Shown here in pieces: positions 1 through 64,000 of a stretch of DNA of 64,000 nucleotides (position 1 is its first letter; every line of letters starts with the position of its first letter). Made by a program: the position numbers and the translations under genes. The notes under the pieces were generated by a model. That model was given only the letters and a program-made list of their open reading frames with translations, ran no database searches and was not told where the DNA came from. Source of the stretch: a virus; the IMG/VR virus record IMGVR_UViG_3300045051_000987, positions 49,553 through 113,552 of that record, one strand, 5' to 3'.

Positions 1-8
1 GTGCTTGC

Positions 9-1559
9 TCATCGCGTGATCCCCGAGATGCGACGCTGAGCTTCGTTGATCCGCTCACGAGCATCCTCGAGCAGACGGTGTCGCATGACGTCGGCCTCGG
101 TGAGGAAGTTGAGCCAGTTGCGCTGTCCGGCGTCCGTCGAGAGCACGACGCACGGGGGCTCGCTGCGATGGATCTGCGAGAAGAACGCGCCGGTCACGCG
201 GAGCCGTTCCTTCACAGCTCGCGGGTCGAGCTCCGCGCGTGCACGCCATTCCTCACGAAGGGCGATCTGTTCCTCGACCACGATGCGATCGGCCACGCAC
301 AGATCGGTGAACGCCGCCGCCGCGCTGTCGATCACCGTCATCGGGAGCTTGTACGTCATCGGGTCCCCACCACGTCGGCCATGTCGGGGAGCCGATCGAG
401 GCTTCCCATGCCGATCCACCACGTCGCGCACGATGCGCTCGATCACGCTTCCCTGCGTGGCGAACGGCGGTGCGAACTTCCACGTGTCGTGCGTGGGGGA
501 GATGGAGCCCGCGATGTCACCGGGGCGGAGTGCATCGGCCTGCTCGCGCGGGTGTGCACGCATCCGAGCAAGAGTCTCCTCCTCGACGGGTGCTCGCGCT
601 GCATCACGCGCACCGCGGAAGTCGTTCTCGAGCTGATCGGCGAGCACCTTGAGTCGACGATCGATGAATGCCTTGAAGTCCTCATCGCTCGGAAGGCCCG
701 CCGCTGCGCGCTCCTTGTCCTTCGCCACGATCGCGCGCGCCTGACGGACGATGCTCTCGGCATGGTCGGGCCCGTTGCCCTTCGCGCGGAGGTTCGGGAA
801 AAGCTCGACGAGGAAGCGACCGAAGATCTCGCCCACGGCCTGACGCTCGTCGAGGCCTCGACGCATGCCGCGGAGATGAGCGATCACGTTCGAGATCGGT
901 GCGGGGTGATCGGCGAAGCCCTCACACTTGATCACGAGCCCGAGCTCGGTGCACACGGCCTCGTAGTCCGCGCACTCGTCGCGCAGCGGGCTCGCCTTCG
1001 TCGTGCCCTCGGCCCTGAGCTTCTCGATGCGCTTGCACACACGCAACACCGCCTGCTCGGCCGCGACCTCCCTGAACGTGACGAACTGCACGAGCGCGTG
1101 CGTCTCGTCTTCGTCGAGCACGTAGGAGCCTTCGAGGCACGACGTGCGAACGAGGTCTTCGAGATCGCTGATCGCAGCGGACACGTCCGGGTGCTTCCCG
1201 GCGTGCATGTTGAGCTGATAGAGCGCATCGCGAATGCGCTTCTCCGCGTTCGTCGCGATCGGCGTCGGGATGCTCGACTCGGACACGCCGTCGACGACCT
1301 TCACGAAGGTCACGGTCGGATCGCCGAGGTCGTTCTCCTTCATGTCGGCGTTGGGCCCGTAGAACGTCGTCAGCGTCCCTCGCTGATGGCACTTCGGACA
1401 GTGGTCGTTGTCGTCGGGGTCGTACGCGCGCTGCTCCTCAGCGGTGAAGGTCTCGTCGCATTCGATGCAGCCTTCGACGTGCGCGAGCGCGACGAGGATC
1501 CGGTTTCCGAGCGCAGCGCGCTGCTCGGCGGTGAGCGTGATCTCGAGGGGCTTCGTCAT
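9..1559 (-). CDS. Hypothetical phage protein with N-terminal Zn-ribbon (CxxC...CxxC)
   Basis: 516-aa ORF with CIECD...CPKCH; ATG is 6 nt after a CATGAT promoter motif. Confidence 0.75.
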   Translation of the reverse strand: MTKPLEITLTAEQRAALGNRILVALAHVEGCIECDETFTAEEQRAYDPDDNDHCPKCHQRGTLTTFYGPNADMKENDLGDPTVTFVKVVDGVSESSIPTPIATNAEKRIRDALYQLNMHAGKHPDVSAAISDLEDLVRTSCLEGSYVLDEDETHALVQFVTFREVAAEQAVLRVCKRIEKLRAEGTTKASPLRDECADYEAVCTELGLVIKCEGFADHPAPISNVIAHLRGMRRGLDERQAVGEIFGRFLVELFPNLRAKGNGPDHAESIVRQARAIVAKDKERAAAGLPSDEDFKAFIDRRLKVLADQLENDFRGARDAARAPVEEETLARMRAHPREQADALRPGDIAGSISPTHDTWKFAPPFATQGSVIERIVRDVVDRHGKPRSAPRHGRRGGDPMTYKLPMTVIDSAAAAFTDLCVADRIVVEEQIALREEWRARAELDPRAVKERLRVTGAFFSQIHRSEPPCVVLSTDAGQRNWLNFLTEADVMRHRLLEDARERINEAQRRISGITR

Positions 1560-1581
1560 GCCGGCATCATGCCGCCGGTGA

Positions 1582-1755
1582 TCATCGACTCTTCGGGTAG
1601 CGCTTCCCTGTCGGGTTCGGCTGCTTCGAGAGCTTCGCGATCTCCTTGCGCACCTTCGCGACGCGCTGCGCGCTCGCGGGCGTCCTCGGCGCTTCCTCGA
1701 GCTTCTCGAGCTCGGAGCGGAGCTCAGCCATCGTCATGAACTTCGGGTTCGTCAT
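1582..1755 (-). CDS. Small basic hypothetical protein
   Basis: MTNPKFMTMAELRSELEKLEE...; ATGA overlap with the upstream gene. Confidence 0.6.
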   Translation of the reverse strand: MTNPKFMTMAELRSELEKLEEAPRTPASAQRVAKVRKEIAKLSKQPNPTGKRYPKSR

Positions 1756-2102
1756 GTGCCTCGGATGAGGTGCTCGATGTCGGTGCTCACCGCGTGGTGT
1801 CGACGGGCGCCCACGCGCGCGACGAGTAGCTTCGAGGCCTCGACGGGATCGGGATGCGCGAGGCACCACGCCACCGCACGGCGCGCGAGAGCTGTCCCAC
1901 CGTCCTCATGAAGCGCCGTCGTCTGAAAGACGGCCGTGAGCACCGCGCACACGTGATCGGGCGCGGGATGCTCGTGCACGAGGAGCGTGGCGCCGGGATG
2001 CATGATGTCGGCGACCTCTCGAGGAGGAACGGCCGGCGTGCGGTGCTCCTTCACGAGGATCCGCCGGAGCTCGCGCCGCTCCATGCGCGACCACACCTTC
2101 AC
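1752..2102 (-). CDS. Hypothetical protein
   Basis: 116 aa; 4-nt overlaps with both neighbours. Confidence 0.65.
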   Translation of the reverse strand: MKVWSRMERRELRRILVKEHRTPAVPPREVADIMHPGATLLVHEHPAPDHVCAVLTAVFQTTALHEDGGTALARRAVAWCLAHPDPVEASKLLVARVGARRHHAVSTDIEHLIRGT

Positions 2103-2296
2103 GTGTCCTCGGGATCACGACGTTCCTTCCACACGATCGTGAGCTCGAGGACATGCCCGGAATCGATGCGCTCGTCGATCTGCAAGCCACTCGTCGGGAT
2201 CTGCTTCTCCGGATACCGCGCGCGGATCGCGTCGAGGATGTCTGACCGCGTGAGGATGACGCGGTTCGTCACTTCGACCTGCTTCTCGTGCTTCAT
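2099..2296 (-). CDS. Hypothetical protein
   Basis: 65 aa; SD AAGGAG upstream; coupled overlaps. Confidence 0.7.
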   Translation of the reverse strand: MKHEKQVEVTNRVILTRSDILDAIRARYPEKQIPTSGLQIDERIDSGHVLELTIVWKERRDPEDT

Positions 2297-2619
2297 CGCT
2301 CCTTGGGCTTTCCGATCAAGTTGCCGTCGACGTCGACGAACTCGATCCGTTTGTAGAGGGTCTCGCAGACCTCGTGCCCACGTTCGTCGAGGTGCACGGG
2401 GCCGTACTCGCAGAGCAGCCAGACGGCTTCATCCGGCATCATGTGCGGATGGTGGATGCCGTCGTGACGGAGCCATCGCTTGCCGGGCCTGACGTCCGAC
2501 GGATGGCTCGCCGAGTACTCGCGGAGCTCCGCCTTGAGCTTGAAGAACTCCGCATGCGTCATGCGCACCGGGATGTTCCGCAGCGTGTCGAAGCCTCGCA
2601 TGGTGATCGTCTGCGTCAT
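2293..2619 (-). CDS. Hypothetical phage protein
   Basis: Start reassigned to MTQTITMRG (ATGA overlap); contains YSASHPSDVRPGKRWLR. Confidence 0.65.
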   Translation of the reverse strand: MTQTITMRGFDTLRNIPVRMTHAEFFKLKAELREYSASHPSDVRPGKRWLRHDGIHHPHMMPDEAVWLLCEYGPVHLDERGHEVCETLYKRIEFVDVDGNLIGKPKER

Positions 2620-2975
2620 CCGTGTGCGTCTCCCGCGAGGTCGAGAAGTCGATCGAGCTCTTGCAGCGCACCGAAGGGACCTTCGGCATCGCCCCGCGAG
2701 CATCCGAGCTTGTCGAGGATCTCGTTGAGGAGCCGTCGATCCTCGCTCTCGACGGTCTCCTTCAAGTCGGCGCCTTCGCGGATCCGCTTCTGACACGAGG
2801 AGCAGATCACGACGCTCAGCATGCCCGCCCGATAGAGGTTCGCGTGACCGACCATCGTGTTCTTCACCTCGAGCTGATCGACCTGCTCGTTCGTCAGGAA
2901 GAAGCCCGCTTCGGAAGTCGGCTCGCCGGTCGTGCTCACCACACCCCGACATCGGATGCAGACCGCGCGGCTCAC
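2616..2975 (-). CDS. Hypothetical Zn-binding protein
   Basis: CIRC...CSSC; GTGA overlap with the upstream stop. Confidence 0.6.
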   Translation of the reverse strand: MSRAVCIRCRGVVSTTGEPTSEAGFFLTNEQVDQLEVKNTMVGHANLYRAGMLSVVICSSCQKRIREGADLKETVESEDRRLLNEILDKLGCSRGDAEGPFGALQELDRLLDLAGDAHG

Positions 2976-3382
2976 TTCGGCAGCTCCGACGGCCACCTCA
3001 CGACCTCGATCTGTTCGAGGTTCGCGTCGACGAGGAGCAAGCGCTCCATGAGCAAGCCGTCGGTCAACGCGTTCACGCTCAACGGGAGGTAGCGCCGGAT
3101 CGACGTGAGCTTGAAGTGAAAGAGAAGCGCTCGATCACCGCGGCTCTCACGCACGACGACCTCTAGATACCGCTCGAAGGCGAACTTCTCCGAGAGCCAC
3201 GTCTCGAGGCCCCCCTTCTCGTCGAGACAGTACGCGCGCGAGATCACGAGACCTTGCGGCGTCGATTCGACCGAGGCTACCGAGAACCATTCGGCGTCGT
3301 CGCGTTCGGGGAAGGGACAGCGGAGAGCGAAGGCGAACGTGCCGAAAGTCGTGCTGTGCTGGAGCGGGGCTGCGGGGATCAT
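2972..3382 (-). CDS. Hypothetical protein
   Basis: 136 aa; strong SD AAGGAGG downstream of a palindrome and promoter motif. Confidence 0.7.
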   Translation of the reverse strand: MIPAAPLQHSTTFGTFAFALRCPFPERDDAEWFSVASVESTPQGLVISRAYCLDEKGGLETWLSEKFAFERYLEVVVRESRGDRALLFHFKLTSIRRYLPLSVNALTDGLLMERLLLVDANLEQIEVVRWPSELPK

Positions 3383-3400
3383 GGGTGGCCTCCTTGGGGC

Positions 3401-3420
3401 GTGTTCACCCGGGTGAACAC
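3401..3420. promoter_or_regulatory. Dispersed palindrome copy 1 (GTGTTCACCCGGGTGAACAC)
   Basis: Perfect 20-bp palindrome between a CATGAT promoter motif and an SD. Confidence 0.85.
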
Positions 3421-3452
3421 CGGGCGTCGTCGTCAGCTCCCATCATGCCGCC

Positions 3453-3866
3453 TCACCTGATCCGGATCCGCTCGCCGGTCGGGAGCACCTCGAAGATCAT
3501 CGCGGCCGCGTACTTCGATCGCTTCTTCCGCGTGGTGGTGCTCTGCGCCGAACGCACACGGGCCGTCCACTTCGCACGGCGGAGCTTGCCGCTCGGTCGA
3601 TCGGGCCCGCGAGCGATCCACGTCTGACCCGCTTCGCTCTTGAGCCACGCGAGGAAGACCTCGAGAGGGAGGTCCGACTTCGTGTTGTTGCAGGGGTGGC
3701 ACGCGATCACGACCTTGCTCCCGCCGCGCGACTTCGGCTCGACGTGATCGAGCGTGGCCTCCTCGCGGAGGAGCGGATCACCGCAGTACGTGCACGGCAC
3801 CGTTGGTTCGGGTGCGTCAGCGTGCCTTCGACGCTCACGCGTGAAGATGGCGTCTCGTCGGGTCAT
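3453..3866 (-). CDS. HNH endonuclease
   Basis: CTYCG...TLDHVEPKSRGG...ACHPCNNTKSD is a typical HNH/McrA-like motif. Confidence 0.9.
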   Translation of the reverse strand: MTRRDAIFTRERRRHADAPEPTVPCTYCGDPLLREEATLDHVEPKSRGGSKVVIACHPCNNTKSDLPLEVFLAWLKSEAGQTWIARGPDRPSGKLRRAKWTARVRSAQSTTTRKKRSKYAAAMIFEVLPTGERIRIR

Positions 3867-3877
3867 GTCTCACAGGC

Positions 3878-4240
3878 TCACAGTGTGGTGTCCTTCCGGA
3901 GCTTGATCAGCCGATGGGTGCGCGCGAACGCGCCGAGCGTGAGGTTCCGATCGACGCCCTGCGCGTGGCGGAGGTGCACGAGGAGCTCGGAGGCCTTCCA
4001 CTCCTCGGCGCCATCGAGCTTCACGAAGGTCACGGCGCCGAGCGTCGCGCGCGGTGAGCGCGGATCGCGCACCGTCCACACCGAGCCTTCGAGGAAGGCC
4101 GAGAGGTCGTCCATCGTCACCGCGAAGGCGTCTCCCCACTCCCACGAGCCCGGGATCTCGTCACCGAGCTCAGCGGGGACGGCGAACGGATCCGCGGATG
4201 CGAGGAGGGCCTCGACCTGTTCCTCGAGCGTAGGCATCAC
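3878..4240 (-). CDS. Hypothetical protein
   Basis: 120 aa; overlaps the stop of the upstream gene. Confidence 0.65.
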   Translation of the reverse strand: MMPTLEEQVEALLASADPFAVPAELGDEIPGSWEWGDAFAVTMDDLSAFLEGSVWTVRDPRSPRATLGAVTFVKLDGAEEWKASELLVHLRHAQGVDRNLTLGAFARTHRLIKLRKDTTL

Positions 4241-5784
4241 CCGGTGAACCGCTTGAAGAACGCGACCACGCGATCACGCGTGCGTCCGCGCTGGTAGGTC
4301 TGCGGCTCGAAGTCGGCGAGCGTCCTCGCGTCGAGCTCACGCGCGCGCCGGGTGTTCTCGTGGTTGAGGATGTCCATCACCTCGCCCGCTTCCCCGCGCA
4401 CGTCCGGGCGGCTCTCTCGGAGCTGCGCGGTCGCCATGCCGAGCACGTGCTCGAACCGCTTGTGCGCGAGCATCTTCGGATCGAGGACACGCCACGTCTC
4501 GAGCACGCCATCGCTCACGAAGCGCGAGTCGAGGTCATCGAAGCCGTCGGGCTTCACGCGGACGCAGCGCCACCCCACGAGGTCTGACTGCGTCTGCTTC
4601 TCGATGAGCTTCACAGTCGTGCCCGAGATCGACTGACGCACCTGACCGCGCTCGAGCGGCTCGCGGTTCCGAGGATCGATGCTCTGATCGATCGCGTTCC
4701 ACAGCTCGTCTCGAGCAGGGTCGCCCCATCGCTCGGCGATGTTCGCGCGGATGCGCGTGAGCTGCTTCTCGAGCTCTTCGAGCGCTTCGTCGAACGTGCG
4801 GTGCGGCTGAGGGCCGAACGCTTCGACCATGATCGAGAGGAGCCGCTTCCGAAGCGTGTCGAGCCGTTCGCCGAGGTCGAAGTGCTCGTGCGTGAAGATG
4901 CGCTCGATCACGTGCTGCATGGTGTCGCCGCTCGCACCCGCGGCGCGGAGGTGGTGCACCGCTGCGAAGTAGAGCCGCGTGCGGAGGTTCTCGATTGTCG
5001 GCTTCTCGACGATGGTCCCCTTCGGGAGCTTGATCTTGATCGTCGCGAAGATCCCGTCGCGCGTCGATCGCTCGATCTGCACGTCCTCGACGAGCTCGGC
5101 GTTCGGCGCCATCACGTAGCCGAAGACGTCGACCGTCGACGTGTGGAGCACCTCACCGACGCGCGCGCCGGCCTCGCCGACGGGCGTGACGTGGATCTTT
5201 CGCTCGACCGTGCGGAGCTGCTCGTCGAGCGCCGGTGCTGGCTCGGTGTTCCCGAGCACGAACGCATCGCGCACCTTCGATGCGACCGCGGCCGCGCCGA
5301 TGAGTGCTTCGCTGAGCACGACGACGGGCCTACCGGGGGTCGCGTGTCCGCTCTCGTAGAAGAGGCGCATCTCGTTCGCCCACGTCGAGAGCGTGCGCAT
5401 CTCCTCGCGCGTGATGGTGAAGGTCTCTTCGTCCCTGCTCAGCATGATCTCTGCTCCTCTCACGAACTGCTCGAGCAGCTCGGGCCATCCTTCGACGTCG
5501 GCGTGCCCCGTCTCGATCGCGCTCACGTCCGCGATGCTCAGATCGAGGATGTAGGCCACCTCGCTCAGCTTGAGCTCGCGCTCGCGACGAAGGCGCCGGA
5601 AGCGTTCACCACGCTCGCGGAGCACCTCGCTCGGCTCCTCGAACGTCATGACCTCGCCGATGCCGCACGGGAGCTCCTCGGCCGCCGCTTGGCACGGGCC
5701 GGAGCCATCGGGACCGCAGCACGTGCGCGTCACGAAGCTGCGCGTCGATCCGGTGGGCTTGGCCCTCTTGATCTTGAACGCCAT
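4237..5784 (-). CDS. XRE-family HTH domain protein (large, multidomain)
   Basis: GERFRRLRRERELKLSEVAYILDLSIADVSAIETG is an XRE/Cro-C1 HTH near the N-terminus. Confidence 0.75.
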   Translation of the reverse strand: MAFKIKRAKPTGSTRSFVTRTCCGPDGSGPCQAAAEELPCGIGEVMTFEEPSEVLRERGERFRRLRRERELKLSEVAYILDLSIADVSAIETGHADVEGWPELLEQFVRGAEIMLSRDEETFTITREEMRTLSTWANEMRLFYESGHATPGRPVVVLSEALIGAAAVASKVRDAFVLGNTEPAPALDEQLRTVERKIHVTPVGEAGARVGEVLHTSTVDVFGYVMAPNAELVEDVQIERSTRDGIFATIKIKLPKGTIVEKPTIENLRTRLYFAAVHHLRAAGASGDTMQHVIERIFTHEHFDLGERLDTLRKRLLSIMVEAFGPQPHRTFDEALEELEKQLTRIRANIAERWGDPARDELWNAIDQSIDPRNREPLERGQVRQSISGTTVKLIEKQTQSDLVGWRCVRVKPDGFDDLDSRFVSDGVLETWRVLDPKMLAHKRFEHVLGMATAQLRESRPDVRGEAGEVMDILNHENTRRARELDARTLADFEPQTYQRGRTRDRVVAFFKRFTG

Positions 5785-5786
5785 CG

Positions 5787-6302
5787 TCAGCTCGCCATCG
5801 CTGCGAGAATGCGACCAAGGCTCTCGCGCGCTGCTTCGAGACGCGTGCGGAGCATCGCGAGGGCTTCACGTCGCGCCGCCTGTTCGGTCTTCGCCACAAG
5901 GCTCTCGCAGCGCGGCTTGCCGTTCTCGAAGACCACGAACCAGTCACCGTCGTCGTGACCGATCGTCATGTGGTCGACGTCGCCCACCGCGAAGCGACTG
6001 TGCAGCGCACCGAACTGCACGCGCTCCCACTTCGCGACAAGAGGCTCGACGATGCCCCAGCCGTCCGCGTTGAAGTCGACCACGCCACGACGGCGGAGCT
6101 CCTCGAGCACGCTCAGCGTGAGACGCGGCGAAAGCGTGCCCGACGTCGTCTTCGCAGGCGTCCACTTGGCGACCTCGCGAGCGGTCTTCACACGAGGGAA
6201 TCGCGTGATGTTCGGCGCGCTGCACATCGCATGACGTCGAAGGGCATCGATCACCCGCTCTTCGATCGCGGTGAACGGCTTCTTGGGGTTGGGCTTCGCC
6301 AC
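5787..6302 (-). CDS. Hypothetical protein (possible winged-helix N-terminus)
   Basis: GTG start 6 nt after CATGAT motif; TAREVAKW...LSVLEELRRRGVV. Confidence 0.65.
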   Translation of the reverse strand: MAKPNPKKPFTAIEERVIDALRRHAMCSAPNITRFPRVKTAREVAKWTPAKTTSGTLSPRLTLSVLEELRRRGVVDFNADGWGIVEPLVAKWERVQFGALHSRFAVGDVDHMTIGHDDGDWFVVFENGKPRCESLVAKTEQAARREALAMLRTRLEAARESLGRILAAMAS

Positions 6303-6322
6303 GGACCCATCATGCCGCCTGC

Positions 6323-6580
6323 TCATTGCAGGCCTGGCCGCGTGACAGCCGACGTGAGGATGAAGCGCTCGCGGATCGTCGACTCACGCACGCGCGTCTC
6401 GCGCCCGGTCTCGAGGTTCTTCACGCGCCACACGCGGAGCGGGCCCTTCACGCGCGCGTCGACGGGCTCGAAGAGGATGATCTTCCGCGTCTCGCGCTCG
6501 TCGCGCGGTCGCAGGATGTCGCCCGCGGTGAAGTCACGCATGAGCGTCTCGCGATGGATGTTCGGCTTCGGCCTCTTCAT
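6323..6580 (-). CDS. Hypothetical protein
   Basis: MKRPKPNIHRE...; ATGA overlap with the J-domain gene. Confidence 0.6.
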   Translation of the reverse strand: MKRPKPNIHRETLMRDFTAGDILRPRDERETRKIILFEPVDARVKGPLRVWRVKNLETGRETRVRESTIRERFILTSAVTRPGLQ

Positions 6581-7410
6581 CGTCGGAATGCCTTCCTCGC
6601 GTCGGCGATCGCGTTGTTGAGCTCGACCATCGCCTCGTGCGATCCGCCCGGCCGATCGGGATGACGCTCGAGCGTGAGCTTCTTGTAGACGGCCTCGGCC
6701 GCTGCGATGTCGACGGGGTTGTTGAGGATCTCGCGCCACTTCTCCGAGATGGGGCGCGTCGGGCGAGGAGGGATCCCGCTCTGACCGAAGCCACGTCGGA
6801 ACGCGTTGAAGAAGTCCTCGAAGCCCTCGAACACCTCAGCCGTGGCCTTGCGTGCCTGCTCGCGCTCCCACGCCTGACGCTGTCGGCGCTGGTTCTCTTC
6901 GGCGCGACGGTCCGCGGCTTCCGCTTCCTGACGCTCTCGTCGCTCGCGCACCTCGCGATCGTTCGGATCGGGTGCGTCGACGTGACCGAAGCCTTCCTCG
7001 ACGTGCTGCGATCGAGGCTGCTGTCGCACGCGCTGCCCCACGGTCTTCTTCCAACCACCGAAGGGCTGTCCTTCGACCTCGACCGTGAAGTTGATCGGGG
7101 TCTCTTCGTAGCGCGCGGCCTCCCGAACGCGCGCCTCTTCGGATCGCTGAGCGCTTCCCTTTTCGTCGACGAAGTCGCAATCGTCGTACTCGAAACGCAG
7201 CTCCATGCGCCCGGCGTAGATGCCCTGATCAGCTGTCGGGATCCGGTGCTGCTTCGCGTCGGCCTTCGAGATCCAGCATCCGCGGTAGATGCGCGACCGA
7301 CCCTGATCGTCGATCACCTCGATGTCCATCTTCTCGATGTCGTGTGGTCCACGAGGGAGCCGGAACACGACGCGCGGCGTCGGCCGCTGTGCGGGGCGCT
7401 TGGCTGTCAC
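6577..7410 (-). CDS. DnaJ/J-domain-containing protein
   Basis: C-terminal AVYKKLTLERHPDRPGGSHEAMVELNNA with the HPD motif. Confidence 0.85.
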   Translation of the reverse strand: MTAKRPAQRPTPRVVFRLPRGPHDIEKMDIEVIDDQGRSRIYRGCWISKADAKQHRIPTADQGIYAGRMELRFEYDDCDFVDEKGSAQRSEEARVREAARYEETPINFTVEVEGQPFGGWKKTVGQRVRQQPRSQHVEEGFGHVDAPDPNDREVRERRERQEAEAADRRAEENQRRQRQAWEREQARKATAEVFEGFEDFFNAFRRGFGQSGIPPRPTRPISEKWREILNNPVDIAAAEAVYKKLTLERHPDRPGGSHEAMVELNNAIADARKAFRR

Positions 7411-7431
7411 GTCGGCATCATGCCGCGACGC

Positions 7432-8430
7432 TCACGGCGTGAAGTCGGCCTTCGGCGTGCTCGTCTCCGAGATCTCGACCTGCAAGCCTCGCAAGCGCTT
7501 CGTGACGCGCGCGGGCGTGCGCGGGTCGAGATCGATGCCCACCCCACGACGGCCGAGCACGCACGCCGCCTCGAGCACCGTGCCGGTCCCGACGAACGGA
7601 TCGAGCACCACGTCGTTCGGCCGCGAGCTCGCGAGGATGCACCGGCGCGGGAGCTCCACCGGGAACGTCGAGTAGTGGTCGCCCTTGTACCGCCCGCCTC
7701 CGAACGACCACACGTCTCGGAGGTTCGCGCCCATCGGCTCGCCGTTCTCGTCGAGCTTCGCCGCGCGCTTCTTGCCCCACCGCCCGAGCCCGTACGACGC
7801 AGCTCGAGGATCGGGAACCGTCGCCGATCGCGCGGGGCCCTGCGCCTGTAGGCGGAGCGTGTTCGGCCTGAGCGGCTGTCGCACGGCGTTCGCGTCGTAG
7901 AAGTAGTGCGCGCGCCGCGAGAAGAGGAACACGTGCTCGTGAGACGACGTCGGCCGATCCTGCATCGAGCCCGGCACGGGCGAGGGCTTCGACCAGATCA
8001 CCTCGCTGCGAAGGATCCACCCGTCGGCTTGGAGCGCGAGCGCGACGCGCCACGGGATCCCGATCAGGCTCTTGCGCGGCAGACCGCACAGCGTGCTCTT
8101 GCTCTCGATGTTCGGAACGAGGTCATGTCGCTCGGGCGTCGAGAGCTTCGAGCTCTTGCCCGTGCTCCCTCGACGCGAGCCCGAGTAGCTGTCGCCGAGG
8201 TTCAACCACATCGTGCCGTCCTTCCGCAGCCCGCGGCGCGCCTCACGGAACGTGAGCACCATCGCCTCGACGAACGCATCGGGCGTCGGCTCCATCCCGA
8301 TCTGCCCGTCGAGCCGGTAGTCGCGGAGGTGCCAATAGGGCGGGCTCGTCACGATCGTCTGCACGTTCTCGACGGTGCCGGCTAGCTCGCGCGCGTCGCC
8401 GACGAGGATCCGAAACCGCTCCTCGGTCAT
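7432..8430 (-). CDS. Beta-class N4-cytosine/N6-adenine DNA methyltransferase, Cfr9I/SmaI-like family
   Basis: TSPPYWHLRDY..QIG, WLNLGDSY, LIGIPWRVALALQADGWILRSEVIW, HYSTFP, VLDPFVGTGT. Confidence 0.92.
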   Translation of the reverse strand: MTEERFRILVGDARELAGTVENVQTIVTSPPYWHLRDYRLDGQIGMEPTPDAFVEAMVLTFREARRGLRKDGTMWLNLGDSYSGSRRGSTGKSSKLSTPERHDLVPNIESKSTLCGLPRKSLIGIPWRVALALQADGWILRSEVIWSKPSPVPGSMQDRPTSSHEHVFLFSRRAHYFYDANAVRQPLRPNTLRLQAQGPARSATVPDPRAASYGLGRWGKKRAAKLDENGEPMGANLRDVWSFGGGRYKGDHYSTFPVELPRRCILASSRPNDVVLDPFVGTGTVLEAACVLGRRGVGIDLDPRTPARVTKRLRGLQVEISETSTPKADFTP

Positions 8431-8642
8431 CGGTGTTCACCCGGGTGAACAGGCTTCGAGAGCTCGGCGCGCGCCGCGATCATCGCGTGCTTCAACGGCG
8501 AGCCGGTCGGGAGCTCCTCGGTGCTCATGTCGTGAAGGCTGAGGTAGTCCTCGATCGACGTCGTGAGCAGCTCGAGCACCTCGTGCGAGACGCGCGCGCG
8601 CTCGGCGTGCTGCTCCGCTGTGACCTGTGGGCGTGTCGCCAT
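8427..8642 (-). CDS. Small hypothetical protein
   Basis: 71 aa; ATG 6 nt after CATGAT variant; 3' end contains a palindrome copy. Confidence 0.65.
   Translation of the reverse strand: MATRPQVTAEQHAERARVSHEVLELLTTSIEDYLSLHDMSTEELPTGSPLKHAMIAARAELSKPVHPGEHR
8434..8451. promoter_or_regulatory. Dispersed palindrome copy 2
   Basis: 18-bp core, 3 bp upstream of the Cfr9I-like MTase ATG. Confidence 0.85.
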
Positions 8643-8649
8643 GCGCCCA

Positions 8650-8985
8650 TCATGTCGCGCGTCGACGGCCGGGGATCCGTGCGTACCGGGCGCGCGCAGC
8701 GCGTGCCTCTCGGATGATGTGCACGCCGAACTCGTTCACGCGGATCAGCACGTCCCACCCGATGATCTGGTGCTCGTTGTGGGGCGCCTCGAAGGGAACC
8801 ATCCGCCACTCGCTCCGCTCACCGACCTTGCCGGCGACGATGAACATGAGGCGCGAGCACGCCGCCACCGGGTCGGTCTCCTCGGTGTCGACCCACACGA
8901 GGCCGGGCCGGTAGCCGCGCGCCGGTGCCCACCACACGCGCACGCACACGGTGCCGCGCTCGGGGTGACGCGTTACGAGCTGCAT
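8650..8985 (-). CDS. Hypothetical protein (weak retropepsin-like pattern)
   Basis: MQLVTRHPERG...LVWVDTE...IIGWDVL. Confidence 0.5.
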   Translation of the reverse strand: MQLVTRHPERGTVCVRVWWAPARGYRPGLVWVDTEETDPVAACSRLMFIVAGKVGERSEWRMVPFEAPHNEHQIIGWDVLIRVNEFGVHIIREARAARARYARIPGRRRAT

Positions 8986-9386
8986 CGACGGATCGTGTAC
9001 GAGAGCCCGCGCGTGCCCACCGGATCGGATCCGATGAGGTAGCTCACCGCGGGCGTCAGGAACGCGAGCTTCGGGCTGTCCGCCTTGAAGTCCCACCCGG
9101 CATGCACTTCGGCGATCGAGAACACGCCGCGCGAGGGGGCGTAGCGCCAGAGCTGCTTGAGCGATCGCGTGAACGCGTAGCGCGCGCGGTAGTCGGCGCC
9201 GTTGTCCTCGGCTCGCACGATGGCATCGATCGGTCCCGTGATCAGCTCTTCGAGGAACGTGCGACACGCCTCGATGCGCTCAGGTCGACCGCCCACGAGA
9301 TGAAGCCCGACGTTCAGCTCGATCACCGAGGGCTGGTGGACGATCACGTGATCGGGCTCGCCCCTGATCAGCTCGCCGCGCCTCAT
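8973..9386 (-). CDS. Hypothetical protein
   Basis: 137 aa; coupled to neighbours. Confidence 0.6.
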   Translation of the reverse strand: MRRGELIRGEPDHVIVHQPSVIELNVGLHLVGGRPERIEACRTFLEELITGPIDAIVRAEDNGADYRARYAFTRSLKQLWRYAPSRGVFSIAEVHAGWDFKADSPKLAFLTPAVSYLIGSDPVGTRGLSYTIRRCSS

Positions 9387-9748
9387 CGGTCGCCGGCCTT
9401 CTTGATCTCGGTCGACGTGAGGATCGGCGGAGCCTGCGGGACCTTCGAGATGATCTCAGCACCGCACTGACCTGCGACGTCGGCGGAGGGGTCGTGCCAG
9501 TGATCGCCGGCGTGTCCGCGTCGAAGCGTGCACACGAAGACGCCCTCGCTCACGAGCGTCACCGCGGTCTTGAGCGGGCTCGTCGCCGGCATCGCGGCCG
9601 CCGCCTCGGCCATCGCGACGTCATGCCGCCGAAGTACTTCGCGCAGCGCGCGAGCGAACGTCGGCCCGTCGATCCCCGCTGCGAACGCGAAGGCCTCGAG
9701 CCCACGCACGAGGCGCTTCACCTCTTCGTCGTCGCTCACCTTGATCAC
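9383..9748 (-). CDS. Hypothetical protein
   Basis: GTG start after SD GGAGG and CATGAT motif; CTLRRGHAGDH motif. Confidence 0.6.
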   Translation of the reverse strand: MIKVSDDEEVKRLVRGLEAFAFAAGIDGPTFARALREVLRRHDVAMAEAAAAMPATSPLKTAVTLVSEGVFVCTLRRGHAGDHWHDPSADVAGQCGAEIISKVPQAPPILTSTEIKKAGDR

Positions 9749-11517
9749 GTGGGCACCTCCGCGAGCATCATGCCGCCCATCGGGATCCCGTTCGGCTGAA
9801 CCCACACCGATCCCGAGTCGAGCGAGAAGCCGCCGAGCTCGGACGCTGCGAGCGTCACGAGCATCTTCTCCGCGATCGCGCGCGCCGCACCGACGGGCAC
9901 CGCGTTGCCGATGCGCTCCCGCCAGTCGCTCTGACTCTTGCCGGCGAGCACGAGCGGCGCGCCCTTCCACATCGTCGGGATCCCTTGGAGCGACGCAAGC
10001 TCGAGCGTCGTGAGCGGGCGGTGCCATGTCCCGTCCTTCGCGATGATCACGGGGAGGAACGACGGCGCCTTCTTCGGCGTCGCGGCCGCGAGCCTGAGCG
10101 CCTCCTCGATGTCGGCGTTGAACGATGGGCCCGTGCGCGGCTCCGCCACCGCGTACGCGCCGCACCCAACATGCGCGGTGCCTGCGATCGTGCGCGCGGC
10201 CTGCTCCCACCCGAGCACGGCATAGCCGGCGTCATAGGCGTACTTCACGCGGACATCGGCCACACGCGGATCACCGACAGCGGGCCCGCCCGATCCGGGC
10301 TGCGTCGCCTTGATCACCGTGCGCGCGGGCTCGCTCCACTTCCCGACGGCGTACTTGTTCCAGTGCCGGCCCTCGCTCGGCGGGAGCTCGAGCGCGCGCG
10401 GGTCGGCCACCGCGAAGCGACCGTTCGAGGGGAGGCTCTCGCCGCACACCGCGCCGGTCGGTTCCTCCCACGGCGAGACGCCGTAGGCGCCCGCGTGCGG
10501 CCCTCGGGGGTCGGCGACAGCGAACGCCCCGGTCGAGACGCCTGCTCGCCCTGTGACGGTCGGCGCGGGGCCCTCCCATGCCTTCACGCCGAGCACGCCC
10601 CCGAACCATTCGATCCGCGGTTCCTGCACGACGCCGATCGCGTTCGCACCGGCGCCCGTGATCGTGCCGGTCGGCTCATCCCACGGCGCGACCTCGTGCC
10701 GCTTGAAGACCTCGCGCCTCGCCTGACCCTCGGCGAGCACGCCTTCGAGGTCACGCCAATCGCCGCCGGCCGGGATCATCGCGATGCGGACCCAGTTGAG
10801 GAACGAGATCTTCGGGAGCTCGTGGATCTTCCCGAACGCGCGCGCGTCCTCTGTCGCCGGCACGGGGAGCGACTCGAGCACCTCGCCGCACGCGCGCACC
10901 CGCTTCTTCGGGGGCTGGTAGAGCAGGCTCGAGCACCGCGCCTCGAGCCTCGCGACGAGCAGGTAGCGCCGTCGACGCTGAGCGAGCCCGCCGATCTCAC
11001 CGCAGTCGTGGAAGCCCTCGTGCAGCCGGTAGCCGACGCCGCGGAGGAGCTTCTTCACCTGCTCGAGCATCGCCTTCGCGCGCGTCTTGAGGCGCGGCAC
11101 GTTCTCGAGGAGCACGAGCCTCGGGAGCGAGCCCTTCCACGCCTCGATCATCTTGCGCGTCCACGTCAGCGCGAGCGTGTTCATGCGCTGATACTTCTCG
11201 GTCTCGGCGAGCTCCTTCGGGAGGAGCCCGCTCGCCCCCTTGCACGGCGGGCTCATGAAGACGCAGTCGGGACCGATCGCGCCGTACCGCTCGAGGAGCT
11301 CGGCGACGGTGATCTCCTCGACGTCGCGGTGCCACGCCGTGCGCGTGTCGGTGAGGTAGTCGAAGTCGCGACACGCGTCCGGATCGAAGTCGATCCCGCC
11401 GATGCACTCGAAGCGGAGCGCGTGCCCGAAGAGGTGCGCGTGCGCATCGAGGAAGCCGCGAGCTCCCGCGCCGAGACCACCGAAGGGGAAGAGCGCGCGG
11501 AAGACGATCTCGCTCAC
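9745..11517 (-). CDS. C5-cytosine DNA methyltransferase with repeated variable region
   Basis: Motif I FGGLGAG, IV SPPCKG, VI ENVP, VIII QRRRR, X GNAVP; five ~30-aa W..P..T...AV.DPR repeats. Confidence 0.92.
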   Translation of the reverse strand: MSEIVFRALFPFGGLGAGARGFLDAHAHLFGHALRFECIGGIDFDPDACRDFDYLTDTRTAWHRDVEEITVAELLERYGAIGPDCVFMSPPCKGASGLLPKELAETEKYQRMNTLALTWTRKMIEAWKGSLPRLVLLENVPRLKTRAKAMLEQVKKLLRGVGYRLHEGFHDCGEIGGLAQRRRRYLLVARLEARCSSLLYQPPKKRVRACGEVLESLPVPATEDARAFGKIHELPKISFLNWVRIAMIPAGGDWRDLEGVLAEGQARREVFKRHEVAPWDEPTGTITGAGANAIGVVQEPRIEWFGGVLGVKAWEGPAPTVTGRAGVSTGAFAVADPRGPHAGAYGVSPWEEPTGAVCGESLPSNGRFAVADPRALELPPSEGRHWNKYAVGKWSEPARTVIKATQPGSGGPAVGDPRVADVRVKYAYDAGYAVLGWEQAARTIAGTAHVGCGAYAVAEPRTGPSFNADIEEALRLAAATPKKAPSFLPVIIAKDGTWHRPLTTLELASLQGIPTMWKGAPLVLAGKSQSDWRERIGNAVPVGAARAIAEKMLVTLAASELGGFSLDSGSVWVQPNGIPMGGMMLAEVPT

Positions 11518-12191
11518 GAGAGATCCTCGAGCGCGTGCGCGAGATCGTGCACCGACATCCGAGGCATGCGCCGATCGTAGTGCGTCGCGTTGTTCGGCGC
11601 GCCCTCGTACGCGCGCCCATCACACTCGGCCTTCACGCTCGCCGCCGCGCGTCGACGCACCTCGAGCGCGACCTCGTTCGGCACCGACCAGATCCCGAGC
11701 ATCCCGCGACAGAGGATCGGCTCGATCGGGATCGCGTCGACGAGGAGCCACCCCACGGGGCCGAGCCACCACCGCGCGCGCTCGAGGTCGACGAGCTCAC
11801 GCCATCGCGGATCGACAGCGGCGAGGTGCCGCCCATCGACACCGAGGACGCGGAGATACGGCCCGCGCTTGTCGAGCGCGCCCTTCACGCGCGCGATGCC
11901 GATGATCCGCCCGTACGGGAGCGCGTCCTTCTCGGGTACGCGCGTGCCCGACGGGAACGCCATGTGTGATCCGGCGTGCTCGATGCTGTCGGTCCCCTCT
12001 GCGATGCGCTTCGGCGATGCGTCGTAGACGAGGCCGGCGTGCACCGCGACGAACGGCCGGCGCCCGGTCTCCGGATCGAGCTTGAGGATCTCGGCGCTCG
12101 GCGTGAGGCGCCCACGGTTCTCGACGTTCTTCGGATCGCGCGGGTCGAAAATCTGAGAGGCCCACGGCTGGTGCAGCGTGATCGCTCGCAC
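11514..12191 (-). CDS. ASCH domain protein
   Basis: MRAITLHQPWASQI...KNVENR...VAVHAG...GRIIG...GPVGWLL...GMLGIW. Confidence 0.85.
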   Translation of the reverse strand: MRAITLHQPWASQIFDPRDPKNVENRGRLTPSAEILKLDPETGRRPFVAVHAGLVYDASPKRIAEGTDSIEHAGSHMAFPSGTRVPEKDALPYGRIIGIARVKGALDKRGPYLRVLGVDGRHLAAVDPRWRELVDLERARWWLGPVGWLLVDAIPIEPILCRGMLGIWSVPNEVALEVRRRAAASVKAECDGRAYEGAPNNATHYDRRMPRMSVHDLAHALEDLS

Positions 12192-12193
12192 CC

Positions 12194-12460
12194 TCAGCCC
12201 CCGTTGCCCGGCGTGCGGTAGTCCGCGCGCTCGTCGAGCTCCACGTGGAAGGACGACCCGAGCATGATGCGCGCGGGATCGCTGAGCGCCTTGGCGAGAC
12301 GATCGAGCCGCTCCTTCGTCGGAGGGAAGACGACGACCGTGCTCTCGCGCGGCCGCACGATGACCTTGAGCACGAAGCCGAACGGTTCGACCCCCACGAC
12401 GTCGAGCCCGTGCAGCTCAGCCTCGGCTTCGACGTCGGTGCGCGTGATGATGTAGCTCAT
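12194..12460 (-). CDS. Hypothetical protein
   Basis: MSYIITRTDV...; ATGA overlap. Confidence 0.6.
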   Translation of the reverse strand: MSYIITRTDVEAEAELHGLDVVGVEPFGFVLKVIVRPRESTVVVFPPTKERLDRLAKALSDPARIMLGSSFHVELDERADYRTPGNGG

Positions 12461-12786
12461 CGCTCGCGCTCCACCGGGGGCTTCGCGTGATGCGCGTGCG
12501 CGGGGCAGAAGCACACGGGGAGCTCGCGCACCTCGGGACCAGGACCGTTCGGCATGACGATCAGCGGCGAGACCTTGAACGTCACGAGCCCGATGATCCA
12601 CTCCGCGGGGAGGCTCGAGAGCAGCTCTTCGGAGTCGAGCACGAACACGCCGCTCCGATCGGGCACGAGGAGCGGGAGCGCGTCGACCTCGTGCGACGCG
12701 AGGCATCCGGGCGCCGAGCATCGCGCCGTCGTCTTGACCGAGATCGCGAGCCGGATCGGTTCGGGGAACTTCTGCGGGGTAGGCAT
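12457..12786 (-). CDS. Hypothetical Zn-binding protein
   Basis: CSAPGC...FCPAH; ATG 6 nt after CATGAT. Confidence 0.65.
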   Translation of the reverse strand: MPTPQKFPEPIRLAISVKTTARCSAPGCLASHEVDALPLLVPDRSGVFVLDSEELLSSLPAEWIIGLVTFKVSPLIVMPNGPGPEVRELPVCFCPAHAHHAKPPVERER

Positions 12787-12806
12787 GGCCCCATCATGCC
12801 GCCCGA

Positions 12807-13604
12807 TCACTGCGCGTCGGCGATCACGTCGTCTTCGTCGTCGCGGAGCGTCTCGCCCTCGCCGGGCATCTGTTCACCCGGGTGAACACGCGTCGCCTTC
12901 CGCTCTTCGAGGTAGCTCAGCACGCGCGAGAGGCGCGGTTCAGCGAACCCGAGCGGGCGCAACGATCCATCGCCGAGCACGGTGTCTCGCCCCTCGAAAA
13001 GAGCGGCCACGCCCGCCGTCGCAGCGCCGCACACCGGATCGCAGACGACGTCGCCGGGGCGCGAGTAGTCCTCGACGATCTGCCGCATCGCCCAGAGCGG
13101 CTTACCGCCCGTCATGAGGAGCTTCTCGCGCGGGCCCATGTACGCGCCGCGTCCGATGGTCCCCCAGCTCGAGAGCTCGGCGGGGCGCGCGACGAGGATG
13201 AAGTAGCTCCACGGGCTCGGGCCGTCGCCTCGAAGGCGCACGCGCGAGCCGGTCACCACGAGAGGGATCGGAGGGAAGCCGGCGTAGTACCCTGCGCGCT
13301 CGGCCGCGCGTTGCCATGCGGGCCAGAGCACGTGATCGGTGATCGAGACGAGCCACCCTCGATGCACCTCACGCCACGTGTCGACGAAGACGTGCACGTC
13401 TTCCGGCGTCCAGAACGCGTAGGGGATCGACGAGCGCCCGCCGGGCCGCGTGCTGTCGTGCCCGGTGTGCGTGCGCTCGGAGTAGGGCGTGTCGGCCGTG
13501 ATGAGGTTCACCACCTCACGGCGCGCGCGCAGCTCGCGAGCGAGGTCGGTGGCGTCAGCGTGGAAGAGCGAAACGCGCCGGTGCTCGAGGAGGGAGATCG
13601 TCAC
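12807..13604 (-). CDS. Divergent beta-class amino-DNA methyltransferase
   Basis: ITADTPYS (DPPY-like), GKPLWAMRQIVEDYSRPGDVVCDPVCGAAT (motif X-I); GTG 6 nt after CATGAT. Confidence 0.8.
   Translation of the reverse strand: MTISLLEHRRVSLFHADATDLARELRARREVVNLITADTPYSERTHTGHDSTRPGGRSSIPYAFWTPEDVHVFVDTWREVHRGWLVSITDHVLWPAWQRAAERAGYYAGFPPIPLVVTGSRVRLRGDGPSPWSYFILVARPAELSSWGTIGRGAYMGPREKLLMTGGKPLWAMRQIVEDYSRPGDVVCDPVCGAATAGVAALFEGRDTVLGDGSLRPLGFAEPRLSRVLSYLEERKATRVHPGEQMPGEGETLRDDEDDVIADAQ
12871..12888. promoter_or_regulatory. Dispersed palindrome copy 3
   Basis: 18-bp core in the 3' end of an MTase gene. Confidence 0.85.
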
Positions 13605-13611
13605 CGCGGCA

Positions 13612-13869
13612 TCATGCCGCCGGACGCTTCCGCCGTCCCGGGATCCGATCGAAGCGTCGAAGGCCGAGCACCACGATCGGCGAGCCATCCGGCCACGTCG
13701 TCGGCTCCTCGCCCTTCGCGTGCGCGACGCCGATCGGGCACCTCTTGCACGTCGGATCCTCGCCGGCCTTGTGGCGTTTGCCGCACGAGCTCCGAGGGAG
13801 CCGCGTGTGGATCCGCTCGCACTTGAAGACCGGGAGCCGCGCGGACGACGAGAGCGGGAGCGTCTTCAT
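13612..13869 (-). CDS. Small Cys-rich hypothetical protein
   Basis: FKCER...SCGKRH...CKRCPIG; SD GGAGG. Confidence 0.6.
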   Translation of the reverse strand: MKTLPLSSSARLPVFKCERIHTRLPRSSCGKRHKAGEDPTCKRCPIGVAHAKGEEPTTWPDGSPIVVLGLRRFDRIPGRRKRPAA

Positions 13870-14147
13870 GGGGATCCCTCCGAGCTGCGGGGTGCCTCGA
13901 GCCGGGCGCCCTCGATGCGCGCCCACTCCTTGAGCCACGCACAGAAGTCGCGGTGATCCTGCTCCTCGAGCACGTGCGAGTCGCGGTAGCTCTTGAGCTC
14001 GCGCCACTGACCCCACCGTCTCGACATCCACGTGATGAAGCCGGCCATCTTCCCGCCCGGCCACGTCTCGCGATCGGCGTCGAGCATCGCCTCGGTATCG
14101 ACCCCGTGCCCGTGCGCGCGCGTGTAGGCGACGAAGTACGGGTTCAC
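13866..14147 (-). CDS. Hypothetical phage protein
   Basis: VNPYFVAY...ADRETWPGGKMAGFITW; GTGA overlap. Confidence 0.7.
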   Translation of the reverse strand: MNPYFVAYTRAHGHGVDTEAMLDADRETWPGGKMAGFITWMSRRWGQWRELKSYRDSHVLEEQDHRDFCAWLKEWARIEGARLEAPRSSEGSP

Positions 14148-14464
14148 GCCGCACCCACGCACGCCGCGCAGACGGTCGCCCCACGCGCGCGCACGAAGTA
14201 GCGGTGATGCGGGGTCGTGCACCGCACGTGCGCGTCGTACCAAGCGCGGCGCGCGTCGTGGTCGGTGGGCTCGGCCGGGATCAGGCCCTCAGCGATCCGC
14301 GCTGCGATGTCTGCCTCGATCGCACGCGCGAGCTCGACGACCTCAGAGGTCGAGATCGGGGAGGTCTTCGACGTCTCCGATGACGTCGTCCGGTGCGAGC
14401 TCGGCGTTGGGATCACCGTCGAGAACGTCGTCTGTGTCGTCGGCTTCTTCGTCCGGGTCTTCAT
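14144..14464 (-). CDS. Hypothetical protein
   Basis: MKTRTKK...; SD GGAG downstream of a CATGAT motif; overlaps the tail of the sigma-4 gene. Confidence 0.5.
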   Translation of the reverse strand: MKTRTKKPTTQTTFSTVIPTPSSHRTTSSETSKTSPISTSEVVELARAIEADIAARIAEGLIPAEPTDHDARRAWYDAHVRCTTPHHRYFVRARGATVCAACVGAA

Positions 14465-14837
14465 CGGGGGGCGCTTCTCCAGCGCCATCATGCCGCGCGC
14501 CCTCGTCGTCCTCGTCGCCGTCGTCGAAGTCGGGCAGCGGTTGGCCCCTGAGCTTCGCGAACGCGATCGTCTCGATCTGCCGCACGCGCTCACGCGATAC
14601 GCCGATCGCCTGAGCGATCATGTCGAGCGTCGCCCCGTCGGGGAACGTCGCGACGAAGAGCTGACACGCGATGTCGTCCTCGTACCGAGTGACCTTGTCC
14701 ACGATCGGGAGCTGCGCGCGGAGGTCGCGTCGAAGGAAGCGATGCCGCTCGCACGTGGTGACGAGCGACCGCGCGGCTCGCACGATCGGAACACCGCACA
14801 CGCGGCACTTCGGCTCGGTGCGTGCCGTCTCGGTCAT
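14343..14837 (-). CDS. Stand-alone sigma-70 region-4 HTH protein with Zn-finger and acidic tail
   Basis: TLDMIAQAIGVSRERVRQIETIAFAKLR is a textbook sigma 4.2 helix-turn-helix. Confidence 0.85.
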   Translation of the reverse strand: MTETARTEPKCRVCGVPIVRAARSLVTTCERHRFLRRDLRAQLPIVDKVTRYEDDIACQLFVATFPDGATLDMIAQAIGVSRERVRQIETIAFAKLRGQPLPDFDDGDEDDEGARHDGAGEAPPDEDPDEEADDTDDVLDGDPNAELAPDDVIGDVEDLPDLDL

Positions 14838-15085
14838 GCCTTCACGCCGCGGAGCACGACCGCGATCCTACCGCGGGCGTCACGCCGTGCACGCTGTACG
14901 TCGACGGCGCTGAGCGACTCCTCGATCGCCGCGAAGTAGGCCGCCTGCTCCGCGGGCGGGACGGTCGACCAGTGCTCCGCGCAGCACGGGGCGCGTGCTG
15001 AGGGCTCCGCCGAGCACCCGAACGCCGCGCACGTCTCGAGCTCGGTGATGGGCACCACGGCGCCCGAGCGCTCCGCGATCGGCAT
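14834..15085 (-). CDS. Small Cys-rich hypothetical protein
   Basis: CAAFGC...CCAEHW; start position uncertain. Confidence 0.5.
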   Translation of the reverse strand: MPIAERSGAVVPITELETCAAFGCSAEPSARAPCCAEHWSTVPPAEQAAYFAAIEESLSAVDVQRARRDARGRIAVVLRGVKA

Positions 15086-15135
15086 CGGCCGCAACGGCGC
15101 GAGCTCGCAGCGCGGGCGGAATGGAACGATGCGCC

Positions 15136-15585
15136 TCACGCGAACACACCGGGGGGCGGGAGGGTCTCGCGCGCGCGGATCGCATCGCTCGAGCGCTTCG
15201 ACGCTGCGACGATCCACTCGAAGACGTCCTCGTCTCGCTCGATCTCGAGGAGCAGCGACCCGAAGTGAAAGACGCCCATGTGCGGGCCCGAGCACACGAT
15301 CGGGCGCCCCGTCGCGTAGGCGATCCCGACCTCGAAGCCTCCGCCGGTCGAGCCCTTCTTCGGCGTGAGGAACCAGATCAGGTCGGCCGAGAGCACCGCG
15401 GCGATCTCGGCCTGCGCGATCGCGGGGCTGCGATGGTCGGCCGCGTCGGTGGGCGAGCACCCCGCGGAAAGCACGGCGGGCGTCCAGTCGTAGGTGACGA
15501 GGACGCCCGCGGCGCGGAGCGCCTCGATCCATCGAGACGCGCGATCAGCTTCGGTTGATCCCGAGGCGACGTAGACCTTGAGCAC
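15136..15585 (-). CDS. Nucleoside 2-deoxyribosyltransferase / dNMP N-glycosidase-like protein
   Basis: KVYVASG...EIAAVLSADLI...STGGGFEVGIAYATGRPI; GTG 6 nt after CATGAT. Confidence 0.78.
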   Translation of the reverse strand: MLKVYVASGSTEADRASRWIEALRAAGVLVTYDWTPAVLSAGCSPTDAADHRSPAIAQAEIAAVLSADLIWFLTPKKGSTGGGFEVGIAYATGRPIVCSGPHMGVFHFGSLLLEIERDEDVFEWIVAASKRSSDAIRARETLPPPGVFA

Positions 15586-15625
15586 GGCGGCATCATGCCG
15601 CGACGCCTCGGGCGGTGTCACTCGG

Positions 15626-16063
15626 TCAGAGCGCGGCCTCGAGCTCCGAGAGCGCGGCGAGCGCCCCGAGATCGGCACGACCGATCCGCTTCAACGTGAC
15701 CTCGCGCATCCACGTCGCGACGGGGACCTTCTTGCAGTGCTTCGCGATCGCGGCGCCCTGCTTCGTCGTGCTCTTCACCGAGAAGTTGCTCGCGCCCGCG
15801 AGCGTGATCGCGCGCTTGCCGGTGCCCTTCATGGCGTCGACGCCGAGGCCGAGCCCACCACCGATCGCCTCGAGCGAGGCTTCGCGCACGAGGGACGGGG
15901 GCGAGATCTTGTGCTTGCGGCAGTAGTCGCCGATCGCGATGCCCTGCTCGTCGTTCACTCGGATCGTCACCGAGTGATCGAGCGTCCCACCCTTGTAGAG
16001 CTGCGGGCGCCCCGCGCCCTCGCGCCGTCCGCCCTTCGTGCTCGCCTTCTTCTTCGTCGCCAT
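15626..16063 (-). CDS. Putative DNA-binding protein with two RHH/CopG-like repeats
   Basis: GGRREGAGRP followed by two copies of (V/F)(T/S)(I/V)+...QGxAIxx(Y/H)C...xxxxxREx(S/T)L. Confidence 0.65.
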   Translation of the reverse strand: MATKKKASTKGGRREGAGRPQLYKGGTLDHSVTIRVNDEQGIAIGDYCRKHKISPPSLVREASLEAIGGGLGLGVDAMKGTGKRAITLAGASNFSVKSTTKQGAAIAKHCKKVPVATWMREVTLKRIGRADLGALAALSELEAAL

Positions 16064-16079
16064 GGTCTCGGTTCCTTCC

Positions 16080-16613
16080 TCAGTCGGCGAGCGAGGAGCG
16101 ACAGAGCTCCGCGGCCACCGCGTACATGGGGTGTGCGCCCTGCGCGATCACGAGCTCCTCGACGCCGACGGTGCTCACCACCTCGACCGACCAGAACCCG
16201 CGCGCGCGCCTCGAGCGGAGCGATCGACCGTCAGAGCGGTCGACCATCGCGACGAGCCGATCGAGGCTGTCGGGCGTCACGAAGTGACCGGCGTGCGAGC
16301 GCTGCCAGATAGCTTGGAGCTCGATGAAGAGATCGTCGGAGGGACCGAAGGCCGGGAGCTTCTCCGCGGCCAGCACGCCCTTGCACTCGCCTCGCTCACG
16401 CGAGCGCGCCTCGTGCCGGTAGACGTGCAAGAGCGCCTTCCGAATGCGGTCACCGTCGGGGCTGTCTTCACCACCGGGGCCCTCGATGAAGATCGGGGCG
16501 AGCGCGTTGTTCACGAGATGCGACGCGAGGCAGACGCCGAAGAGGGGCATCGCTGCGACGATCATGGCCTCGGTCGCGAGGTGCGCGCGTCGGCGCCAGA
16601 GGGGAGAGCTCAT
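16080..16613 (-). CDS. Hypothetical protein (cassette array)
   Basis: Preceded by GGGGCTTGCCCC hairpin and SD AGGAAG. Confidence 0.6.
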   Translation of the reverse strand: MSSPLWRRRAHLATEAMIVAAMPLFGVCLASHLVNNALAPIFIEGPGGEDSPDGDRIRKALLHVYRHEARSRERGECKGVLAAEKLPAFGPSDDLFIELQAIWQRSHAGHFVTPDSLDRLVAMVDRSDGRSLRSRRARGFWSVEVVSTVGVEELVIAQGAHPMYAVAAELCRSSLAD

Positions 16614-16665
16614 CGATTCCAACCTTCCTGGGGCAAGCCCCGAGGCCCCCGCGGGGGCCGAGAGA

Positions 16666-16992
16666 TCACGCGGCGCGGGAGCCGTTGAGCGACTCGCACG
16701 CCGCAACCGTGAGCTCGAACGAGCTGACGTAGCAGCCGTCGAAGTGCTCGGGCATGCGGGTGATGTCGACCACCGGGCACGCGGCCTTCACCGAGACGAG
16801 GAACGCGACCGCCGTGAGGCGCTCGTCGCGCGTCGCGCCGTGGCGCACGCGGACGTTGATCAGGCCGCGCGCGCAGCCCTTGCCGGCCACAATCGAGAGG
16901 TAGCCGAGGCCGAGGTTCTTCGCGAGCTGGCGGAGCTGCGCGACGTTCTCCGAGCGGGGCATCTCGAGGCCGGTCATCGTGTTCGTCATCAT
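16666..16992 (-). CDS. Hypothetical protein (cassette array)
   Basis: ATG directly after the TATACCTAAATCC promoter. Confidence 0.65.
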   Translation of the reverse strand: MMTNTMTGLEMPRSENVAQLRQLAKNLGLGYLSIVAGKGCARGLINVRVRHGATRDERLTAVAFLVSVKAACPVVDITRMPEHFDGCYVSSFELTVAACESLNGSRAA

Positions 16993-16993
16993 G

Positions 16994-17029
16994 GATTTAG
17001 GTATACAGCCGACATCCGAAAGGCGCCAG
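16994..17029 (-). promoter_or_regulatory. Class I promoter CTGGCG-N18-TATACCTAAATC
   Basis: One of five copies with identical 18-nt spacing. Confidence 0.8.
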
Positions 17030-17057
17030 AGAAAAAAGACAGTCGTCGAATCTTTTT

Positions 17058-17870
17058 TCAGGACGCGTCGATCCGGGCTGTCTCGACCGCCTTGCGCGTG
17101 TGCTTCGTGAGCCCGCGGGCCCAGACCGTCTTGCGCCCCGTCGGCGCCTTGTCCTCGCGCGGGCGAGCTGCGCGGTTCCAACTACCGCCCTTGCCACGGC
17201 GCACGCACACGAAGCCCGACGCGCGCAGGCTGACGCCGCTCTCTTCGTCGAGGATGGACGTGATCAGCTTGTCGTATCCGAGCTCGAGTGCGCGCGACCC
17301 GCACGCCGCGTAGAGCTTGCTCGACGCGTTGCGCCTGAGCGCGGGATGCCCCCACGTCGCGACGCGGAGCACCTCGAGCGTGCACGGCTCGGCCTTCTGC
17401 ACGAGGCGCGACACAGGACGACCGACCATCGCCACGCCGACGCGCACGCCGCCGTTGTAGATGGCGATCGAGAACTTGTGACCTTGCGGCTTGCTGTGGT
17501 GCCGGTGATGGCGATCGACCTCCGCGCACACCTCGGAGAACCACCCATCGTGCGACGCGCACTGCTGGTGCCCCGTCTTGCGCGTGGGGTCGTAGATCTC
17601 TAGGCGCGCGACGATCGTCCCGTCCCCGTCCTCGATGATCTCCATGACCTCGAGACTCGGATCGATGAGCTGCACGACGTCGGCGAGCTCGATCCCGTAC
17701 GCCGCCGCGAAGCCATCGAGCGCGACGGCCTCTCGCTGCTCCTCGCAGCACGGCGCCCACGTCAGGAAGCGCGAGCCCGTGCAGGTGAGCACATCGCACC
17801 CGTAGAGGCTCGCAGCGTCGCCGAAGAGCCACGAGGTGCCGCAGTGCACGCACGAGGGATCGTCGTTCAC
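17058..17870 (-). CDS. XF1762-family / Mom-like GNAT-fold protein with N-terminal Cys-rich extension
   Basis: VDRHHRHHSKPQGHKFSIA...GVAMVGRPVSR...LEVLRV...ASSKLYAAC...LGY..LIT..L..ESGVSLRASGF. Confidence 0.8.
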   Translation of the reverse strand: MNDDPSCVHCGTSWLFGDAASLYGCDVLTCTGSRFLTWAPCCEEQREAVALDGFAAAYGIELADVVQLIDPSLEVMEIIEDGDGTIVARLEIYDPTRKTGHQQCASHDGWFSEVCAEVDRHHRHHSKPQGHKFSIAIYNGGVRVGVAMVGRPVSRLVQKAEPCTLEVLRVATWGHPALRRNASSKLYAACGSRALELGYDKLITSILDEESGVSLRASGFVCVRRGKGGSWNRAARPREDKAPTGRKTVWARGLTKHTRKAVETARIDAS

Positions 17871-18079
17871 GACGCGACCCCGATCGCCTCGCGACCCTTC
17901 GCCGTGATCGCGAACGTGCCCGCGGGCGTCCGCTCGAGGAGCCCGGTCGCAAGGCACCGGCGGAGGTGCTCGACGTCGACCGCCTCGACGCGCGCCGGGA
18001 TCTCCTTCGTCCCGTTCTCCGTCTTCTGGCGGAGCACGAATAGGTTCGTGCTCGTGGGCGTGCCCTTCGGCTTCCTCAC
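17867..18079 (-). CDS. Small winged-helix-like hypothetical protein
   Basis: LRRCLATGLLE...FAITAKGREA. Confidence 0.6.
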   Translation of the reverse strand: MRKPKGTPTSTNLFVLRQKTENGTKEIPARVEAVDVEHLRRCLATGLLERTPAGTFAITAKGREAIGVAS

Positions 18080-18264
18080 GACGCCACCTTCGCAAGCTCA
18101 GCCTCGACGATCGCGCGGAGCTCCGCGGTGCTGACGCGCGACGCGCGGACGTCGAAGACCTCGCCCTTCTCGCTCTGCGCGGTGCCGCACGAGATGCCGT
18201 CCTCGTCATAGACCGCGTGGAAGAAGCTCTTGCGACCCGTCTTGCTCGTCTCGACCGTGAACAT
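18076..18264 (-). CDS. Small hypothetical protein (cassette array)
   Basis: MFTVETSKTG...; promoter, hairpin and AAGGAG upstream. Confidence 0.7.
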   Translation of the reverse strand: MFTVETSKTGRKSFFHAVYDEDGISCGTAQSEKGEVFDVRASRVSTAELRAIVEAELAKVAS

Positions 18265-18275
18265 CGTCTCTTCTC

Positions 18276-18343
18276 TCCTTGGGGCGAGCCCCGCGAACCG
18301 TCTGATTGATTTAGGTATACACGAGCCCTCCGAAACCCGCCAG
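18276..18343 (-). promoter_or_regulatory. Class I promoter + GGGGCTCGCCCC hairpin + AAGGAG
   Basis: Conserved cassette. Confidence 0.8.
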
Positions 18344-18391
18344 GGGAAATCGACGAGGCCCGGACGATTTCTCGCCGGGCCCTTCCTCACC

Positions 18392-19273
18392 TCACGCCGC
18401 TTCGGCTTCCTCCGCTTCCTCCTCGGTCGCGAGAAGGAGATCGACAGCCTTCTCAGCCTCACGCGCGACCGTGAAGATCGCGTGCTTGTCGGCCTTGAGC
18501 ACCTTGATCCACGAGGCGAGGTATTCCGCGTGCTGGATGCGCCCGACCACACCGAGGCGTGCGCACGCGAACGCCGCACCGAGCTCGGCGACGAGCTCCT
18601 CCGTCGCATAGGCGTCGTCGCCGAAGCGCTTCCCGAACGCGCGCGCGTTGCGGCTCTCGTGACCCGTCCAGTGCACGAGCTCGTGCAGAAGCGTCGACTC
18701 GTACTCCTCGCGCGTCGCGAACGCGTCGGCGACCGGCATCCCGATCGTGTCGCTCGATGGCGAGAAGAACGCACGGTCACCACCACGCACGACCTTGGCA
18801 CCGACGCGCGCCGCCACACGATCAGCCTCGCCGTCGACGTGCGTGGGCGCGGGGGTGCGCGCGTCGAGCTCAAGCCCGTCGCACTGCTCGACGTTGAAGA
18901 GCGAGAACGTGCGCGCCATCGGGATCCGCTTCTCGTTCGGCGTGCCCTCGTCCTTCACGAGCCACTTCCAGAACACGATCGACGTCGCCTTCTCGCCCTT
19001 GCGGACCGAGCCGCCGAGATCGCGGGCTTGGTTGAACGTGACCCAGCGCGTGTCAGCGTAGCCCTTCGTCAGCGCAGAGGCCCACAGCATCACGACGTTG
19101 ACACCGCGGTAGGTGCGACCCGTCGACGCGTTCGACGGTAGCTCGAGGCCCGTCGTCGGCCCGACGCCATCGCGCCACGGCTTCACCCAGGGAGCAGTGC
19201 CGGCCTCGAGCGCCTCCACGATCTTCGCCGTCACCTCAGCCGCCACGTCCCGCTTCGTCGTCTCGTTCTTCAT
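18392..19273 (-). CDS. ardC: ArdC-family antirestriction / ssDNA-binding protein
   Basis: EVTAKIVEALEAGTAPWVKPW...YRGVN...W.TFNQA...VRKGEK...FNVEQ, then zincin HELVHWTGH and YATEELVAELGAAF. Confidence 0.95.
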   Translation of the reverse strand: MKNETTKRDVAAEVTAKIVEALEAGTAPWVKPWRDGVGPTTGLELPSNASTGRTYRGVNVVMLWASALTKGYADTRWVTFNQARDLGGSVRKGEKATSIVFWKWLVKDEGTPNEKRIPMARTFSLFNVEQCDGLELDARTPAPTHVDGEADRVAARVGAKVVRGGDRAFFSPSSDTIGMPVADAFATREEYESTLLHELVHWTGHESRNARAFGKRFGDDAYATEELVAELGAAFACARLGVVGRIQHAEYLASWIKVLKADKHAIFTVAREAEKAVDLLLATEEEAEEAEAA

Positions 19274-19280
19274 CGCTCAG

Positions 19281-19342
19281 CTCCTTGGGGTGAACCCCGT
19301 TCGATTGATTTAGGTATACAGCCGAACGCCTGAACGTGCCAG
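19281..19342 (-). promoter_or_regulatory. Class I promoter + hairpin + SD upstream of ardC
   Basis: CTGGCA-N18-TATACCTAAATCAATC, GGGGTTCACCCC, AAGGAG. Confidence 0.8.
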
Positions 19343-19380
19343 GAGAAAAGACGAGCCCCGTCGATTCCTCGCGCGACTCG

Positions 19381-19977
19381 TCACTTCCCCATCGCAGCGA
19401 GATCCGCCTCAGCCTTCGCAAGCATCGCGCGGAGCTCGACGACACGGCGCTCCGCGAGCGGACGTTGACGCGCACGCGCCGCGCGCAGGTCGTCGTCGGC
19501 CTGAAAGGCCTTCGCCACCCACAAGCCCGCGGCCCACCCCTGCGCCTCCGCGACGGCACTCTCGAAGGCCACGCCGGTGCGCGCGGGCTTCGAGGTCTGG
19601 TAGGTCGCCGGACGGCCGAGGATGTAGCGCACGAGCGCCACGCCACCGAAGCGGAACACCACCGTCGTCGAGCGGTAGTCGGGGAACGCCGCGAGGCACT
19701 CCGCCGCGAGCTCGAGGCCGGCCTCGTTCATCGGGAGCACCACGAAGCGCGTCGACGTCGTCCCGCGGCACTCGGTGAACGAGCCGCGGAGCGCACGCAC
19801 GCGGGCGCCGAAGCGGACCGGGAACGCGCGATCGTCGTCGCCGAACGAGACCGAGCTGAGCTGTAGCTCGACCACCGCCGTCGACGGTTGGAAGCGGATC
19901 GACTCGGACACCGCGCGCTCCGCGGCCGCGAGCCCACCGTCGGTGTTCAGCGAAGACATGGTCTCGAAGCTCAGCAT
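19381..19977 (-). CDS. Hypothetical protein (cassette array)
   Basis: Hairpin and AAGGAG upstream of ATG 19977. Confidence 0.65.
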   Translation of the reverse strand: MLSFETMSSLNTDGGLAAAERAVSESIRFQPSTAVVELQLSSVSFGDDDRAFPVRFGARVRALRGSFTECRGTTSTRFVVLPMNEAGLELAAECLAAFPDYRSTTVVFRFGGVALVRYILGRPATYQTSKPARTGVAFESAVAEAQGWAAGLWVAKAFQADDDLRAARARQRPLAERRVVELRAMLAKAEADLAAMGK

Positions 19978-20017
19978 GGCGGGATCTCCTTGGGGCAAGC
20001 CCCGGGAACGGGTCGGA

Positions 20018-20332
20018 TCAGAGCGAGAGGTAGAGGCCGGTCGCCTGCTCGAGCGTCGCGCGGAGGCTGTCCGCGTAGACCATCTCGGAGCGCGAGAGCT
20101 CGGTGATCTCGTAGGTGCGGCGCGCGATCTTGAAGCAGACGACCGTGTATGTGTCGTCGTCGGCGAGCTCGATGCGGACCTTCGTGACGCCCTTCGCGTT
20201 CTTCATCACGCCGAACTGGAGACCACCGTTGCCGTCGAGAGCGACGAGATCCTTCGCGCCGATCATGTACATCGCCGAGCCACCGCCGAGCTGCGCCTTG
20301 ATCGTCTCGGCCACCATCATGTTCGTCGTCAT
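20018..20332 (-). CDS. Conserved-looking phage hypothetical protein (cassette array)
   Basis: VAETIKAQLGG...MIGAK...DDTYTV...VYADSLRATLEQATGLYLSL; promoter, hairpin and SD upstream. Confidence 0.75.
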   Translation of the reverse strand: MTTNMMVAETIKAQLGGGSAMYMIGAKDLVALDGNGGLQFGVMKNAKGVTKVRIELADDDTYTVVCFKIARRTYEITELSRSEMVYADSLRATLEQATGLYLSL

Positions 20333-20341
20333 TGTCTTCTG

Positions 20342-20420
20342 CTCCTTGGGGCAAGCCCCGCGTTCCGCCGTCACCGTCTCGATTGATTTAGGTATACACC
20401 CACCCTCCCGAACGCGCCAG
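20342..20420 (-). promoter_or_regulatory. Class I promoter + hairpin + SD
   Basis: Conserved cassette. Confidence 0.8.
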
Positions 20421-20465
20421 AAAAAAGATTCGGGGCCCTGACGATTTCTCGCGAGGGCCCCTCGA

Positions 20466-20759
20466 TCACGGCTTCTTCGAGATCTCATGCCCGAGCGCCT
20501 CCCACATGCCCTCCGGCTGATGCCCCTTGTACGCAGGCGCACCCGCCCGATACGCGGCCTCATTCCGGAATACCGCGCGCGCGTCCTCGATCGGAACCTC
20601 GGGGTGCTGCTCGACGTGCGCCGCTGCTCCGACGTCTGCCGCTTCGGGCGTCAGCTCGCGCGGGTACGTCATCGCATCGGCCCACGCTCCCGCGGCGCGC
20701 GCGAGCTCGGGATCGAGCCGTCGAAAGACGGCGTTGTCTCGACGCTTCCGGGCCCTCAC
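20466..20759 (-). CDS. Hypothetical protein
   Basis: 97 aa; coupled overlap. Confidence 0.55.
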   Translation of the reverse strand: MRARKRRDNAVFRRLDPELARAAGAWADAMTYPRELTPEAADVGAAAHVEQHPEVPIEDARAVFRNEAAYRAGAPAYKGHQPEGMWEALGHEISKKP

Positions 20760-21043
20760 GCGCCCGCCTTGTCGAGGATGCCGGCGATCGACTTCGCGAG
20801 CGCTTCGAGATGACGGCCTTCGAGCTCGCCGTTCTCGATCGCCTTCTCGACGCCCGTGCGAATCGCACCGCCAAGCTCCACGAGCGATTCTTCGTAGCCT
20901 TCGCGGGCCTGCTCGCGCTCGAAGCCTCGATTCTCACCGATGCACTTCTTCGCATCGAGCGTGCGCTCGAGAGCATCGAAGATCACGACGCTCGGGGCCT
21001 TCCACGAGGTCGCGCGGTTGTTCTTCTTCTTGGGCGAGCTCAA
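20756..21043 (-). CDS. Hypothetical protein
   Basis: 95 aa; coupled overlap. Confidence 0.6.
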   Translation of the reverse strand: MSSPKKKNNRATSWKAPSVVIFDALERTLDAKKCIGENRGFEREQAREGYEESLVELGGAIRTGVEKAIENGELEGRHLEALAKSIAGILDKAGA

Positions 21044-21300
21044 GCGAGCACCTCACGCAACGGACGCCACGCCTTGTCCGTCAGACGTCGAGCGAGCCCG
21101 CCCCCGGTCTTCGTCGGCGCCATCTCGAGCACGACGATCCGCCCGGTGTCCTTCGGCGTGGTGCGCGCGAGCGGGGAGCGGTGCACGGGGCAGACGGCGC
21201 GCGAGAGCGGGAGCGAGCCCTTCCACGCGTAGACCGTGCACGGGTGCCCGCAGTCGTTGCACTTGCCGAGGCGATGTCCGAGGAGGCCGAAGCGGCTCAC
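21040..21300 (-). CDS. Small Zn-binding hypothetical protein
   Basis: CNDCG...CPVH; GTGA overlap. Confidence 0.55.
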   Translation of the reverse strand: MSRFGLLGHRLGKCNDCGHPCTVYAWKGSLPLSRAVCPVHRSPLARTTPKDTGRIVVLEMAPTKTGGGLARRLTDKAWRPLREVLA

Positions 21301-21779
21301 GACTCGCCTCGCTTCTTCACCGCGTCGATCACGGTGTCGACGAGCTCGGCGCCGCGCATCGTGATCGGGACAGGGCCCGCGATGCACTCGACTCGCACGA
21401 TCTCGGGGAAGACGTCGCCCGGCTCCGCGTTGCGAAGCCATCGGCACACGCTCACGTCGTCGACGTTGCTCGCGAGCATCGCGTGGAGCGAGTAGAGCTC
21501 GGGCTCGTCGTCGCAGCGGAAGTGCACGGCGCGCAGCACGAGCCCGCGCTTGGATCCCGGTGCATCCCACGCGACCTCGAGCGCGAGCGGTGCGAGAGCC
21601 GCTTCGATCTCCTCGGGCGCCTCCTTCGCGCGCACCGCGATCGCGCCCGTGAGCATCGTCGAGACGAAGGCGAGGAAGCAGGACCCGCCCTCAAGCGCTC
21701 GGTGCACGGCCGAGGCTTCCTCCGCGGTGAAGATCTTCCGCCTCGGGCGCGGGCCCGTCGTTGTCGTCGCTGCGTTCAT
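21297..21779 (-). CDS. Hypothetical protein (first gene after a cassette promoter)
   Basis: Promoter, hairpin and AAGGAGG upstream. Confidence 0.7.
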   Translation of the reverse strand: MNAATTTTGPRPRRKIFTAEEASAVHRALEGGSCFLAFVSTMLTGAIAVRAKEAPEEIEAALAPLALEVAWDAPGSKRGLVLRAVHFRCDDEPELYSLHAMLASNVDDVSVCRWLRNAEPGDVFPEIVRVECIAGPVPITMRGAELVDTVIDAVKKRGES

Positions 21780-21785
21780 CCTGTT

Positions 21786-21844
21786 CCTCCTTGGGGCGAG
21801 CCCCGATTGATTTAGGTATACACGCGACGTCCCAAGGGCGCCAG
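21786..21844 (-). promoter_or_regulatory. Class I promoter + hairpin + SD
   Basis: Conserved cassette. Confidence 0.8.
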
Positions 21845-21852
21845 ATCTTTTT

Positions 21853-22359
21853 TCAGGCCGAGATCGATGGGCGGAGCGCTTCCGACACCACGAGCGCGAT
21901 CCGGCGCCCGTTCGTGACCGTGCCGGCGACGAGCGTCCAGTCACCGGCGAGGCCCGCGCGGTAGAGCCGCTCGGCTTCGAGGATCGGCCGCACCGCGGGA
22001 AGGTGCGCGAGCATGTCTTCGATCGCGTCGATCGCAGGGAGCTCGAGGCGACGCACGACCTCGTGCGCGCGCCGTCGCGTCTCCGGATCGCAGACATCGA
22101 TCGTGACGAGCACGACGAACGCGTTGATCACGTCGCCCGCGCGGTGCATCACGCGCTCACCGCGGCGCGGTCGCCGGCCGTACGTGAGCGATCGCGCGAT
22201 CGGCGCGAGGAGCGTGAGCGGAGAGACGCGCTTGAGCGACACGCCGAGCGCGAGCGGCACCATCGATCGCGACAGCTCGCAGAGCTCGAAGGGGCGCGCG
22301 ACGTCGCCGATCGCGTCGAGGCGAAGCGTGTCGGTGCTCTGTGCAGGCCACGTGCTCAC
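21853..22359 (-). CDS. Hypothetical protein
   Basis: GTGA overlap with the upstream gene. Confidence 0.55.
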   Translation of the reverse strand: MSTWPAQSTDTLRLDAIGDVARPFELCELSRSMVPLALGVSLKRVSPLTLLAPIARSLTYGRRPRRGERVMHRAGDVINAFVVLVTIDVCDPETRRRAHEVVRRLELPAIDAIEDMLAHLPAVRPILEAERLYRAGLAGDWTLVAGTVTNGRRIALVVSEALRPSISA

Positions 22360-22922
22360 GGCTCGACCTTCCCATGGAGCGCGTCGACGGCGAATCCGAT
22401 GCGGCTCTCGAGGCGCTTCACGCGCTCGGTCCATCGACGATCCTCAGCCACCGAGTCGGCGAGGAGCATCCGCACCACCGCGCGCAGCGTCATCGACGTC
22501 TGGCCCATCCCGGCGATGTTCTCGATCGGCACCTTGTACGCGACGTGTTCGACGAAGCTGATCGTCGGCTCGCTCGCGCCTGCGCGCTTCATGACGCGGA
22601 TGAAGGCCTCGCGATCGGTCTTCGTCACGTCGGGCGTCGGGCCGATGTTCTTCGCGAGCGCTTCGAGACCCTCACCGCGAGCTCGACGCTCGACGTACGG
22701 GCCGAAGACGCGATCGCGCGTGTGGCACTCACACGAGCACGGCGTCACCGCGCAGAAGGCCGAGAAGCTCCCTCGACACGCATCGCACGGGATCGGGCAC
22801 GCGGTGCACGGCACTTCGCGGTCTCGGGCTCCATCTCCCATCGGCCCGTGCAGCGTCATCCGGTGCGTGTCGTTGCACGTCGAGCAGAGAGGCTCGGGCT
22901 TCTTCGGCTGCTCGGGGTTCAT
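22356..22922 (-). CDS. Cys-rich hypothetical protein
   Basis: CSTCND...CTACPIPCDAC...CAVTPCSCECH; ATG 6 nt after CATGAT. Confidence 0.7.
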   Translation of the reverse strand: MNPEQPKKPEPLCSTCNDTHRMTLHGPMGDGARDREVPCTACPIPCDACRGSFSAFCAVTPCSCECHTRDRVFGPYVERRARGEGLEALAKNIGPTPDVTKTDREAFIRVMKRAGASEPTISFVEHVAYKVPIENIAGMGQTSMTLRAVVRMLLADSVAEDRRWTERVKRLESRIGFAVDALHGKVEP

Positions 22923-22949
22923 GTATGCATCATGCCGCGATGCGCGCGC

Positions 22950-23627
22950 TCAGCCGGGCCGTGTGAGCCCGTGGCGCTCGAGGAGACGCATCGGGAGCTT
23001 CTTCCCCACGTCGTCGCAGCGAGAGCCGTAGAGGCCAATCAGCGCGGCCTCGGCACCGTCCGCCGTCGAGAGCTGCACGTGAGGCGCGAGCTCGGACACG
23101 CGGCGCGTGGCGTGCCGCTTCCAGTCGTCGGGCTCGTTGCGTCGGTTCTCGCCGGTGTCGACGTCGTACGTGACGACGGGGACATCCATCCACGACCGCC
23201 ACCGCTGCGTGAGCGCGTACGAGCAGAGACGCGACGCGGGGCAGAGCACACCCTCACCATCACCACCGCGCGCGCCCATGAGGTGAGCGGCACGCATCCA
23301 GTGCCCGCGCGCGGCGCCGAGGCCGAGCCACGAGTCGATCCCGAGCGGCCCGCCGGCTCCCCACTCCTCGAGCACGAGATGAAGCTCGAGCCCGCGGCCG
23401 CGACAGACCGAGACGGCCTCACGAAGCACGTGCTCGAGCTCGCGCGTCATCGGATCGACGTCGCGCACGAACGCGAGCCACGGCTTCTCGAAGGCTTCGT
23501 CGGGGACTACGAGCGCGGCGCCCGAGACCTTCGAGCCCGGATCGATGCCGAGGATCCCGATCGGCCACGGCCGGCGCGCCCACCACGCTGCGCGCTCGGC
23601 CTGGGCCTTCTTCGTTCGAGTCGCCAC
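22950..23627 (-). CDS. RuvC-like Holliday junction resolvase
   Basis: ILGIDPG...LVLEE...GAARGHW...DGAEAALIG. Confidence 0.85.
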   Translation of the reverse strand: MATRTKKAQAERAAWWARRPWPIGILGIDPGSKVSGAALVVPDEAFEKPWLAFVRDVDPMTRELEHVLREAVSVCRGRGLELHLVLEEWGAGGPLGIDSWLGLGAARGHWMRAAHLMGARGGDGEGVLCPASRLCSYALTQRWRSWMDVPVVTYDVDTGENRRNEPDDWKRHATRRVSELAPHVQLSTADGAEAALIGLYGSRCDDVGKKLPMRLLERHGLTRPG

Positions 23628-23648
23628 GTGTTCACCCGGGTGAACACG
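23627..23648. promoter_or_regulatory. Dispersed palindrome copy 4
   Basis: 22 bp, abutting the RuvC start codon. Confidence 0.85.
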
Positions 23649-24030
23649 CGTCCGCCGGAGGCACATCCTCCGACGGGATCACGGCGACGGGATCAGTGTC
23701 GACCGGCATCTTCGCGAGCTGCAAGACGATCGCGGCGTTCGGATCTCCCTCGCCGACGACGCGCAGCGTGAGCACGGGCGCCGCGCTGATCACCGTGAAG
23801 GGAACGACGACGGCGCCGTTCACGCGCTCGAGATCGGGCCGGTCACGCTGCTCGAGGACGACGATGCGCGCGGTGAGCGCAGCGATCACGCGCATGAGCG
23901 TCTCGCGGTGTCGCTCGCCCGTGAGCGCTGCGTGTGCGGCTTCGGCTCCGACCTTGCGGAGCTTCTCGATGCGCGCTTGCTCGTTGCGGAGCTTCTTCGC
24001 TGCTCGGTTCTTGTGGTGATGCCCCATCAC
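23632..24030 (-). CDS. Hypothetical protein
   Basis: 132 aa; its stop codon lies inside a palindrome copy. Confidence 0.65.
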   Translation of the reverse strand: MMGHHHKNRAAKKLRNEQARIEKLRKVGAEAAHAALTGERHRETLMRVIAALTARIVVLEQRDRPDLERVNGAVVVPFTVISAAPVLTLRVVGEGDPNAAIVLQLAKMPVDTDPVAVIPSEDVPPADACSPG

Positions 24031-24968
24031 TTCGCTCGCTTGCTGCGCGCGGGCTTCTTGCCCTTCTTCAAGCGAACGGCCGCGCGCGCGACCTGCTTCG
24101 CCACCTCGAGATCAGCCTCGAGCCTCTCGACGCGCGAATCCGCAGCGCGGAGGTTGTGCTTCGTGATGTCGAGCTCGCCGCGCACGTGCTTGAGGTCCGC
24201 GAAGGCGCCGTTGCGCTCGACCTCGAAGCGCGAGAGCTCGGCGTTCTTCTCCCGCAGCGCCACGACGTCGTGCATCGCTCGGCGCACGCGCGACGGGTGA
24301 TCGCTCTCGATCTCCATCGCGACGAGCTCCATCGCCTTGCGGTAGTGGTTCCGACGCGAGCCGCCCGGCGACGATGCTCGGCCGAGCACGAAGTGCTCGA
24401 GCGCGCGACCGAGGTTGTACGAGAGGCGGAGCTCTTCGGCGATGTTCGCCATCGAGTAGGGATCGACAGCTACCTCGACGTCACCGATGCCCGGTCGACC
24501 GCGCGGCGAGACCGCCTCGTCTGCGTCGAAGAACGGCGAACGCAGAAGACGATCGGGTGCACGAGGCGACTCCGGCGCCACGGCATCGACGATCTCATCG
24601 GCCTTCTTCGCAGCGGCTTCGAGCGTCGCGCCGTACGCCCCGGCGAGCCGATCGACTACGCGCGAGACGCCCTCCGCATCGCCCTCGACAGAGAGCACGC
24701 GAGCAGTCGCGCGGCTCGCCGGCTTCTTCGGATCGAAGCCGAGCCAGGTGCGGATGTGCACGCGTCCGTTCTGATCAGCGAAGTGCACGATCTTGTCGCG
24801 CACGAAGATGAAAGCGTGCTTGTGGATCGCCGCAGTCGTCTCTACGCCGAGCGCATCACGGATCGACCGCATGATCCGTCCTTCGAGCAACGAGTTGCTC
24901 TCGACGACCTGCGCGCGCCCCACACCCGTCTTCGTCTTGAGGACGATGTCACCCTTCTCGAACTTCAT
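24027..24968 (-). CDS. Hypothetical protein with a degenerate DUF3310-like segment and coiled coil
   Basis: IAEELRLSYNLGRALEHFVLGRA...YRKAMELV; start MKFEKGD after SD GGAGG. Confidence 0.6.
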   Translation of the reverse strand: MKFEKGDIVLKTKTGVGRAQVVESNSLLEGRIMRSIRDALGVETTAAIHKHAFIFVRDKIVHFADQNGRVHIRTWLGFDPKKPASRATARVLSVEGDAEGVSRVVDRLAGAYGATLEAAAKKADEIVDAVAPESPRAPDRLLRSPFFDADEAVSPRGRPGIGDVEVAVDPYSMANIAEELRLSYNLGRALEHFVLGRASSPGGSRRNHYRKAMELVAMEIESDHPSRVRRAMHDVVALREKNAELSRFEVERNGAFADLKHVRGELDITKHNLRAADSRVERLEADLEVAKQVARAAVRLKKGKKPARSKRAK

Positions 24969-24987
24969 CTCAGCCTCCCTTACGCGA

Positions 24988-25251
24988 TCAGGTCGCGTCG
25001 TCCTCAGACTCGTTGAAAAAATCGATCGCGTGCCGAACCACACTCTTGAACTCGTCCTGAACGATCCCGATGAGCTCATCGGGATCGTTCACCTCGCCGA
25101 CCAGCACGTCATCTGCGAAGCGCACCTCGCCCGTCACGATCGGATCACCGCCGGTGTCGAACACCGCCTCGTACGTGAACACCGACCGGCTCACTCGCGT
25201 GATCGAGAGATCGATCCCGATCTTTCGCACAATCTTCTCGCCATCCTTCAT
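24988..25251 (-). CDS. Small acidic hypothetical protein
   Basis: 87 aa directly after the Rad50 gene. Confidence 0.6.
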   Translation of the reverse strand: MKDGEKIVRKIGIDLSITRVSRSVFTYEAVFDTGGDPIVTGEVRFADDVLVGEVNDPDELIGIVQDEFKSVVRHAIDFFNESEDDAT

Positions 25252-25252
25252 C

Positions 25253-27235
25253 TCAGGCCTCCAAGTCCAGGCGGGAGGTGTTGCCCTCCCGAGTCACCAC
25301 CACGCGCGCAGGAAGGCCCGCGAGGAGCTGTGCGTCGTGCGAGACGACGAAGGCCTGCTCGAGGCCCACCGAACCGAGGAGGCCCGCGAACATGCGCGCG
25401 AGCGCGTCTCGGTTCTCGAGGTCGAGCTCACCGAAGGGTTCATCGATGAAGGCCACCTCGAGCGGTGAGCCGCGCCGCTCTCGGAGCATCATGCCGCCCG
25501 CGAGTCTGATCGCAGACGCGACGAGCACCTTCGCGCCGCCGCTCTTCGTGCGCACGTCCTCGATCTCTCCGCTCCCGTCGTCGACGAGCACATCGAGCTC
25601 GTCGCTCTTCTTCCTCGATCGCGGCACCCCGCACGAGGGGCACTCGCGCGCGCGCGTCCGCTTCTCGTAGACGTGCCCGCACTCCGCACACGCGGGAGCC
25701 GGATCGCCGAGCTCGCGCTCCCATGCGAGCGAGAACGAGAGGCCGAGGCCTTCGAGGATCGCGTTCGCGCGGTGCTCGAGGCCGGCGAGCGAGATCGCAG
25801 CGATGCGCGCGGGGATGCCCGACCCACCGAGCGCGCGCGCGACGAGCTGCGCGATGCGCGCCGAGTCTTCGGCCGACGCGATCCCGACGTCGCGCTCTCG
25901 CACGCGACGCGCGTAGGCCTCGCCCTGACGCTCCTCCTCGTCGAGCCGACCGAGCGCCGCGCGGATCTCACCGATGCGTCCCTCGGCCTTCGTGCGCTCT
26001 GCGCGGGCCGTCGCCGCGTTCTCTGAGGCCACGCGATGCGCCTCGGGGTCGAAGCTCCTCTCGAGCTCCTCAAGCGAGGTGCGGGCCGCGCGCACGCGCT
26101 TCGTCGCCTCGTTCATCTGCCCGACGAGCCGGATCCGCTTCTCGGACGCGCCGCGCGCGCTGGTGATCTCCGCGCTCAGCTCGCCGACCTTCGTGCGTGC
26201 GCGCCCGAGCTCGATGTTCGCGAGCCGCGATCGCTCGACGAACGCGCCGCGCTTCTCGGAGACCGAGTCGGCGACCGGGCACGCCTCGCACGTCACCGGG
26301 CACTGACCATCGAAGCGTCCCGCGAGGAGCTGTCGCACGGCCTGCACTTCCTTCTCCGCGGCGTCAACGGCCGCGCGCTCCGCGATCCGCTCCTCGTCGA
26401 GAGCTGCGAAGCGCTCGGGGTCGACGACCTCGGGAAGCGCTGCGAGCTCCGCGCGCACCGAGGAGAGCGACGCCGACGCGGCCTGAACGTTCGCGCGCTG
26501 CGCGTTCAGGTTCGCGAGCACCGCCACCGCGGCCGCGTTGAACTCGATCGCTTCGGCCATCTCGTCGCGCGTCCCCTCGACCTGCACGAGCTCGGCGCTG
26601 AGCGCACCCCGTTCGTCGCGGAGGATCATCGGGTCGCGGGGCTGCTGTCCGATCGTCGCCGCTCGCGCAACGTCGAGCGAGGTGCGCGCGTCGCGGGCTT
26701 GAAGCATCGCGCGCTTGCCCATGCGCTCCCATCGATCGAGCTCGAGCCACCGAGCGAAGACCGCGCGCCGCTCGCCGCTCGTCTGCCCGCAGAGCGCGTG
26801 CACGTCGCCCTGGCCGAACCAGGACGTGTTGTCGAAGTCCGAGACGGTGAGGCGGAAGACGCGCGCGAGGTGCTCTTCCGCGGCCTCGCGCTCGAGGAGC
26901 AGGCCGGGCGCGTTCTTCGGATCGGTCACGCGGAGCACGGTCGGTCCACCACGCGGGTGCACGCGCGAGATCGTGAGGCCAGTGCTCATCTCGACCTCGA
27001 CCTCGAAGCCCGTCTCACCGTGCGTGATGAGCGCGTCGAGCGTGCGCTTGCGGTGCGCGCCGGTGAGCGCGAAGCGGATCGCCTCGAGCCACCCGCTTTT
27101 CCCCGACCAGTTGGAGCGACGCGGGTTCTCGGTGTAGCGGCCGACGACTGCGATCGGACCGGGGGGCAGAGGTCCCACGCGTTGCTCGCCGCGGAAGGCC
27201 ATCCAGTTGAGCGTGCGGACGTTCTTCGGGTACAT
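25253..27235 (-). CDS. Rad50/SbcC-like SMC ATPase (T4 gp46-like)
   Basis: Walker A NWSGKS, Q-loop FGQG, coiled coil with CPVTCEAC hook, signature KSGG, Walker B FIDE, VSH. Confidence 0.92.
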   Translation of the reverse strand: MYPKNVRTLNWMAFRGEQRVGPLPPGPIAVVGRYTENPRRSNWSGKSGWLEAIRFALTGAHRKRTLDALITHGETGFEVEVEMSTGLTISRVHPRGGPTVLRVTDPKNAPGLLLEREAAEEHLARVFRLTVSDFDNTSWFGQGDVHALCGQTSGERRAVFARWLELDRWERMGKRAMLQARDARTSLDVARAATIGQQPRDPMILRDERGALSAELVQVEGTRDEMAEAIEFNAAAVAVLANLNAQRANVQAASASLSSVRAELAALPEVVDPERFAALDEERIAERAAVDAAEKEVQAVRQLLAGRFDGQCPVTCEACPVADSVSEKRGAFVERSRLANIELGRARTKVGELSAEITSARGASEKRIRLVGQMNEATKRVRAARTSLEELERSFDPEAHRVASENAATARAERTKAEGRIGEIRAALGRLDEEERQGEAYARRVRERDVGIASAEDSARIAQLVARALGGSGIPARIAAISLAGLEHRANAILEGLGLSFSLAWERELGDPAPACAECGHVYEKRTRARECPSCGVPRSRKKSDELDVLVDDGSGEIEDVRTKSGGAKVLVASAIRLAGGMMLRERRGSPLEVAFIDEPFGELDLENRDALARMFAGLLGSVGLEQAFVVSHDAQLLAGLPARVVVTREGNTSRLDLEA

Positions 27236-27238
27236 CGA

Positions 27239-27967
27239 TCAGCCTCCCTCGCTCGCGAGGATCTCGAGCGCCTTCGCCTTCGCCGCTTCGCGATCCTCTG
27301 CGGGGATCGGGAGCCCATCGAACCACGCGGTGATCGCGTCCTCGGGTCGCGGCGCCGTCGCGACTTCCTTCTTCGTCTCGGTGTCGGGCGCCTCGTGCAG
27401 CGCGCGCGTCACGACGACGACCTCGCGCGCACCGTGCGCACGGATCGCGCGCTTGATCTCGTGCGTGTTGAAGCCGTCGCGCTCGCTCGGTCGGAGCTCG
27501 GCCGTCACCTTCACGAGCGCGCCCTCGAGATCCTGATCTCGCGGGTTCATGAGCGAGATGGTCTCGAGGTCCATGTCGTAGAGCGGCGTCGCAGCGAGCT
27601 CGTGGAAGATCACGCGCGCGCCCGTCGACGTGACCTTCGCGACCGGCACGAACTTCCTCGATGCGCGCGGCTCGCGCGGCGTCACCACGATCGCCTCTGC
27701 GGCCTGCGTCGCCTCCTCGAGCACCGCGGCCTTCTTTGACTTCGACTTCTGCGACTCGTGTCCCTGCTCGCAGCGCAACACCTCGACGGTGACGCCGGGC
27801 TCGTCGAGATCCTCCATGCGTCGAAGCCGACCGCCGCACGCCTTGCACTTCGATCGCGTGAGCGGGTAGCTGTCCCACGCGCGCGCCGGTGCTCGCACGG
27901 CCTCCTCGGGAAGCGCTCCCGCGTCCATCGCCTGCTCGATCTTCGTCCTCGGCTTCGCCACGGTCAC
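27239..27967 (-). CDS. Zn-ribbon fused to a probable Mre11/SbcD C-terminal (cap) domain
   Basis: CKAC...CEQGH then VIFHELAATPLY...GALVKVT...; lies between the nuclease and Rad50 genes. Confidence 0.6.
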   Translation of the reverse strand: MTVAKPRTKIEQAMDAGALPEEAVRAPARAWDSYPLTRSKCKACGGRLRRMEDLDEPGVTVEVLRCEQGHESQKSKSKKAAVLEEATQAAEAIVVTPREPRASRKFVPVAKVTSTGARVIFHELAATPLYDMDLETISLMNPRDQDLEGALVKVTAELRPSERDGFNTHEIKRAIRAHGAREVVVVTRALHEAPDTETKKEVATAPRPEDAITAWFDGLPIPAEDREAAKAKALEILASEGG

Positions 27968-28737
27968 ACCTCCACGATCAGGAAGCCGTGCCCGCCGTCC
28001 TTCGCTTCACCGAACGTGAAGGTGATCGGCGCGCCGGGGATCTCGATGTCGAGCTCGCCACGTCGGATCGTCTGCCGCGCGTGGTAGTGCCCATTCACGA
28101 CGAGCGCCGGCCGGAGCTCCTCGACGAGCTGCACGGGGAAGGGCACCTCGCGCCCGTGGGCCATGTCGGTCGACTCCGATCCGGGGTGCATCCCGTCGAA
28201 GGAGAGGTGCCCACCGACGACGATCTTGAACCCGCCGTTGCGTAGCTTGTGCGCGCGCTCGAAGGCCTCACCGAGAGCTCGCCGGTAGTCGTCGGTGCGC
28301 TCGTACGCGCGCGAGACGTACGGGAGCGCGAGGTAGGCGACCTGTCCGAGCTCGAGCACCGTCGGCGCCTCGAGCACACGCACGCATCGCGGATCGGTCA
28401 CGCGGAGCGGGCTGAGCGTGCTCATCGGGCTCGAGGTGTCGATCACGTCGTGGTTGCCGGGGATCGCGACGAGCCCGCACGACATCGACGACGTGCGACC
28501 CACGCGCGTCGCGGCGCCGAGATGCAGGAAGCTCTCGTAGACGAACGTCGCCCAGCGCGCGTCTTGGATCGAGCCCGGATCCCACAGGTCGCCGAGGTTG
28601 AGCACCGTGTCGACCTCGTGCTCGTGGATCGCGGTCTCGAGCGCCGACACGTACTCCGCGAGCTCGGGGAGCCGCTCGACGCCCGCGGTGATCGCGTCCA
28701 CGTGCCAGTCGGACGTGATGAGGAAGCGCGACGTCAT
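27964..28737 (-). CDS. Mre11/SbcD-like metallophosphoesterase nuclease (catalytic domain)
   Basis: SDWH, GDLWD, PGNHD, GH and GHYH motifs. Confidence 0.92.
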   Translation of the reverse strand: MTSRFLITSDWHVDAITAGVERLPELAEYVSALETAIHEHEVDTVLNLGDLWDPGSIQDARWATFVYESFLHLGAATRVGRTSSMSCGLVAIPGNHDVIDTSSPMSTLSPLRVTDPRCVRVLEAPTVLELGQVAYLALPYVSRAYERTDDYRRALGEAFERAHKLRNGGFKIVVGGHLSFDGMHPGSESTDMAHGREVPFPVQLVEELRPALVVNGHYHARQTIRRGELDIEIPGAPITFTFGEAKDGGHGFLIVEV

Positions 28738-29114
28738 GACTTCGCCTCGGGCGCGCTCGTCTTCGCACCGCACGCCTTGCACGTGAGGATCGTCGTCCGA
28801 CCGTCGAGGTAGTAGGGCTCGTGGTTCCCGTTCCGATCGGGATGCGTGCACGGTTCATCCCACGCGGGCCGACCATCCTCGGTCGCCTGTTCCTTCACGA
28901 TGTCCGCGCGCCTCTCGCGCTGTCGCGCGATCGAGCTCTTCATCGCGGTGATCTTGCGGATGACGTTCTGCACGATCGGCGAGCGCATCATGAGCCGCGC
29001 ATCGCCACCGCGAAGGAGCGTCGCGAAGAGCTCACCGAGGCCATCGACCTCTTCGGCCGTGAACGACGTCGATGCAGCGAGGCGGACGTCAGCGAGAGGG
29101 GAACGACGCGACAT
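28734..29114 (-). CDS. Hypothetical protein with C-terminal Zn ribbon
   Basis: CTHP...CKACG; ATGA overlap. Confidence 0.6.
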   Translation of the reverse strand: MSRRSPLADVRLAASTSFTAEEVDGLGELFATLLRGGDARLMMRSPIVQNVIRKITAMKSSIARQRERRADIVKEQATEDGRPAWDEPCTHPDRNGNHEPYYLDGRTTILTCKACGAKTSAPEAKS

Positions 29115-29115
29115 G

Positions 29116-30336
29116 TCAGAGAGCTCCGATCTTCGTGTTGATCTCCGCGAGGAGCGCGGTGAGCGCCTCGCGATCCTTCGTGAGCGCAGCGACGGCGTTG
29201 TGGTCGCCGTTCCATCGCTTCTTCCGCCACGTGTACCAAGACCCTGCGAGGTCGATGATCCCGAGCTCCTTGCCCACGAGGATCGCATCGCGCGCGGTGT
29301 CGAAGCCCTCGGGCACGAGCTTGCCGTTGCTCATGTGGAACGTCGCATCCGTGTGGTCGGTCTCCATCATCCCGACCTTCGACTTCCAGATCCTCATGCG
29401 GTGCGCGAAGCCGAAGACCTTCTTCGACGCGCCCTCACCCAACTCGATCGCGCGACCCTTCATCACGCGGATGATCAGGCTCGCGTCGTACTGACTCGCG
29501 GCGCCTCCCTTGAGCGTCGGTTGCTCCCACGGCTTGAGGTCGTCGGCGTCACGTTCCTGCACGATGATCACGAACGCGGTCTCGGCCGCGCCGAGCATCG
29601 GCACGATGTGATCGAGCCACGCCTGGTTCATCGCCGCGCGGTAGCGGCCCCAGCCCTTGTCGATCGCATCACCGCCCTCGGCCTGTAGCTTCTTGAGCTC
29701 CCTCTCGGGCACGAGCTTGTTGAGCGAGTCGACGATCATGAGGCCCGCGAGATCGAGCTCGGGCGGAAGCGGGGGGAGCTTCGCGTCCTTCTTGAGCTTG
29801 AGGTGCTCGCGCCAGTACTCGAAGCGCGCCTTCCTCTCTGCGACCATCCACCCGAGGAAGGTGTCGACCTTGTCGATCGTCTCCTCGTACGTCTTCGGTC
29901 GCTCCGCGAAGAAGTTGGGGAACTCGGAGGCCGGCCGGCCGAGGAACTCGTCGACCCACTTGAGGTCCGTCGCGTGCTCTGCGTCGATGTACGACGCAGC
30001 GTGATCCTGCTCGATGAAGCTGCGGATGAAGCCGCCGATCGCAGCCGTCTTGCCGCCGTGCGTCGGGCCGTGAACCGTCGTGATGCGTCGAACGGGGAGA
30101 CCGCCGACGCGTGTGGCCTTGTTGAAGTGCGGGAAGATCGTTGGGACCGCGCGCACGCGATCGAGCACGTCGCTCGCCTTACCCCATCCCTCCGGCATCT
30201 TGCCCGAGAGCGCGCGGAAGCCGGTCTTCACGAGCGGCGCGGGGGGCGGGATCGTTCCGGCCTCCACCGGGTTCGTGGGCGCTTCCTTCTTCGGGGCCTT
30301 CTTCGAGCTCGGTGTCGGCTTGCTGCGGCTCTTCAT
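29116..30336 (-). CDS. RecA/UvsX-like recombinase
   Basis: GGLPVRRITTVHGPTHGGKT, YIDAEHA, IVDSL, GGAASQYDAS, GSWYTW. Confidence 0.93.
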   Translation of the reverse strand: MKSRSKPTPSSKKAPKKEAPTNPVEAGTIPPPAPLVKTGFRALSGKMPEGWGKASDVLDRVRAVPTIFPHFNKATRVGGLPVRRITTVHGPTHGGKTAAIGGFIRSFIEQDHAASYIDAEHATDLKWVDEFLGRPASEFPNFFAERPKTYEETIDKVDTFLGWMVAERKARFEYWREHLKLKKDAKLPPLPPELDLAGLMIVDSLNKLVPERELKKLQAEGGDAIDKGWGRYRAAMNQAWLDHIVPMLGAAETAFVIIVQERDADDLKPWEQPTLKGGAASQYDASLIIRVMKGRAIELGEGASKKVFGFAHRMRIWKSKVGMMETDHTDATFHMSNGKLVPEGFDTARDAILVGKELGIIDLAGSWYTWRKKRWNGDHNAVAALTKDREALTALLAEINTKIGAL

Positions 30337-30367
30337 CGTGGACCCATCATACCGCCGAACGCACGAA

Positions 30368-30395
30368 GGCCCGGGGAGGTCACCCGCCCCGGGCC
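30368..30395 (-). terminator. GC-rich hairpin after the SSB-like gene (putative intrinsic terminator)
   Basis: GGCCCGGGG-N10-CCCCGGGCC stem followed by TTCGT on the minus strand. Confidence 0.45.
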
Positions 30396-30426
30396 CACGC
30401 ACGCGCGTGCATCGCAGTCGACGTGA

Positions 30427-32064
30427 TCAGAAGGGGATGTCGTCGCCCTGATCACACCCGCAGTTGTCACACTTCACGACGGGCTTGCCATCCTCTTCGA
30501 CCTTGCGAAGCTTGCCCTTCGTCCCGCAGCCGATGCACTTCCGCTCGGTGATGTCGGCCACCTCCGCCTGCTCCTCGGCCGAGCGAGCCGAGGGACGCTG
30601 CGCGCCGCTCGAGGTCGGCTTCGCAGTCGTCGTCGGTGCCGGATCGGGCTCGACCACCTCGGGCCCGATCTCGTACTCCGTCCCGCACTTCGGGCACTTC
30701 GCGTCCGTGGGGAGGAGCATGTAGTCGCACGAGCCGCCGTCGGGCCCGTCGCACGGGATCCGCTCGGGCTCGGGCGGAGCCTTCGGCTTCGCCGGCTCCT
30801 CGGTCGCGACCTTCTTCCGACGCGGCTGAGGCCCGCTGCTCGTCGCAGGCGCCGCGCTCGACGTGCCGGGGCGCGTCGGTCCGCTCGTCGACGCTGCGGG
30901 GCGTGCAGCGCCACCGGGAGCCGCGCCGGGGCGCGTGACCTGCGTGCCCTCGGTGCGACCCTCGCCGCTCGGACGCGGCGAGCTGCTCGAGACGCGCGCA
31001 CCACCCGCGAGGATCGCGCCCGTGAGAAGCGACTTTCGGATGTCGCTGTCGGGCGAGAAGATCGCGTCGAGAGGGAGCTCGATCTGCGCCGCGGTCTCGA
31101 AGACCTGACGGATCTTGTCCATGTCGCCGTCGTTGACCTTCGTCATCGACGCGGTCTCGGGCGCCTCGACCTTCTCCCACGTGTCGCCCTCGGCCGGCTC
31201 GCCGCCGATCGCCTGCCAGATCTCGTCGGTGCACTGGTGCTTGTCCATCCGGAAGGCGTCGTAGCTGTTCATCGGGCTCGTCGCGCCGTCGATGTACTTC
31301 CACCGGATGCAGTAGGGGTGCTGGAACGGATCACCCTGCTCGCCACGCGACTCGATCTCGCGCTTGATCACCGCGCGCATCTTGTCGCCGAGGAGCTTCG
31401 TCTCGCGCGCGATCTTCGGACCCTCGCCCGGCTTCGCGTTGTTCACGACGACGAAGAGGTATTCGAGCTTCGTGTCGAGCGAGTGCCCTCGGTTCTTCTT
31501 GCCGCGCTTCACCTGACGCGAGGCCTCGCCGACCGTCCACGAGATCAGCTCGCCCTTGTTCTTGTGGTCGACCCACTCGAAGAGCACCTGATCGGGCTCG
31601 AGGATCTTCTTCTCGATCGCCCACCACAGATACTCGCGGAGGAGCAGGAACGGGTCGGTGATGATCAGCGGCTTGCCGAACTCGTCGCGCAGAGGCTTCG
31701 ACGTCTTCGGATCCTTGTTCACGATCTCCGACATCACGCCGGCCATCGCGCCGCCCTTCTCCTTGAAGAACTGGTTCGCGTTGATGTTCGGCTGATCGGG
31801 CGAGACGAAGCGCGGCCATGTAAGCTTCGGCACCTTGCGGCCCGTCTTCTCGCCGTCCTGGTTCTTCTCGTCGTACTCGACCTCGAGCGGGATCTGATGA
31901 CCGTTCACCGGGCGAATGCGCGACTCGGTGTGTAGCCAGATATCGATCTCGCCGACCTTCTTCCACTTGTCGAAGAACTGCCCACCACCACCGCGGAAGC
32001 TGTCCGGGTCGTGATCGAGAAAGTCCTGCAAGCCCAAGCCATCATCGTCGTCGTCGTACGCCAT
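30427..32064 (-). CDS. Large single-stranded DNA-binding-like protein with two Zn ribbons and a DDIPF tail
   Basis: Lies between the UvsY-like and RecA genes; ends GDDIPF like bacterial SSB; start MAYDDDDD after SD GGAG. Confidence 0.7.
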   Translation of the reverse strand: MAYDDDDDGLGLQDFLDHDPDSFRGGGGQFFDKWKKVGEIDIWLHTESRIRPVNGHQIPLEVEYDEKNQDGEKTGRKVPKLTWPRFVSPDQPNINANQFFKEKGGAMAGVMSEIVNKDPKTSKPLRDEFGKPLIITDPFLLLREYLWWAIEKKILEPDQVLFEWVDHKNKGELISWTVGEASRQVKRGKKNRGHSLDTKLEYLFVVVNNAKPGEGPKIARETKLLGDKMRAVIKREIESRGEQGDPFQHPYCIRWKYIDGATSPMNSYDAFRMDKHQCTDEIWQAIGGEPAEGDTWEKVEAPETASMTKVNDGDMDKIRQVFETAAQIELPLDAIFSPDSDIRKSLLTGAILAGGARVSSSSPRPSGEGRTEGTQVTRPGAAPGGAARPAASTSGPTRPGTSSAAPATSSGPQPRRKKVATEEPAKPKAPPEPERIPCDGPDGGSCDYMLLPTDAKCPKCGTEYEIGPEVVEPDPAPTTTAKPTSSGAQRPSARSAEEQAEVADITERKCIGCGTKGKLRKVEEDGKPVVKCDNCGCDQGDDIPF

Positions 32065-32180
32065 CGTCTTCTCTCCAACATCACCCCGCGCTCGGCGGAG
32101 CCATCGAGGGCCGTTCGGCCCGTGTACGTCGTAGACGGCCACAGGCACCGTCGACTGACGTCCGCATCATGCCGCGCGCG

Positions 32181-32858
32181 CTACCTCCCGCGAAGACCTT
32201 CGGCGAGGGTCCTCAGCGAGCTCGCACGACTCCTCCACGCGGTCGCGAGCTCCTCGACCACCGCGCGCGCGGCGTGGAACTCCTCGCTCCGACGCTCGAG
32301 ACTCCGCACCTCGTCGGGCCACGTCGCCATCACCGCGTCACGCACCTCCTCGAGCGTGGCCTTACCGAGCGACTTCGAGCCCGATGCCTGCGCGGCCGCG
32401 CGCTTCTCCGCTTCGATCTTCGATCGCGCCTCGGTGCGGAGCACCTCGAGCTTGAGCTGGATCTCTCGGTCGGCTTCCTGCTCCGCGAGCTTCGCCGCGC
32501 GCACGAGGATCGACGCCTCGAAGAACCGCCGATCGGCGACCTCGAGCGCTGACGCGATCTCCGCGTAGCTCGTGTGATCGCCGATCGCGAGCTGCGACTC
32601 GAGGCGCTCGAACGTCGTCTTCGGATCGACGTTGATCACGCGCTCGGTGATCGTGCTCCACGGGCCGAGGATCGGCGCCGAGAACGCGCTGCTCGGCGCG
32701 CCGTCGACGTCATCGGTCGGTTCGTGTTCACCCGGGTGAACAGGCTCACGCGCCTTCGGTGGCGGGAGCTCCATCCCCCCGCCCGCGTTCGGGTCGGGGA
32801 TCAGCTCCGCCGCTCGGGTCGCTGCTTCTGTCGTGCTCACCTTCTTGCGCCGTTCCAT
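32181..32858 (-). CDS. UvsY-like recombination mediator (putative)
   Basis: Helical; KATLEEVRDAV...WPDE...ELATAWRSRASSLRTL pattern; context next to SSB and RecA. Confidence 0.55.
   Translation of the reverse strand: MERRKKVSTTEAATRAAELIPDPNAGGGMELPPPKAREPVHPGEHEPTDDVDGAPSSAFSAPILGPWSTITERVINVDPKTTFERLESQLAIGDHTSYAEIASALEVADRRFFEASILVRAAKLAEQEADREIQLKLEVLRTEARSKIEAEKRAAAQASGSKSLGKATLEEVRDAVMATWPDEVRSLERRSEEFHAARAVVEELATAWRSRASSLRTLAEGLRGR
32725..32742. promoter_or_regulatory. Dispersed palindrome copy 5
   Basis: 18-bp core just past the PolB stop, inside the UvsY-like gene. Confidence 0.85.
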
Positions 32859-35800
32859 CCTGCTCCTCCTTCGCGGGCTCTGCGTCCCGCAGCCGACCTA
32901 CACCGACCACGCGCTCGATCGCGAAGCGCGCGCGCTCACTGCGGGCCACGAGGCCCGCGTCTTCGTCGCGGATGTGGTTGTTGTTCACGCGATCGACGAT
33001 GCGGATCGTGAGCGGCGAGCGACCGGGGTACGCGACCACCGCGGCCTTGAGCGCCTCGACCATGCGCGCGAGCTTCGCCTCAGCGAAGTCGATCGGGAGG
33101 TCAGGGAGGTACGCCGTCGCGACGAGCCCGAGCTCGAGCGGGGGAGGCTTGCGCGGCGCGCGCGGCTTCTTCGGCTTGGCGGGCTTCTGCGCCGGTGCCG
33201 GGCTCACGGTGGGCGTCGAGGCCTCGACGGGCGCTGAGGGCAACGTCGGCGCGGGGCGCGGGGTCTCGAGGTGCGGGCTCGACTGCGGCTCGAAGCCGAA
33301 GAGCGGGAGGCCCTCCATCGCCTTCGCAGGGTCGCGCTTGCGCTCGACGCTCGCGATCTCCTTCTCGATCGCGGCCGCGAGCTTGCGACGGCTCGCCGCC
33401 GTCTCCTTCCACTTCTCGGTCGGGTAGACCGCATCGAGGAGGCGCGCAGTCGGTGGGAGGATCTTCTTGTCCCAGTAGTAGTCGCGATCGATGCGCTCGA
33501 GCGCGCCGGGGTCGTACGCCGGCACACCGATGAGCTTGCCGTCGTCATCCTCGTCGTCTTCGGGTCGACCGGCGATCAAGTACTCGATGCGCGTGCCCTC
33601 GGTGACCTGCACGCCGCGCTCGACGAGGATCTTCGCCACGCGCACGTGCACGGGCTGCGATGCGATCTTCCGCTCGGCCCCGCACCGCGGACAGAGCTTC
33701 GACGTCTCCTCGTCGTAGTGCGTGCTCCCGAACTCGTAGCCGCACGACTTCATCCCCTTCTTCGTCTTCGTGCCCGGCGTCTGGATCTTGTTCGTGCACC
33801 GCGGGGACGTGAAGCGCGTTGCGTACTCGCCGAGGTTCTTCACCGACTGCGAGAGCACGATCTCCTCGATCGTGAGCGGAGCTTCGAGGATGCGTGCACG
33901 CCACCGCGCCACGAGCTCGTGGAAGACGTCGGCGCTCGGGGGAGGACGATCGATGTCGAGGAGCAGCTCGATCACCTCGTGCTGCATGTCGCGCGCGAGC
34001 TTGAGCGCGTCGCCGCGCTTGTACTCGAGCCCCTTCACCTCGGGCTTGAGGTCGGCCTTCGCGACCTTGCCCTTCTTCATCGCGAAGCGCGCCGCATAGC
34101 GCTTCTTCCCGACGAGCACGAGACGCCGGAAGCTCTTCTCGAAGTCGAGCTTCACCCGGCTCTCGAGGCACCCCATGCGCGCGAGCAGTGGAGGCCAGCT
34201 CTCGTTCAGCGAGGCGACGATGTTGCCGAAGAGCTTCATCTCCTCCGCGACGCGCTCAGGATCGCGCACGGCCGGCGAGCTCTTCGCCATCGCGAAGACC
34301 GAGTCGGTGTCGCCGTAGATCGCCTCGAGCTCTCCCGTCGCTTCGACGGTCGCCATCACGTGTCGAAGGAGCCACTGACCCGTGAGCGTCACGCCTCCCG
34401 CGACGGCTGGCTCGAAGAAGCGCGTGAACGACGATCCGACGATGCCGTAGAACGAATTCGCGATGATCTTGTACGCCGCCGAGAGGCGCTCGTACTTGCT
34501 CCGCTCGGTCGATCCGAGCTCCGCCGCCTCGGCCTTCTTCGTGTACTCCGCGCGGTTCGCTACGAGCGTGTCGAGCGCCTCCGCGAAGATGCCGCGCCGA
34601 TCAGTGCGGAAAAACGTCTCGCGCTCCTTCATCGGGAGCTTCGCCATCGGCACACCCTCGGCCTGTAGGCGCTTCACGTGGAACGGGGGCACGTACGTCT
34701 CGAGGCTCATGTTCCACGAGCGCATGATCGACGGGTACATGCCCGCGAAGTCGCACACGTGAACGTCGTCGAGCGCGCCCGTGCGCTTCGGCTCGAGCAC
34801 GAAGGCGCCGTCGTACTGCTCCGGCTCGGGGCCGTCGTCGTAGGTCTTCGTCGGCCATCGGTAGCCGCGCGCCGCGCCGAGCGCGAGGAGGTAGCCGTCG
34901 CCCTGCTGAGCTGCGCCGAGTGACCTCGAGTCGGGGAAGCAGCGCGTCACCTGACACACCGCGATGTGCAGCGCGACGAAGCCCGTCTTCGCCTCGATCT
35001 TCGCCATGAGAAGCGTGTCGTCTTCGTTGTACGAGAGGAGCTTCGCGCGCTGCTCGCCTCCCGCGGCCCACGCCTCCCACGTGTGAGCGCTGTCGAAGTC
35101 GGTCTTCCCCTCGCCGACGACGAACTGACCGATCGCGTTCAGGCTGAACGAGCTCCGCTCCTCGCCGCTCTCGTGGGCCTGGTTGTACTTCTTGAAGGCC
35201 TCCATGTGATCGAGCCAGCACCACCGATTCCAGATCGGGAGACGCCCGTTCTCGAGCTTCACGCGGAGCTTGTTCATCCGCATCTCGAGGCACGGGAAGT
35301 CGAAGGCGTCGCCGTTCCACGAGAGCACGAGGTCGAAGCCGTGGAGCTGCTCGAAGAGCTCACGGATCAGCTCGCGCTCGGACGCGTCGGTGTCCTCTGC
35401 GAGGATCGCGCTCGCGACCTTCTTCACCGAGCCGTCGACGAGCGTCGCGAGGCACCACGAGAGGATCCGAGCCTTGCCCGAGGTCATGTCGTCGAAGCGC
35501 TTGCGCGAGTCGACCTCGAGATCGAGGTAGACGCTGCGCGGCGTCCCGATCGAGATCATCGGCATGTCGGAGAGGAAGCGACGCAGCGGCCCGACGTCGC
35601 CCTCGAAGATCCCGCCCTGGTAGAGCTTCGTGTCGTCCTCCTCGAAGAGGACATCCATCTTCCTCGCCTTGATCGCTTCGACGATGCGCTCGTTCACCGC
35701 CTTGCGCGCGAAGCGGTTCTTGAAGTCGACGCGCGTGTAGCCGTTCACCGCATCGTGCTCGACGCGCACGACATCGCGAGAGCGCGAGAGCGCCTGTCGA

Positions 35801-35931
35801 TCGCGCTCATCCATCCCGCGGAAGAACGACGTCCAACGAGCGGGGAAGCGGCGCGCAGACACGTGATCGCCATCGCGCTCGACGAGGAACACGTGCTCGT
35901 CGTCAGACCAGCCGGAAACGATCTCGGACAT
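32746..35931 (-). CDS. Family B DNA polymerase
   Basis: Exo DLEVD, WNGDAFDFP, YNEDD; pol DFAGMYPS, KIIANSFYG, YGDTDS, KKRYA, KGLE; ATG 6 nt after CATGAT. Confidence 0.96.
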   Translation of the reverse strand: MSEIVSGWSDDEHVFLVERDGDHVSARRFPARWTSFFRGMDERDRQALSRSRDVVRVEHDAVNGYTRVDFKNRFARKAVNERIVEAIKARKMDVLFEEDDTKLYQGGIFEGDVGPLRRFLSDMPMISIGTPRSVYLDLEVDSRKRFDDMTSGKARILSWCLATLVDGSVKKVASAILAEDTDASERELIRELFEQLHGFDLVLSWNGDAFDFPCLEMRMNKLRVKLENGRLPIWNRWCWLDHMEAFKKYNQAHESGEERSSFSLNAIGQFVVGEGKTDFDSAHTWEAWAAGGEQRAKLLSYNEDDTLLMAKIEAKTGFVALHIAVCQVTRCFPDSRSLGAAQQGDGYLLALGAARGYRWPTKTYDDGPEPEQYDGAFVLEPKRTGALDDVHVCDFAGMYPSIMRSWNMSLETYVPPFHVKRLQAEGVPMAKLPMKERETFFRTDRRGIFAEALDTLVANRAEYTKKAEAAELGSTERSKYERLSAAYKIIANSFYGIVGSSFTRFFEPAVAGGVTLTGQWLLRHVMATVEATGELEAIYGDTDSVFAMAKSSPAVRDPERVAEEMKLFGNIVASLNESWPPLLARMGCLESRVKLDFEKSFRRLVLVGKKRYAARFAMKKGKVAKADLKPEVKGLEYKRGDALKLARDMQHEVIELLLDIDRPPPSADVFHELVARWRARILEAPLTIEEIVLSQSVKNLGEYATRFTSPRCTNKIQTPGTKTKKGMKSCGYEFGSTHYDEETSKLCPRCGAERKIASQPVHVRVAKILVERGVQVTEGTRIEYLIAGRPEDDEDDDGKLIGVPAYDPGALERIDRDYYWDKKILPPTARLLDAVYPTEKWKETAASRRKLAAAIEKEIASVERKRDPAKAMEGLPLFGFEPQSSPHLETPRPAPTLPSAPVEASTPTVSPAPAQKPAKPKKPRAPRKPPPLELGLVATAYLPDLPIDFAEAKLARMVEALKAAVVAYPGRSPLTIRIVDRVNNNHIRDEDAGLVARSERARFAIERVVGVGRLRDAEPAKEEQDGTAQEGEHDRSSDPSGGADPRPERGRGDGAPATEGA

Positions 35932-36010
35932 CGCGTCATCATGCCGCCGGAACGACAACGGCCCCGAGCGCGAGCTCGAGGCCGAAGGCGTCAGGACGAT
36001 CCTTGTGGGT

Positions 36011-37207
36011 TCACTCGACGCGGATGAACGACACCGCGACGCCGACGATCGCGCCGTCCTTGTCGTGCTTGAGCGCGATGCGCTGCTTCACGTTCTCGCT
36101 GATGTGGAGCTCGGCATAGGCGTCGTCCTTGTGGGCCTGGATCGGACGACCCGACGCCGCGCTGCGCCACGCGATCACCTGAGGCTTCGATCCGACCTTC
36201 GCAAGGAGCGTGATCTCGTTGCCGCTCTTCTTCGGCGCCGCGGTCTTGTCCTTCGCGCTCGAGCTCGGCGCCTTCGGCTTCGTTCGCCCGTTGCCCGACT
36301 CGTTCGCCTCCGCGCGGTGGCGCTCGATCTCCTTCGTCGACGCACCCGCGGCCGCCGCGTTCAGCGCGTCCGTGCGCGCCTCGGAGTCGGTGATGCCCGA
36401 GATCAGCGCGAGCTTCTTCGAGCCGATCTTCTCGAACGTCGCGCGATCGAACTGCTTCACGATGTCGATCAGCCGGTAGGCGAGCGTGCGGCCGATGTCG
36501 AGCTCCTTCTCGACGAAGGTCTTGAAGCTGTCGTGCCCGTTCGCCTTCCACCGACTGTCCTTGTAGATCTCGGTGAGCTCGAGGCCGAGGTCGAAGCTGT
36601 TCATCGCGAGGTTCGTCTTGAGCTCGTTGATCCGAGCGACCGACGCATCGAGCTTCTTCTTCGCCGCCTCGATGCCACCCGTCGACGCCGTAATCTCGGT
36701 CACGGGCTCGGGCTTCTTCGCACCCTTCGCCGGCTTCTCGGCCTTCGCCTTCGGCTGAGGAGGGGTCTCCTCGGTCTCCTCGGTCTTCGCAGTCGTAGTC
36801 GCGGCCGCTTCCGCAGCCTCCGCCGCGCCCGTCTCGTCGGAGGGCGTGCCCTCGTCACCGCAGAAGGGGCAGAAGTCGGTGTCTTCGGTCGAGACCTCGC
36901 CGCAGACGTTCTCGCACTTGATCATCGAGTCTTCGCTCATGCCCTCGAGCCGCTTGCCGAGCTCCTTGCGCACGAGCTCGAGGAGCTTCGACGTCGGCGC
37001 CTTCGCGTCGAACTTCACCTCGTACTTCTCGAGAGCGCGCGCGAGCGATTCGCGATTCGCGGGCGTCTTGCCGTCCGAGAGCATCACCACCTCGGCACCC
37101 TTGCCGCCCTCGATCACCGAGAGGTTGTTCGGGTTCGGCTTCTTCGCCGCTCCGCTCTTCTTCGCCACCACCGCCGGAGCCGCCGCCTGATTCTTCTTCG
37201 TCGCCAT
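36011..37207 (-). CDS. Multidomain DNA-binding protein (K/A-rich, HeH-like, Zn ribbon, ParB/DUF3102-like HTH)
   Basis: RESLARALEKYEVKFDAKAPTSKLLELV; CENVCG...FCPFCG; FDLGLELTEI...W...GHDSFKTFVEKELDIGRTLAYRLI. Confidence 0.65.
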   Translation of the reverse strand: MATKKNQAAAPAVVAKKSGAAKKPNPNNLSVIEGGKGAEVVMLSDGKTPANRESLARALEKYEVKFDAKAPTSKLLELVRKELGKRLEGMSEDSMIKCENVCGEVSTEDTDFCPFCGDEGTPSDETGAAEAAEAAATTTAKTEETEETPPQPKAKAEKPAKGAKKPEPVTEITASTGGIEAAKKKLDASVARINELKTNLAMNSFDLGLELTEIYKDSRWKANGHDSFKTFVEKELDIGRTLAYRLIDIVKQFDRATFEKIGSKKLALISGITDSEARTDALNAAAAGASTKEIERHRAEANESGNGRTKPKAPSSSAKDKTAAPKKSGNEITLLAKVGSKPQVIAWRSAASGRPIQAHKDDAYAELHISENVKQRIALKHDKDGAIVGVAVSFIRVE

Positions 37208-37236
37208 CTCTTCCTCCGCTGCTTCGATCGTGTTCT

Positions 37237-37866
37237 TCAACGCGCCTCTGAGGCGCTCGTCACTCTGCGGACCGCGGCGCCGACCATCCGGCGCGCGTGT
37301 CCTTCGGAATCCATGCGATACGTGAGCCGCGCGTCGAAGTCCGCGTAGATCGTCATCGCCGTCTCGTCGATGCTGCGCCCCTCGAGCACGAGCTCGACCG
37401 CGAGCCGCTCAAGGCCCTTGAGCTCGCTCACGAGGCGCGCAGCACGCTCGCGCATCTCAACGATCGTCTCGAGACTCACGCCCTCGGGCTCGATCGCTTC
37501 GAGCGCTTCCACGACGTCGACGGCGACCTGACGAGCAGGATCGCGACGGCGCGGGTCGGGGTAGCCGGCGACCTGACGAAGGCGCCGCTGACACGCACGA
37601 CCGAGCTGCGCGTCGACGTAGGGCACGAGCGCCGCGCGCTCCGGATCCCACGAGTCGACAGCGCGCCACAGCGCGACGAGCATCTCCTGGATCAGATCCT
37701 CAGCGTCGAGGCTCGTCTGCCCGCTCCACATCCACACGCGGAGGAACCGCTTCGCGCGGAGCTCGAGCGCGGGGCGGATGTCGCGCGTGAGCTGATCGAA
37801 GGTGAGGGTGCCCACCCGAAGCGCCTCGAGCGCGCTTCGGTGGGATGCGAGATTGCTCGGACGCAT
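37237..37866 (-). CDS. Phage RNA polymerase sigma-70 family factor
   Basis: Region 2 LDAEDLIQEMLVALWRAVDSWDPER; region-4-like LKGLERLAVELVLEGRSIDETA. Confidence 0.85.
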   Translation of the reverse strand: MRPSNLASHRSALEALRVGTLTFDQLTRDIRPALELRAKRFLRVWMWSGQTSLDAEDLIQEMLVALWRAVDSWDPERAALVPYVDAQLGRACQRRLRQVAGYPDPRRRDPARQVAVDVVEALEAIEPEGVSLETIVEMRERAARLVSELKGLERLAVELVLEGRSIDETAMTIYADFDARLTYRMDSEGHARRMVGAAVRRVTSASEAR

Positions 37867-37868
37867 GA

Positions 37869-40034
37869 TCAGGCCACCTCTTCCGCGTCGTCGAGATCGA
37901 GCTCTTCGTTCGCAGCGCCCGCCGGCACGAGCCCGGCCTCGATCACGAAGCGGGACACGTCGATCGGGACGACCTTCGCGCCGACCGAGGCCCTCGTGTA
38001 GTAGCTGACGTGGAGCACGTCGCGCGCGCGCGTCATCGCCACGTAGGCGAGGCGCCGCTCTTCGTCCATGTCCTCGGCGCGGCCGTGCGGGAGGAGCTTC
38101 TCGCCCGCGCCCGTGAGGAAGACCACCGGCCACTCGAGGCCCTTGCTGCGGTGGATGCTCATGAGCGTGATGCGATCGACGCCTTCCTCGCCCACCTTCG
38201 CGCGCTCCGCCGCTTCGAGCGTCTCGGCGATGTACTCGAGCAGGCCGTCGACGCTGTTGAAGCGCTCCGACGCGCGCACGAGCTCGCGGATGTTCGAGAC
38301 GCGGTTGTTCTCCGGGCTCTCGGCTCCCTCGTCGCGCGTGAGCCACTTCACGTAGTCGGTGCGCATGAGCATCTCGTCGATGAGAGACGCCGGCGTCGGG
38401 CGGTTCGCGCGCGTCGCAGCCTGAACCGGATCCTTCTCCGCGAGCTCGCGATCGTCGCGGATGCGCGTCGCCATGCCTTCGATGAGCGTGCACCACGCGA
38501 GCGCGCTGTCGCGCTGACGGCCCTGGATGCGCGACTCCGACGAGCGCGCGAGGTCGTGCACGATCTCGGTCCATCCGATCGACTCGCGACCCGACTCGCG
38601 CTCCGCGCGCGCCTCGATCTTCGCGACGAACTCACGACCGAGGAAGCGGAAGGGCGCGTTGATCGAGCGACGCACGTCGTCGAAGGTGCCCTTGCCCGCG
38701 GCGAGGCGGAGGTACGCGAGAACGTCCTTCACCTCCTTGCGCTCGTAGAAGTTGGTCCCGCCGATCACGACGTACGGGATGCGCGAGCCGAGGCACTGCT
38801 CCTCGAGCGCGCGGCTCTGAGCGTTCGTGCGGTAGAGGCACACGATGTCCTTCCACGCGCGCCCGTCCGCGTTGAGCTCGCGGATCGCGGTGACGACGCC
38901 CTCGGCCTCGGTGTCGGCGTCCGAGAATCGACGCACCTCGACGCTTCCCTCGAAGGGAACGCCCGCCGCCGTGCGGTAGTCCGAGACGCCCATCGGCGCG
39001 CCGTTGATCGTGCGCTCCGCCGTGATCTTCGTGCCGAGCGTCGTGCCGGGGCCCATCGCCGAGAGCACGCCGTTCGCGGCGTCGATGATCTTCGAGCCCG
39101 AGCGGTAGTTGCGGTGGAGCGAGATCGACGGGGCCGACCACGTGCTCGCGAAGTTGAGGATGCCGCTCGGGTCCGCGCCGCGGAAGCCGTAGATCGACTG
39201 CGCGGGATCGCCGACGACCATGTAGTTGCGGTGCTCGCCCGCGAGCATCTCGCAGATCGCGCGCTGCACGCCGTTCTCGTCCTGACACTCGTCCTGAAGG
39301 ACGTAGTCCCAGCGCTTCGCCCATCGCGCGCGGAGCTCCTCGCTCTCGTTCATGCGCCACCACATTTCGAGGAGCATGTCGTCGAACGTGATGAGCAGGC
39401 GCGCGCGACGTTCCTGCTCCGAGCGATCGTAGGCCTCCGCGAGACGACGAGGATCGCGCTGCGCGCTCGGCTTCTTCTCGTGGTACGCGACCGCCGCCTC
39501 GTAGGCCTCTTCGCTTCCGGGGAGCGCACAGTTGGCCTTGCACACGCCGATGAACTGCTCGACCGAAGTGAGGTCGGCACCGTCCCAATTCATCCCCTTG
39601 AAGCCGAGACAGTCCTTCACGACGGTGCGGAACCGATCGCGATCGTCGGTCTGCCATCGGCGGAAGTCGGACCACTCCTCGCGAAGAAACTGGTGCGCGA
39701 GGCTGTGGAACGTGCCCACGCGCGCCGAACTCGAGGCCTCGCCGGGGAGGAGCGACACGAGGCGCGACGTCATCTCGTCGGCCGCCTTCTTCGAGAACGT
39801 GAGGGCGAGCACGCGTGCGGGGTGCACGCCGTGCGCGAGGTGGAGCATCGCGATGCGGCGCACGAGCGCGGTTGTCTTCCCCGAGCCGGCGATCGCTGCG
39901 ACGAGCAGCGGCCCGTGGTTGTGCATCACGACCTGAGCCTGCTCGGGGTTGAGCCCTTCGAGGAGGCTCTCGCGAGTCGTCGGCGCGCGCGGAACGGGAC
40001 GCTTGGCGCGAGCGCGAGGCTGATTCTCTTCCAT
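37869..40034 (-). CDS. UvrD/PcrA-family SF1 helicase
   Basis: LNPEQ, AGSGKT, LTFSKKAA, TFHSL, DECQD, VGDPAQSIYGFRGA, NYRS, YRTNAQS, SIHRSKGLEW, EERRLAYVAMTRA. Confidence 0.96.
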   Translation of the reverse strand: MEENQPRARAKRPVPRAPTTRESLLEGLNPEQAQVVMHNHGPLLVAAIAGSGKTTALVRRIAMLHLAHGVHPARVLALTFSKKAADEMTSRLVSLLPGEASSSARVGTFHSLAHQFLREEWSDFRRWQTDDRDRFRTVVKDCLGFKGMNWDGADLTSVEQFIGVCKANCALPGSEEAYEAAVAYHEKKPSAQRDPRRLAEAYDRSEQERRARLLITFDDMLLEMWWRMNESEELRARWAKRWDYVLQDECQDENGVQRAICEMLAGEHRNYMVVGDPAQSIYGFRGADPSGILNFASTWSAPSISLHRNYRSGSKIIDAANGVLSAMGPGTTLGTKITAERTINGAPMGVSDYRTAAGVPFEGSVEVRRFSDADTEAEGVVTAIRELNADGRAWKDIVCLYRTNAQSRALEEQCLGSRIPYVVIGGTNFYERKEVKDVLAYLRLAAGKGTFDDVRRSINAPFRFLGREFVAKIEARAERESGRESIGWTEIVHDLARSSESRIQGRQRDSALAWCTLIEGMATRIRDDRELAEKDPVQAATRANRPTPASLIDEMLMRTDYVKWLTRDEGAESPENNRVSNIRELVRASERFNSVDGLLEYIAETLEAAERAKVGEEGVDRITLMSIHRSKGLEWPVVFLTGAGEKLLPHGRAEDMDEERRLAYVAMTRARDVLHVSYYTRASVGAKVVPIDVSRFVIEAGLVPAGAANEELDLDDAEEVA

Positions 40035-40414
40035 CGTCGATTCTCCTTGGGGCGAGCCCCGAAGCTGTCTCCCTGCGAGACGAGATGGAACCTAGCCGGA
40101 CGCCGCGCGCATGTCCAGATTGATTTAGGTGGCTCCTCTGGATTTCGCGGATCACCCTGTTCACCCGGGTGAACACGAGATCCGCGGGCCTTCTTGCGCT
40201 TCTCTCGACGAAGACGCCTCGCTTCTGCGAGATCGTCCTCAAGCGCGAGGCGAAAGATCCATCGATCGACGGTGTTCTCCTCGACGTTCAGGATCCGCGC
40301 GGCGCCGCAAATGTTGCCCTCGCTCTTCCGCAGCGCGTTCCTCACGCGACGACGAGCGAGCTCGGTCTCGCCCGCGCGCATGATGCGTCCAATCTCGGTG
40401 CTTCGGTTCGGCAT
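39926..40414 (-). CDS. Fis-type HTH protein
   Basis: RVRNALRKSEGNICGAARILNVEENTVDRWI; the C-terminal part runs through uvrD regulatory DNA. Confidence 0.7.
   Translation of the reverse strand: MPNRSTEIGRIMRAGETELARRRVRNALRKSEGNICGAARILNVEENTVDRWIFRLALEDDLAEARRLRREKRKKARGSRVHPGEQGDPRNPEEPPKSIWTCARRPARFHLVSQGDSFGARPKENRRWKRISLALAPSVPFRARRRLARASSKGSTPSRLRS
40158..40175. promoter_or_regulatory. Dispersed palindrome copy 6
   Basis: 18-bp core upstream of uvrD. Confidence 0.85.
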
Positions 40415-40421
40415 GACGAGC

Positions 40422-41435
40422 TCATCGTGCACGACGAAGCGCACCGTGCACGTGCGTGATCGCCTCGCGCCACGCGGCGCCGTTCGCTTCGTCGCTCGCA
40501 TCGTCGGGGGCGATGTCGAAGTGCACACGTCGGAGCGTTGTGTAGCGCGCGAGCAGCTCGTAGAGGCGCTCGAAGGCCGTGTCGCCGGCCTTGTCAGGAT
40601 CGGTCGCGACGAGCACCGCGTCGAAGCGTGCGAGGGCTTCGATCTTCTCGGCGCCGAGGTTGTTCGCTCCGAGGATCGCGCACGGGTTCGGCGCTCCCGC
40701 GCGCTCCATCGCGAGAGCCTTGAACACGCCCTCTGTCACCGTCGCGACGCGCACATCGCGATCGAAACCGGGCTCGCCGAAGAGGGCCGCATCGGGACGA
40801 CACCCGCGCTCGCTCTTCGCGTCCGGCGTCAGGTAGCGCACGCGACCGTCGTCGAGGAACGCGCGCGCGACGTACGAAAGCAGGCGCCCGCCGGTGTACA
40901 CGGGCACGACGACGCGCCACGCGCAGCGCCCGATCGTCGCGAAGCCGATGTGCCACCGCGTGATCTGCCAGTCGGGGATCCCGCGCCCGTGATCGACGAT
41001 CGGCTTCGTGAGGTAGCTGAGCGCGCGCGGATGCCACTCGCTCCCGTCGACGCTCGGGATCATCACACCGCGCGGGAGCTCGAGCTCGACGCGATCGCGG
41101 CGCGGCATCACGACGCGGAGCCGCGGAAGGTCGTCGTCCTCGAGCGCACGCGAGTGACCGCGCACGACGTGCTCCCAGCACCAAGCGCCGGCTTCCTCGA
41201 TCGTGAGCCCGCGAACGGCCGCGACGAGCTCCCACGGGCCGCCGCCGAACCCGCAGCTCATGCACCAGTGCGAGCCGTGCCGCACGCCGCCGTCGTCGAT
41301 GATCGACCACGATGGATCGCGATCATCGTGCGCCGGATCCGGGCACACGCTCTTCCACAGCCGACCTTCACGCTTCGCGCGGATCCCAAGCTGCTCGAGG
41401 AGACGCGGGATCGGGACACGGACGCGAGAAGCCAC
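40422..41435 (-). CDS. DNA primase (CHC2 Zn finger + TOPRIM)
   Basis: CPDPAHDDRDPS...CMSCGFGG; TEGVFKA; DPDKAG. Confidence 0.9.
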   Translation of the reverse strand: MASRVRVPIPRLLEQLGIRAKREGRLWKSVCPDPAHDDRDPSWSIIDDGGVRHGSHWCMSCGFGGGPWELVAAVRGLTIEEAGAWCWEHVVRGHSRALEDDDLPRLRVVMPRRDRVELELPRGVMIPSVDGSEWHPRALSYLTKPIVDHGRGIPDWQITRWHIGFATIGRCAWRVVVPVYTGGRLLSYVARAFLDDGRVRYLTPDAKSERGCRPDAALFGEPGFDRDVRVATVTEGVFKALAMERAGAPNPCAILGANNLGAEKIEALARFDAVLVATDPDKAGDTAFERLYELLARYTTLRRVHFDIAPDDASDEANGAAWREAITHVHGALRRAR

Positions 41436-41441
41436 GGCCCA

Positions 41442-41699
41442 TCATCCCGCGCCGTCGCTCTCGAGGAGCTCCATCCGAACGCACCACTCGCACGAGCCCT
41501 CGCCCGCGCAGCGGCACCGACCGTTCGGGTGCATGAGATCCGAGCTCTCGCGCACGCTCATCGCAGCGAGCGCCGTGTCGACGATCGCGCTCTCGGCGCG
41601 CACGTCTTCCTCGATCGGCGTGCCCTCCGCGCGACGGCGTAGGCGCTCCATCGCGTTGCGGATCGCGCGCTCAGGTTCATCTTCGGCGAGGGTGCTCAT
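41442..41699 (-). CDS. Small Cys-rich hypothetical protein
   Basis: HPNGRCRCAGEGSCEWC. Confidence 0.6.
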   Translation of the reverse strand: MSTLAEDEPERAIRNAMERLRRRAEGTPIEEDVRAESAIVDTALAAMSVRESSDLMHPNGRCRCAGEGSCEWCVRMELLESDGAG

Positions 41700-41702
41700 C
41701 GT

Positions 41703-43259
41703 TCAGTCCCTTCGCGACGGCTTGCGCTTCGAGGTCTGCTTCACGTTGATCTCGCCGACGTCGCCGAACTCGCGCGACGCCTCGAGCCCCGGATCGTAGG
41801 GCACCTCTTCGCCGCCGGTGATCAGGCCGCACGAGCCCTGCCAGTCGAAGCGCACCGACCAGAACGCGCGGCCCTTGCGCTGCTTGAGGTTGATCACCTC
41901 GAGCGAGTCGTCGGGGATCCCTCGCTTGAAGTGAGCATCGCGGTGCACGCCCCACAGAAGATCCGCGACTTCGACGAAGGCGCCGGAGCCCTTCACCGAC
42001 TCGCGCGTGGGGCGCTTGTCGGGCCGCTGCTCGACCTCCTTGAGCTTGAGCTGGTGGACCATGATCCCGTGCACGTTGTAGCGCGCGTGCATGTCCTGCT
42101 GGCGGTAGAGGGCTTTCGTCACGCCGTCGTACGAAAGATCGATCAGGCACCGCTCCCACAGGTCGGAGACCACGACGTCGCACCCGCTCTCCGCGATGTA
42201 GCCCTCCCACACGTCGAGCGAGCGATCGTTGCTCGGCCGGCCCTTGCCCGAGTCGATCGAGAAAAAGGCGTTGTCCATGAAGTGAATGCGCTCGGTGATC
42301 CAGTCGATCGCGTCGTGCGCGTCGGCGAGCTCGTCGGGCGTGAGGTTCCCTTGCACCACGCGATCGATGTCGATCCGGCATCGCTGCGCGACCATCACAT
42401 CGAGGCCGAGGCTGTCGGTTCCCATCTCCCACGCGCCCACGAGCACGCGTCGATCGAGAGCTGCGAGACGCAGCGCGAAGTCGGCCGTGAACGTGCTCTT
42501 GCCCGAGCCCGAGAGACCGACGACGAGCGACGTGCGCTTCGGCATCACGCCCTCGACGAGACGTGCATCGATCGCGTCGTAGCCCGACGGGTAGAAGTTG
42601 CCCGACGCGGCGCGCGCCGCGAGCTCGGCCTTCCACGATCGGTTCAGCTCATCGGGGCGTCGCATGAACTTCCGCCCGCCGACGCCGCCCTCGACCGCAC
42701 GAAGGAGAGCGCGCGCGGAGCCGGCGAGAGCTTCGGCGCTCGTCTTCGGATCCTTGAGCAGGCGCACGAACTCCGGCATCGCACCGCGCACGATGCGCGC
42801 GCGCGTCGCGTCCCATCGAAGCGTCTCGACGTGATAGGCGAGGTTCTCGGGCACCTTCGCAGCATCCTCGATGCTCTCGAGGTAGCCGTCGTCGACGGGC
42901 ACGCCCTCGTCAGCGATCAGGCGCCGGAACACGTCCGAGTCGAACTCGAGATCGTGCTCCTCCATCACGAGCAACGCGCGCTGCATCGCGGTGTGCTCGG
43001 GCACGAGGAACTCGTCGGGTGAGAGCGAGCGCACGAGCGTCTTGCGCGACGCGCGCGATGCGATCGCAGCCGCGATCACGACCCGCTCGTTCGTCGCGTC
43101 ATAGACGATCTCGTCACGCTTCTCGGCGGGCTTGCGCTGCGTGCGCTCGGTCGGGCGCGGCGCCGTCTTCGGCGCTTCCTCCACGCGCTGATCGAGCTGC
43201 TCCTTCACACGCTCGGCGATCTCCTCCGGCGGGAGGATCGGGGGTCGCTTCGCCGCCAC
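41703..43259 (-). CDS. DnaB-like replicative helicase
   Basis: N-terminal NERVVIAAAI...LSPDEFLVPEH; SGYDAID, GLSGSGKS, WEM, HQL, GSGAFVEVAD, KQRKG. Confidence 0.92.
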   Translation of the reverse strand: MAAKRPPILPPEEIAERVKEQLDQRVEEAPKTAPRPTERTQRKPAEKRDEIVYDATNERVVIAAAIASRASRKTLVRSLSPDEFLVPEHTAMQRALLVMEEHDLEFDSDVFRRLIADEGVPVDDGYLESIEDAAKVPENLAYHVETLRWDATRARIVRGAMPEFVRLLKDPKTSAEALAGSARALLRAVEGGVGGRKFMRRPDELNRSWKAELAARAASGNFYPSGYDAIDARLVEGVMPKRTSLVVGLSGSGKSTFTADFALRLAALDRRVLVGAWEMGTDSLGLDVMVAQRCRIDIDRVVQGNLTPDELADAHDAIDWITERIHFMDNAFFSIDSGKGRPSNDRSLDVWEGYIAESGCDVVVSDLWERCLIDLSYDGVTKALYRQQDMHARYNVHGIMVHQLKLKEVEQRPDKRPTRESVKGSGAFVEVADLLWGVHRDAHFKRGIPDDSLEVINLKQRKGRAFWSVRFDWQGSCGLITGGEEVPYDPGLEASREFGDVGEINVKQTSKRKPSRRD

Positions 43260-43262
43260 CGA

Positions 43263-43769
43263 TCAGGCTCCACGTCGCTGCGACGCCGCCACGCGGAAGT
43301 CGGTCACGAGCTTGTCGCCGAACTGCATGCGCCAACCCATGCGGTTCCGATCCTTCTTCTCGCGCTTGGCCCACTCCGAGCGCTCCTTCTCGCGCTTCCA
43401 CGCCCATCGGATGAAGATCGCGCAGCGCGCGCCGTCGTCATCGAAGTGCGTGTGCAGCACGCGCAGCGCCGCGCGCGACGCAGCTCGGAACTCCGCCGCG
43501 TTCTCGAGCTCGACGGGCTCGACCGAATAGACCGAGCGATGACACCACGCGTAGAGCCCGAGCATCGTGCGAGCGTCGGCGCCGTCCCACTCACCGCTCT
43601 TCGCTCGAGCGTCGGCCGATCGGATCGCAGCTTGTATGTCCGAGAGCGCCCGCCCGCGCGTGGCGCCTGCGACGCGATGAGCCTTCGTCGGATCGTCGAG
43701 GAAGTCGCTGAGGCCTTCGGAGACCGCGATCGGCTCGGGGGGCGTTGGTCGACGCACGCGGCTCCTCAC
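43263..43769 (-). CDS. Hypothetical protein (replication module)
   Basis: GTGA overlap; immediately upstream of DnaB; start uncertain (43769 or 43757). Confidence 0.6.
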   Translation of the reverse strand: MRSRVRRPTPPEPIAVSEGLSDFLDDPTKAHRVAGATRGRALSDIQAAIRSADARAKSGEWDGADARTMLGLYAWCHRSVYSVEPVELENAAEFRAASRAALRVLHTHFDDDGARCAIFIRWAWKREKERSEWAKREKKDRNRMGWRMQFGDKLVTDFRVAASQRRGA

Positions 43770-44293
43770 TCGGTCGCTCCCTCTGCGGCCTTCGCTGCCT
43801 TCGCTGCGTCGTTCTTGATGAAGTCTGCGTAGATCCGCCTGTACTTCGCGGTCCCCGCGGCTTCGGCGTGCGCCGCGAGCCACGCCATGATCGTGCGGGC
43901 CTGCTCCTCGACGTCGTCTCCCTCGACGAGCTTGCGCGTGAAGATGAGCCCGCCGAACTTCACCATCGCGTACTGCTTCGGGAGCGGGAGCGTGACCTCG
44001 GGGTACGAGCACACGAGCACGTCGCCATCGCGCGCGATGAAGGTCCCGATCGGCGAGGCCTTGCCGTCACGCTCGACGTGCGCGCGCGCCGCGCCCTTCG
44101 GCGGATCCTTGCGCAGCTCGTCGACCTTCGCGCGCGCCTCCTCGGCCTGAGCTCGAGCAGCGGCTTCCTCGCGTCGCGCTTCGGCTTGGATCGCAGCGGC
44201 CTCTTCGGCGTCGACGTCGTTCGGCGCGGGCGTCGCCGGCTTGCTGAGCTCGGGGCGCTTCACACGCCGCACTGGCTGGGTCTGATCGGTCAC
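43766..44293 (-). CDS. Hypothetical protein (replication module)
   Basis: GTG after SD GAGGAGG and CATGAT motif. Confidence 0.7.
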   Translation of the reverse strand: MTDQTQPVRRVKRPELSKPATPAPNDVDAEEAAAIQAEARREEAAARAQAEEARAKVDELRKDPPKGAARAHVERDGKASPIGTFIARDGDVLVCSYPEVTLPLPKQYAMVKFGGLIFTRKLVEGDDVEEQARTIMAWLAAHAEAAGTAKYRRIYADFIKNDAAKAAKAAEGATE

Positions 44294-44312
44294 GAGAGCC
44301 TCCTCGGGCGCA

Positions 44313-45770
44313 TCATGCCGCGCGGGTGAGGAGCTCTCCGATCTCGACGATGCTCGTGCGTCCGCCGTTCCACCCACCGAAGGTCTTCGGCATCGAAGGG
44401 AACACGTGGCGATCCCACACGACGTAGAGCCGGCCGAGATCCTTCGCTTCGGCGGGACGACACACGCGCCCTCGCACCTGACCGAAGAACTGTCGGTTGT
44501 TCCCGATCGGAGTCGTCATCACGCCCGACCGCACCGCGGGCATATCGATCCCCTGACCGACCGCCTTGAACGTGCCCACGCACACCGGCACCTCGCCCGT
44601 CTTGAGGCGAGCCTTGTCCTCGGAAAAGCGCACGCGGTTCTCGTCACCGCCGAGGAGTAGACCGCTCGAGACGCCGGCGTCGAAGAGCTCGGTGTCGGCG
44701 AGCGTGCGCGCGTGCTCGATGCGATGCGTGAACACGAGTGATGGCGCCTCGCGCGCGCTCAGCCACCGCACGAGCTCGACGATCAGCGCGTTGCGCGCGG
44801 GGTCGGTCGTGATCTCGTCGAGCAGTTGGTTGAAGTCGCGCTCGCCGCCGGCCGCGTCGCGATACCAGTCCGCGCGGAAGTCGGTCGGGACGAAGACGAT
44901 CTCAACGGGCGTGATCGAGCCCTCTTGCTCGAGCACGTCGCGCTCGATCTCGTACACGACGCGCCCGAACTGGTCGTAGATCAGGAACTCCTTCTTGTCG
45001 CGACGCGTCTCGTCGGCCGTCACACCCACGCGGTAGCGCGCGCCGAAGGAGCTGATCACGTTCTGGAACGTCGACGCCGCCACCATGTGAGCCTCGTCGA
45101 CGCCCACGAGCCCGAAGCGCCCGGCGACCTGATCGAGCGGGAAGCTCTTGCTGTTCAACGTCTGCGCGAGCGCGAGCGTGAGGCGTGATCCCGTCGTGAG
45201 CTTCGAGGATCCGCGGAGCACTCCGATCTCGCGCTCGCTCAGCCCGAGCTTCTCCACCGCGACGTCGATCCACTGCGTGAGCAGGTTCGAGTCGTACATG
45301 ATCCAGAGCGCCGGTTGCCCCGCGAACTTCGAGAGCGCGAGGCCCGCGAGCGTCTTTCCGCTCCCGGTCGGCGCGCGGATGATGCCCTGCTCGGCCTTGA
45401 GCACGGCCTCGATCGCTTCGTCCTGATACCACCGCGGCGTGAAGCGCAGCGGAGGCCAGTCCACGGGGTCGTGACGCGTCCGGCGATCGAGGAAACGGAT
45501 CCCGTAGTCGTGGGCCTTCGCGATGTTCCTGAGCCGCTCGGTGGCGCCGCGCGGGAGCGAGAGGCTCTCGGCCGGTGTGCCCTTGTCGTGGAGCTCCCAC
45601 GTCGGGATCTGGCTCGAGGTGCCCCACGTCGCGAAGCCCATCCCCTTCTTCTTGTGGAAGTCCGGATTCGCGTGCGTGGTGGCCTTCTTGAGCTCGGCGA
45701 CGAACGATCGCGGCAGACCGGCCGGGAGCCGGATGCGCGAGTCGAGGATCACCGTGAGGTCTTTCGCCAC
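44313..45770 (-). CDS. SF2 DEAH helicase (ResIII/XPB/UvsW-like)
   Basis: PRWYQDEA, APTGSGKT, DEAH, GVTA, GQGIDMP, QVRGRVCR. Confidence 0.93.
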   Translation of the reverse strand: MAKDLTVILDSRIRLPAGLPRSFVAELKKATTHANPDFHKKKGMGFATWGTSSQIPTWELHDKGTPAESLSLPRGATERLRNIAKAHDYGIRFLDRRTRHDPVDWPPLRFTPRWYQDEAIEAVLKAEQGIIRAPTGSGKTLAGLALSKFAGQPALWIMYDSNLLTQWIDVAVEKLGLSEREIGVLRGSSKLTTGSRLTLALAQTLNSKSFPLDQVAGRFGLVGVDEAHMVAASTFQNVISSFGARYRVGVTADETRRDKKEFLIYDQFGRVVYEIERDVLEQEGSITPVEIVFVPTDFRADWYRDAAGGERDFNQLLDEITTDPARNALIVELVRWLSAREAPSLVFTHRIEHARTLADTELFDAGVSSGLLLGGDENRVRFSEDKARLKTGEVPVCVGTFKAVGQGIDMPAVRSGVMTTPIGNNRQFFGQVRGRVCRPAEAKDLGRLYVVWDRHVFPSMPKTFGGWNGGRTSIVEIGELLTRAA

Positions 45771-45786
45771 GCCCCATCATGCCGCG

Positions 45787-45858
45787 CGTGTTCACCCGGG
45801 TGAACACGAGGGGTGGACGGGGCTCAGCGTGAGGACGTGTTCACCCGGGTGAACACGT
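45787..45858. promoter_or_regulatory. Dispersed palindrome copies 7 and 8 (tandem pair)
   Basis: 45787-45808 and 45835-45858, centres 49 bp apart, abutting the SF2 helicase promoter motif. Confidence 0.85.
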
Positions 45859-46231
45859 TCGCCGCCTGCTTCGCGATCGCAGCGATCACGAGGATCGTCT
45901 CGTGACGTCGACGGCGCCGCTGCGCGACCTGCTCCTCGGTGAAGAGCTTCGGCTTGATCACGTCGTCCTCACGGATGAGCTTCTTCTCGAAGTCGATGAG
46001 GTCGTCGATCGTGATCCGATCGATGTGCGAGCCGCGCACGAGGTACGGGTCTCGGAGCGCCGGTGCTTCGAGGTCGACCTCGACACCCACGACGCGCCCG
46101 CTGTCGTCCACCGCGAGGAGCGCAGGCCATTCGTTGCCCGTGACGAGCTGCGCGAACAGGGGGAAGTCGGCCGCTGCGCGCGTCATGGCGAACGTCGGAG
46201 ACACGAGGAGGATCACGGGGGTCTTCTTCAC
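45824..46231 (-). CDS. Hypothetical protein
   Basis: GTGA overlap; 3' end carries a palindrome copy (VFTRVNT). Confidence 0.6.
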   Translation of the reverse strand: MKKTPVILLVSPTFAMTRAAADFPLFAQLVTGNEWPALLAVDDSGRVVGVEVDLEAPALRDPYLVRGSHIDRITIDDLIDFEKKLIREDDVIKPKLFTEEQVAQRRRRRHETILVIAAIAKQAANVFTRVNTSSR

Positions 46232-46641
46232 GCCGAGCCTCCCCACACGTGTCGCTCGAACTTCTCGGGCTTGATGTCGCGCCGGCCAACGAGCTCGCTC
46301 ACGAGCGGTGTCGCCTCGAGCGCGGCTTCGATCGCGCGGAGCTGCACGAGGCGCTGTTCGAGCGTCGGGTAGGTCTCGACGGTCACGAGCAGCGTGTCGC
46401 CGGCCACGAAGAGCCCAAGCGCCGTCCACCACGCTTCGGCGCGGCGGAGGTTCGCCCGGAAGCGCGAGCGGGCCTTCGTCGTGCGCCGGAGGTGCTCGGC
46501 CGCCGCCGGGACGTCTCGCCGACCCACGTGGGCGTCCGCCGCACTGACCGCGCGCCGGACGTGCCTGAGCATCGTCGACACGATCCGGGAGGCCTCAGCG
46601 CCGGGCATCGTATGTCGGGGTGTCGGGGTGAGCTTCGCCAC
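46228..46641 (-). CDS. Hypothetical protein
   Basis: GTG 6 nt after CATGAT motif. Confidence 0.6.
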   Translation of the reverse strand: MAKLTPTPRHTMPGAEASRIVSTMLRHVRRAVSAADAHVGRRDVPAAAEHLRRTTKARSRFRANLRRAEAWWTALGLFVAGDTLLVTVETYPTLEQRLVQLRAIEAALEATPLVSELVGRRDIKPEKFERHVWGGSA

Positions 46642-46790
46642 GTGCCCATCATGCCGCTCTCGTACCTCTCGAGGTGTACCCACGGATCGATCACGGTCCT
46701 CACGCCGCCAGGCGTGTTGGTGCGGAGCGCGGAAGCGCGGAGCACCGGGGATCGTCCCCTCCCCCCTACGTACCCCTCTCCTTCGTCTCT

Positions 46791-46866
46791 CTGATCAGGA
46801 TCAGATCTAGATCCTGATCTGATCCTGATCTGATCCTGATCTCGGTCGGATCAGTCTCGGATCCGA
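46791..46866. repeat. GATC-rich tandem repeat (putative origin iterons)
   Basis: 11 GATC in 71 bp, including (GATCCTGATCT)x3 at 46810-46842, in non-coding DNA between late and replication genes. Confidence 0.85.
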
Positions 46867-47066
46867 AAGCAGCGCGCGCGTGTACGCACACGCCCACGTG
46901 CGCCCGCGCGTTAGCGGCGTCCCTGGCGTCTGTCTACAGCGATCTTCGACCCGTGTGACGGACGCAGTGACGCCCGACCCACATCGTTCCTCCGAGCAGG
47001 GGGACGGCGAACGACCGGGCCGGGCGTCGAGGTGATGGTAGCCGCCGCTCGATGGCGGCGCGAGGT

Positions 47067-47273
47067 TCATCGCTCGGTGCGACCGAGGCCCCGACGGCGC
47101 TTCGCGGCACGCCTCTCCCGCCGCGCGCGAGCTCGAGCGGCTCGTCGGTCGTCTTCCTCCGCGCGGGCCTTCTCGAGCTGCGGGGGAGGCCCCGGCATGT
47201 CGAGCGCGCCGAGCGCGAGGAGAGCCCACATCGGGCAGAGGCGAAGCACGCTCATCCCCGAACGGGTCTTCAT
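47067..47273 (-). CDS. Small hypothetical protein
   Basis: 68 aa; ATGA overlap. Confidence 0.45.
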   Translation of the reverse strand: MKTRSGMSVLRLCPMWALLALGALDMPGPPPQLEKARAEEDDRRAARARARRERRAAKRRRGLGRTER

Positions 47274-47692
47274 CGGTGTCGATCACAGCGTCGGATGACG
47301 ATGAGGGCCTCGATCGTGCGGGCCGCGCGCGCGACGGCGCACACGTCGCTCACTGAGCAGCTCCCGCACGCGCTCTCCTCGCGCACGATGGCCTTCCTCT
47401 CGCCGAGGCTCTCGACGTCGGACCAGTCCGGGGCGACCTGCTCGCCGGCACCTTCGCGGAGCGCCGTCGCGAGCGCGTCCTTCCGACCTTCCTCGAAGGC
47501 TGCGCCGAGGAGCTCGCGCGCGCCCTCGTCGTCGAGCAGTACTTCCTCGGCCGCCGCGAGCGCTGCTTCACGCATCTCCTCGGGCGTCTGCTCGGCGACG
47601 CGCTTGGCGACTCGGTGCACGACCACCGCGAGATGCGCGAGCACCTCGTCTTCGCTCGGGGCCGCCTGCTCTTCCTTCGTCTCTTCGCTCAT
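47270..47692 (-). CDS. Hypothetical protein with C-terminal Cys cluster
   Basis: CGSCSVSDVC...C; ATG 6 nt after TACGCT. Confidence 0.65.
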   Translation of the reverse strand: MSEETKEEQAAPSEDEVLAHLAVVVHRVAKRVAEQTPEEMREAALAAAEEVLLDDEGARELLGAAFEEGRKDALATALREGAGEQVAPDWSDVESLGERKAIVREESACGSCSVSDVCAVARAARTIEALIVIRRCDRHR

Positions 47693-47725
47693 GCGGCGAG
47701 CGTAGCCCGACCGACTACGTGCGCG

Positions 47726-48295
47726 TCACCCGCCGACCGCCGCCACGACGGCGAGGGTGAGAGCTCCCGTCACGATCACGCCCACCGCGAACCAGAGTGC
47801 AGGGTGCTCCCACCACGACGGGCCCTCACGCGCGCGGCTCTCCGCGACCACGGCGAGCAGCTCGTCGCGCCGCTCGCGCCACAACCCGGAGATCGTCTCG
47901 GTGCGCTCGTCGCACCGGCGCGAGGCCTCGAGAAGGAGAGCCGCGCGGCCCGCGATCGCCTCGTCGTAGAGCGTGCGCGCGTTGCGGAGGTCGAGATCGA
48001 GGATCGCGATCCTCGACTGCAACGCGAAGAGATCCTCGTCACGCACTAGCATGCCCGCCCACGGCGCGCGGTCCCCGCGCTCGAGCGCGACCGTCTCTCC
48101 GACCTCGGGGAGTGTCGCGGCACCGTTGACGTCCTGAGCGCGCCCCTCGCACGTGCTGAGGAGAATCACGAAGGTGAGGAGGCCGAGGAAGAGCATCCCC
48201 GCGGAGCTCGCCGCGCGCTCGTCTTCCTTCCGCATCCGGCGCCGTCGCTCTTCTCGAACCTGCGCGATCCGCTCGTCGTGGCTCTCGACTCCCAT
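47726..48295 (-). CDS. Membrane protein with coiled coil (spanin-like, putative)
   Basis: N- and C-terminal hydrophobic helices; located in the lysis cassette. Confidence 0.6.
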   Translation of the reverse strand: MGVESHDERIAQVREERRRRMRKEDERAASSAGMLFLGLLTFVILLSTCEGRAQDVNGAATLPEVGETVALERGDRAPWAGMLVRDEDLFALQSRIAILDLDLRNARTLYDEAIAGRAALLLEASRRCDERTETISGLWRERRDELLAVVAESRAREGPSWWEHPALWFAVGVIVTGALTLAVVAAVGG

Positions 48296-48666
48296 CACCG
48301 ACCCCCATCCACGAGCAGCGCCGCTCGCGTTCGATCCTTGAACCACGTCGCGAGAGCCGAACGCCCGCGAGCGCGCGTCGCCTCGAACTCGAGCCGGTCG
48401 GCCTCGGTGAAGGCCTCGACCTCTTCGGCGTGCTCGCGCTCAATCGCGGCGAGGCGCTCATCCTCGACGTGCACGGCCGCGTCCATCGCCTGCTCGTACG
48501 CCTCGCGCGCGGGCCCGCCGTCGACGTCGACCGCTGCGGGAAGCTCCACCGGGTCGGGCGCGGTGCATCGACCGAGGCCGAACGCGAGCACGACCACGAG
48601 GAGGAAGGCCGCCACGATCCCGAGGCCGACCTTCCACAGCTCGAGCTTGGCCCCCTCGACCGTCAT
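48295..48666 (-). CDS. Membrane-anchored coiled-coil protein (i-spanin-like, putative)
   Basis: N-terminal TM VGLGIVAAFLLVVVLAFGLG, then charged helix. Confidence 0.6.
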   Translation of the reverse strand: MTVEGAKLELWKVGLGIVAAFLLVVVLAFGLGRCTAPDPVELPAAVDVDGGPAREAYEQAMDAAVHVEDERLAAIEREHAEEVEAFTEADRLEFEATRARGRSALATWFKDRTRAALLVDGGR

Positions 48667-48803
48667 GGCGAGACGTGTTCCTCGCGCGGCGCGCGCTTCT
48701 GCCGGCGACGCTCCTCCGCCTCACGAGCTCGACGCTCGGAGCGATTCTCGCGGCTCGGGGTGGGCTGTTCGTAGGGCGCGGGCTGGTAGTTGTCGGGGCT
48801 CAT
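48663..48803 (-). CDS. Small hypothetical protein
   Basis: MSPDNYQPAPYEQ...; ATGA overlaps on both sides. Confidence 0.45.
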   Translation of the reverse strand: MSPDNYQPAPYEQPTPSRENRSERRAREAEERRRQKRAPREEHVSP

Positions 48804-49384
48804 CGGTTCTCGTTGCTCGAGGCGTCGCCGTCGCCGACGTCGAGCGGTGTGGGGGGCGTGATCGTCGGCGGAGGGCCGAACGAAGGGGGAGGAGGGGGCG
48901 GAGGCGAGCGGCCGATCAGCGCGAGGAGGCGCGCACGGCCTTCGGTGAACGCGAACTTGATCGCCTCGTACACCTGACCGCTGAGCGCGCCCGCGAGCAT
49001 GAACCATGCGCACCGCGCCGCGAGGAACGCGTACGGGCCCGCCTCCGGATCCTTCGCGATCTCGTCGATCACGTGGAGCGTCGGGAGCGGGAGCAGGCCG
49101 AAGAGCGCGCCGCCGATCAGGGGGTGGAGCCTGAGCGTGATGTCGTACCAGCTCGCGTCGGACGGAAGCGGGATGTCACCCGAGCTCGGCTCGATCATCT
49201 CGGGCGCGTCGCGATAGGTCGCCTTCGACGCCGCGATCATCTTCGCGACGTCGCGGCGCCTGTACTTCCGCCATCCGAAGCGATCGGCGATGCGCTTGCT
49301 CGTCGATCCGAGCGCGTAGACCGCGAGCGCGACGGCGACGAATGACCAGAGCTGTGCGACGACCGTGGGGACCCACTCGGGCAT
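48800..49384 (-). CDS. Holin-like membrane protein
   Basis: About three hydrophobic segments and a Pro-rich tail; next to the putative endolysin. Confidence 0.6.
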   Translation of the reverse strand: MPEWVPTVVAQLWSFVAVALAVYALGSTSKRIADRFGWRKYRRRDVAKMIAASKATYRDAPEMIEPSSGDIPLPSDASWYDITLRLHPLIGGALFGLLPLPTLHVIDEIAKDPEAGPYAFLAARCAWFMLAGALSGQVYEAIKFAFTEGRARLLALIGRSPPPPPPPSFGPPPTITPPTPLDVGDGDASSNENR

Positions 49385-49444
49385 GACCTACCTCGGGGGC
49401 GAGGATGCAGCCCCCTCGGAGGGTCGCGCAAGGAAGGGCCCGGC

Positions 49445-50299
49445 TCAGGCCGCGAGGCGTCGAGCGAGCTCGGCGAACCACATGCGCTGGGGGGTCTGCG
49501 CCTGGCCTCCGATGACCCACTTCGAGCTCCACCACCGGATCTCCTTCGGCTGGTAGGGGAGGCACGCGTCGTAGGCCGTCTGCATCGCTTCGGCGATCGA
49601 GCGGTTCGGCCATCGCTGATCGTAGGCCGCGAGCCCGCACGAGAGCGTGGGCTTGCCGTTCTTCTTCGGGACCGACGCCGCGCGGTCGAAGGTGAGGCGC
49701 TGCATCGAACCGGGCCCGAACTGATGGTTCCACGGAACCTCGAAGGCGACGCCTTGGCCGTCCGTGCGGTTCCGGACGCTGTAGCCCTGGTTCACCGTCC
49801 GATCGCAGTCGTCGGCGAGCTTGGCGCGCGGGCTGTTCTCCTCGTGCATCGTGAACGTGGTGATCTCGGTGCGGACGTCGAACATCGTCTTGAAGCCTGA
49901 GACGACGGCGACGAGCGCGCCCGATGCATCGTCGAGGTTCTTGAAGCCGACGACCTTCTTCCGCGTGAAGTTGCTCTCGGCATCGAACTCGAGCGCGGCC
50001 GCGCCGCTCGCTTCGAGGAAGGTCGGGAGCTTCTTCGCGAGCTCCTCGATGTACTGGAGGCGCGGCTCCGGCCACACGGTCACCACGAGCTCGAGATCGG
50101 CCTTGCGGAACGTCTCGCCGAGGCGCGCGAGATCGCGGGGCGTCCACTTCGGATCGAAGCCGGGCGTCACCGTCTCGAGCATCACGGCGCCGACGCGGAA
50201 GCCGTGCCGGCGGAAGTCGTCGAGATACTCGGGCGTCATGACGCGACGGGGCGCGTCGTCGATCCACAGACCGTGCAGGGGGGCATCCATCGTCGTCAC
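49445..50299 (-). CDS. TIM-barrel glycoside hydrolase, putative endolysin
   Basis: Alternating beta/alpha pattern with LEFDAE (DxE) motif; flanked by membrane proteins after the tail genes. Confidence 0.55.
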   Translation of the reverse strand: MTTMDAPLHGLWIDDAPRRVMTPEYLDDFRRHGFRVGAVMLETVTPGFDPKWTPRDLARLGETFRKADLELVVTVWPEPRLQYIEELAKKLPTFLEASGAAALEFDAESNFTRKKVVGFKNLDDASGALVAVVSGFKTMFDVRTEITTFTMHEENSPRAKLADDCDRTVNQGYSVRNRTDGQGVAFEVPWNHQFGPGSMQRLTFDRAASVPKKNGKPTLSCGLAAYDQRWPNRSIAEAMQTAYDACLPYQPKEIRWWSSKWVIGGQAQTPQRMWFAELARRLAA

Positions 50300-50889
50300 T
50301 CCTTCGTGATCTCTACCGCGCGGCGTGCGTGGCTCGCGCCCGTGTTCATGTCGAGCTCGCCCGATGGTGGCCCATCCCGGGCAACACGTGCGAGCCGCGC
50401 GCGGAGCTCGCGGTTCTTCTTCTCCATATCGTCGACGTGGGCGGCGAGCTGCGCGTGGTCGGCCTTGAGCATCTCGTGCTCGAAGGCGAGCGCCTTGGCC
50501 GCGCGATCGAGGCCCGCGTACTTCTCACCGAGGTCGCGGTTCGCCGCCTCGCAGACGTCGTTGGCTCGCTCGAGCTCATCGACGCGCTCGCGGTTCGCGT
50601 CCTGGCGCTTCTCGAGGAGCTCGATGCGGTCGAGCAGCGTGCGTTGGAAGCGCGCGGTGTCGTTCTGCTTCGCCGTCTCGGCCTCGACGGCGACCTTCTT
50701 GAGGTCGACCTCGGCGGTGATCTTCACCTTCTCGACGTCGGTCCCCGCCGCGAGCATGTCCTTCTCGTTCGCGAGCTTTCGGAGGTCACGCTCCTGGCGC
50801 CACCGGATGATCTGCGAGCCGATGCCTCCGGCCGAGAGGACGGAAGCGACGATCGCGAGGATCGTGAACCACAGCGGGGAGCCGTCCAT
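50296..50889 (-). CDS. TM + coiled-coil protein (lysis cassette)
   Basis: WFTILAIVASVLSAGGIG followed by a long heptad region. Confidence 0.7.
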   Translation of the reverse strand: MDGSPLWFTILAIVASVLSAGGIGSQIIRWRQERDLRKLANEKDMLAAGTDVEKVKITAEVDLKKVAVEAETAKQNDTARFQRTLLDRIELLEKRQDANRERVDELERANDVCEAANRDLGEKYAGLDRAAKALAFEHEMLKADHAQLAAHVDDMEKKNRELRARLARVARDGPPSGELDMNTGASHARRAVEITKE

Positions 50890-50948
50890 CGCGGCCGATG
50901 GTAGCCGCGCGATGATCCAGCGTCACGATGTTCACCCTCGGAGGTCCC

Positions 50949-51209
50949 ATGCGTTCCGCTCTCGTCTTCCTCGCGCTCTCCCTCTCGGCCTGCACGCTCG
51001 CACACGAGCGCACGAACGAAGGCCACCACGGTGGGCCGTGCGCGTGCGTCTCGTGCCACGAGGAGGGCCCCACGCCGACGCTCCGCGCGCGTGCGGACGT
51101 GCCGAGCGAGTGCCGTGAGCTCCGCGTGTGGGCGGAGGCCCTGACCTCGAGCGACGCGGGGGCCGGTGACGTGTTCACCCGGGTGAACACGCCCGATGCT
51201 GGCCGCTGA
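50949..51209 (+). CDS. Small lipoprotein on the opposite strand
   Basis: SD GGAGGT; MRSALVFLALSLSAC lipobox; fills the gap between two minus-strand genes. Confidence 0.65.
   Translation: MRSALVFLALSLSACTLAHERTNEGHHGGPCACVSCHEEGPTPTLRARADVPSECRELRVWAEALTSSDAGAGDVFTRVNTPDAGR
51170..51191. promoter_or_regulatory. Dispersed palindrome copy 9
   Basis: 22 bp at the convergent ends of the lipoprotein and tail fibre genes. Confidence 0.85.
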
Positions 51210-52616
51210 TCAGTGGGTCCGGACGTCGGAGATCACGACGCTCACAGCGACCGCCCACACCAGATCGTTGTTCGTGTCGGCGTCGACGCCGCCCTTGATT
51301 GCGAGCCAGTACTCGCGCGCGGTGTTCGTCGCGCCGGTCGTCACGACCGTGTGACCGCCACCGAGGCCCGAGCTCAGATCGATCACCTGCTCGTTCGCCG
51401 TCGTGTCGTCGAAGGCCGACGCGATCGACACAGGATCCGGGTCGCCGTTCGGCGTCGCGAAGTCGGGCACCTTGTAGAGAAGGGCGAGCTGCATGCGGTC
51501 GCCGCCCGTGCGCGCCGCGCCCGGCGTGCAGATCATGCGGACGTTCGAGATGATCTCGTTGTGCTTGAGGAACTCGTTCAGCGAGCGCTGTAGGCGTCCC
51601 GAGTCGGCGTCGATGCGGATGCCCGTCGACTGGATGCCCGGAAGACCGCCCTGAAACTGGATCTTGTCCTCGGCGACCGTGCTCGCGTAGCGCGTCCATC
51701 CCTGCATCGGGATCAGGAACGTCCGGAGGCGCGCCGGGCTGAATCCGTACTCGCCCGTGTTCACGGTGACCGCGTCCGCGTTGATGTCGTCGACGTCGAT
51801 GATGTCGAAGCCATCCATGTCGATGTTCCCGAGCATCACGCCGCCCGCGCGCGCGAGCTTCTCGGTGTCGAGCTCGGCGATCGCGGTCTGCACGTTCGTC
51901 GCTGCGACGTTGCCCGTCGGAGAGAACGAGACGGCCGATCCGGCGTGCGCGGGGCTCGCCGCGACGTGGGCCGAGAGGCTCCCACCCGTGCCGGCGAGCG
52001 CCGTCGCGAGTGCCTGGATCGCTTCCTCCGCAGTGCCCACGCCGATCACGGTGCCGGTCGTCTTGTAGGCCCACTGCCGGCGCGTCGTGCTGATGTTGCC
52101 GTTGACGATGCTCGAGGCGCCGTAGGCGAGCGTGATGTCGGCGAGGAGGATCTGATCGCCGCGCAGCGCGGGCGCGACGGGCGAGGCGCTCTCGGTGCCC
52201 GCCGCGACGTTGAAGGTGAAGCTCTCGGCGCGCACGAAGTACACGGTCGCGGCGTTGCCGTCGACGCGCGGATCGCTGAGCACGCGATTGAACTCCGCGA
52301 AGATCGAGAGGATGCGACTGTTCGTGCCACCGACGACCGCGGTGTTGAGCCCGTCCTCGTCGACGGCACAGTTGACCGTCTGCGTGCTCGGGATCGCGAT
52401 GCGCTGTCCCGTCTGATCGTAGACGACGCCCGGCCCCGAGACCTGCACGGTGAGGTTCGGCGAGACCTGCTGGGTGACCGCCATCCCCGCCGTGACACCG
52501 ACGTGTCCGAAGTCAGAGGCGAGCGCTCGATCGGCGTTCTCGAGCTCCGCGAAGGCCGCGTCGAGCTCGGCCTCGGTGACCTTCTGCCTGAAAAAGAAGT
52601 CGCGTCGGTTCGCCAT
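51210..52616 (-). CDS. Tail fibre / baseplate-attached protein
   Basis: MANRRDFFFRQKVTEAELD N-terminus; ATNVQTAIAEL fibre-type segment; follows the P2-gpI-like gene. Confidence 0.75.
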   Translation of the reverse strand: MANRRDFFFRQKVTEAELDAAFAELENADRALASDFGHVGVTAGMAVTQQVSPNLTVQVSGPGVVYDQTGQRIAIPSTQTVNCAVDEDGLNTAVVGGTNSRILSIFAEFNRVLSDPRVDGNAATVYFVRAESFTFNVAAGTESASPVAPALRGDQILLADITLAYGASSIVNGNISTTRRQWAYKTTGTVIGVGTAEEAIQALATALAGTGGSLSAHVAASPAHAGSAVSFSPTGNVAATNVQTAIAELDTEKLARAGGVMLGNIDMDGFDIIDVDDINADAVTVNTGEYGFSPARLRTFLIPMQGWTRYASTVAEDKIQFQGGLPGIQSTGIRIDADSGRLQRSLNEFLKHNEIISNVRMICTPGAARTGGDRMQLALLYKVPDFATPNGDPDPVSIASAFDDTTANEQVIDLSSGLGGGHTVVTTGATNTAREYWLAIKGGVDADTNNDLVWAVAVSVVISDVRTH

Positions 52617-52673
52617 TGGGGTCGTTCCTCTCCGGGGCGAGCCTGCACGATCGACGTGCAGCCCGCGAGGGTC

Positions 52674-52871
52674 TCAGGTCATCGTGACGGGTGACGGCAT
52701 CGAAGCGAGCGCCGTCGCGGCCGCGTGCTGCGTGGGGAAGCGCATGCTCTCGCCATCGGCGCCGATCACGGGGAGCTTCCGGGGCCCCGCGACCTTGTAG
52801 ATCGAGAAGTCGTCGGCGAAGAGCCGGCGCTCGATCACGAAGCGCGCGCGCGTCTTCAATGGAGCATCCAC
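52674..52871 (-). CDS. Small hypothetical protein
   Basis: 65 aa filling an intergenic gap. Confidence 0.4.
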   Translation of the reverse strand: MDAPLKTRARFVIERRLFADDFSIYKVAGPRKLPVIGADGESMRFPTQHAAATALASMPSPVTMT

Positions 52872-54598
52872 TCGTCGCCACCGAGCTCCGAGAGGCCGAG
52901 CTCGAGGTGGTCGATCACGGTCGGCGGGGTCGGCTCGATGATGCGCACGAGGTGCGTGTGCGCGGGCTTCATGTACTCGACGATCTGCCGGATCTGCGTG
53001 CGCTGATCGTCGGTGAGGATGACGGGCGAGATCACGTCGAACGAGTAGCGCTCGCGCGAGGTGCCCGGCCCGAGGTCAGTGTCGATGCCGAGCTCGCTCA
53101 CGCCGAGGATCCACGCGTCCTCGATGAACGCCACGATGTCGATCTCGATGCCGAGGAAGAAGCGGACGACCGAGATGATCCCGGGCTTGGTCCCCTTGAG
53201 TCGGTACATGTCGACGAGCGTGCGCACGAGGCGCCGCTTGCTATCGAGGTCGAGCTCGAAGGTGAAGGGGTTCCCGAGCGAGATCAGCATGTGATCGACG
53301 TAGCGCTCGGGGGCGATGTCGACGTCGATGATGTCGGTCCATCGATCGATGTCGCAGAGGAGGAGATCGACGACCTCTTGAAGCACCGCGATCAGCTTGT
53401 AGAGGTCGCGCGTCGCGTCTCGGTTCCGCGACGTGTCCGAGAGCATCCGCCACAGCTCGAAGCGCCTGCCCGGCACCGGAGGGCACTCGTAGCCCCTGAA
53501 CTCCGCACGATCGAACGGCGCGAGGATGCCGTTACCAAATTCATCCTCCACGACGCCCGACGCGGTAACGGCGTAGAGCACCCCTCGTGTGATGGGGATG
53601 TCGAGCGTGATGTCGTACGTCGACGCGTCGATCTCGGTGACGGCCGTCGCGACGACGTGCACCGCGGGCGCCTCGAGCCGCTCGAAGGTCCACACGCTCG
53701 GATCGTCGGCGCCGACGACAGGCTCATCGAAGCGCACGCGCACGACGTCGTGGTAGCGCGAGACGGCGTCGAGGATGTGCGGGGCGGTGAGATCCTCGAT
53801 CGTGAACGACCAGCTCGTGTCGAGCGTGTGCGTCCCCGAGAGGTTCTCCGAGACGACGCGCACCGGCACCGTGCGGAGGCTCTCGAAGAGGTAGGGCACC
53901 ACGACGCGGAAGCGCCTGACGCCGTCAGCGGGCGTCGTGACGTTCACCGTGTAGCCGGGCTGAGCTCCTCCCGCGCCGCCGTCGTACGCGAGCACGCCGT
54001 CGACGTAGATGAGCGTGTCGCTCACGTCGGGGTCGGTCGCGGTGTCCATGAGGTCGAACTGGATCGCCTCGTCTCGAGGGACGCGCGTCGCGCCGGGCTC
54101 GGGGGATCGGTTCGCGACGATGAGCCCATCGGTCGCCGCGTCGAGCACGATCTCGTCGAGGTAGAACGCCGGGATCTCGAGGTCTTCGGCCTCGGGCGAG
54201 CCACCGGGCCCGACCACGCGCAAGCCGAAGCCGAGGTTCACCGAGCCGCCGAGGCCCTGGGTGCTGATCGCGAGGTCGACGAGATCGCGGGTCGCGCCGG
54301 GGAGGAGCTCGTAGGACCAGGCCTCGTCAGCGCCGACGACCGCGAAGGCCTCCCACTTCCATCCCGTCGGGGGAGCGACGATCGGGCCGCGCAGGCGCGC
54401 GCGCGCGCGGATGAACTTCGCCGACCCGTACGTGTCGACCTGCTCGATCCGAACCTCGTCGTCCGGGAGGAAGTAGCCCTCCCAGCCCGGATCGTCGGAG
54501 CCGAACACGAAGACGAACGACCCCTCGGGAGGCGTCCACCCCGCGGGCGCGACGCGGAGGGAGCGGGTACCCGGCCGGCGTTGAAGCGTCGTCGTCAT
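52856..54598 (-). CDS. Phage tail protein (C-terminal P2 gpI-like baseplate wedge domain, Ig-like repeats)
   Basis: DVDIAPERYVDHMLISLG...RRLV...YRLKGTKPGI...IVEYMKPAHT. Confidence 0.85.
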   Translation of the reverse strand: MTTTLQRRPGTRSLRVAPAGWTPPEGSFVFVFGSDDPGWEGYFLPDDEVRIEQVDTYGSAKFIRARARLRGPIVAPPTGWKWEAFAVVGADEAWSYELLPGATRDLVDLAISTQGLGGSVNLGFGLRVVGPGGSPEAEDLEIPAFYLDEIVLDAATDGLIVANRSPEPGATRVPRDEAIQFDLMDTATDPDVSDTLIYVDGVLAYDGGAGGAQPGYTVNVTTPADGVRRFRVVVPYLFESLRTVPVRVVSENLSGTHTLDTSWSFTIEDLTAPHILDAVSRYHDVVRVRFDEPVVGADDPSVWTFERLEAPAVHVVATAVTEIDASTYDITLDIPITRGVLYAVTASGVVEDEFGNGILAPFDRAEFRGYECPPVPGRRFELWRMLSDTSRNRDATRDLYKLIAVLQEVVDLLLCDIDRWTDIIDVDIAPERYVDHMLISLGNPFTFELDLDSKRRLVRTLVDMYRLKGTKPGIISVVRFFLGIEIDIVAFIEDAWILGVSELGIDTDLGPGTSRERYSFDVISPVILTDDQRTQIRQIVEYMKPAHTHLVRIIEPTPPTVIDHLELGLSELGGDEWMLH

Positions 54599-54601
54599 GG
54601 A

Positions 54602-55312
54602 TCAGGTCTGCCGACGGACCTCGAGATGATCGAAGAGCGCGCGCCGCGTGACGTCGCTCGAGCGGAAGCAGAAGCCAGCCCGGCCCGACGTGAAGGGAGC
54701 CGAGCCGCTGTTCACGCCGAGCGAGTCGTCGACGAACTCGGTCATGCCGGGGATCGCGGTCCACGTCGGCGCCGTGCCGAGCGCGTGCGCTGCGAGGTCG
54801 TTCTGAAAGACCTGGAGTCGGACGTCGCCGACGTCGTTGAAGATCATGTCGAGGCGGAGGTGCGTCCACGCGTCGGCGTCGATGTCCACCGAGCTCGTCG
54901 AGCGGCGGAGGATGCCGTTGCCCGCTGCCGGCGCGAGGTCGGGAAGGCCCGCGGAGAGCACGCCCTTGCGGAGCACGATGCGCGAGGGGTCCGCGTCGCT
55001 CAGGCCGAGCATGTAGCCCTCGTCATTGATCGAGGGACCTTGCAGGCCGATGAAGAGGAAGGCCGAGAAGCCCAAGGGCCCGCCGCTCGCCGCGCGCTTG
55101 ATCGCGCCCGTGATGCGCCCGCCCTTCGCCATCGGCGCGAAGTCTACGAGGTTCACGAACGAGCCGACGCCGCCGATCGACGTGTCGAGGCTGTGGAAGC
55201 CGTAGACGAACGAGCCGCCGCCGTTGGGGGGCGTGAAGCCCGCGGACACGCCGCGCTTGATGCTTCCGGATCCGAGGGAGTCGTTGAGCTCTGTCCAGTC
55301 TGCTTCGGCCAT
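54602..55312 (-). CDS. Virion structural protein (beta-sandwich, putative)
   Basis: MAEADWTELND...; SD GGAGG; structural module. Confidence 0.75.
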   Translation of the reverse strand: MAEADWTELNDSLGSGSIKRGVSAGFTPPNGGGSFVYGFHSLDTSIGGVGSFVNLVDFAPMAKGGRITGAIKRAASGGPLGFSAFLFIGLQGPSINDEGYMLGLSDADPSRIVLRKGVLSAGLPDLAPAAGNGILRRSTSSVDIDADAWTHLRLDMIFNDVGDVRLQVFQNDLAAHALGTAPTWTAIPGMTEFVDDSLGVNSGSAPFTSGRAGFCFRSSDVTRRALFDHLEVRRQT

Positions 55313-55323
55313 GTGCCTCCGGG

Positions 55324-55347
55324 GCGTGTTCACCCGGGTGAACACGC
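55324..55347. promoter_or_regulatory. Dispersed palindrome copy 10
   Basis: 24 bp between a TACCAT motif and SD GGAGG. Confidence 0.85.
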
Positions 55348-55391
55348 GGCCGATGGTAGCTGGGTCCCCGCGCGCGCGCAGCGCATCGCGA

Positions 55392-56264
55392 TCAGGGCTG
55401 CTCGATCACCCAATGGAACGCGCGATCGACGGCGACGTAGAAGACGCCCACGCCCGCGTCCGTCACGTCGACCTGCGTGCCCGCGGCCGCGAGCGCGACG
55501 CGGAACGTCGTGCCCGTGAGCCCGCTCGCGATCACGTAGTACTCGAAGACCGAGTTGAGGCCCGCGGGGAGCGCGCCCGGGGTCGCACCGGACACACGGA
55601 ACGTGACCTTGTCGTTCGCCACGAGCCCGTGCGCGACGCCCGTCGTGAAGAGGTTCGTCGACGGGTCCGCGGTGACCTGTCGCTCGGGCACCGCGTACTC
55701 GAACGAGTCGTAGGAGTCGGGGACGAACGCACCGAAGAAGGCCGTGACGCCCGCGCCCATCGTGAAGTCGTAGTCGTTGCCGGCGCCCGTGCCGCTCCAT
55801 CCGTCGGAGAAGTCCTCGAACGCCTGCGGGGTGAGCGAGCTGTCGAAGCTCGCCGCCGTGCTCGCGCCGAGCGTGAACGAGTAGCTCTCGTTCGAGTCCC
55901 ATCCCTCCTCGAAGTCTTCGACCGGCTCGGTCGATGGATCGAAGAGCGCGTCGGTGCCGGTGTTGAGCTCGAAGAGATAGGCCTGGTTCCCGTCCCATCC
56001 CTCCTCGAAGTCTTCGAGCGCTTGGCCGGGGCTCACGCTGAGATCGAAGAGCGGGGGCGCGGTGTCGGCGAGCTCGAACGCGAAGAGGTAGTCGTCGTTC
56101 GCCCACTCGCTCTCGAAGCGCTCCTCGTCGTGCGCGGGCGTCTCGGTGCCGAACGCTGCGACCTGCTCCGCCGCCGTCGTGACGATGATCGTCCACGCCT
56201 CGGGCACGCCCTCGCCGGGGGTGCCTGCATCATCGTCCTCGAAGCCGAGGTTCGTGAGCGCCAT
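55392..56264 (-). CDS. Acidic virion protein with EDFEEGW repeats
   Basis: Four E(D/R)F(E/S)xxW repeats; C-terminal HGL...V.F...LPAGL...YYV domain. Confidence 0.75.
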   Translation of the reverse strand: MALTNLGFEDDDAGTPGEGVPEAWTIIVTTAAEQVAAFGTETPAHDEERFESEWANDDYLFAFELADTAPPLFDLSVSPGQALEDFEEGWDGNQAYLFELNTGTDALFDPSTEPVEDFEEGWDSNESYSFTLGASTAASFDSSLTPQAFEDFSDGWSGTGAGNDYDFTMGAGVTAFFGAFVPDSYDSFEYAVPERQVTADPSTNLFTTGVAHGLVANDKVTFRVSGATPGALPAGLNSVFEYYVIASGLTGTTFRVALAAAGTQVDVTDAGVGVFYVAVDRAFHWVIEQP

Positions 56265-56276
56265 CGCGATCTCCGA

Positions 56277-57800
56277 TCAGGAAACGAGCGCGAGGCCCGT
56301 GTCGCCGTTGATGAGGGTCACCGTGCCGAGCTTCGGGAAGGTGCGCGTGCCGATCTCGTAGTCCGCGCGCGTCCCGTTCACGAGGAAGCCGGCGGGGCCG
56401 GGGTCGACCTTCCGAACGCCGCTCGAGTCGCGCACGACGTTGAAGAGATCGGACCACGCGATCGTGCCGGGATCACCGTCCTCGGTCGTGAGGTAGTAGC
56501 CGAAGTCGACGCCCACCGTGAGCCCGGCCTCGACGTCGGCCGTCGTCGGCGTGATCGCGAACGCGCGCGTGAGCCGGTCACGGATCGCGGCATCGACGGT
56601 CGCAGCCTTCGCGTTCTTCGCGAGGAAGACGATCGCCTCGATGTTCACGAAGCCGTACGGGGCGGTCTGCTCGGTGAGGTCGAACGTGAGCGTGTTCGGG
56701 TACGTCTCGGTGCACATCACGTGCACGGCCTCGAGCAGGTCGTCGCTCGCGACGCCGCCGCCCTCGGGGACGATGAAGAGGATCCCGGCGTTCTCCGCGA
56801 TGCCCGGATCCTGATCACTCGTGAGCATGAGCGCGCGCGCGACGCCGGCCACGCGCCTCGCGTTGATCTCGTAGTCCTCGCGCGCGACGGTGCGGTTCTG
56901 CACGCGGAGCGAGCGCGGCGCGAGGAGCCGGATCTCTTCGACGCTCTGCCGATCGAGCGCGGGCGTGCTCGAAGCGGGATTCGTGACGAGGAGCGTCGCG
57001 GCGTTGCCGAGCTCATCGGTGAAGGTCCCCTCTACCTTCGTGACCTTGCCCGGATCGACGCGTCCCGCGACGCCGCCGCCGACCTTGTACGCGACCGTGA
57101 TCGAGCCCGCGGGGATCACGCCGCTCGAGCCGTTGCCGAAGCGGATCGTCGCGCGGTCGTTCTGATCGACGAGCACGACGAAGTGACGATCAGACGACGT
57201 GCTCTCGAGGAGCGACTCGACCTGCGTGAAGGTGCCGTTCGCCGCGGTGACCTCAGCGGTGTCGTCGAGGTAGGGCGTGCCGTTGAGCCGGAGATCCTGG
57301 TTCGGCAGACCGCTCGAGGTGAAGACCTCGTCGCGGAGCTCGGCGTTCTCGGCCATCACGAGCACGGGGCCCGTCGAGCCTGTGGGGATCATCGCGTCGA
57401 CGATGGTCTCGAAGATGATCGGTGCGAAGACCGACTCGGTCTTCATGCGCGAGCGAGCTGCGATCGGGGTGTTGCCGGCGAGCGCCGTCGAGAGCGTGAG
57501 CGAGAGCTCGACGAGCGCAGCGGTGTTGCCGCGCGGCGTGAAGCCGAGGAGCTTGCAGAGCGCGAGGATGTTCTTCCGCTGCGTGACGCGTCCGATGAAG
57601 GCTTCCGCGGCCTGGTTGTCCTGATACTTCGTGAGCACGTCCGCGACGAACGCGAAGAGCTCCTTGAGGATGTTGCCGAAGTCGGCCTTGTCCTTGTCGG
57701 TCCACTCGGGGAAGGCGGAGTCGATGAGGTTGTCGAGGCGCGCGTTGAGCGCGTCGAAGTCCTTGTCGGTGTAGTCGGTGCTCGGCCCGAGGATCGGCAT
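56277..57800 (-). CDS. Baseplate J/gp47-family protein
   Basis: DYTDKDFDAL...PEWTD...DFGNILKELFAFV...RFGNG...Y.VGGG..G...RTVAREDYE. Confidence 0.92.
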   Translation of the reverse strand: MPILGPSTDYTDKDFDALNARLDNLIDSAFPEWTDKDKADFGNILKELFAFVADVLTKYQDNQAAEAFIGRVTQRKNILALCKLLGFTPRGNTAALVELSLTLSTALAGNTPIAARSRMKTESVFAPIIFETIVDAMIPTGSTGPVLVMAENAELRDEVFTSSGLPNQDLRLNGTPYLDDTAEVTAANGTFTQVESLLESTSSDRHFVVLVDQNDRATIRFGNGSSGVIPAGSITVAYKVGGGVAGRVDPGKVTKVEGTFTDELGNAATLLVTNPASSTPALDRQSVEEIRLLAPRSLRVQNRTVAREDYEINARRVAGVARALMLTSDQDPGIAENAGILFIVPEGGGVASDDLLEAVHVMCTETYPNTLTFDLTEQTAPYGFVNIEAIVFLAKNAKAATVDAAIRDRLTRAFAITPTTADVEAGLTVGVDFGYYLTTEDGDPGTIAWSDLFNVVRDSSGVRKVDPGPAGFLVNGTRADYEIGTRTFPKLGTVTLINGDTGLALVS

Positions 57801-57838
57801 GGCGCCGATGGTAGCTGGCGCCCGCGGCGCCCTCTACC

Positions 57839-58351
57839 TCACACCCGGCCGATGGCCGTGAGCGGCACCGACGTAGAGCCCTTGCCGAGCACCTGACCGC
57901 CGCGCGAGAGCGCCTCCCATCCGACGATGAGCACCGCGATCGTCTCGTGCCCGTTGGGATCCTTCTCGCGTCGGATCTTCGAGCCCGTGATCCGGATGCT
58001 CGGGAGCCACCGCGCGATCGCGTCGCGCGCCCATCGATCGAGGAGCGGCTCGAGCACCGCGTCGTTGTTCCTCCACCGCGCGTGCTCGATGAGTGAGCCG
58101 AAGTCGGTCCGCCACGGAAGCTCGCCCTGCGTCGTCGGGCCCGAGCACCGCGTGCCGAGCACCTCGCGGATCTTCGAGCTCATGAGCTGCTGGCCCTCAC
58201 CCGAGGTGAAGTCGTTCGCGCCCCGCCGGAACGGCGTGAGGAGCCCGCGCAGCGGCCGCCCGCCGGTCGCAGCGAGCGAGACCACCGCCTCCTCGGCGAC
58301 GGGCGTAGGAGAGGGCGGGGACGCGAGCGGCCAGGTGTAGCTCGAGGGCAT
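57839..58351 (-). CDS. Baseplate wedge GPW/gp25-family protein
   Basis: IREVLGT...GELPWRTDFGS...DAIARWLPSIRI. Confidence 0.85.
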   Translation of the reverse strand: MPSSYTWPLASPPSPTPVAEEAVVSLAATGGRPLRGLLTPFRRGANDFTSGEGQQLMSSKIREVLGTRCSGPTTQGELPWRTDFGSLIEHARWRNNDAVLEPLLDRWARDAIARWLPSIRITGSKIRREKDPNGHETIAVLIVGWEALSRGGQVLGKGSTSVPLTAIGRV

Positions 58352-58354
58352 GGG

Positions 58355-59473
58355 TCAGACCTCGTTGCCGGAGGTGTCGAAGGCGAAGACGCGGAGGGTC
58401 GGCGAGGCGAGCCAGCCGCCGTGACGGAGGAGGTTGTAGCGGAAGCCGTCAGTGATCGGGTCGCGCGTGCAGCCGATCGCGTAGGCGCCGACGAAGGCCT
58501 CGCCGTCGTGTGCGAGCTCGGTGACGCCCGCGAGCGGTCCGGTCGAGTACGCGACGAGGAGGAGCACGCGCCGGAGCTCGCCCGAGTTGTCGGTCACGTC
58601 GAGCTGCAAGGGCGTCATCGTGTCGATCGGCGTGCCCGGCGTCGGGGTGACGTTCGCGACCACCGGGGGCGTGTCGTCGAGCACCGGCGGAGGCGTCTCC
58701 GGATCGACGTCGAAGGCTGCGGTGTCCGTGTCGGTGAGCCCGTCATCTTCCGACGCGGTGAGCACGAGCTCGAAGTCTCGAGGCCATCCCGCGTCGCGCG
58801 TGACCTCGAGCTCGATGTGCCCGCTCATGTTCGTCGAGTCGTTCACCGTGTAGCCCGGAGCGGCCGCGGTGCCGTCCCACACGAGCTCGGCCACCGTGTC
58901 GAAGATGGCGTAGACCGCGCTCGAGCCGATGCCGCCCACACCCGGCACGATGTGCATGTCGAGCTGATCGCTCGGACCGATCACGCCGGGGTTCGTGTCG
59001 ATCGCGACCGAGAGAGCGACGGCCGCCGGGTCGCGCGTGAAGACGCCGGTGACGCTCGTGAGGTTCGCCTCTCCGTCGTGCACGTACGCGTAGATCGTGA
59101 AGTCCTCGGGCCATCCGGAGCCCGTGTGGCTCACGCTCACGTCGTAGCCGGGCGGGTTCATCATGAGGCTCGCGCTGTAGGGCTGACGCGCCGAAATGTA
59201 ACCCTGCAACGGGCGGTGCTCGAAGATCGTCTCGGTTCGGTCGGAGTACTGCACGACGACGGTCATCATGATCGGGTACGAGCCCGTCTCTTCGATGTAG
59301 AACGCGATCGGGTCCATCGGCCCGATCGGACCCTCGGCCGTCACGAGGTTGAGCGTCGGCGGATCTGTCTCACCGCCCATGTTCGCGAGCAGGAACGCGA
59401 TCGTCTCGGCCTCGTTGCGCCCGAGCTCGTAGGTGAGCGTCGAGATGAGCCCGTCTGTCGTGTGGTCGGCCAT
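58355..59473 (-). CDS. Virion protein with tandem Ig-like domains (paralog of the C-half of 60470-62614)
   Basis: DDTPPVVANVTPTPGTPI...GGWLASPTLRVFAFDTSGNEV. Confidence 0.75.
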   Translation of the reverse strand: MADHTTDGLISTLTYELGRNEAETIAFLLANMGGETDPPTLNLVTAEGPIGPMDPIAFYIEETGSYPIMMTVVVQYSDRTETIFEHRPLQGYISARQPYSASLMMNPPGYDVSVSHTGSGWPEDFTIYAYVHDGEANLTSVTGVFTRDPAAVALSVAIDTNPGVIGPSDQLDMHIVPGVGGIGSSAVYAIFDTVAELVWDGTAAAPGYTVNDSTNMSGHIELEVTRDAGWPRDFELVLTASEDDGLTDTDTAAFDVDPETPPPVLDDTPPVVANVTPTPGTPIDTMTPLQLDVTDNSGELRRVLLLVAYSTGPLAGVTELAHDGEAFVGAYAIGCTRDPITDGFRYNLLRHGGWLASPTLRVFAFDTSGNEV

Positions 59474-59474
59474 T

Positions 59475-60425
59475 TCAGATCACCGGCGTGACGGTGCTCG
59501 GCCACGGCACGAAGCAGCCGTTCGAGTCGGGCGCGATCATCGCTCGGCCGGTGTCGGCGAGGTCGAGCGTGTCGAAGGCGCTGATCGAGCTCATCGTCGC
59601 GAAGCGGATCGTCGACGCGACGCCCTTGCGCTGCGCGTTGGTCGAGACCTTGTAGATGAGCGGCGCCGCGCGCTCGTGCGTGCCCGTGTAGGGGTTCTGA
59701 CCGAGCGCCGTGCCCGGGAGCGTGTGAAAGATCGCGAGCGCGGTCTCGAGGGCTTGCCCGGTGAGGTTGCGCTTGTACCAGCCACGTCCGTCGCTCGCAC
59801 TGTTCAGCGGGAGATTGTTCCCGCCGGCTTGAAGCCACACCACCCACGGTGCGTCATCGGCATCACCGATCGTGCCGTCTGCGTTCGTCTCGACCGGATC
59901 GAAGACCACGCGACGGTGACCGGCGCCGCTCGATACGACGCGCCCGATCCAGTGGAAGTAGTAGTGCCCGCTCACCGGGGCGGAGTCGGCGCAAAACTGC
60001 CATCGGTAGTTGGTCGCGTTGATCGACGCCCAGCCCCATCCGCCGCCGTCGTAGGAGCCGCTCGAACCGATGATCTGGATCGCGTCCGCGTGCGTCGGAG
60101 GAGCGCTCGCAGTGCCACCTCCACCGAAGCCGATGTCGCAGAGGTAGCCGCGCGCGGAGTAGTCCTCGCCGGAGTTTCGCTGAAGCGTGACCTCGAGCGT
60201 GCCCGTCGGCGCGCGGAGCTGGATCCATCCCGTCGTCGCGACGAGGAACGGGTTCGACACCGGGGTGCCCGCGGTCTTCGTGGTGCCGTTGCCGCTCTGC
60301 ACGCCGGTCCAGCCGGCGGCGATCATCACGCTCGCCATCTCCCACAGCACGTCGCGCGTGCCGTGCCCGCTCGCCGGCACGAAGTTGACCGAGAACCAGC
60401 GCGTGCCGTCTTGGACGATCGCCAT
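59475..60425 (-). CDS. Virion protein (paralog of the N-half of 60470-62614)
   Basis: VMIAAGW..SG.G...WIQLRAP; ATG 7 nt after TACCCT. Confidence 0.75.
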   Translation of the reverse strand: MAIVQDGTRWFSVNFVPASGHGTRDVLWEMASVMIAAGWTGVQSGNGTTKTAGTPVSNPFLVATTGWIQLRAPTGTLEVTLQRNSGEDYSARGYLCDIGFGGGGTASAPPTHADAIQIIGSSGSYDGGGWGWASINATNYRWQFCADSAPVSGHYYFHWIGRVVSSGAGHRRVVFDPVETNADGTIGDADDAPWVVWLQAGGNNLPLNSASDGRGWYKRNLTGQALETALAIFHTLPGTALGQNPYTGTHERAAPLIYKVSTNAQRKGVASTIRFATMSSISAFDTLDLADTGRAMIAPDSNGCFVPWPSTVTPVI

Positions 60426-60469
60426 GGGCGCGAGGGTAGCAGCGGCCCCGCGCGGGCCGCCACGAGCGC

Positions 60470-62614
60470 TCAGGCCTCGTTGCCGCCCCGATCGAACGCG
60501 AAGACGCGGAGCGTGGGGGAAGCCGTCCATCCGCCCGTGCGAAGCACAGTGAAGCGGAAGCCGTTCGTGATCGGCACGCGCTCGCATGCCGGCGTGGAGT
60601 AGTTGCCGATCCAGGCGTCGCCGTCCCAGCACAGCTCGATGATCCCGCCGAGCTCAACGCCGAGAAGGATCCGACGGAAGAGCCCGGTGTCATCGGTCAC
60701 GTCGACCGACACGGGCTGCGCGATCGCGATCGGCGTGCCCGGCGTCGGCTGCGGGTTCGAGATCACGGGGGCCGTCGTGTCATCGACGTCGATGACTTCC
60801 GGATCGACGTCGATGCTCTCGGTGTCCTCGAAGCGGTCGCCTGCCTCATCGATCACCACCGCGCGCAGCACGAAGTCGGTTCCCCACCCGATCCCGTCGC
60901 GCGTGATCTCGAGGGTGATGTCTCCTCCGCTCGGCGTCTCGATCACCGTGTAGCCCTCGCCCGCGCCGTCGTCGTAGACGAGCTCGGTGCGATCGGAGAA
61001 CTCGGCGTAGACGAGCACGTTCTCGAGCGGGTTCGCGCCCTCGGTGATCTCGACGGTGATCTCGGCGTCGGTCGTGATCGTGCCCGTCGGATCGAAGTCG
61101 AACGTGGGCACGAGCGCGGGCGAGATCGTGAAGGAGCCGTCGTCGGCGCCGAGACCTGCGCCGTTCGTCGCTTCGACGCGGAGCACCATCGCCTCGGCCC
61201 ATCCGGGCGTGCGCTCGAGGTCGACGAAGAGCCCGCCGCCGTTCGGGGTGACGGTCATCGAGTAGGGCGCGATCGCGACCGAGCTCAGGTCGAGCACGTC
61301 CTCGAAGATCACCTCGGTGCGATCGGAGTACTGCGCCGTGATCGTCACGCCGAAGATGCCGGTGCCCTGCACATCGAAGCGCACCGCCGCGCCGTACGCG
61401 ATCGCACCCGGCGAGGTGACGAGGCTGACGTCGGGCGCGCCGCCGAGGAATCCGCCCCACGGATCGAACGTGCCCGAGACCATGTCGGGGATGAGGTTGG
61501 AGTCGACCTCTGCGCCGCTCGCCGGCACCGTTGAGCCGTCCCACAGAAGCCAGAAGCCTCCGGCCTGCGCGAAGAGCGTGCGCCCCGCGGTGACGTTCCG
61601 GTTCGTCGGGCCCTCGGTCGAGAGCTTCTTGATGAACCGCGATTGACCCTTGATCCCGCCGTAGCACGTGGGTCCCGCGTACATTTCGGTGTTCGTGAAG
61701 GGAGGCGTGCCCGTCGTCGGCTTCACGACGCCGTTCCAGTAGTAGCAGGGCCCGATCAGATCCACGTCGCCGTCGTACGGGTTCGCGCCGCCGGGGTTCA
61801 GGATGTTCGTCGACCCCCAGTAGCAGGGCCTCATGATCGCCCATCGGTGAGCGGCGTCTTCTCGAGGGGCCGGGATCGGAGGTCGTCCCCACGGCCCGAA
61901 GTTGCTTTGCGTGATCGTCGCGACACCGCTCACGCCGGGATCGCGGTACGTCCAGCCGGCCGAGTAGTGCGACGCGAGCGTGCCCGTCGGCGTGTTGAAC
62001 GGCGCGGAGTAGCAGCCCGGCGACCACACGATATAGGGATCGTCGTCCTCGGGGTGCGGACCGATCACGCACTCGAAGAAGAGGCCTCCGATGATCTGCC
62101 CGGCCGCGTTGCGGAGGTAGACTGCGAAGCTGTAGCCCTCGTCGGCGTCGCCCATGATGTAGTCGGCGCGTGTGACCGTGTCACCGCCTCCGAACGAGTT
62201 GCCGTTCATGTTCAGGCTCGGACGTCGCTCGCCCACCGCGAGGAAGGCGTCGGTCGCCGTCGGTGCGACGTTCGCAGCGAGAGCTCCATCGCCGGTTCCG
62301 ATGAACCCTGCCGCCGCCGAGTAGGCCACGCTGATGTTGTCGCTCGCGTTGTTGAACGCGGTGTGCTGAATGAGGAGCTCGCGCCCGTTCGGAGCGACGA
62401 GGCGGATCCACGCGCGCCGGTTCGTGATGTGACCTGCTCCGCCGTCGACGCTCGTCGAGTAGCCGGTGATCACGTTGCCTGTCGGCGAGAAGTTGCCGCC
62501 CGTGCCGTCGCCTGATCCGCTCGCGACCCAGCCCGCGGCGATCATGCGCGTGATCGTCTCGTAGAGCGCCTGCTGAGAGCTGTGCGCGTTGTCGACCGAG
62601 AACGTGAACGCCAT
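60470..62614 (-). CDS. Virion/tail-associated protein (N-domain + Ig-like domains)
   Basis: RMIAAGW...SGDG...WIRLVAP; C-terminus GGWTASPTLRVFAFDRGGNEA. Confidence 0.8.
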   Translation of the reverse strand: MAFTFSVDNAHSSQQALYETITRMIAAGWVASGSGDGTGGNFSPTGNVITGYSTSVDGGAGHITNRRAWIRLVAPNGRELLIQHTAFNNASDNISVAYSAAAGFIGTGDGALAANVAPTATDAFLAVGERRPSLNMNGNSFGGGDTVTRADYIMGDADEGYSFAVYLRNAAGQIIGGLFFECVIGPHPEDDDPYIVWSPGCYSAPFNTPTGTLASHYSAGWTYRDPGVSGVATITQSNFGPWGRPPIPAPREDAAHRWAIMRPCYWGSTNILNPGGANPYDGDVDLIGPCYYWNGVVKPTTGTPPFTNTEMYAGPTCYGGIKGQSRFIKKLSTEGPTNRNVTAGRTLFAQAGGFWLLWDGSTVPASGAEVDSNLIPDMVSGTFDPWGGFLGGAPDVSLVTSPGAIAYGAAVRFDVQGTGIFGVTITAQYSDRTEVIFEDVLDLSSVAIAPYSMTVTPNGGGLFVDLERTPGWAEAMVLRVEATNGAGLGADDGSFTISPALVPTFDFDPTGTITTDAEITVEITEGANPLENVLVYAEFSDRTELVYDDGAGEGYTVIETPSGGDITLEITRDGIGWGTDFVLRAVVIDEAGDRFEDTESIDVDPEVIDVDDTTAPVISNPQPTPGTPIAIAQPVSVDVTDDTGLFRRILLGVELGGIIELCWDGDAWIGNYSTPACERVPITNGFRFTVLRTGGWTASPTLRVFAFDRGGNEA

Positions 62615-62623
62615 GACGAGACC

Positions 62624-63622
62624 TCAGAAGATGGGGCGCGTCGCGCCGTCCCACGGGATCGTGATCGGCCCGAGCGAGAGTCGCGTGAGATCGTTGTTCA
62701 GCCGGAAGATCCCGAGCTTCTGTAGCGAGGTGCGGAAGAGGCGCGAGATCCCCTTGAAGCCTCGCTCGGTCGTGTGCGTGTTGCCGCCGCGCCAGTACAT
62801 GACCGGCATGTCGTCGATCGGACCGTCGGGCCTGAGCGAGAGCCGGTCATCGCTGAGCGGCCCGATCGAGTTGAACCCGCCCTCTTGCGTGCCTCGAGCG
62901 ACGCACGGATACCCGACGAACGCCGCGCCCGTGAGGCCCTTCTTGAACCAGCCACGGATGCACGCGCTCGTCTGCGTCGGCGTGACCTGGTAGTGCATCG
63001 CGCCTGCGTTGTTCGCGGGGCCGAACGTCGCAGCGTTGAAGTGCTGCCCGAAGACCGCGGGGTCGGCGTCGAGCGCGTGTCCGCCCTCGAGCACGTCGAG
63101 CATGAGGATCGTGTCGTAGCCGGGTGAACCGGTCTGCGGGAAGAGGCGCCGCGCACCGATGAAGAACGAGTGCTCTTCGTCAGCGTCGCCCACGAGCATG
63201 TCGACGAACTCGCCTTGGATCACTGCGGTCGTTCCCGTCGGCGTGTTGATGCATCCCTGTTCGTCCGCTGCCTCACCGCGCGCGGTCGCGGAGGGCGAGC
63301 CTCCGGTGAATCCGGTGCCATCGCTCGAGTACCAAAGGCGGATCTGATCCGTGTTCAGCGCGCTTGGGTGCGTGATCAGGATCGAGCGGCGCACCGTCGC
63401 GGTCGCAGGCTGGCGGAGCTCCATCCACGCGTTCGCGAGATCGAGCGAGCCCGCGTAGGGGCCGCCGGGAGCGTGCACGTCGCCGGCCGCTGAGTAGTTG
63501 CCGCCGGAGCCGTCACCCGAGCGCGCGACGCTCCATCCATTCGCGACGAGGAACTCCTTCATCCGCCACAAGAACTCGCCGTGCCGGATGAAGCGAACGT
63601 TCGGGAGGAGTGACCACGCCAT
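62624..63622 (-). CDS. Virion protein (N-domain paralog)
   Basis: FLVANGW...SGDGSGGNYS...AWMELRQP...DADPAV...KGISRL...PWDG. Confidence 0.75.
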   Translation of the reverse strand: MAWSLLPNVRFIRHGEFLWRMKEFLVANGWSVARSGDGSGGNYSAAGDVHAPGGPYAGSLDLANAWMELRQPATATVRRSILITHPSALNTDQIRLWYSSDGTGFTGGSPSATARGEAADEQGCINTPTGTTAVIQGEFVDMLVGDADEEHSFFIGARRLFPQTGSPGYDTILMLDVLEGGHALDADPAVFGQHFNAATFGPANNAGAMHYQVTPTQTSACIRGWFKKGLTGAAFVGYPCVARGTQEGGFNSIGPLSDDRLSLRPDGPIDDMPVMYWRGGNTHTTERGFKGISRLFRTSLQKLGIFRLNNDLTRLSLGPITIPWDGATRPIF

Positions 63623-63668
63623 GCGACGCGAGCGTGCCCGCGCGCGCGGATCACGTCCACCTCGCTCC

Positions 63669-63690
63669 CGTGTTCACCCGGGTGAACACG
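63669..63690. promoter_or_regulatory. Dispersed palindrome copy 11
   Basis: 22 bp, intergenic, upstream of the gene starting at 63622. Confidence 0.85.
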
Positions 63691-63698
63691 TCGAGGCC

Positions 63699-64000
63699 TC
63701 AGACCGGGATCGTGCGCCTGAACGTGCGGAGCACCGTGATCGCGTCGTTGATCGCGGCCGCCGCCTCGGCCGTGCTCCCGCTCGTGACGTCGAGCGAGAA
63801 CGAGAGGCCGGGGATCCCGATGAGGCTCGCGAAGCTGTTCACGATGAGGATGAGCGGGTCGGCCCCGACGAGCGCCGTCGCGAGGTCTGCACGCTGCACT
63901 CCGACCGCGCCCGTCGCCGAGCTCAGGATCGTCTCGAGCGCCGCGCGCGGGCCCGCGGGGAGCGAGCCGGCCGTCGTCATGGCCGACGCGATGCGGGCTT
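63699..64000 (-). CDS. Partial hypothetical structural-module protein (5' end outside window)
   Basis: Frame open to the window edge; ends RRTIPV. Confidence 0.55.
   Translation of the reverse strand, partial: ARIASAMTTAGSLPAGPRAALETILSSATGAVGVQRADLATALVGADPLILIVNSFASLIGIPGLSFSLDVTSGSTAEAAAAINDAITVLRTFRRTIPV

Follow-up and report, generated by a model that had tools for sequence, protein, structure and literature searches.

What reads an 18-base palindrome, TGTTCACCCGGGTGAACA, that recurs along the genome of an uncultured phage? The preliminary description of the window, which is the 64,000-nucleotide stretch analysed here (bases 49553-113552 of the 113,552-bp virus record), proposed an operator or parS-like system used by one dimeric phage protein for global repression, genome partitioning or compaction. 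On the evidence given below, the palindrome most likely serves a phage DNA-binding protein as its docking site, and a parS/ParB system is not the likely explanation.

The palindrome array and its placement

The eleven exact copies reported for the window are all present at the positions first given, and a count over the whole record, which the preliminary description had recommended, brings the number to 21. There are no near-matches with one to three mismatches in the window or with up to two in the whole record, and 100 shuffles, the null for exact copies in the window, returned no match. The site consists of 7-bp arms around a CCGG centre. An extension to 20-24 bp had been claimed, and it stands up to 22 bp: a 20-bp form (G...C) is found in 14 of the 21 copies and a 22-bp form (CG...CG) in nine, six of them among the eleven in the window, whereas past 22 bp there is no conservation. 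With a total length of 18-22 bp, the half-site reads (CG)TGTTCAC, and the centres of the half-sites are 11 bp apart. The flanks of the identical copies are unrelated to one another. The genome is 68% GC, whereas the palindrome stem is AU-rich. CCCGGG is rare elsewhere in the genome, with 18 occurrences outside the motif compared with 133-656 for most other GC-only 6-mers; GGGCCC is also low, at 63.

Outside the phage, only unrelated single copies were found in 596 Gb of prokaryote genomes, in IMG/VR and in JGI metagenomes, and the array is specific to the phage among the sequences searched. A host REP-like repeat, which the preliminary description had named as a finding that would overturn its reading, was sought in 185,579 species and in candidate host genomes, none of which holds more than one copy, and the palindrome is not a repeat of that kind. 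The copies in the window are placed as follows.

3402-3419: palindrome in the 5′ leader of the minus-strand gene 2972-3382, with the promoter-like motif GCGGCATGATGGG 25 nt before, the SD AAGGAGG 6 nt on and the ATG at +19; 33 nt past the stop of the HNH gene 3453-3866
8434-8451: palindrome in the last seven codons (PVHPGEHR-stop) of the 71-aa ORF 8427-8642; ATG of the N6/N4 DNA methylase gene 7432-8430 3 nt on (ATGA overlap)
12871-12888: palindrome 21 codons short of the stop of the methylase-like gene 12807-13688, where it encodes part of an unconserved C-terminal tail (TRVHPGEQ)
23629-23646: palindrome providing the stop of gene 23632-24030 (CSPG-stop; TGA within the motif); GTG start of the next ORF 1 nt later
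32725-32742: palindrome 3 nt past the stop codon of the gene for the family-B DNA polymerase (32746-35958); also read in frame within gene 32181-32858, as part of its N-terminal tail (EPVHPGEHE)
40158-40175: palindrome in a 388-nt gap of weak coding signal that separates the primase-like gene (40422-41435) from the UvrD-like helicase gene (37869-40034); -10-like hexamer TAGGTT about 63 nt downstream of the copy
45789-45806: palindrome 17 nt past the stop of ORF 45824-46432, with GCGGCATGATGGGG 3 nt downstream and the GTG start of the helicase gene 44313-45770 at +18
45838-45855: palindrome at the 3′ end of ORF 45824-46432 (final codons NVFTRVNTSSR-stop), with the copy at 45789 lying 49 bp away; the two bracket the stop of this ORF
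51172-51189: palindrome 20 nt past the stop of gene 51210-52616, in a stretch of about 280 nt ahead of gene 50296-50889
55327-55344: palindrome in the tail/baseplate module, in the 5′ leader of gene 54602-55312, with the -10-like hexamer TACCAT 8 nt before, then cgcccc, the SD GGAGG and the ATG at +14; 47 nt past the stop of gene 55392-56264
63671-63688: palindrome 10 nt past the stop of ORF 63699-63980 and 48 nt ahead of the ATG of gene 62624-63622

Over the whole genome, 12 of the 21 copies fall outside even longest-ORF calls, where 20,000 null trials gave 3.3 on average and never more than 11. Of the remaining nine, all but one are close to either end of an ORF, at most 38 codons from a start or 21 from a stop. 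In seven cases a stop codon precedes the copy by only 2-10 nt. The copies are spaced more evenly than at random (CV 0.61 vs 0.96, P 0.011), at intervals of 11 kb or less. The earlier remark that promoter motifs, SDs or start codons adjoin most copies is borne out for those at 3402, 8434, 23629, 45789 and 55327; more generally, the copies are found at gene boundaries, mostly just past a stop codon. Moreover, since only two to three of the 19 promoter-like GCGGCATGAT motifs have a palindrome copy within 100 nt, classical promoter control is not the pattern.

Probable site variants in relatives

Four phage proteins carry the palindrome in their tails, and their homologues, at 46-76% identity, have the peptides VHPGG, STRVD or SNRFD in otherwise unconserved tails. 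Such peptides are present in 20 of 27 homologues of the TerS-like protein, in 14 homologues of TerL, in 12 of the methylase-like protein (12807-13688; STRVD, VHPGG or SNRFD) and in two of the three closest homologues of the protein that follows PolB (32181-32858). For the last of these, the two closest full-length homologues have STRVD at the same place. VHPGG, STRVD, SNRFD and STRVN each back-translate to a palindrome of 16-20 nt, while of random 6-mers taken from these tails no more than 2% could encode one of even 16 nt. The relatives thus appear to keep the site at the same positions and to have changed its sequence in concert, since their tails back-translate to symmetric variants such as TGTCCACCCGGGTGGACA, in other reading frames. 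VHPGG and STRVD are found in proteins whose longest contigs are of equal length (21,820 and 90,861 bp), and the two peptides fit a single site, GTGTCCACCCGGGTGGACAC, read in two frames. A hybrid form, STRVN, appears at terS as well as at terL, in proteins encoded on a 3,205-bp contig. Taken together, the tails suggest allele changes of T4/A15 to C4/G15 and of C7/G12 to A7/T12. In the phage itself all three reading frames reported for the covering ORFs, VHPGE(H), FTRVN and CSPG-stop, are indeed used, and since the relatives apparently use other frames at the same loci, the target of selection is the nucleic acid, not the protein, which supports the argument of the preliminary description.

Identical copies with unrelated flanks, located in dispensable protein tails and apparently changing in concert within a lineage, could also come from a selfish REP- or MITE-like mini-palindrome, multiplied through copy-and-paste or gene conversion and merely tolerated at gene ends. 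Such an origin is improbable. A search for the Y1/RAYT transposase (PF01797) found none, the element measures just 18-22 bp and has no terminal repeats or target duplications, and the single copies at most in candidate host genomes and the rarity of CCCGGG elsewhere in the phage likewise speak against spreading. Finally, four loci are kept across relatives at only about 50% protein identity, so the copies seem to be old and maintained and not recent insertions.

Possible readers of the palindrome

Since nearly all phage genes lie on the minus strand, every copy is transcribed, and in one direction. The transcribed palindrome could then form a 7-9 bp hairpin for a sequence-specific RNase or RNA-binding protein and set mRNA ends, stability or termination. 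The copies just past stop codons occupy the usual place of 3′ hairpins, and both putative allele changes would keep base pairing. In the first 20 kb of the window a terminator consensus scan found canonical terminators at chance level only, so another signal may serve in their stead. Against a role in RNA, three of the four single-copy contexts examined give a fold that does not beat shuffles (z -0.2 to -0.9), and the minimum-energy structure is something other than the palindrome hairpin in two of them. The AU-rich stem is also at odds with the high GC content, the CCGG loop is itself symmetric, which an RNA does not need, and two copies abut start codons that a hairpin would occlude. In addition, the STRVN hybrid points to a C-A mismatch instead of the G-U intermediate that one would expect. 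An RNA element is judged unlikely. An intrinsic terminator was rejected separately: the RNA hairpin is weak and there is no U-tract, no T-run following any copy.

The same symmetry through the CCGG centre counts in favour of DNA binding. The consensus parS is a 16-bp sequence, TGTTNCACGTGAAACA, and the Noc site, ATTTCCCGGGAAAT, has 14-16 bp; the preliminary description regarded the outer bases of the palindrome as parS-like and its centre as Noc-like. A ParB-family CTPase could in that case bind the copies as a centromere or occlusion array for plasmid-prophage partition or compaction. The phage encodes a 221-aa protein that matches PHROG 'ParB-like partition protein' families (E 3e-25), and dispersed palindromes are used by at least one member of the ParB family, KorB of RK2 (PMC11790492). 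However, PF02195 (ParB_N), which matched 11 of 14 control genomes, has no match in six frames at E up to 1. The 221-aa protein has GHGR instead of the GERR box and a short zinc-ribbon-like C-terminal tail, has no Pfam match, reveals no recognisable HTH family at the level of sequence profiles, and is encoded directly upstream of a C5 methylase gene. The site is also 2 bp longer than parS, at 18-22 bp, and its half-site spacing is different. Genome partitioning fares no better, since searches for ParA (PF13614, no match at E up to 1) and for an integrase (PF00589 and PF00239) found neither, and there is therefore no sign of a prophage to partition or silence. The parS/Noc reading has become very improbable.

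A further possible reader is the packaging machinery, in that the small terminase might recognise the palindrome, with three copies around terS-terL forming a pac-like nucleoprotein site and the dispersed copies marking the DNA for terminase loading. Copies are densest, with four in 2.7 kb, around the gene that immediately precedes TerL, which matches phrog_38 (E 2e-51) and was separately confirmed as a terminase. The product of that gene has an N-terminal HTH, a helix of roughly 100 residues and an acidic tail, its best viral structure matches are annotated as small terminase (E 1.6e-3), and clusters of Terminase_5 and Sf6_terminase are among its Atlas neighbours. GenBank phages contain no match to the TerS-like protein, and their identity to TerL does not exceed about 24%. 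Three copies bracket the TerS-like gene, lying 146 nt upstream of its ATG, in codons 10-15 and 46 nt past its stop, and P0016 suggests a like pair about 200 nt apart in a relative. The even spacing of the array and the search for an integrase, which found none, are consistent with such a function as well. On the other hand, support for the TerS assignment of the HTH gene is only moderate, and the putative recognition helix varies widely among relatives that would share one allele. Conservation at four unrelated gene boundaries points to local roles, whereas a position-free array would not need it. To our knowledge, moreover, pac sites are single loci and not palindromes. A packaging array is therefore possible, though we consider it unlikely.

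The preferred reading is that of boundary sites bound by a dimer. The 21 copies would be high-affinity sites for one phage-encoded DNA-binding protein with twofold symmetry, and the spacing of the half-site centres would place both on the same face of the helix. A dimeric DNA-binding protein had been proposed from the outset, and the full symmetry of the site together with this spacing fits it. Selection would hold the sites in place at set gene boundaries across a clade of high-GC myoviruses that appear to be virulent, and their sequence would shift in step across all copies of a lineage, as if co-evolving with the reader. The bound protein may act as a genome-wide regulator or as a roadblock that punctuates transcription units, a role suggested because most sites lie off promoters, just past stops, in 5′ leaders or in first or last codons. 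That the palindrome is a protein-bound DNA site is probable; a regulatory or roadblock role is plausible but somewhat less than an even proposition, and the explanation as a whole is given an even chance. A comparison of the phage proteins with Pfam and PHROGs yielded no clear dimeric regulator, and the four binders suggested earlier (36011-37207, 15626-16063, 4237-5784 and 39926-40414) all lack a convincing DNA-binding domain. A weak candidate for the reader, slightly more credible than a packaging array as such, is the TerS-like HTH protein, which is encoded outside the window (genome 45073-45906). The total invariance of the copies, with zero near-matches, is unusual among transcription-factor sites and counts against this explanation.

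Comparison with known dispersed-site systems

In the SPP1/SF6-type pac region, the sites of the terminase small subunit flank the promoter and the 5′ end of terS, about 200 bp apart. The arrangement here is alike in that the TerS-like gene, beside TerL, has copies on either side of its start, 190 bp apart. In contrast, the SPP1/SF6 pac is one locus per genome and not a perfect palindrome, whereas the phage described here has 18 further copies elsewhere, 21 in all round the genome.

The operators of the P1 C1 repressor are dispersed, asymmetric and degenerate. P1 C1 and RK2 KorB resemble the present case in that one regulator would serve a dozen or more sites genome-wide, some of them far from promoters, and the OB site of KorB is likewise a palindrome. 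However, KorB is a ParB-family CTPase with KorA and IncC as partners, a protein set of which none was found here, and P1 and RK2 differ from this phage in persisting as plasmids.

The stoperators of Cluster A mycobacteriophages (L5, Bxb1) number twenty to thirty-odd, are nearly identical and occupy short gaps between genes in all modules, a distribution also seen here; one phage protein reads them and blocks elongation (PMC6550527, PMC9283540). Their site sets are lineage-specific (PMC6550527), and the motif varies together with the repressor (PMC6550527, PMC9283540), which is a further likeness. Unlike the perfect palindrome, stoperators are asymmetric, 13-14 bp long, oriented with transcription and read by a monomer, and their phages are temperate, whereas the phage here has no match to PF00589, PF00239 or PF13614 and no recognised repressor.

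The closest precedent is provided by the unexplained 17-bp repeats of Cluster O mycobacteriophages. In Corndog the dyad repeat TGTTCGGNNNCCGAACA is present in more than 30 copies with invariant arms, and both its reader and its function are unexplained (PMC4351075). As in this phage, where more than 20 invariant-arm copies lie mostly at gene boundaries of a genome not obviously temperate, the Cluster O copies are distributed genome-wide, intergenic or near gene ends with about a third in ORFs, and have no tie to predicted promoters (PMC4351075). The outer arm bases are the same (TGTTC...GAACA), whereas the inner ones differ, and the variable 3-bp spacer of Corndog (TGTTCGG-N3-CCGAACA) is replaced by a fixed 4-bp CCGG, so that the spacing is off by one base. 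The phage here is, furthermore, an unrelated uncultured myovirus, for which, unlike Cluster O, protein tails indicate orthologous positions and allele change across relatives. An unlikely but far-reaching extension would be that a clade of virulent, high-GC myoviruses marks its chromosome at least every 11 kb with a co-evolving palindrome read by the packaging machinery, through the TerS-like HTH protein, or by a new phage chromosome-organising protein. If true, the same site would serve two ends, the punctuation of transcription and the recognition of phage DNA for packaging or condensation, and a function would be suggested for the long-unexplained repeats of Cluster O.

Copy number, form and specificity of the palindrome

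The eleven copies of the 18-bp palindrome TGTTCACCCGGGTGAACA that the preliminary description located in the window are all present, precisely where it placed them, while near-copies with one to three mismatches number zero there and dinucleotide-preserving shuffles gave 0 in 100. The whole 113,552-bp record holds 21 exact copies and no others with up to two mismatches. The two flanking bases on each side extend the symmetry, giving a 20-bp palindrome in 14 of the 21 copies and a 22-bp one (CG...CG) in nine. No conservation is seen farther than 2 bp from the motif on either side among the 21 copies, so that the unit is the bare palindrome and not a piece of a longer element. The half-site TGTTCACC seldom stands alone, with 25 and 21 occurrences on the two strands and 21 inside the palindrome. 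The array is real and strongly non-random, and offers a testable allele series.

The exact 18-mer was found as a single copy in one other IMG/VR contig, in 27 contigs of 596 Gb of species-representative genomes (one copy each, estimated to be near the chance level) and in 37 metagenomic contigs (again one copy each), none of them related to the phage. A host REP-like repeat was rejected, since genomes and metagenomes have single copies only and none is phage-related. The single copies in bacterial genomes have no common neighbour gene or shared regulator beside them, the neighbours being aquaporin, YceI, a phosphonate-binding protein and others, and a literature search for the motif gave no match. 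Much less probably, the array could represent a selfish mini-palindrome, against which speaks that no RAYT transposase was found in the phage genome.

The record is rated complete by CheckV, its ends being arbitrary because tail genes lie at both of them. It has a GC content of 68%, and the genes with a codon-position GC signature are almost all on the minus strand. The gene content is that of a myovirus (tail sheath, tape measure, portal, protease-like protein, head-tail adaptor, baseplate wedge and large terminase, TerL), with replication and recombination genes for a family-B polymerase, UvrD-like and DnaB-like helicases, a further helicase, an SbcC-like protein, a primase and a RecA-like protein. 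Neither tyrosine nor serine recombinases were found in the genome, so nothing suggests lysogeny. Cultured phages are very distant, with at most about 22-26% identity for the polymerase, sheath and TerL.

Two C5 methylases, two N6/N4 methylase-like proteins, an HNH protein, ArdC and a Mom-like protein are also encoded. This DNA-modification and anti-restriction set is unusually large, and is accompanied by a nucleoside deoxyribosyltransferase-like protein and, just upstream of a C5 methylase gene, a ParB/Srx-like protein.

Modification and anti-restriction genes
Window 7432-8430
Window 9745-11517
Window 12807-13688
Window 15136-15678
Window 17058-18209
Window 18392-19273
Genome 37648-40179

Outside the motif, CCCGGG occurs in 18 copies, while most other GC-only 6-bp palindromes have 133-656 and GGGCCC (63) is also low. 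CTGCAG (0), CCTAGG (0), CAGCTG (1) and ACCGGT (3) are nearly absent from the whole genome, against 15-39 expected, which together with the rarity of CCCGGG outside the motif looks like restriction avoidance.

Placement at gene boundaries and proposed recognition as DNA or RNA

Positions were read on the transcribed (minus) strand against longest-ORF calls, which over-extend 5′ ends. Despite this, 12 of the 21 copies lie wholly outside ORFs, with a null mean of 3.3 and none of 20,000 trials reaching 12. Eight of the other nine lie at most 38 codons from an ORF start or at most 21 codons from a stop, and the sole mid-ORF copy is at genome 37128. Seven copies start 2-10 nt past a stop codon, for instance 3 nt past the polymerase stop at 32746, and two overlap or abut one, the TGA at 23629 being supplied by the motif itself. 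Four window copies are placed as follows:

45789/45838, palindrome pair bracketing a stop codon
3402 and 55327, palindromes each flanked by a -10-like hexamer on one side and the next gene's SD on the other

The gap from the motif to the next start codon or -10-like hexamer ranges from 1 to >70 nt, so there is no fixed promoter geometry; a fixed-distance promoter element was rejected on this variability and on the lack of flank conservation past 2 bp. The palindromes are spaced more evenly than random (CV 0.61 vs 0.96, P 0.011), and the largest gap between them is 10.8 kb vs 18.6 kb expected (P 0.014).

Four copies fall within 2.7 kb around the packaging genes (genome 45009-47747, outside the window), among them the following features of P0001, a small-terminase-like (TerS-like) protein:

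Genome 45073-45906, gene of P0001 (277 aa), with a TAGGCT -10-like hexamer directly 5′ of the ATG
146 nt upstream of the P0001 start region, palindrome
Codons 10-15 of P0001 (GVHPGEH), palindrome
46 nt past the P0001 stop, palindrome, doubling as codons 14-19 of TerL in its long form

Longest-ORF calls leave a 1.2-kb "non-coding" gap at genome 45077-46299, much of which (45077-45906) belongs to the 5′ part of the TerS-like gene; the other 393 nt, upstream of it, hold one palindrome and the TAGGCT hexamer.

Two other promoter-like motifs are distinct from the palindrome. The oriented motif GCGGCATGAT(GGGG), in which the GGGG often but not always follows, has 19 occurrences in the genome, all of them on the minus strand and all within genome positions 37343-96209, usually at a gene head. 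It looks like an early/middle promoter or start context, and a palindrome lies within 100 nt of only two or three of the 19.

Window 1575-46657, minus strand, GCGGCATGAT, for example at 3451, 6318, 7426, 9776, 12802, 13620, 14496, 15601, 22938, 25497, 32175, 35947, 44321, 45785 and 46657

Hexamers of the form TANNNT (TACCTT, TACGCT, TACCAT) precede structural genes at genome 20600-31100 and window 55350-55365; at 55327 the hexamer stands upstream of the palindrome and the SD after it. In the head module the hexamers lie 7-12 nt upstream of the ATG, a spacing that points to late transcripts without leaders and perhaps to a host of actinobacterial type.

Less probably, the palindrome might act as a sequence-specific RNA element instead of a DNA site. 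The sole single copy that folds well is the CG-extended 55327 (-20 kcal/mol, z -2.9), while three of the four single-copy contexts fold no better than shuffled sequence (z -0.2 to -0.9), and in two of these the minimum-energy structure is without the palindrome hairpin. In the stem three of seven pairs are G-C, within a 68% GC genome. No copy is followed by a T-run, and across the window's first 20 kb terminator-like matches do not exceed the chance level; an intrinsic terminator was rejected on these grounds and on the weak folds. The would-be loop, the central CCGG, is itself symmetric, and a symmetric centre is required by a DNA dyad and not by an RNA hairpin. The half-site centres are 11 bp apart. 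Together, the weak folds, the missing T-runs and the symmetric centre make it more likely that a symmetric candidate protein recognises the site as duplex DNA. As a separate observation, at the RNA level the two palindromes at 45789-45855, which are 49 bp apart, could base-pair into a long stem of 22 bp (-53 kcal/mol, z -7).

Probable site variants in related phages

IMG/VR lacks close relatives, and relatives were compared at the protein level at four loci. First, the 27 homologues of the TerS-like protein (33-70% identity) have N-terminal tails unrelated in sequence and length, yet 20 of the 27 carry VHPGEH or VHSSEH (2), VHPGG (3), STRVD (12), or STRVN, SPRVD and SNRFD (1 each). Next, the closest homologues of the methylase-like protein 12807-13688 have STRVD (8), VHPGG (3) or SNRFD (1) in their unconserved C-terminal tails, and a 98%-identical sibling has VHSGE where this phage has VHPGE, which would imply that one base of the palindrome centre differs at this locus. 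The N-terminal tails of TerL homologues likewise contain STRVD (12), SNRFD (1) and STRVN (1), and that of the sibling VHPGEH. Finally, for the protein after the polymerase (32181-32858), STRVD is found at the corresponding spot in two of the three closest full-length homologues and was not found in more distant ones (at most 44% identity). The sibling phage is a 111,684-bp contig with proteins 98-99% identical, and its 1003-aa TerL (P0082) contains intein/homing-endonuclease domains (PF05204, PF14528) absent from this genome, whose TerL gene lies at genome 43106-45076.

By back-translation, each tail peptide can be encoded by a perfect palindrome of 16-20 nt, while of 6-mers drawn at random from those tails just 2% allow one of as little as 16 nt. 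The sequence GTGTCCACCCGGGTGGACAC, read in two frames, gives GVHPGGH and VSTRVDT, and departs from this phage's site at a single symmetric pair of positions (T4 to C, A15 to G). Proteins with VHPGG and with STRVD share equal-sized longest contigs of 21,820 bp (P0014/P0041) and 90,861 bp (P0006/P0090), which fits one such sequence in two frames. SNRFD, found in the TerS-like, methylase-like and TerL families alike, would imply an additional symmetric change of C7/G12 to A7/T12, and STRVN, which proteins of a 3,205-bp contig show at terS as well as at terL, a half-changed hybrid TGTCCACCCGGGTGAACA.

From these protein sequences and equal-sized longest contigs, rather than from DNA, we infer that the array is present across the clade, that at least four positions would be orthologous although the flanking tails have diverged and the frame has shifted, and that one allele may be common to all copies of a lineage. 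Relatives found via the sheath protein (L073-L080 and the 83.6-kb record G001) contain no same or analogous palindrome; a frequent 10-mer CGTGGCGCGC in G001 was rejected as an analogue, as it occurs on both strands with unrelated flanks and no extended palindrome. No repeats were found in a distant TerS-like relative (L090), and guessed variant sites GTCGACGCGCGTCGAC and TGTCCACCCGGGTGGACA are single copies in IMG/VR, a set without close relatives.

Candidate readers and comparison with known systems

The specificity, apparently conserved positions and apparently concerted change of the site point to a dedicated reader protein. The preliminary description had offered a parS/Noc-like reading, for which a ParB-family protein would be needed, and this reading is not supported. 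There is no ParB_N match and no ParA in the genome. In the sole PHROG "ParB-like" protein, encoded directly upstream of a C5 methylase gene, the GERR box reads GHGR, the tail is of zinc-ribbon type and no HTH could be detected. The four binders proposed there (36011-37207, 15626-16063, 4237-5784 and 39926-40414) have HTH matches that are marginal at best, and the coding signal of ORF 39926-40528 is poor where the motif lies.

The best positional candidate is the TerS-like protein. P0001 has no Pfam family. Its AlphaFold model (pLDDT 78) begins with an HTH-like head of three helices, continues through a helix of 97 residues and a helical hairpin, and ends in an acidic, disordered tail. Among viral structures the best matches carry the annotation small terminase (E 1.6e-3, probability 0.99), and the Atlas places P0001 next to viral HTH proteins, of which some have a Terminase_5 or Sf6_terminase domain; PDB structure searches with the model gave generic helical matches only and PDB sequence searches nothing useful. 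On balance, P0001 appears somewhat more probably than otherwise to be the small terminase subunit.

As a less likely, rival reading, the palindromes might form a terminase recognition array. As for the TerS-like protein, its putative recognition helix is, however, highly variable among relatives that appear to share one allele, which weakens it as a highly specific reader. For covariation between the TerS HTH and the site allele, the allele-1 sequences number two and are close kin.

The most likely reading would be that a single symmetric phage protein binds all copies. Conservation of the positions locus by locus at gene ends and beginnings favours a cis role on expression, in which the bound site may act as a roadblock or insulator between transcription units, and may repress where it lies just downstream of a start site, as at the TerS-like gene, 3402 and 55327. 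The allele set, with TTCAC, TCCAC and hybrid arms, is a resource for finding the reader; should the reader truly be the small subunit of the terminase or a novel phage-DNA organiser, it would represent a new principle of phage genome management.

Among known systems, the stoperators (PMC6550527, PMC9283540), the P1 C1 operators and the KorB OB sites (PMC11790492) are functional analogues, although this array lacks their defining features. The nearest described counterpart comes from Cluster O mycobacteriophages, phages unrelated to this one and not obviously temperate, whose 17-bp repeat TGTTCGGNNNCCGAACA has more than 30 invariant copies, mostly at gene boundaries and with unknown function (PMC4351075); its outer bases are the same as those of this palindrome. 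Invariant dyad-repeat arrays in lytic phages have been known since the Cluster O report of 2015 and never explained. The present array, with no counterpart in any searched host genome (single copies only), is a second, unrelated example. Relatives whose proteins are only about 50% identical would have the site at matching gene boundaries, and within a lineage all copies appear to undergo one and the same symmetric sequence change.
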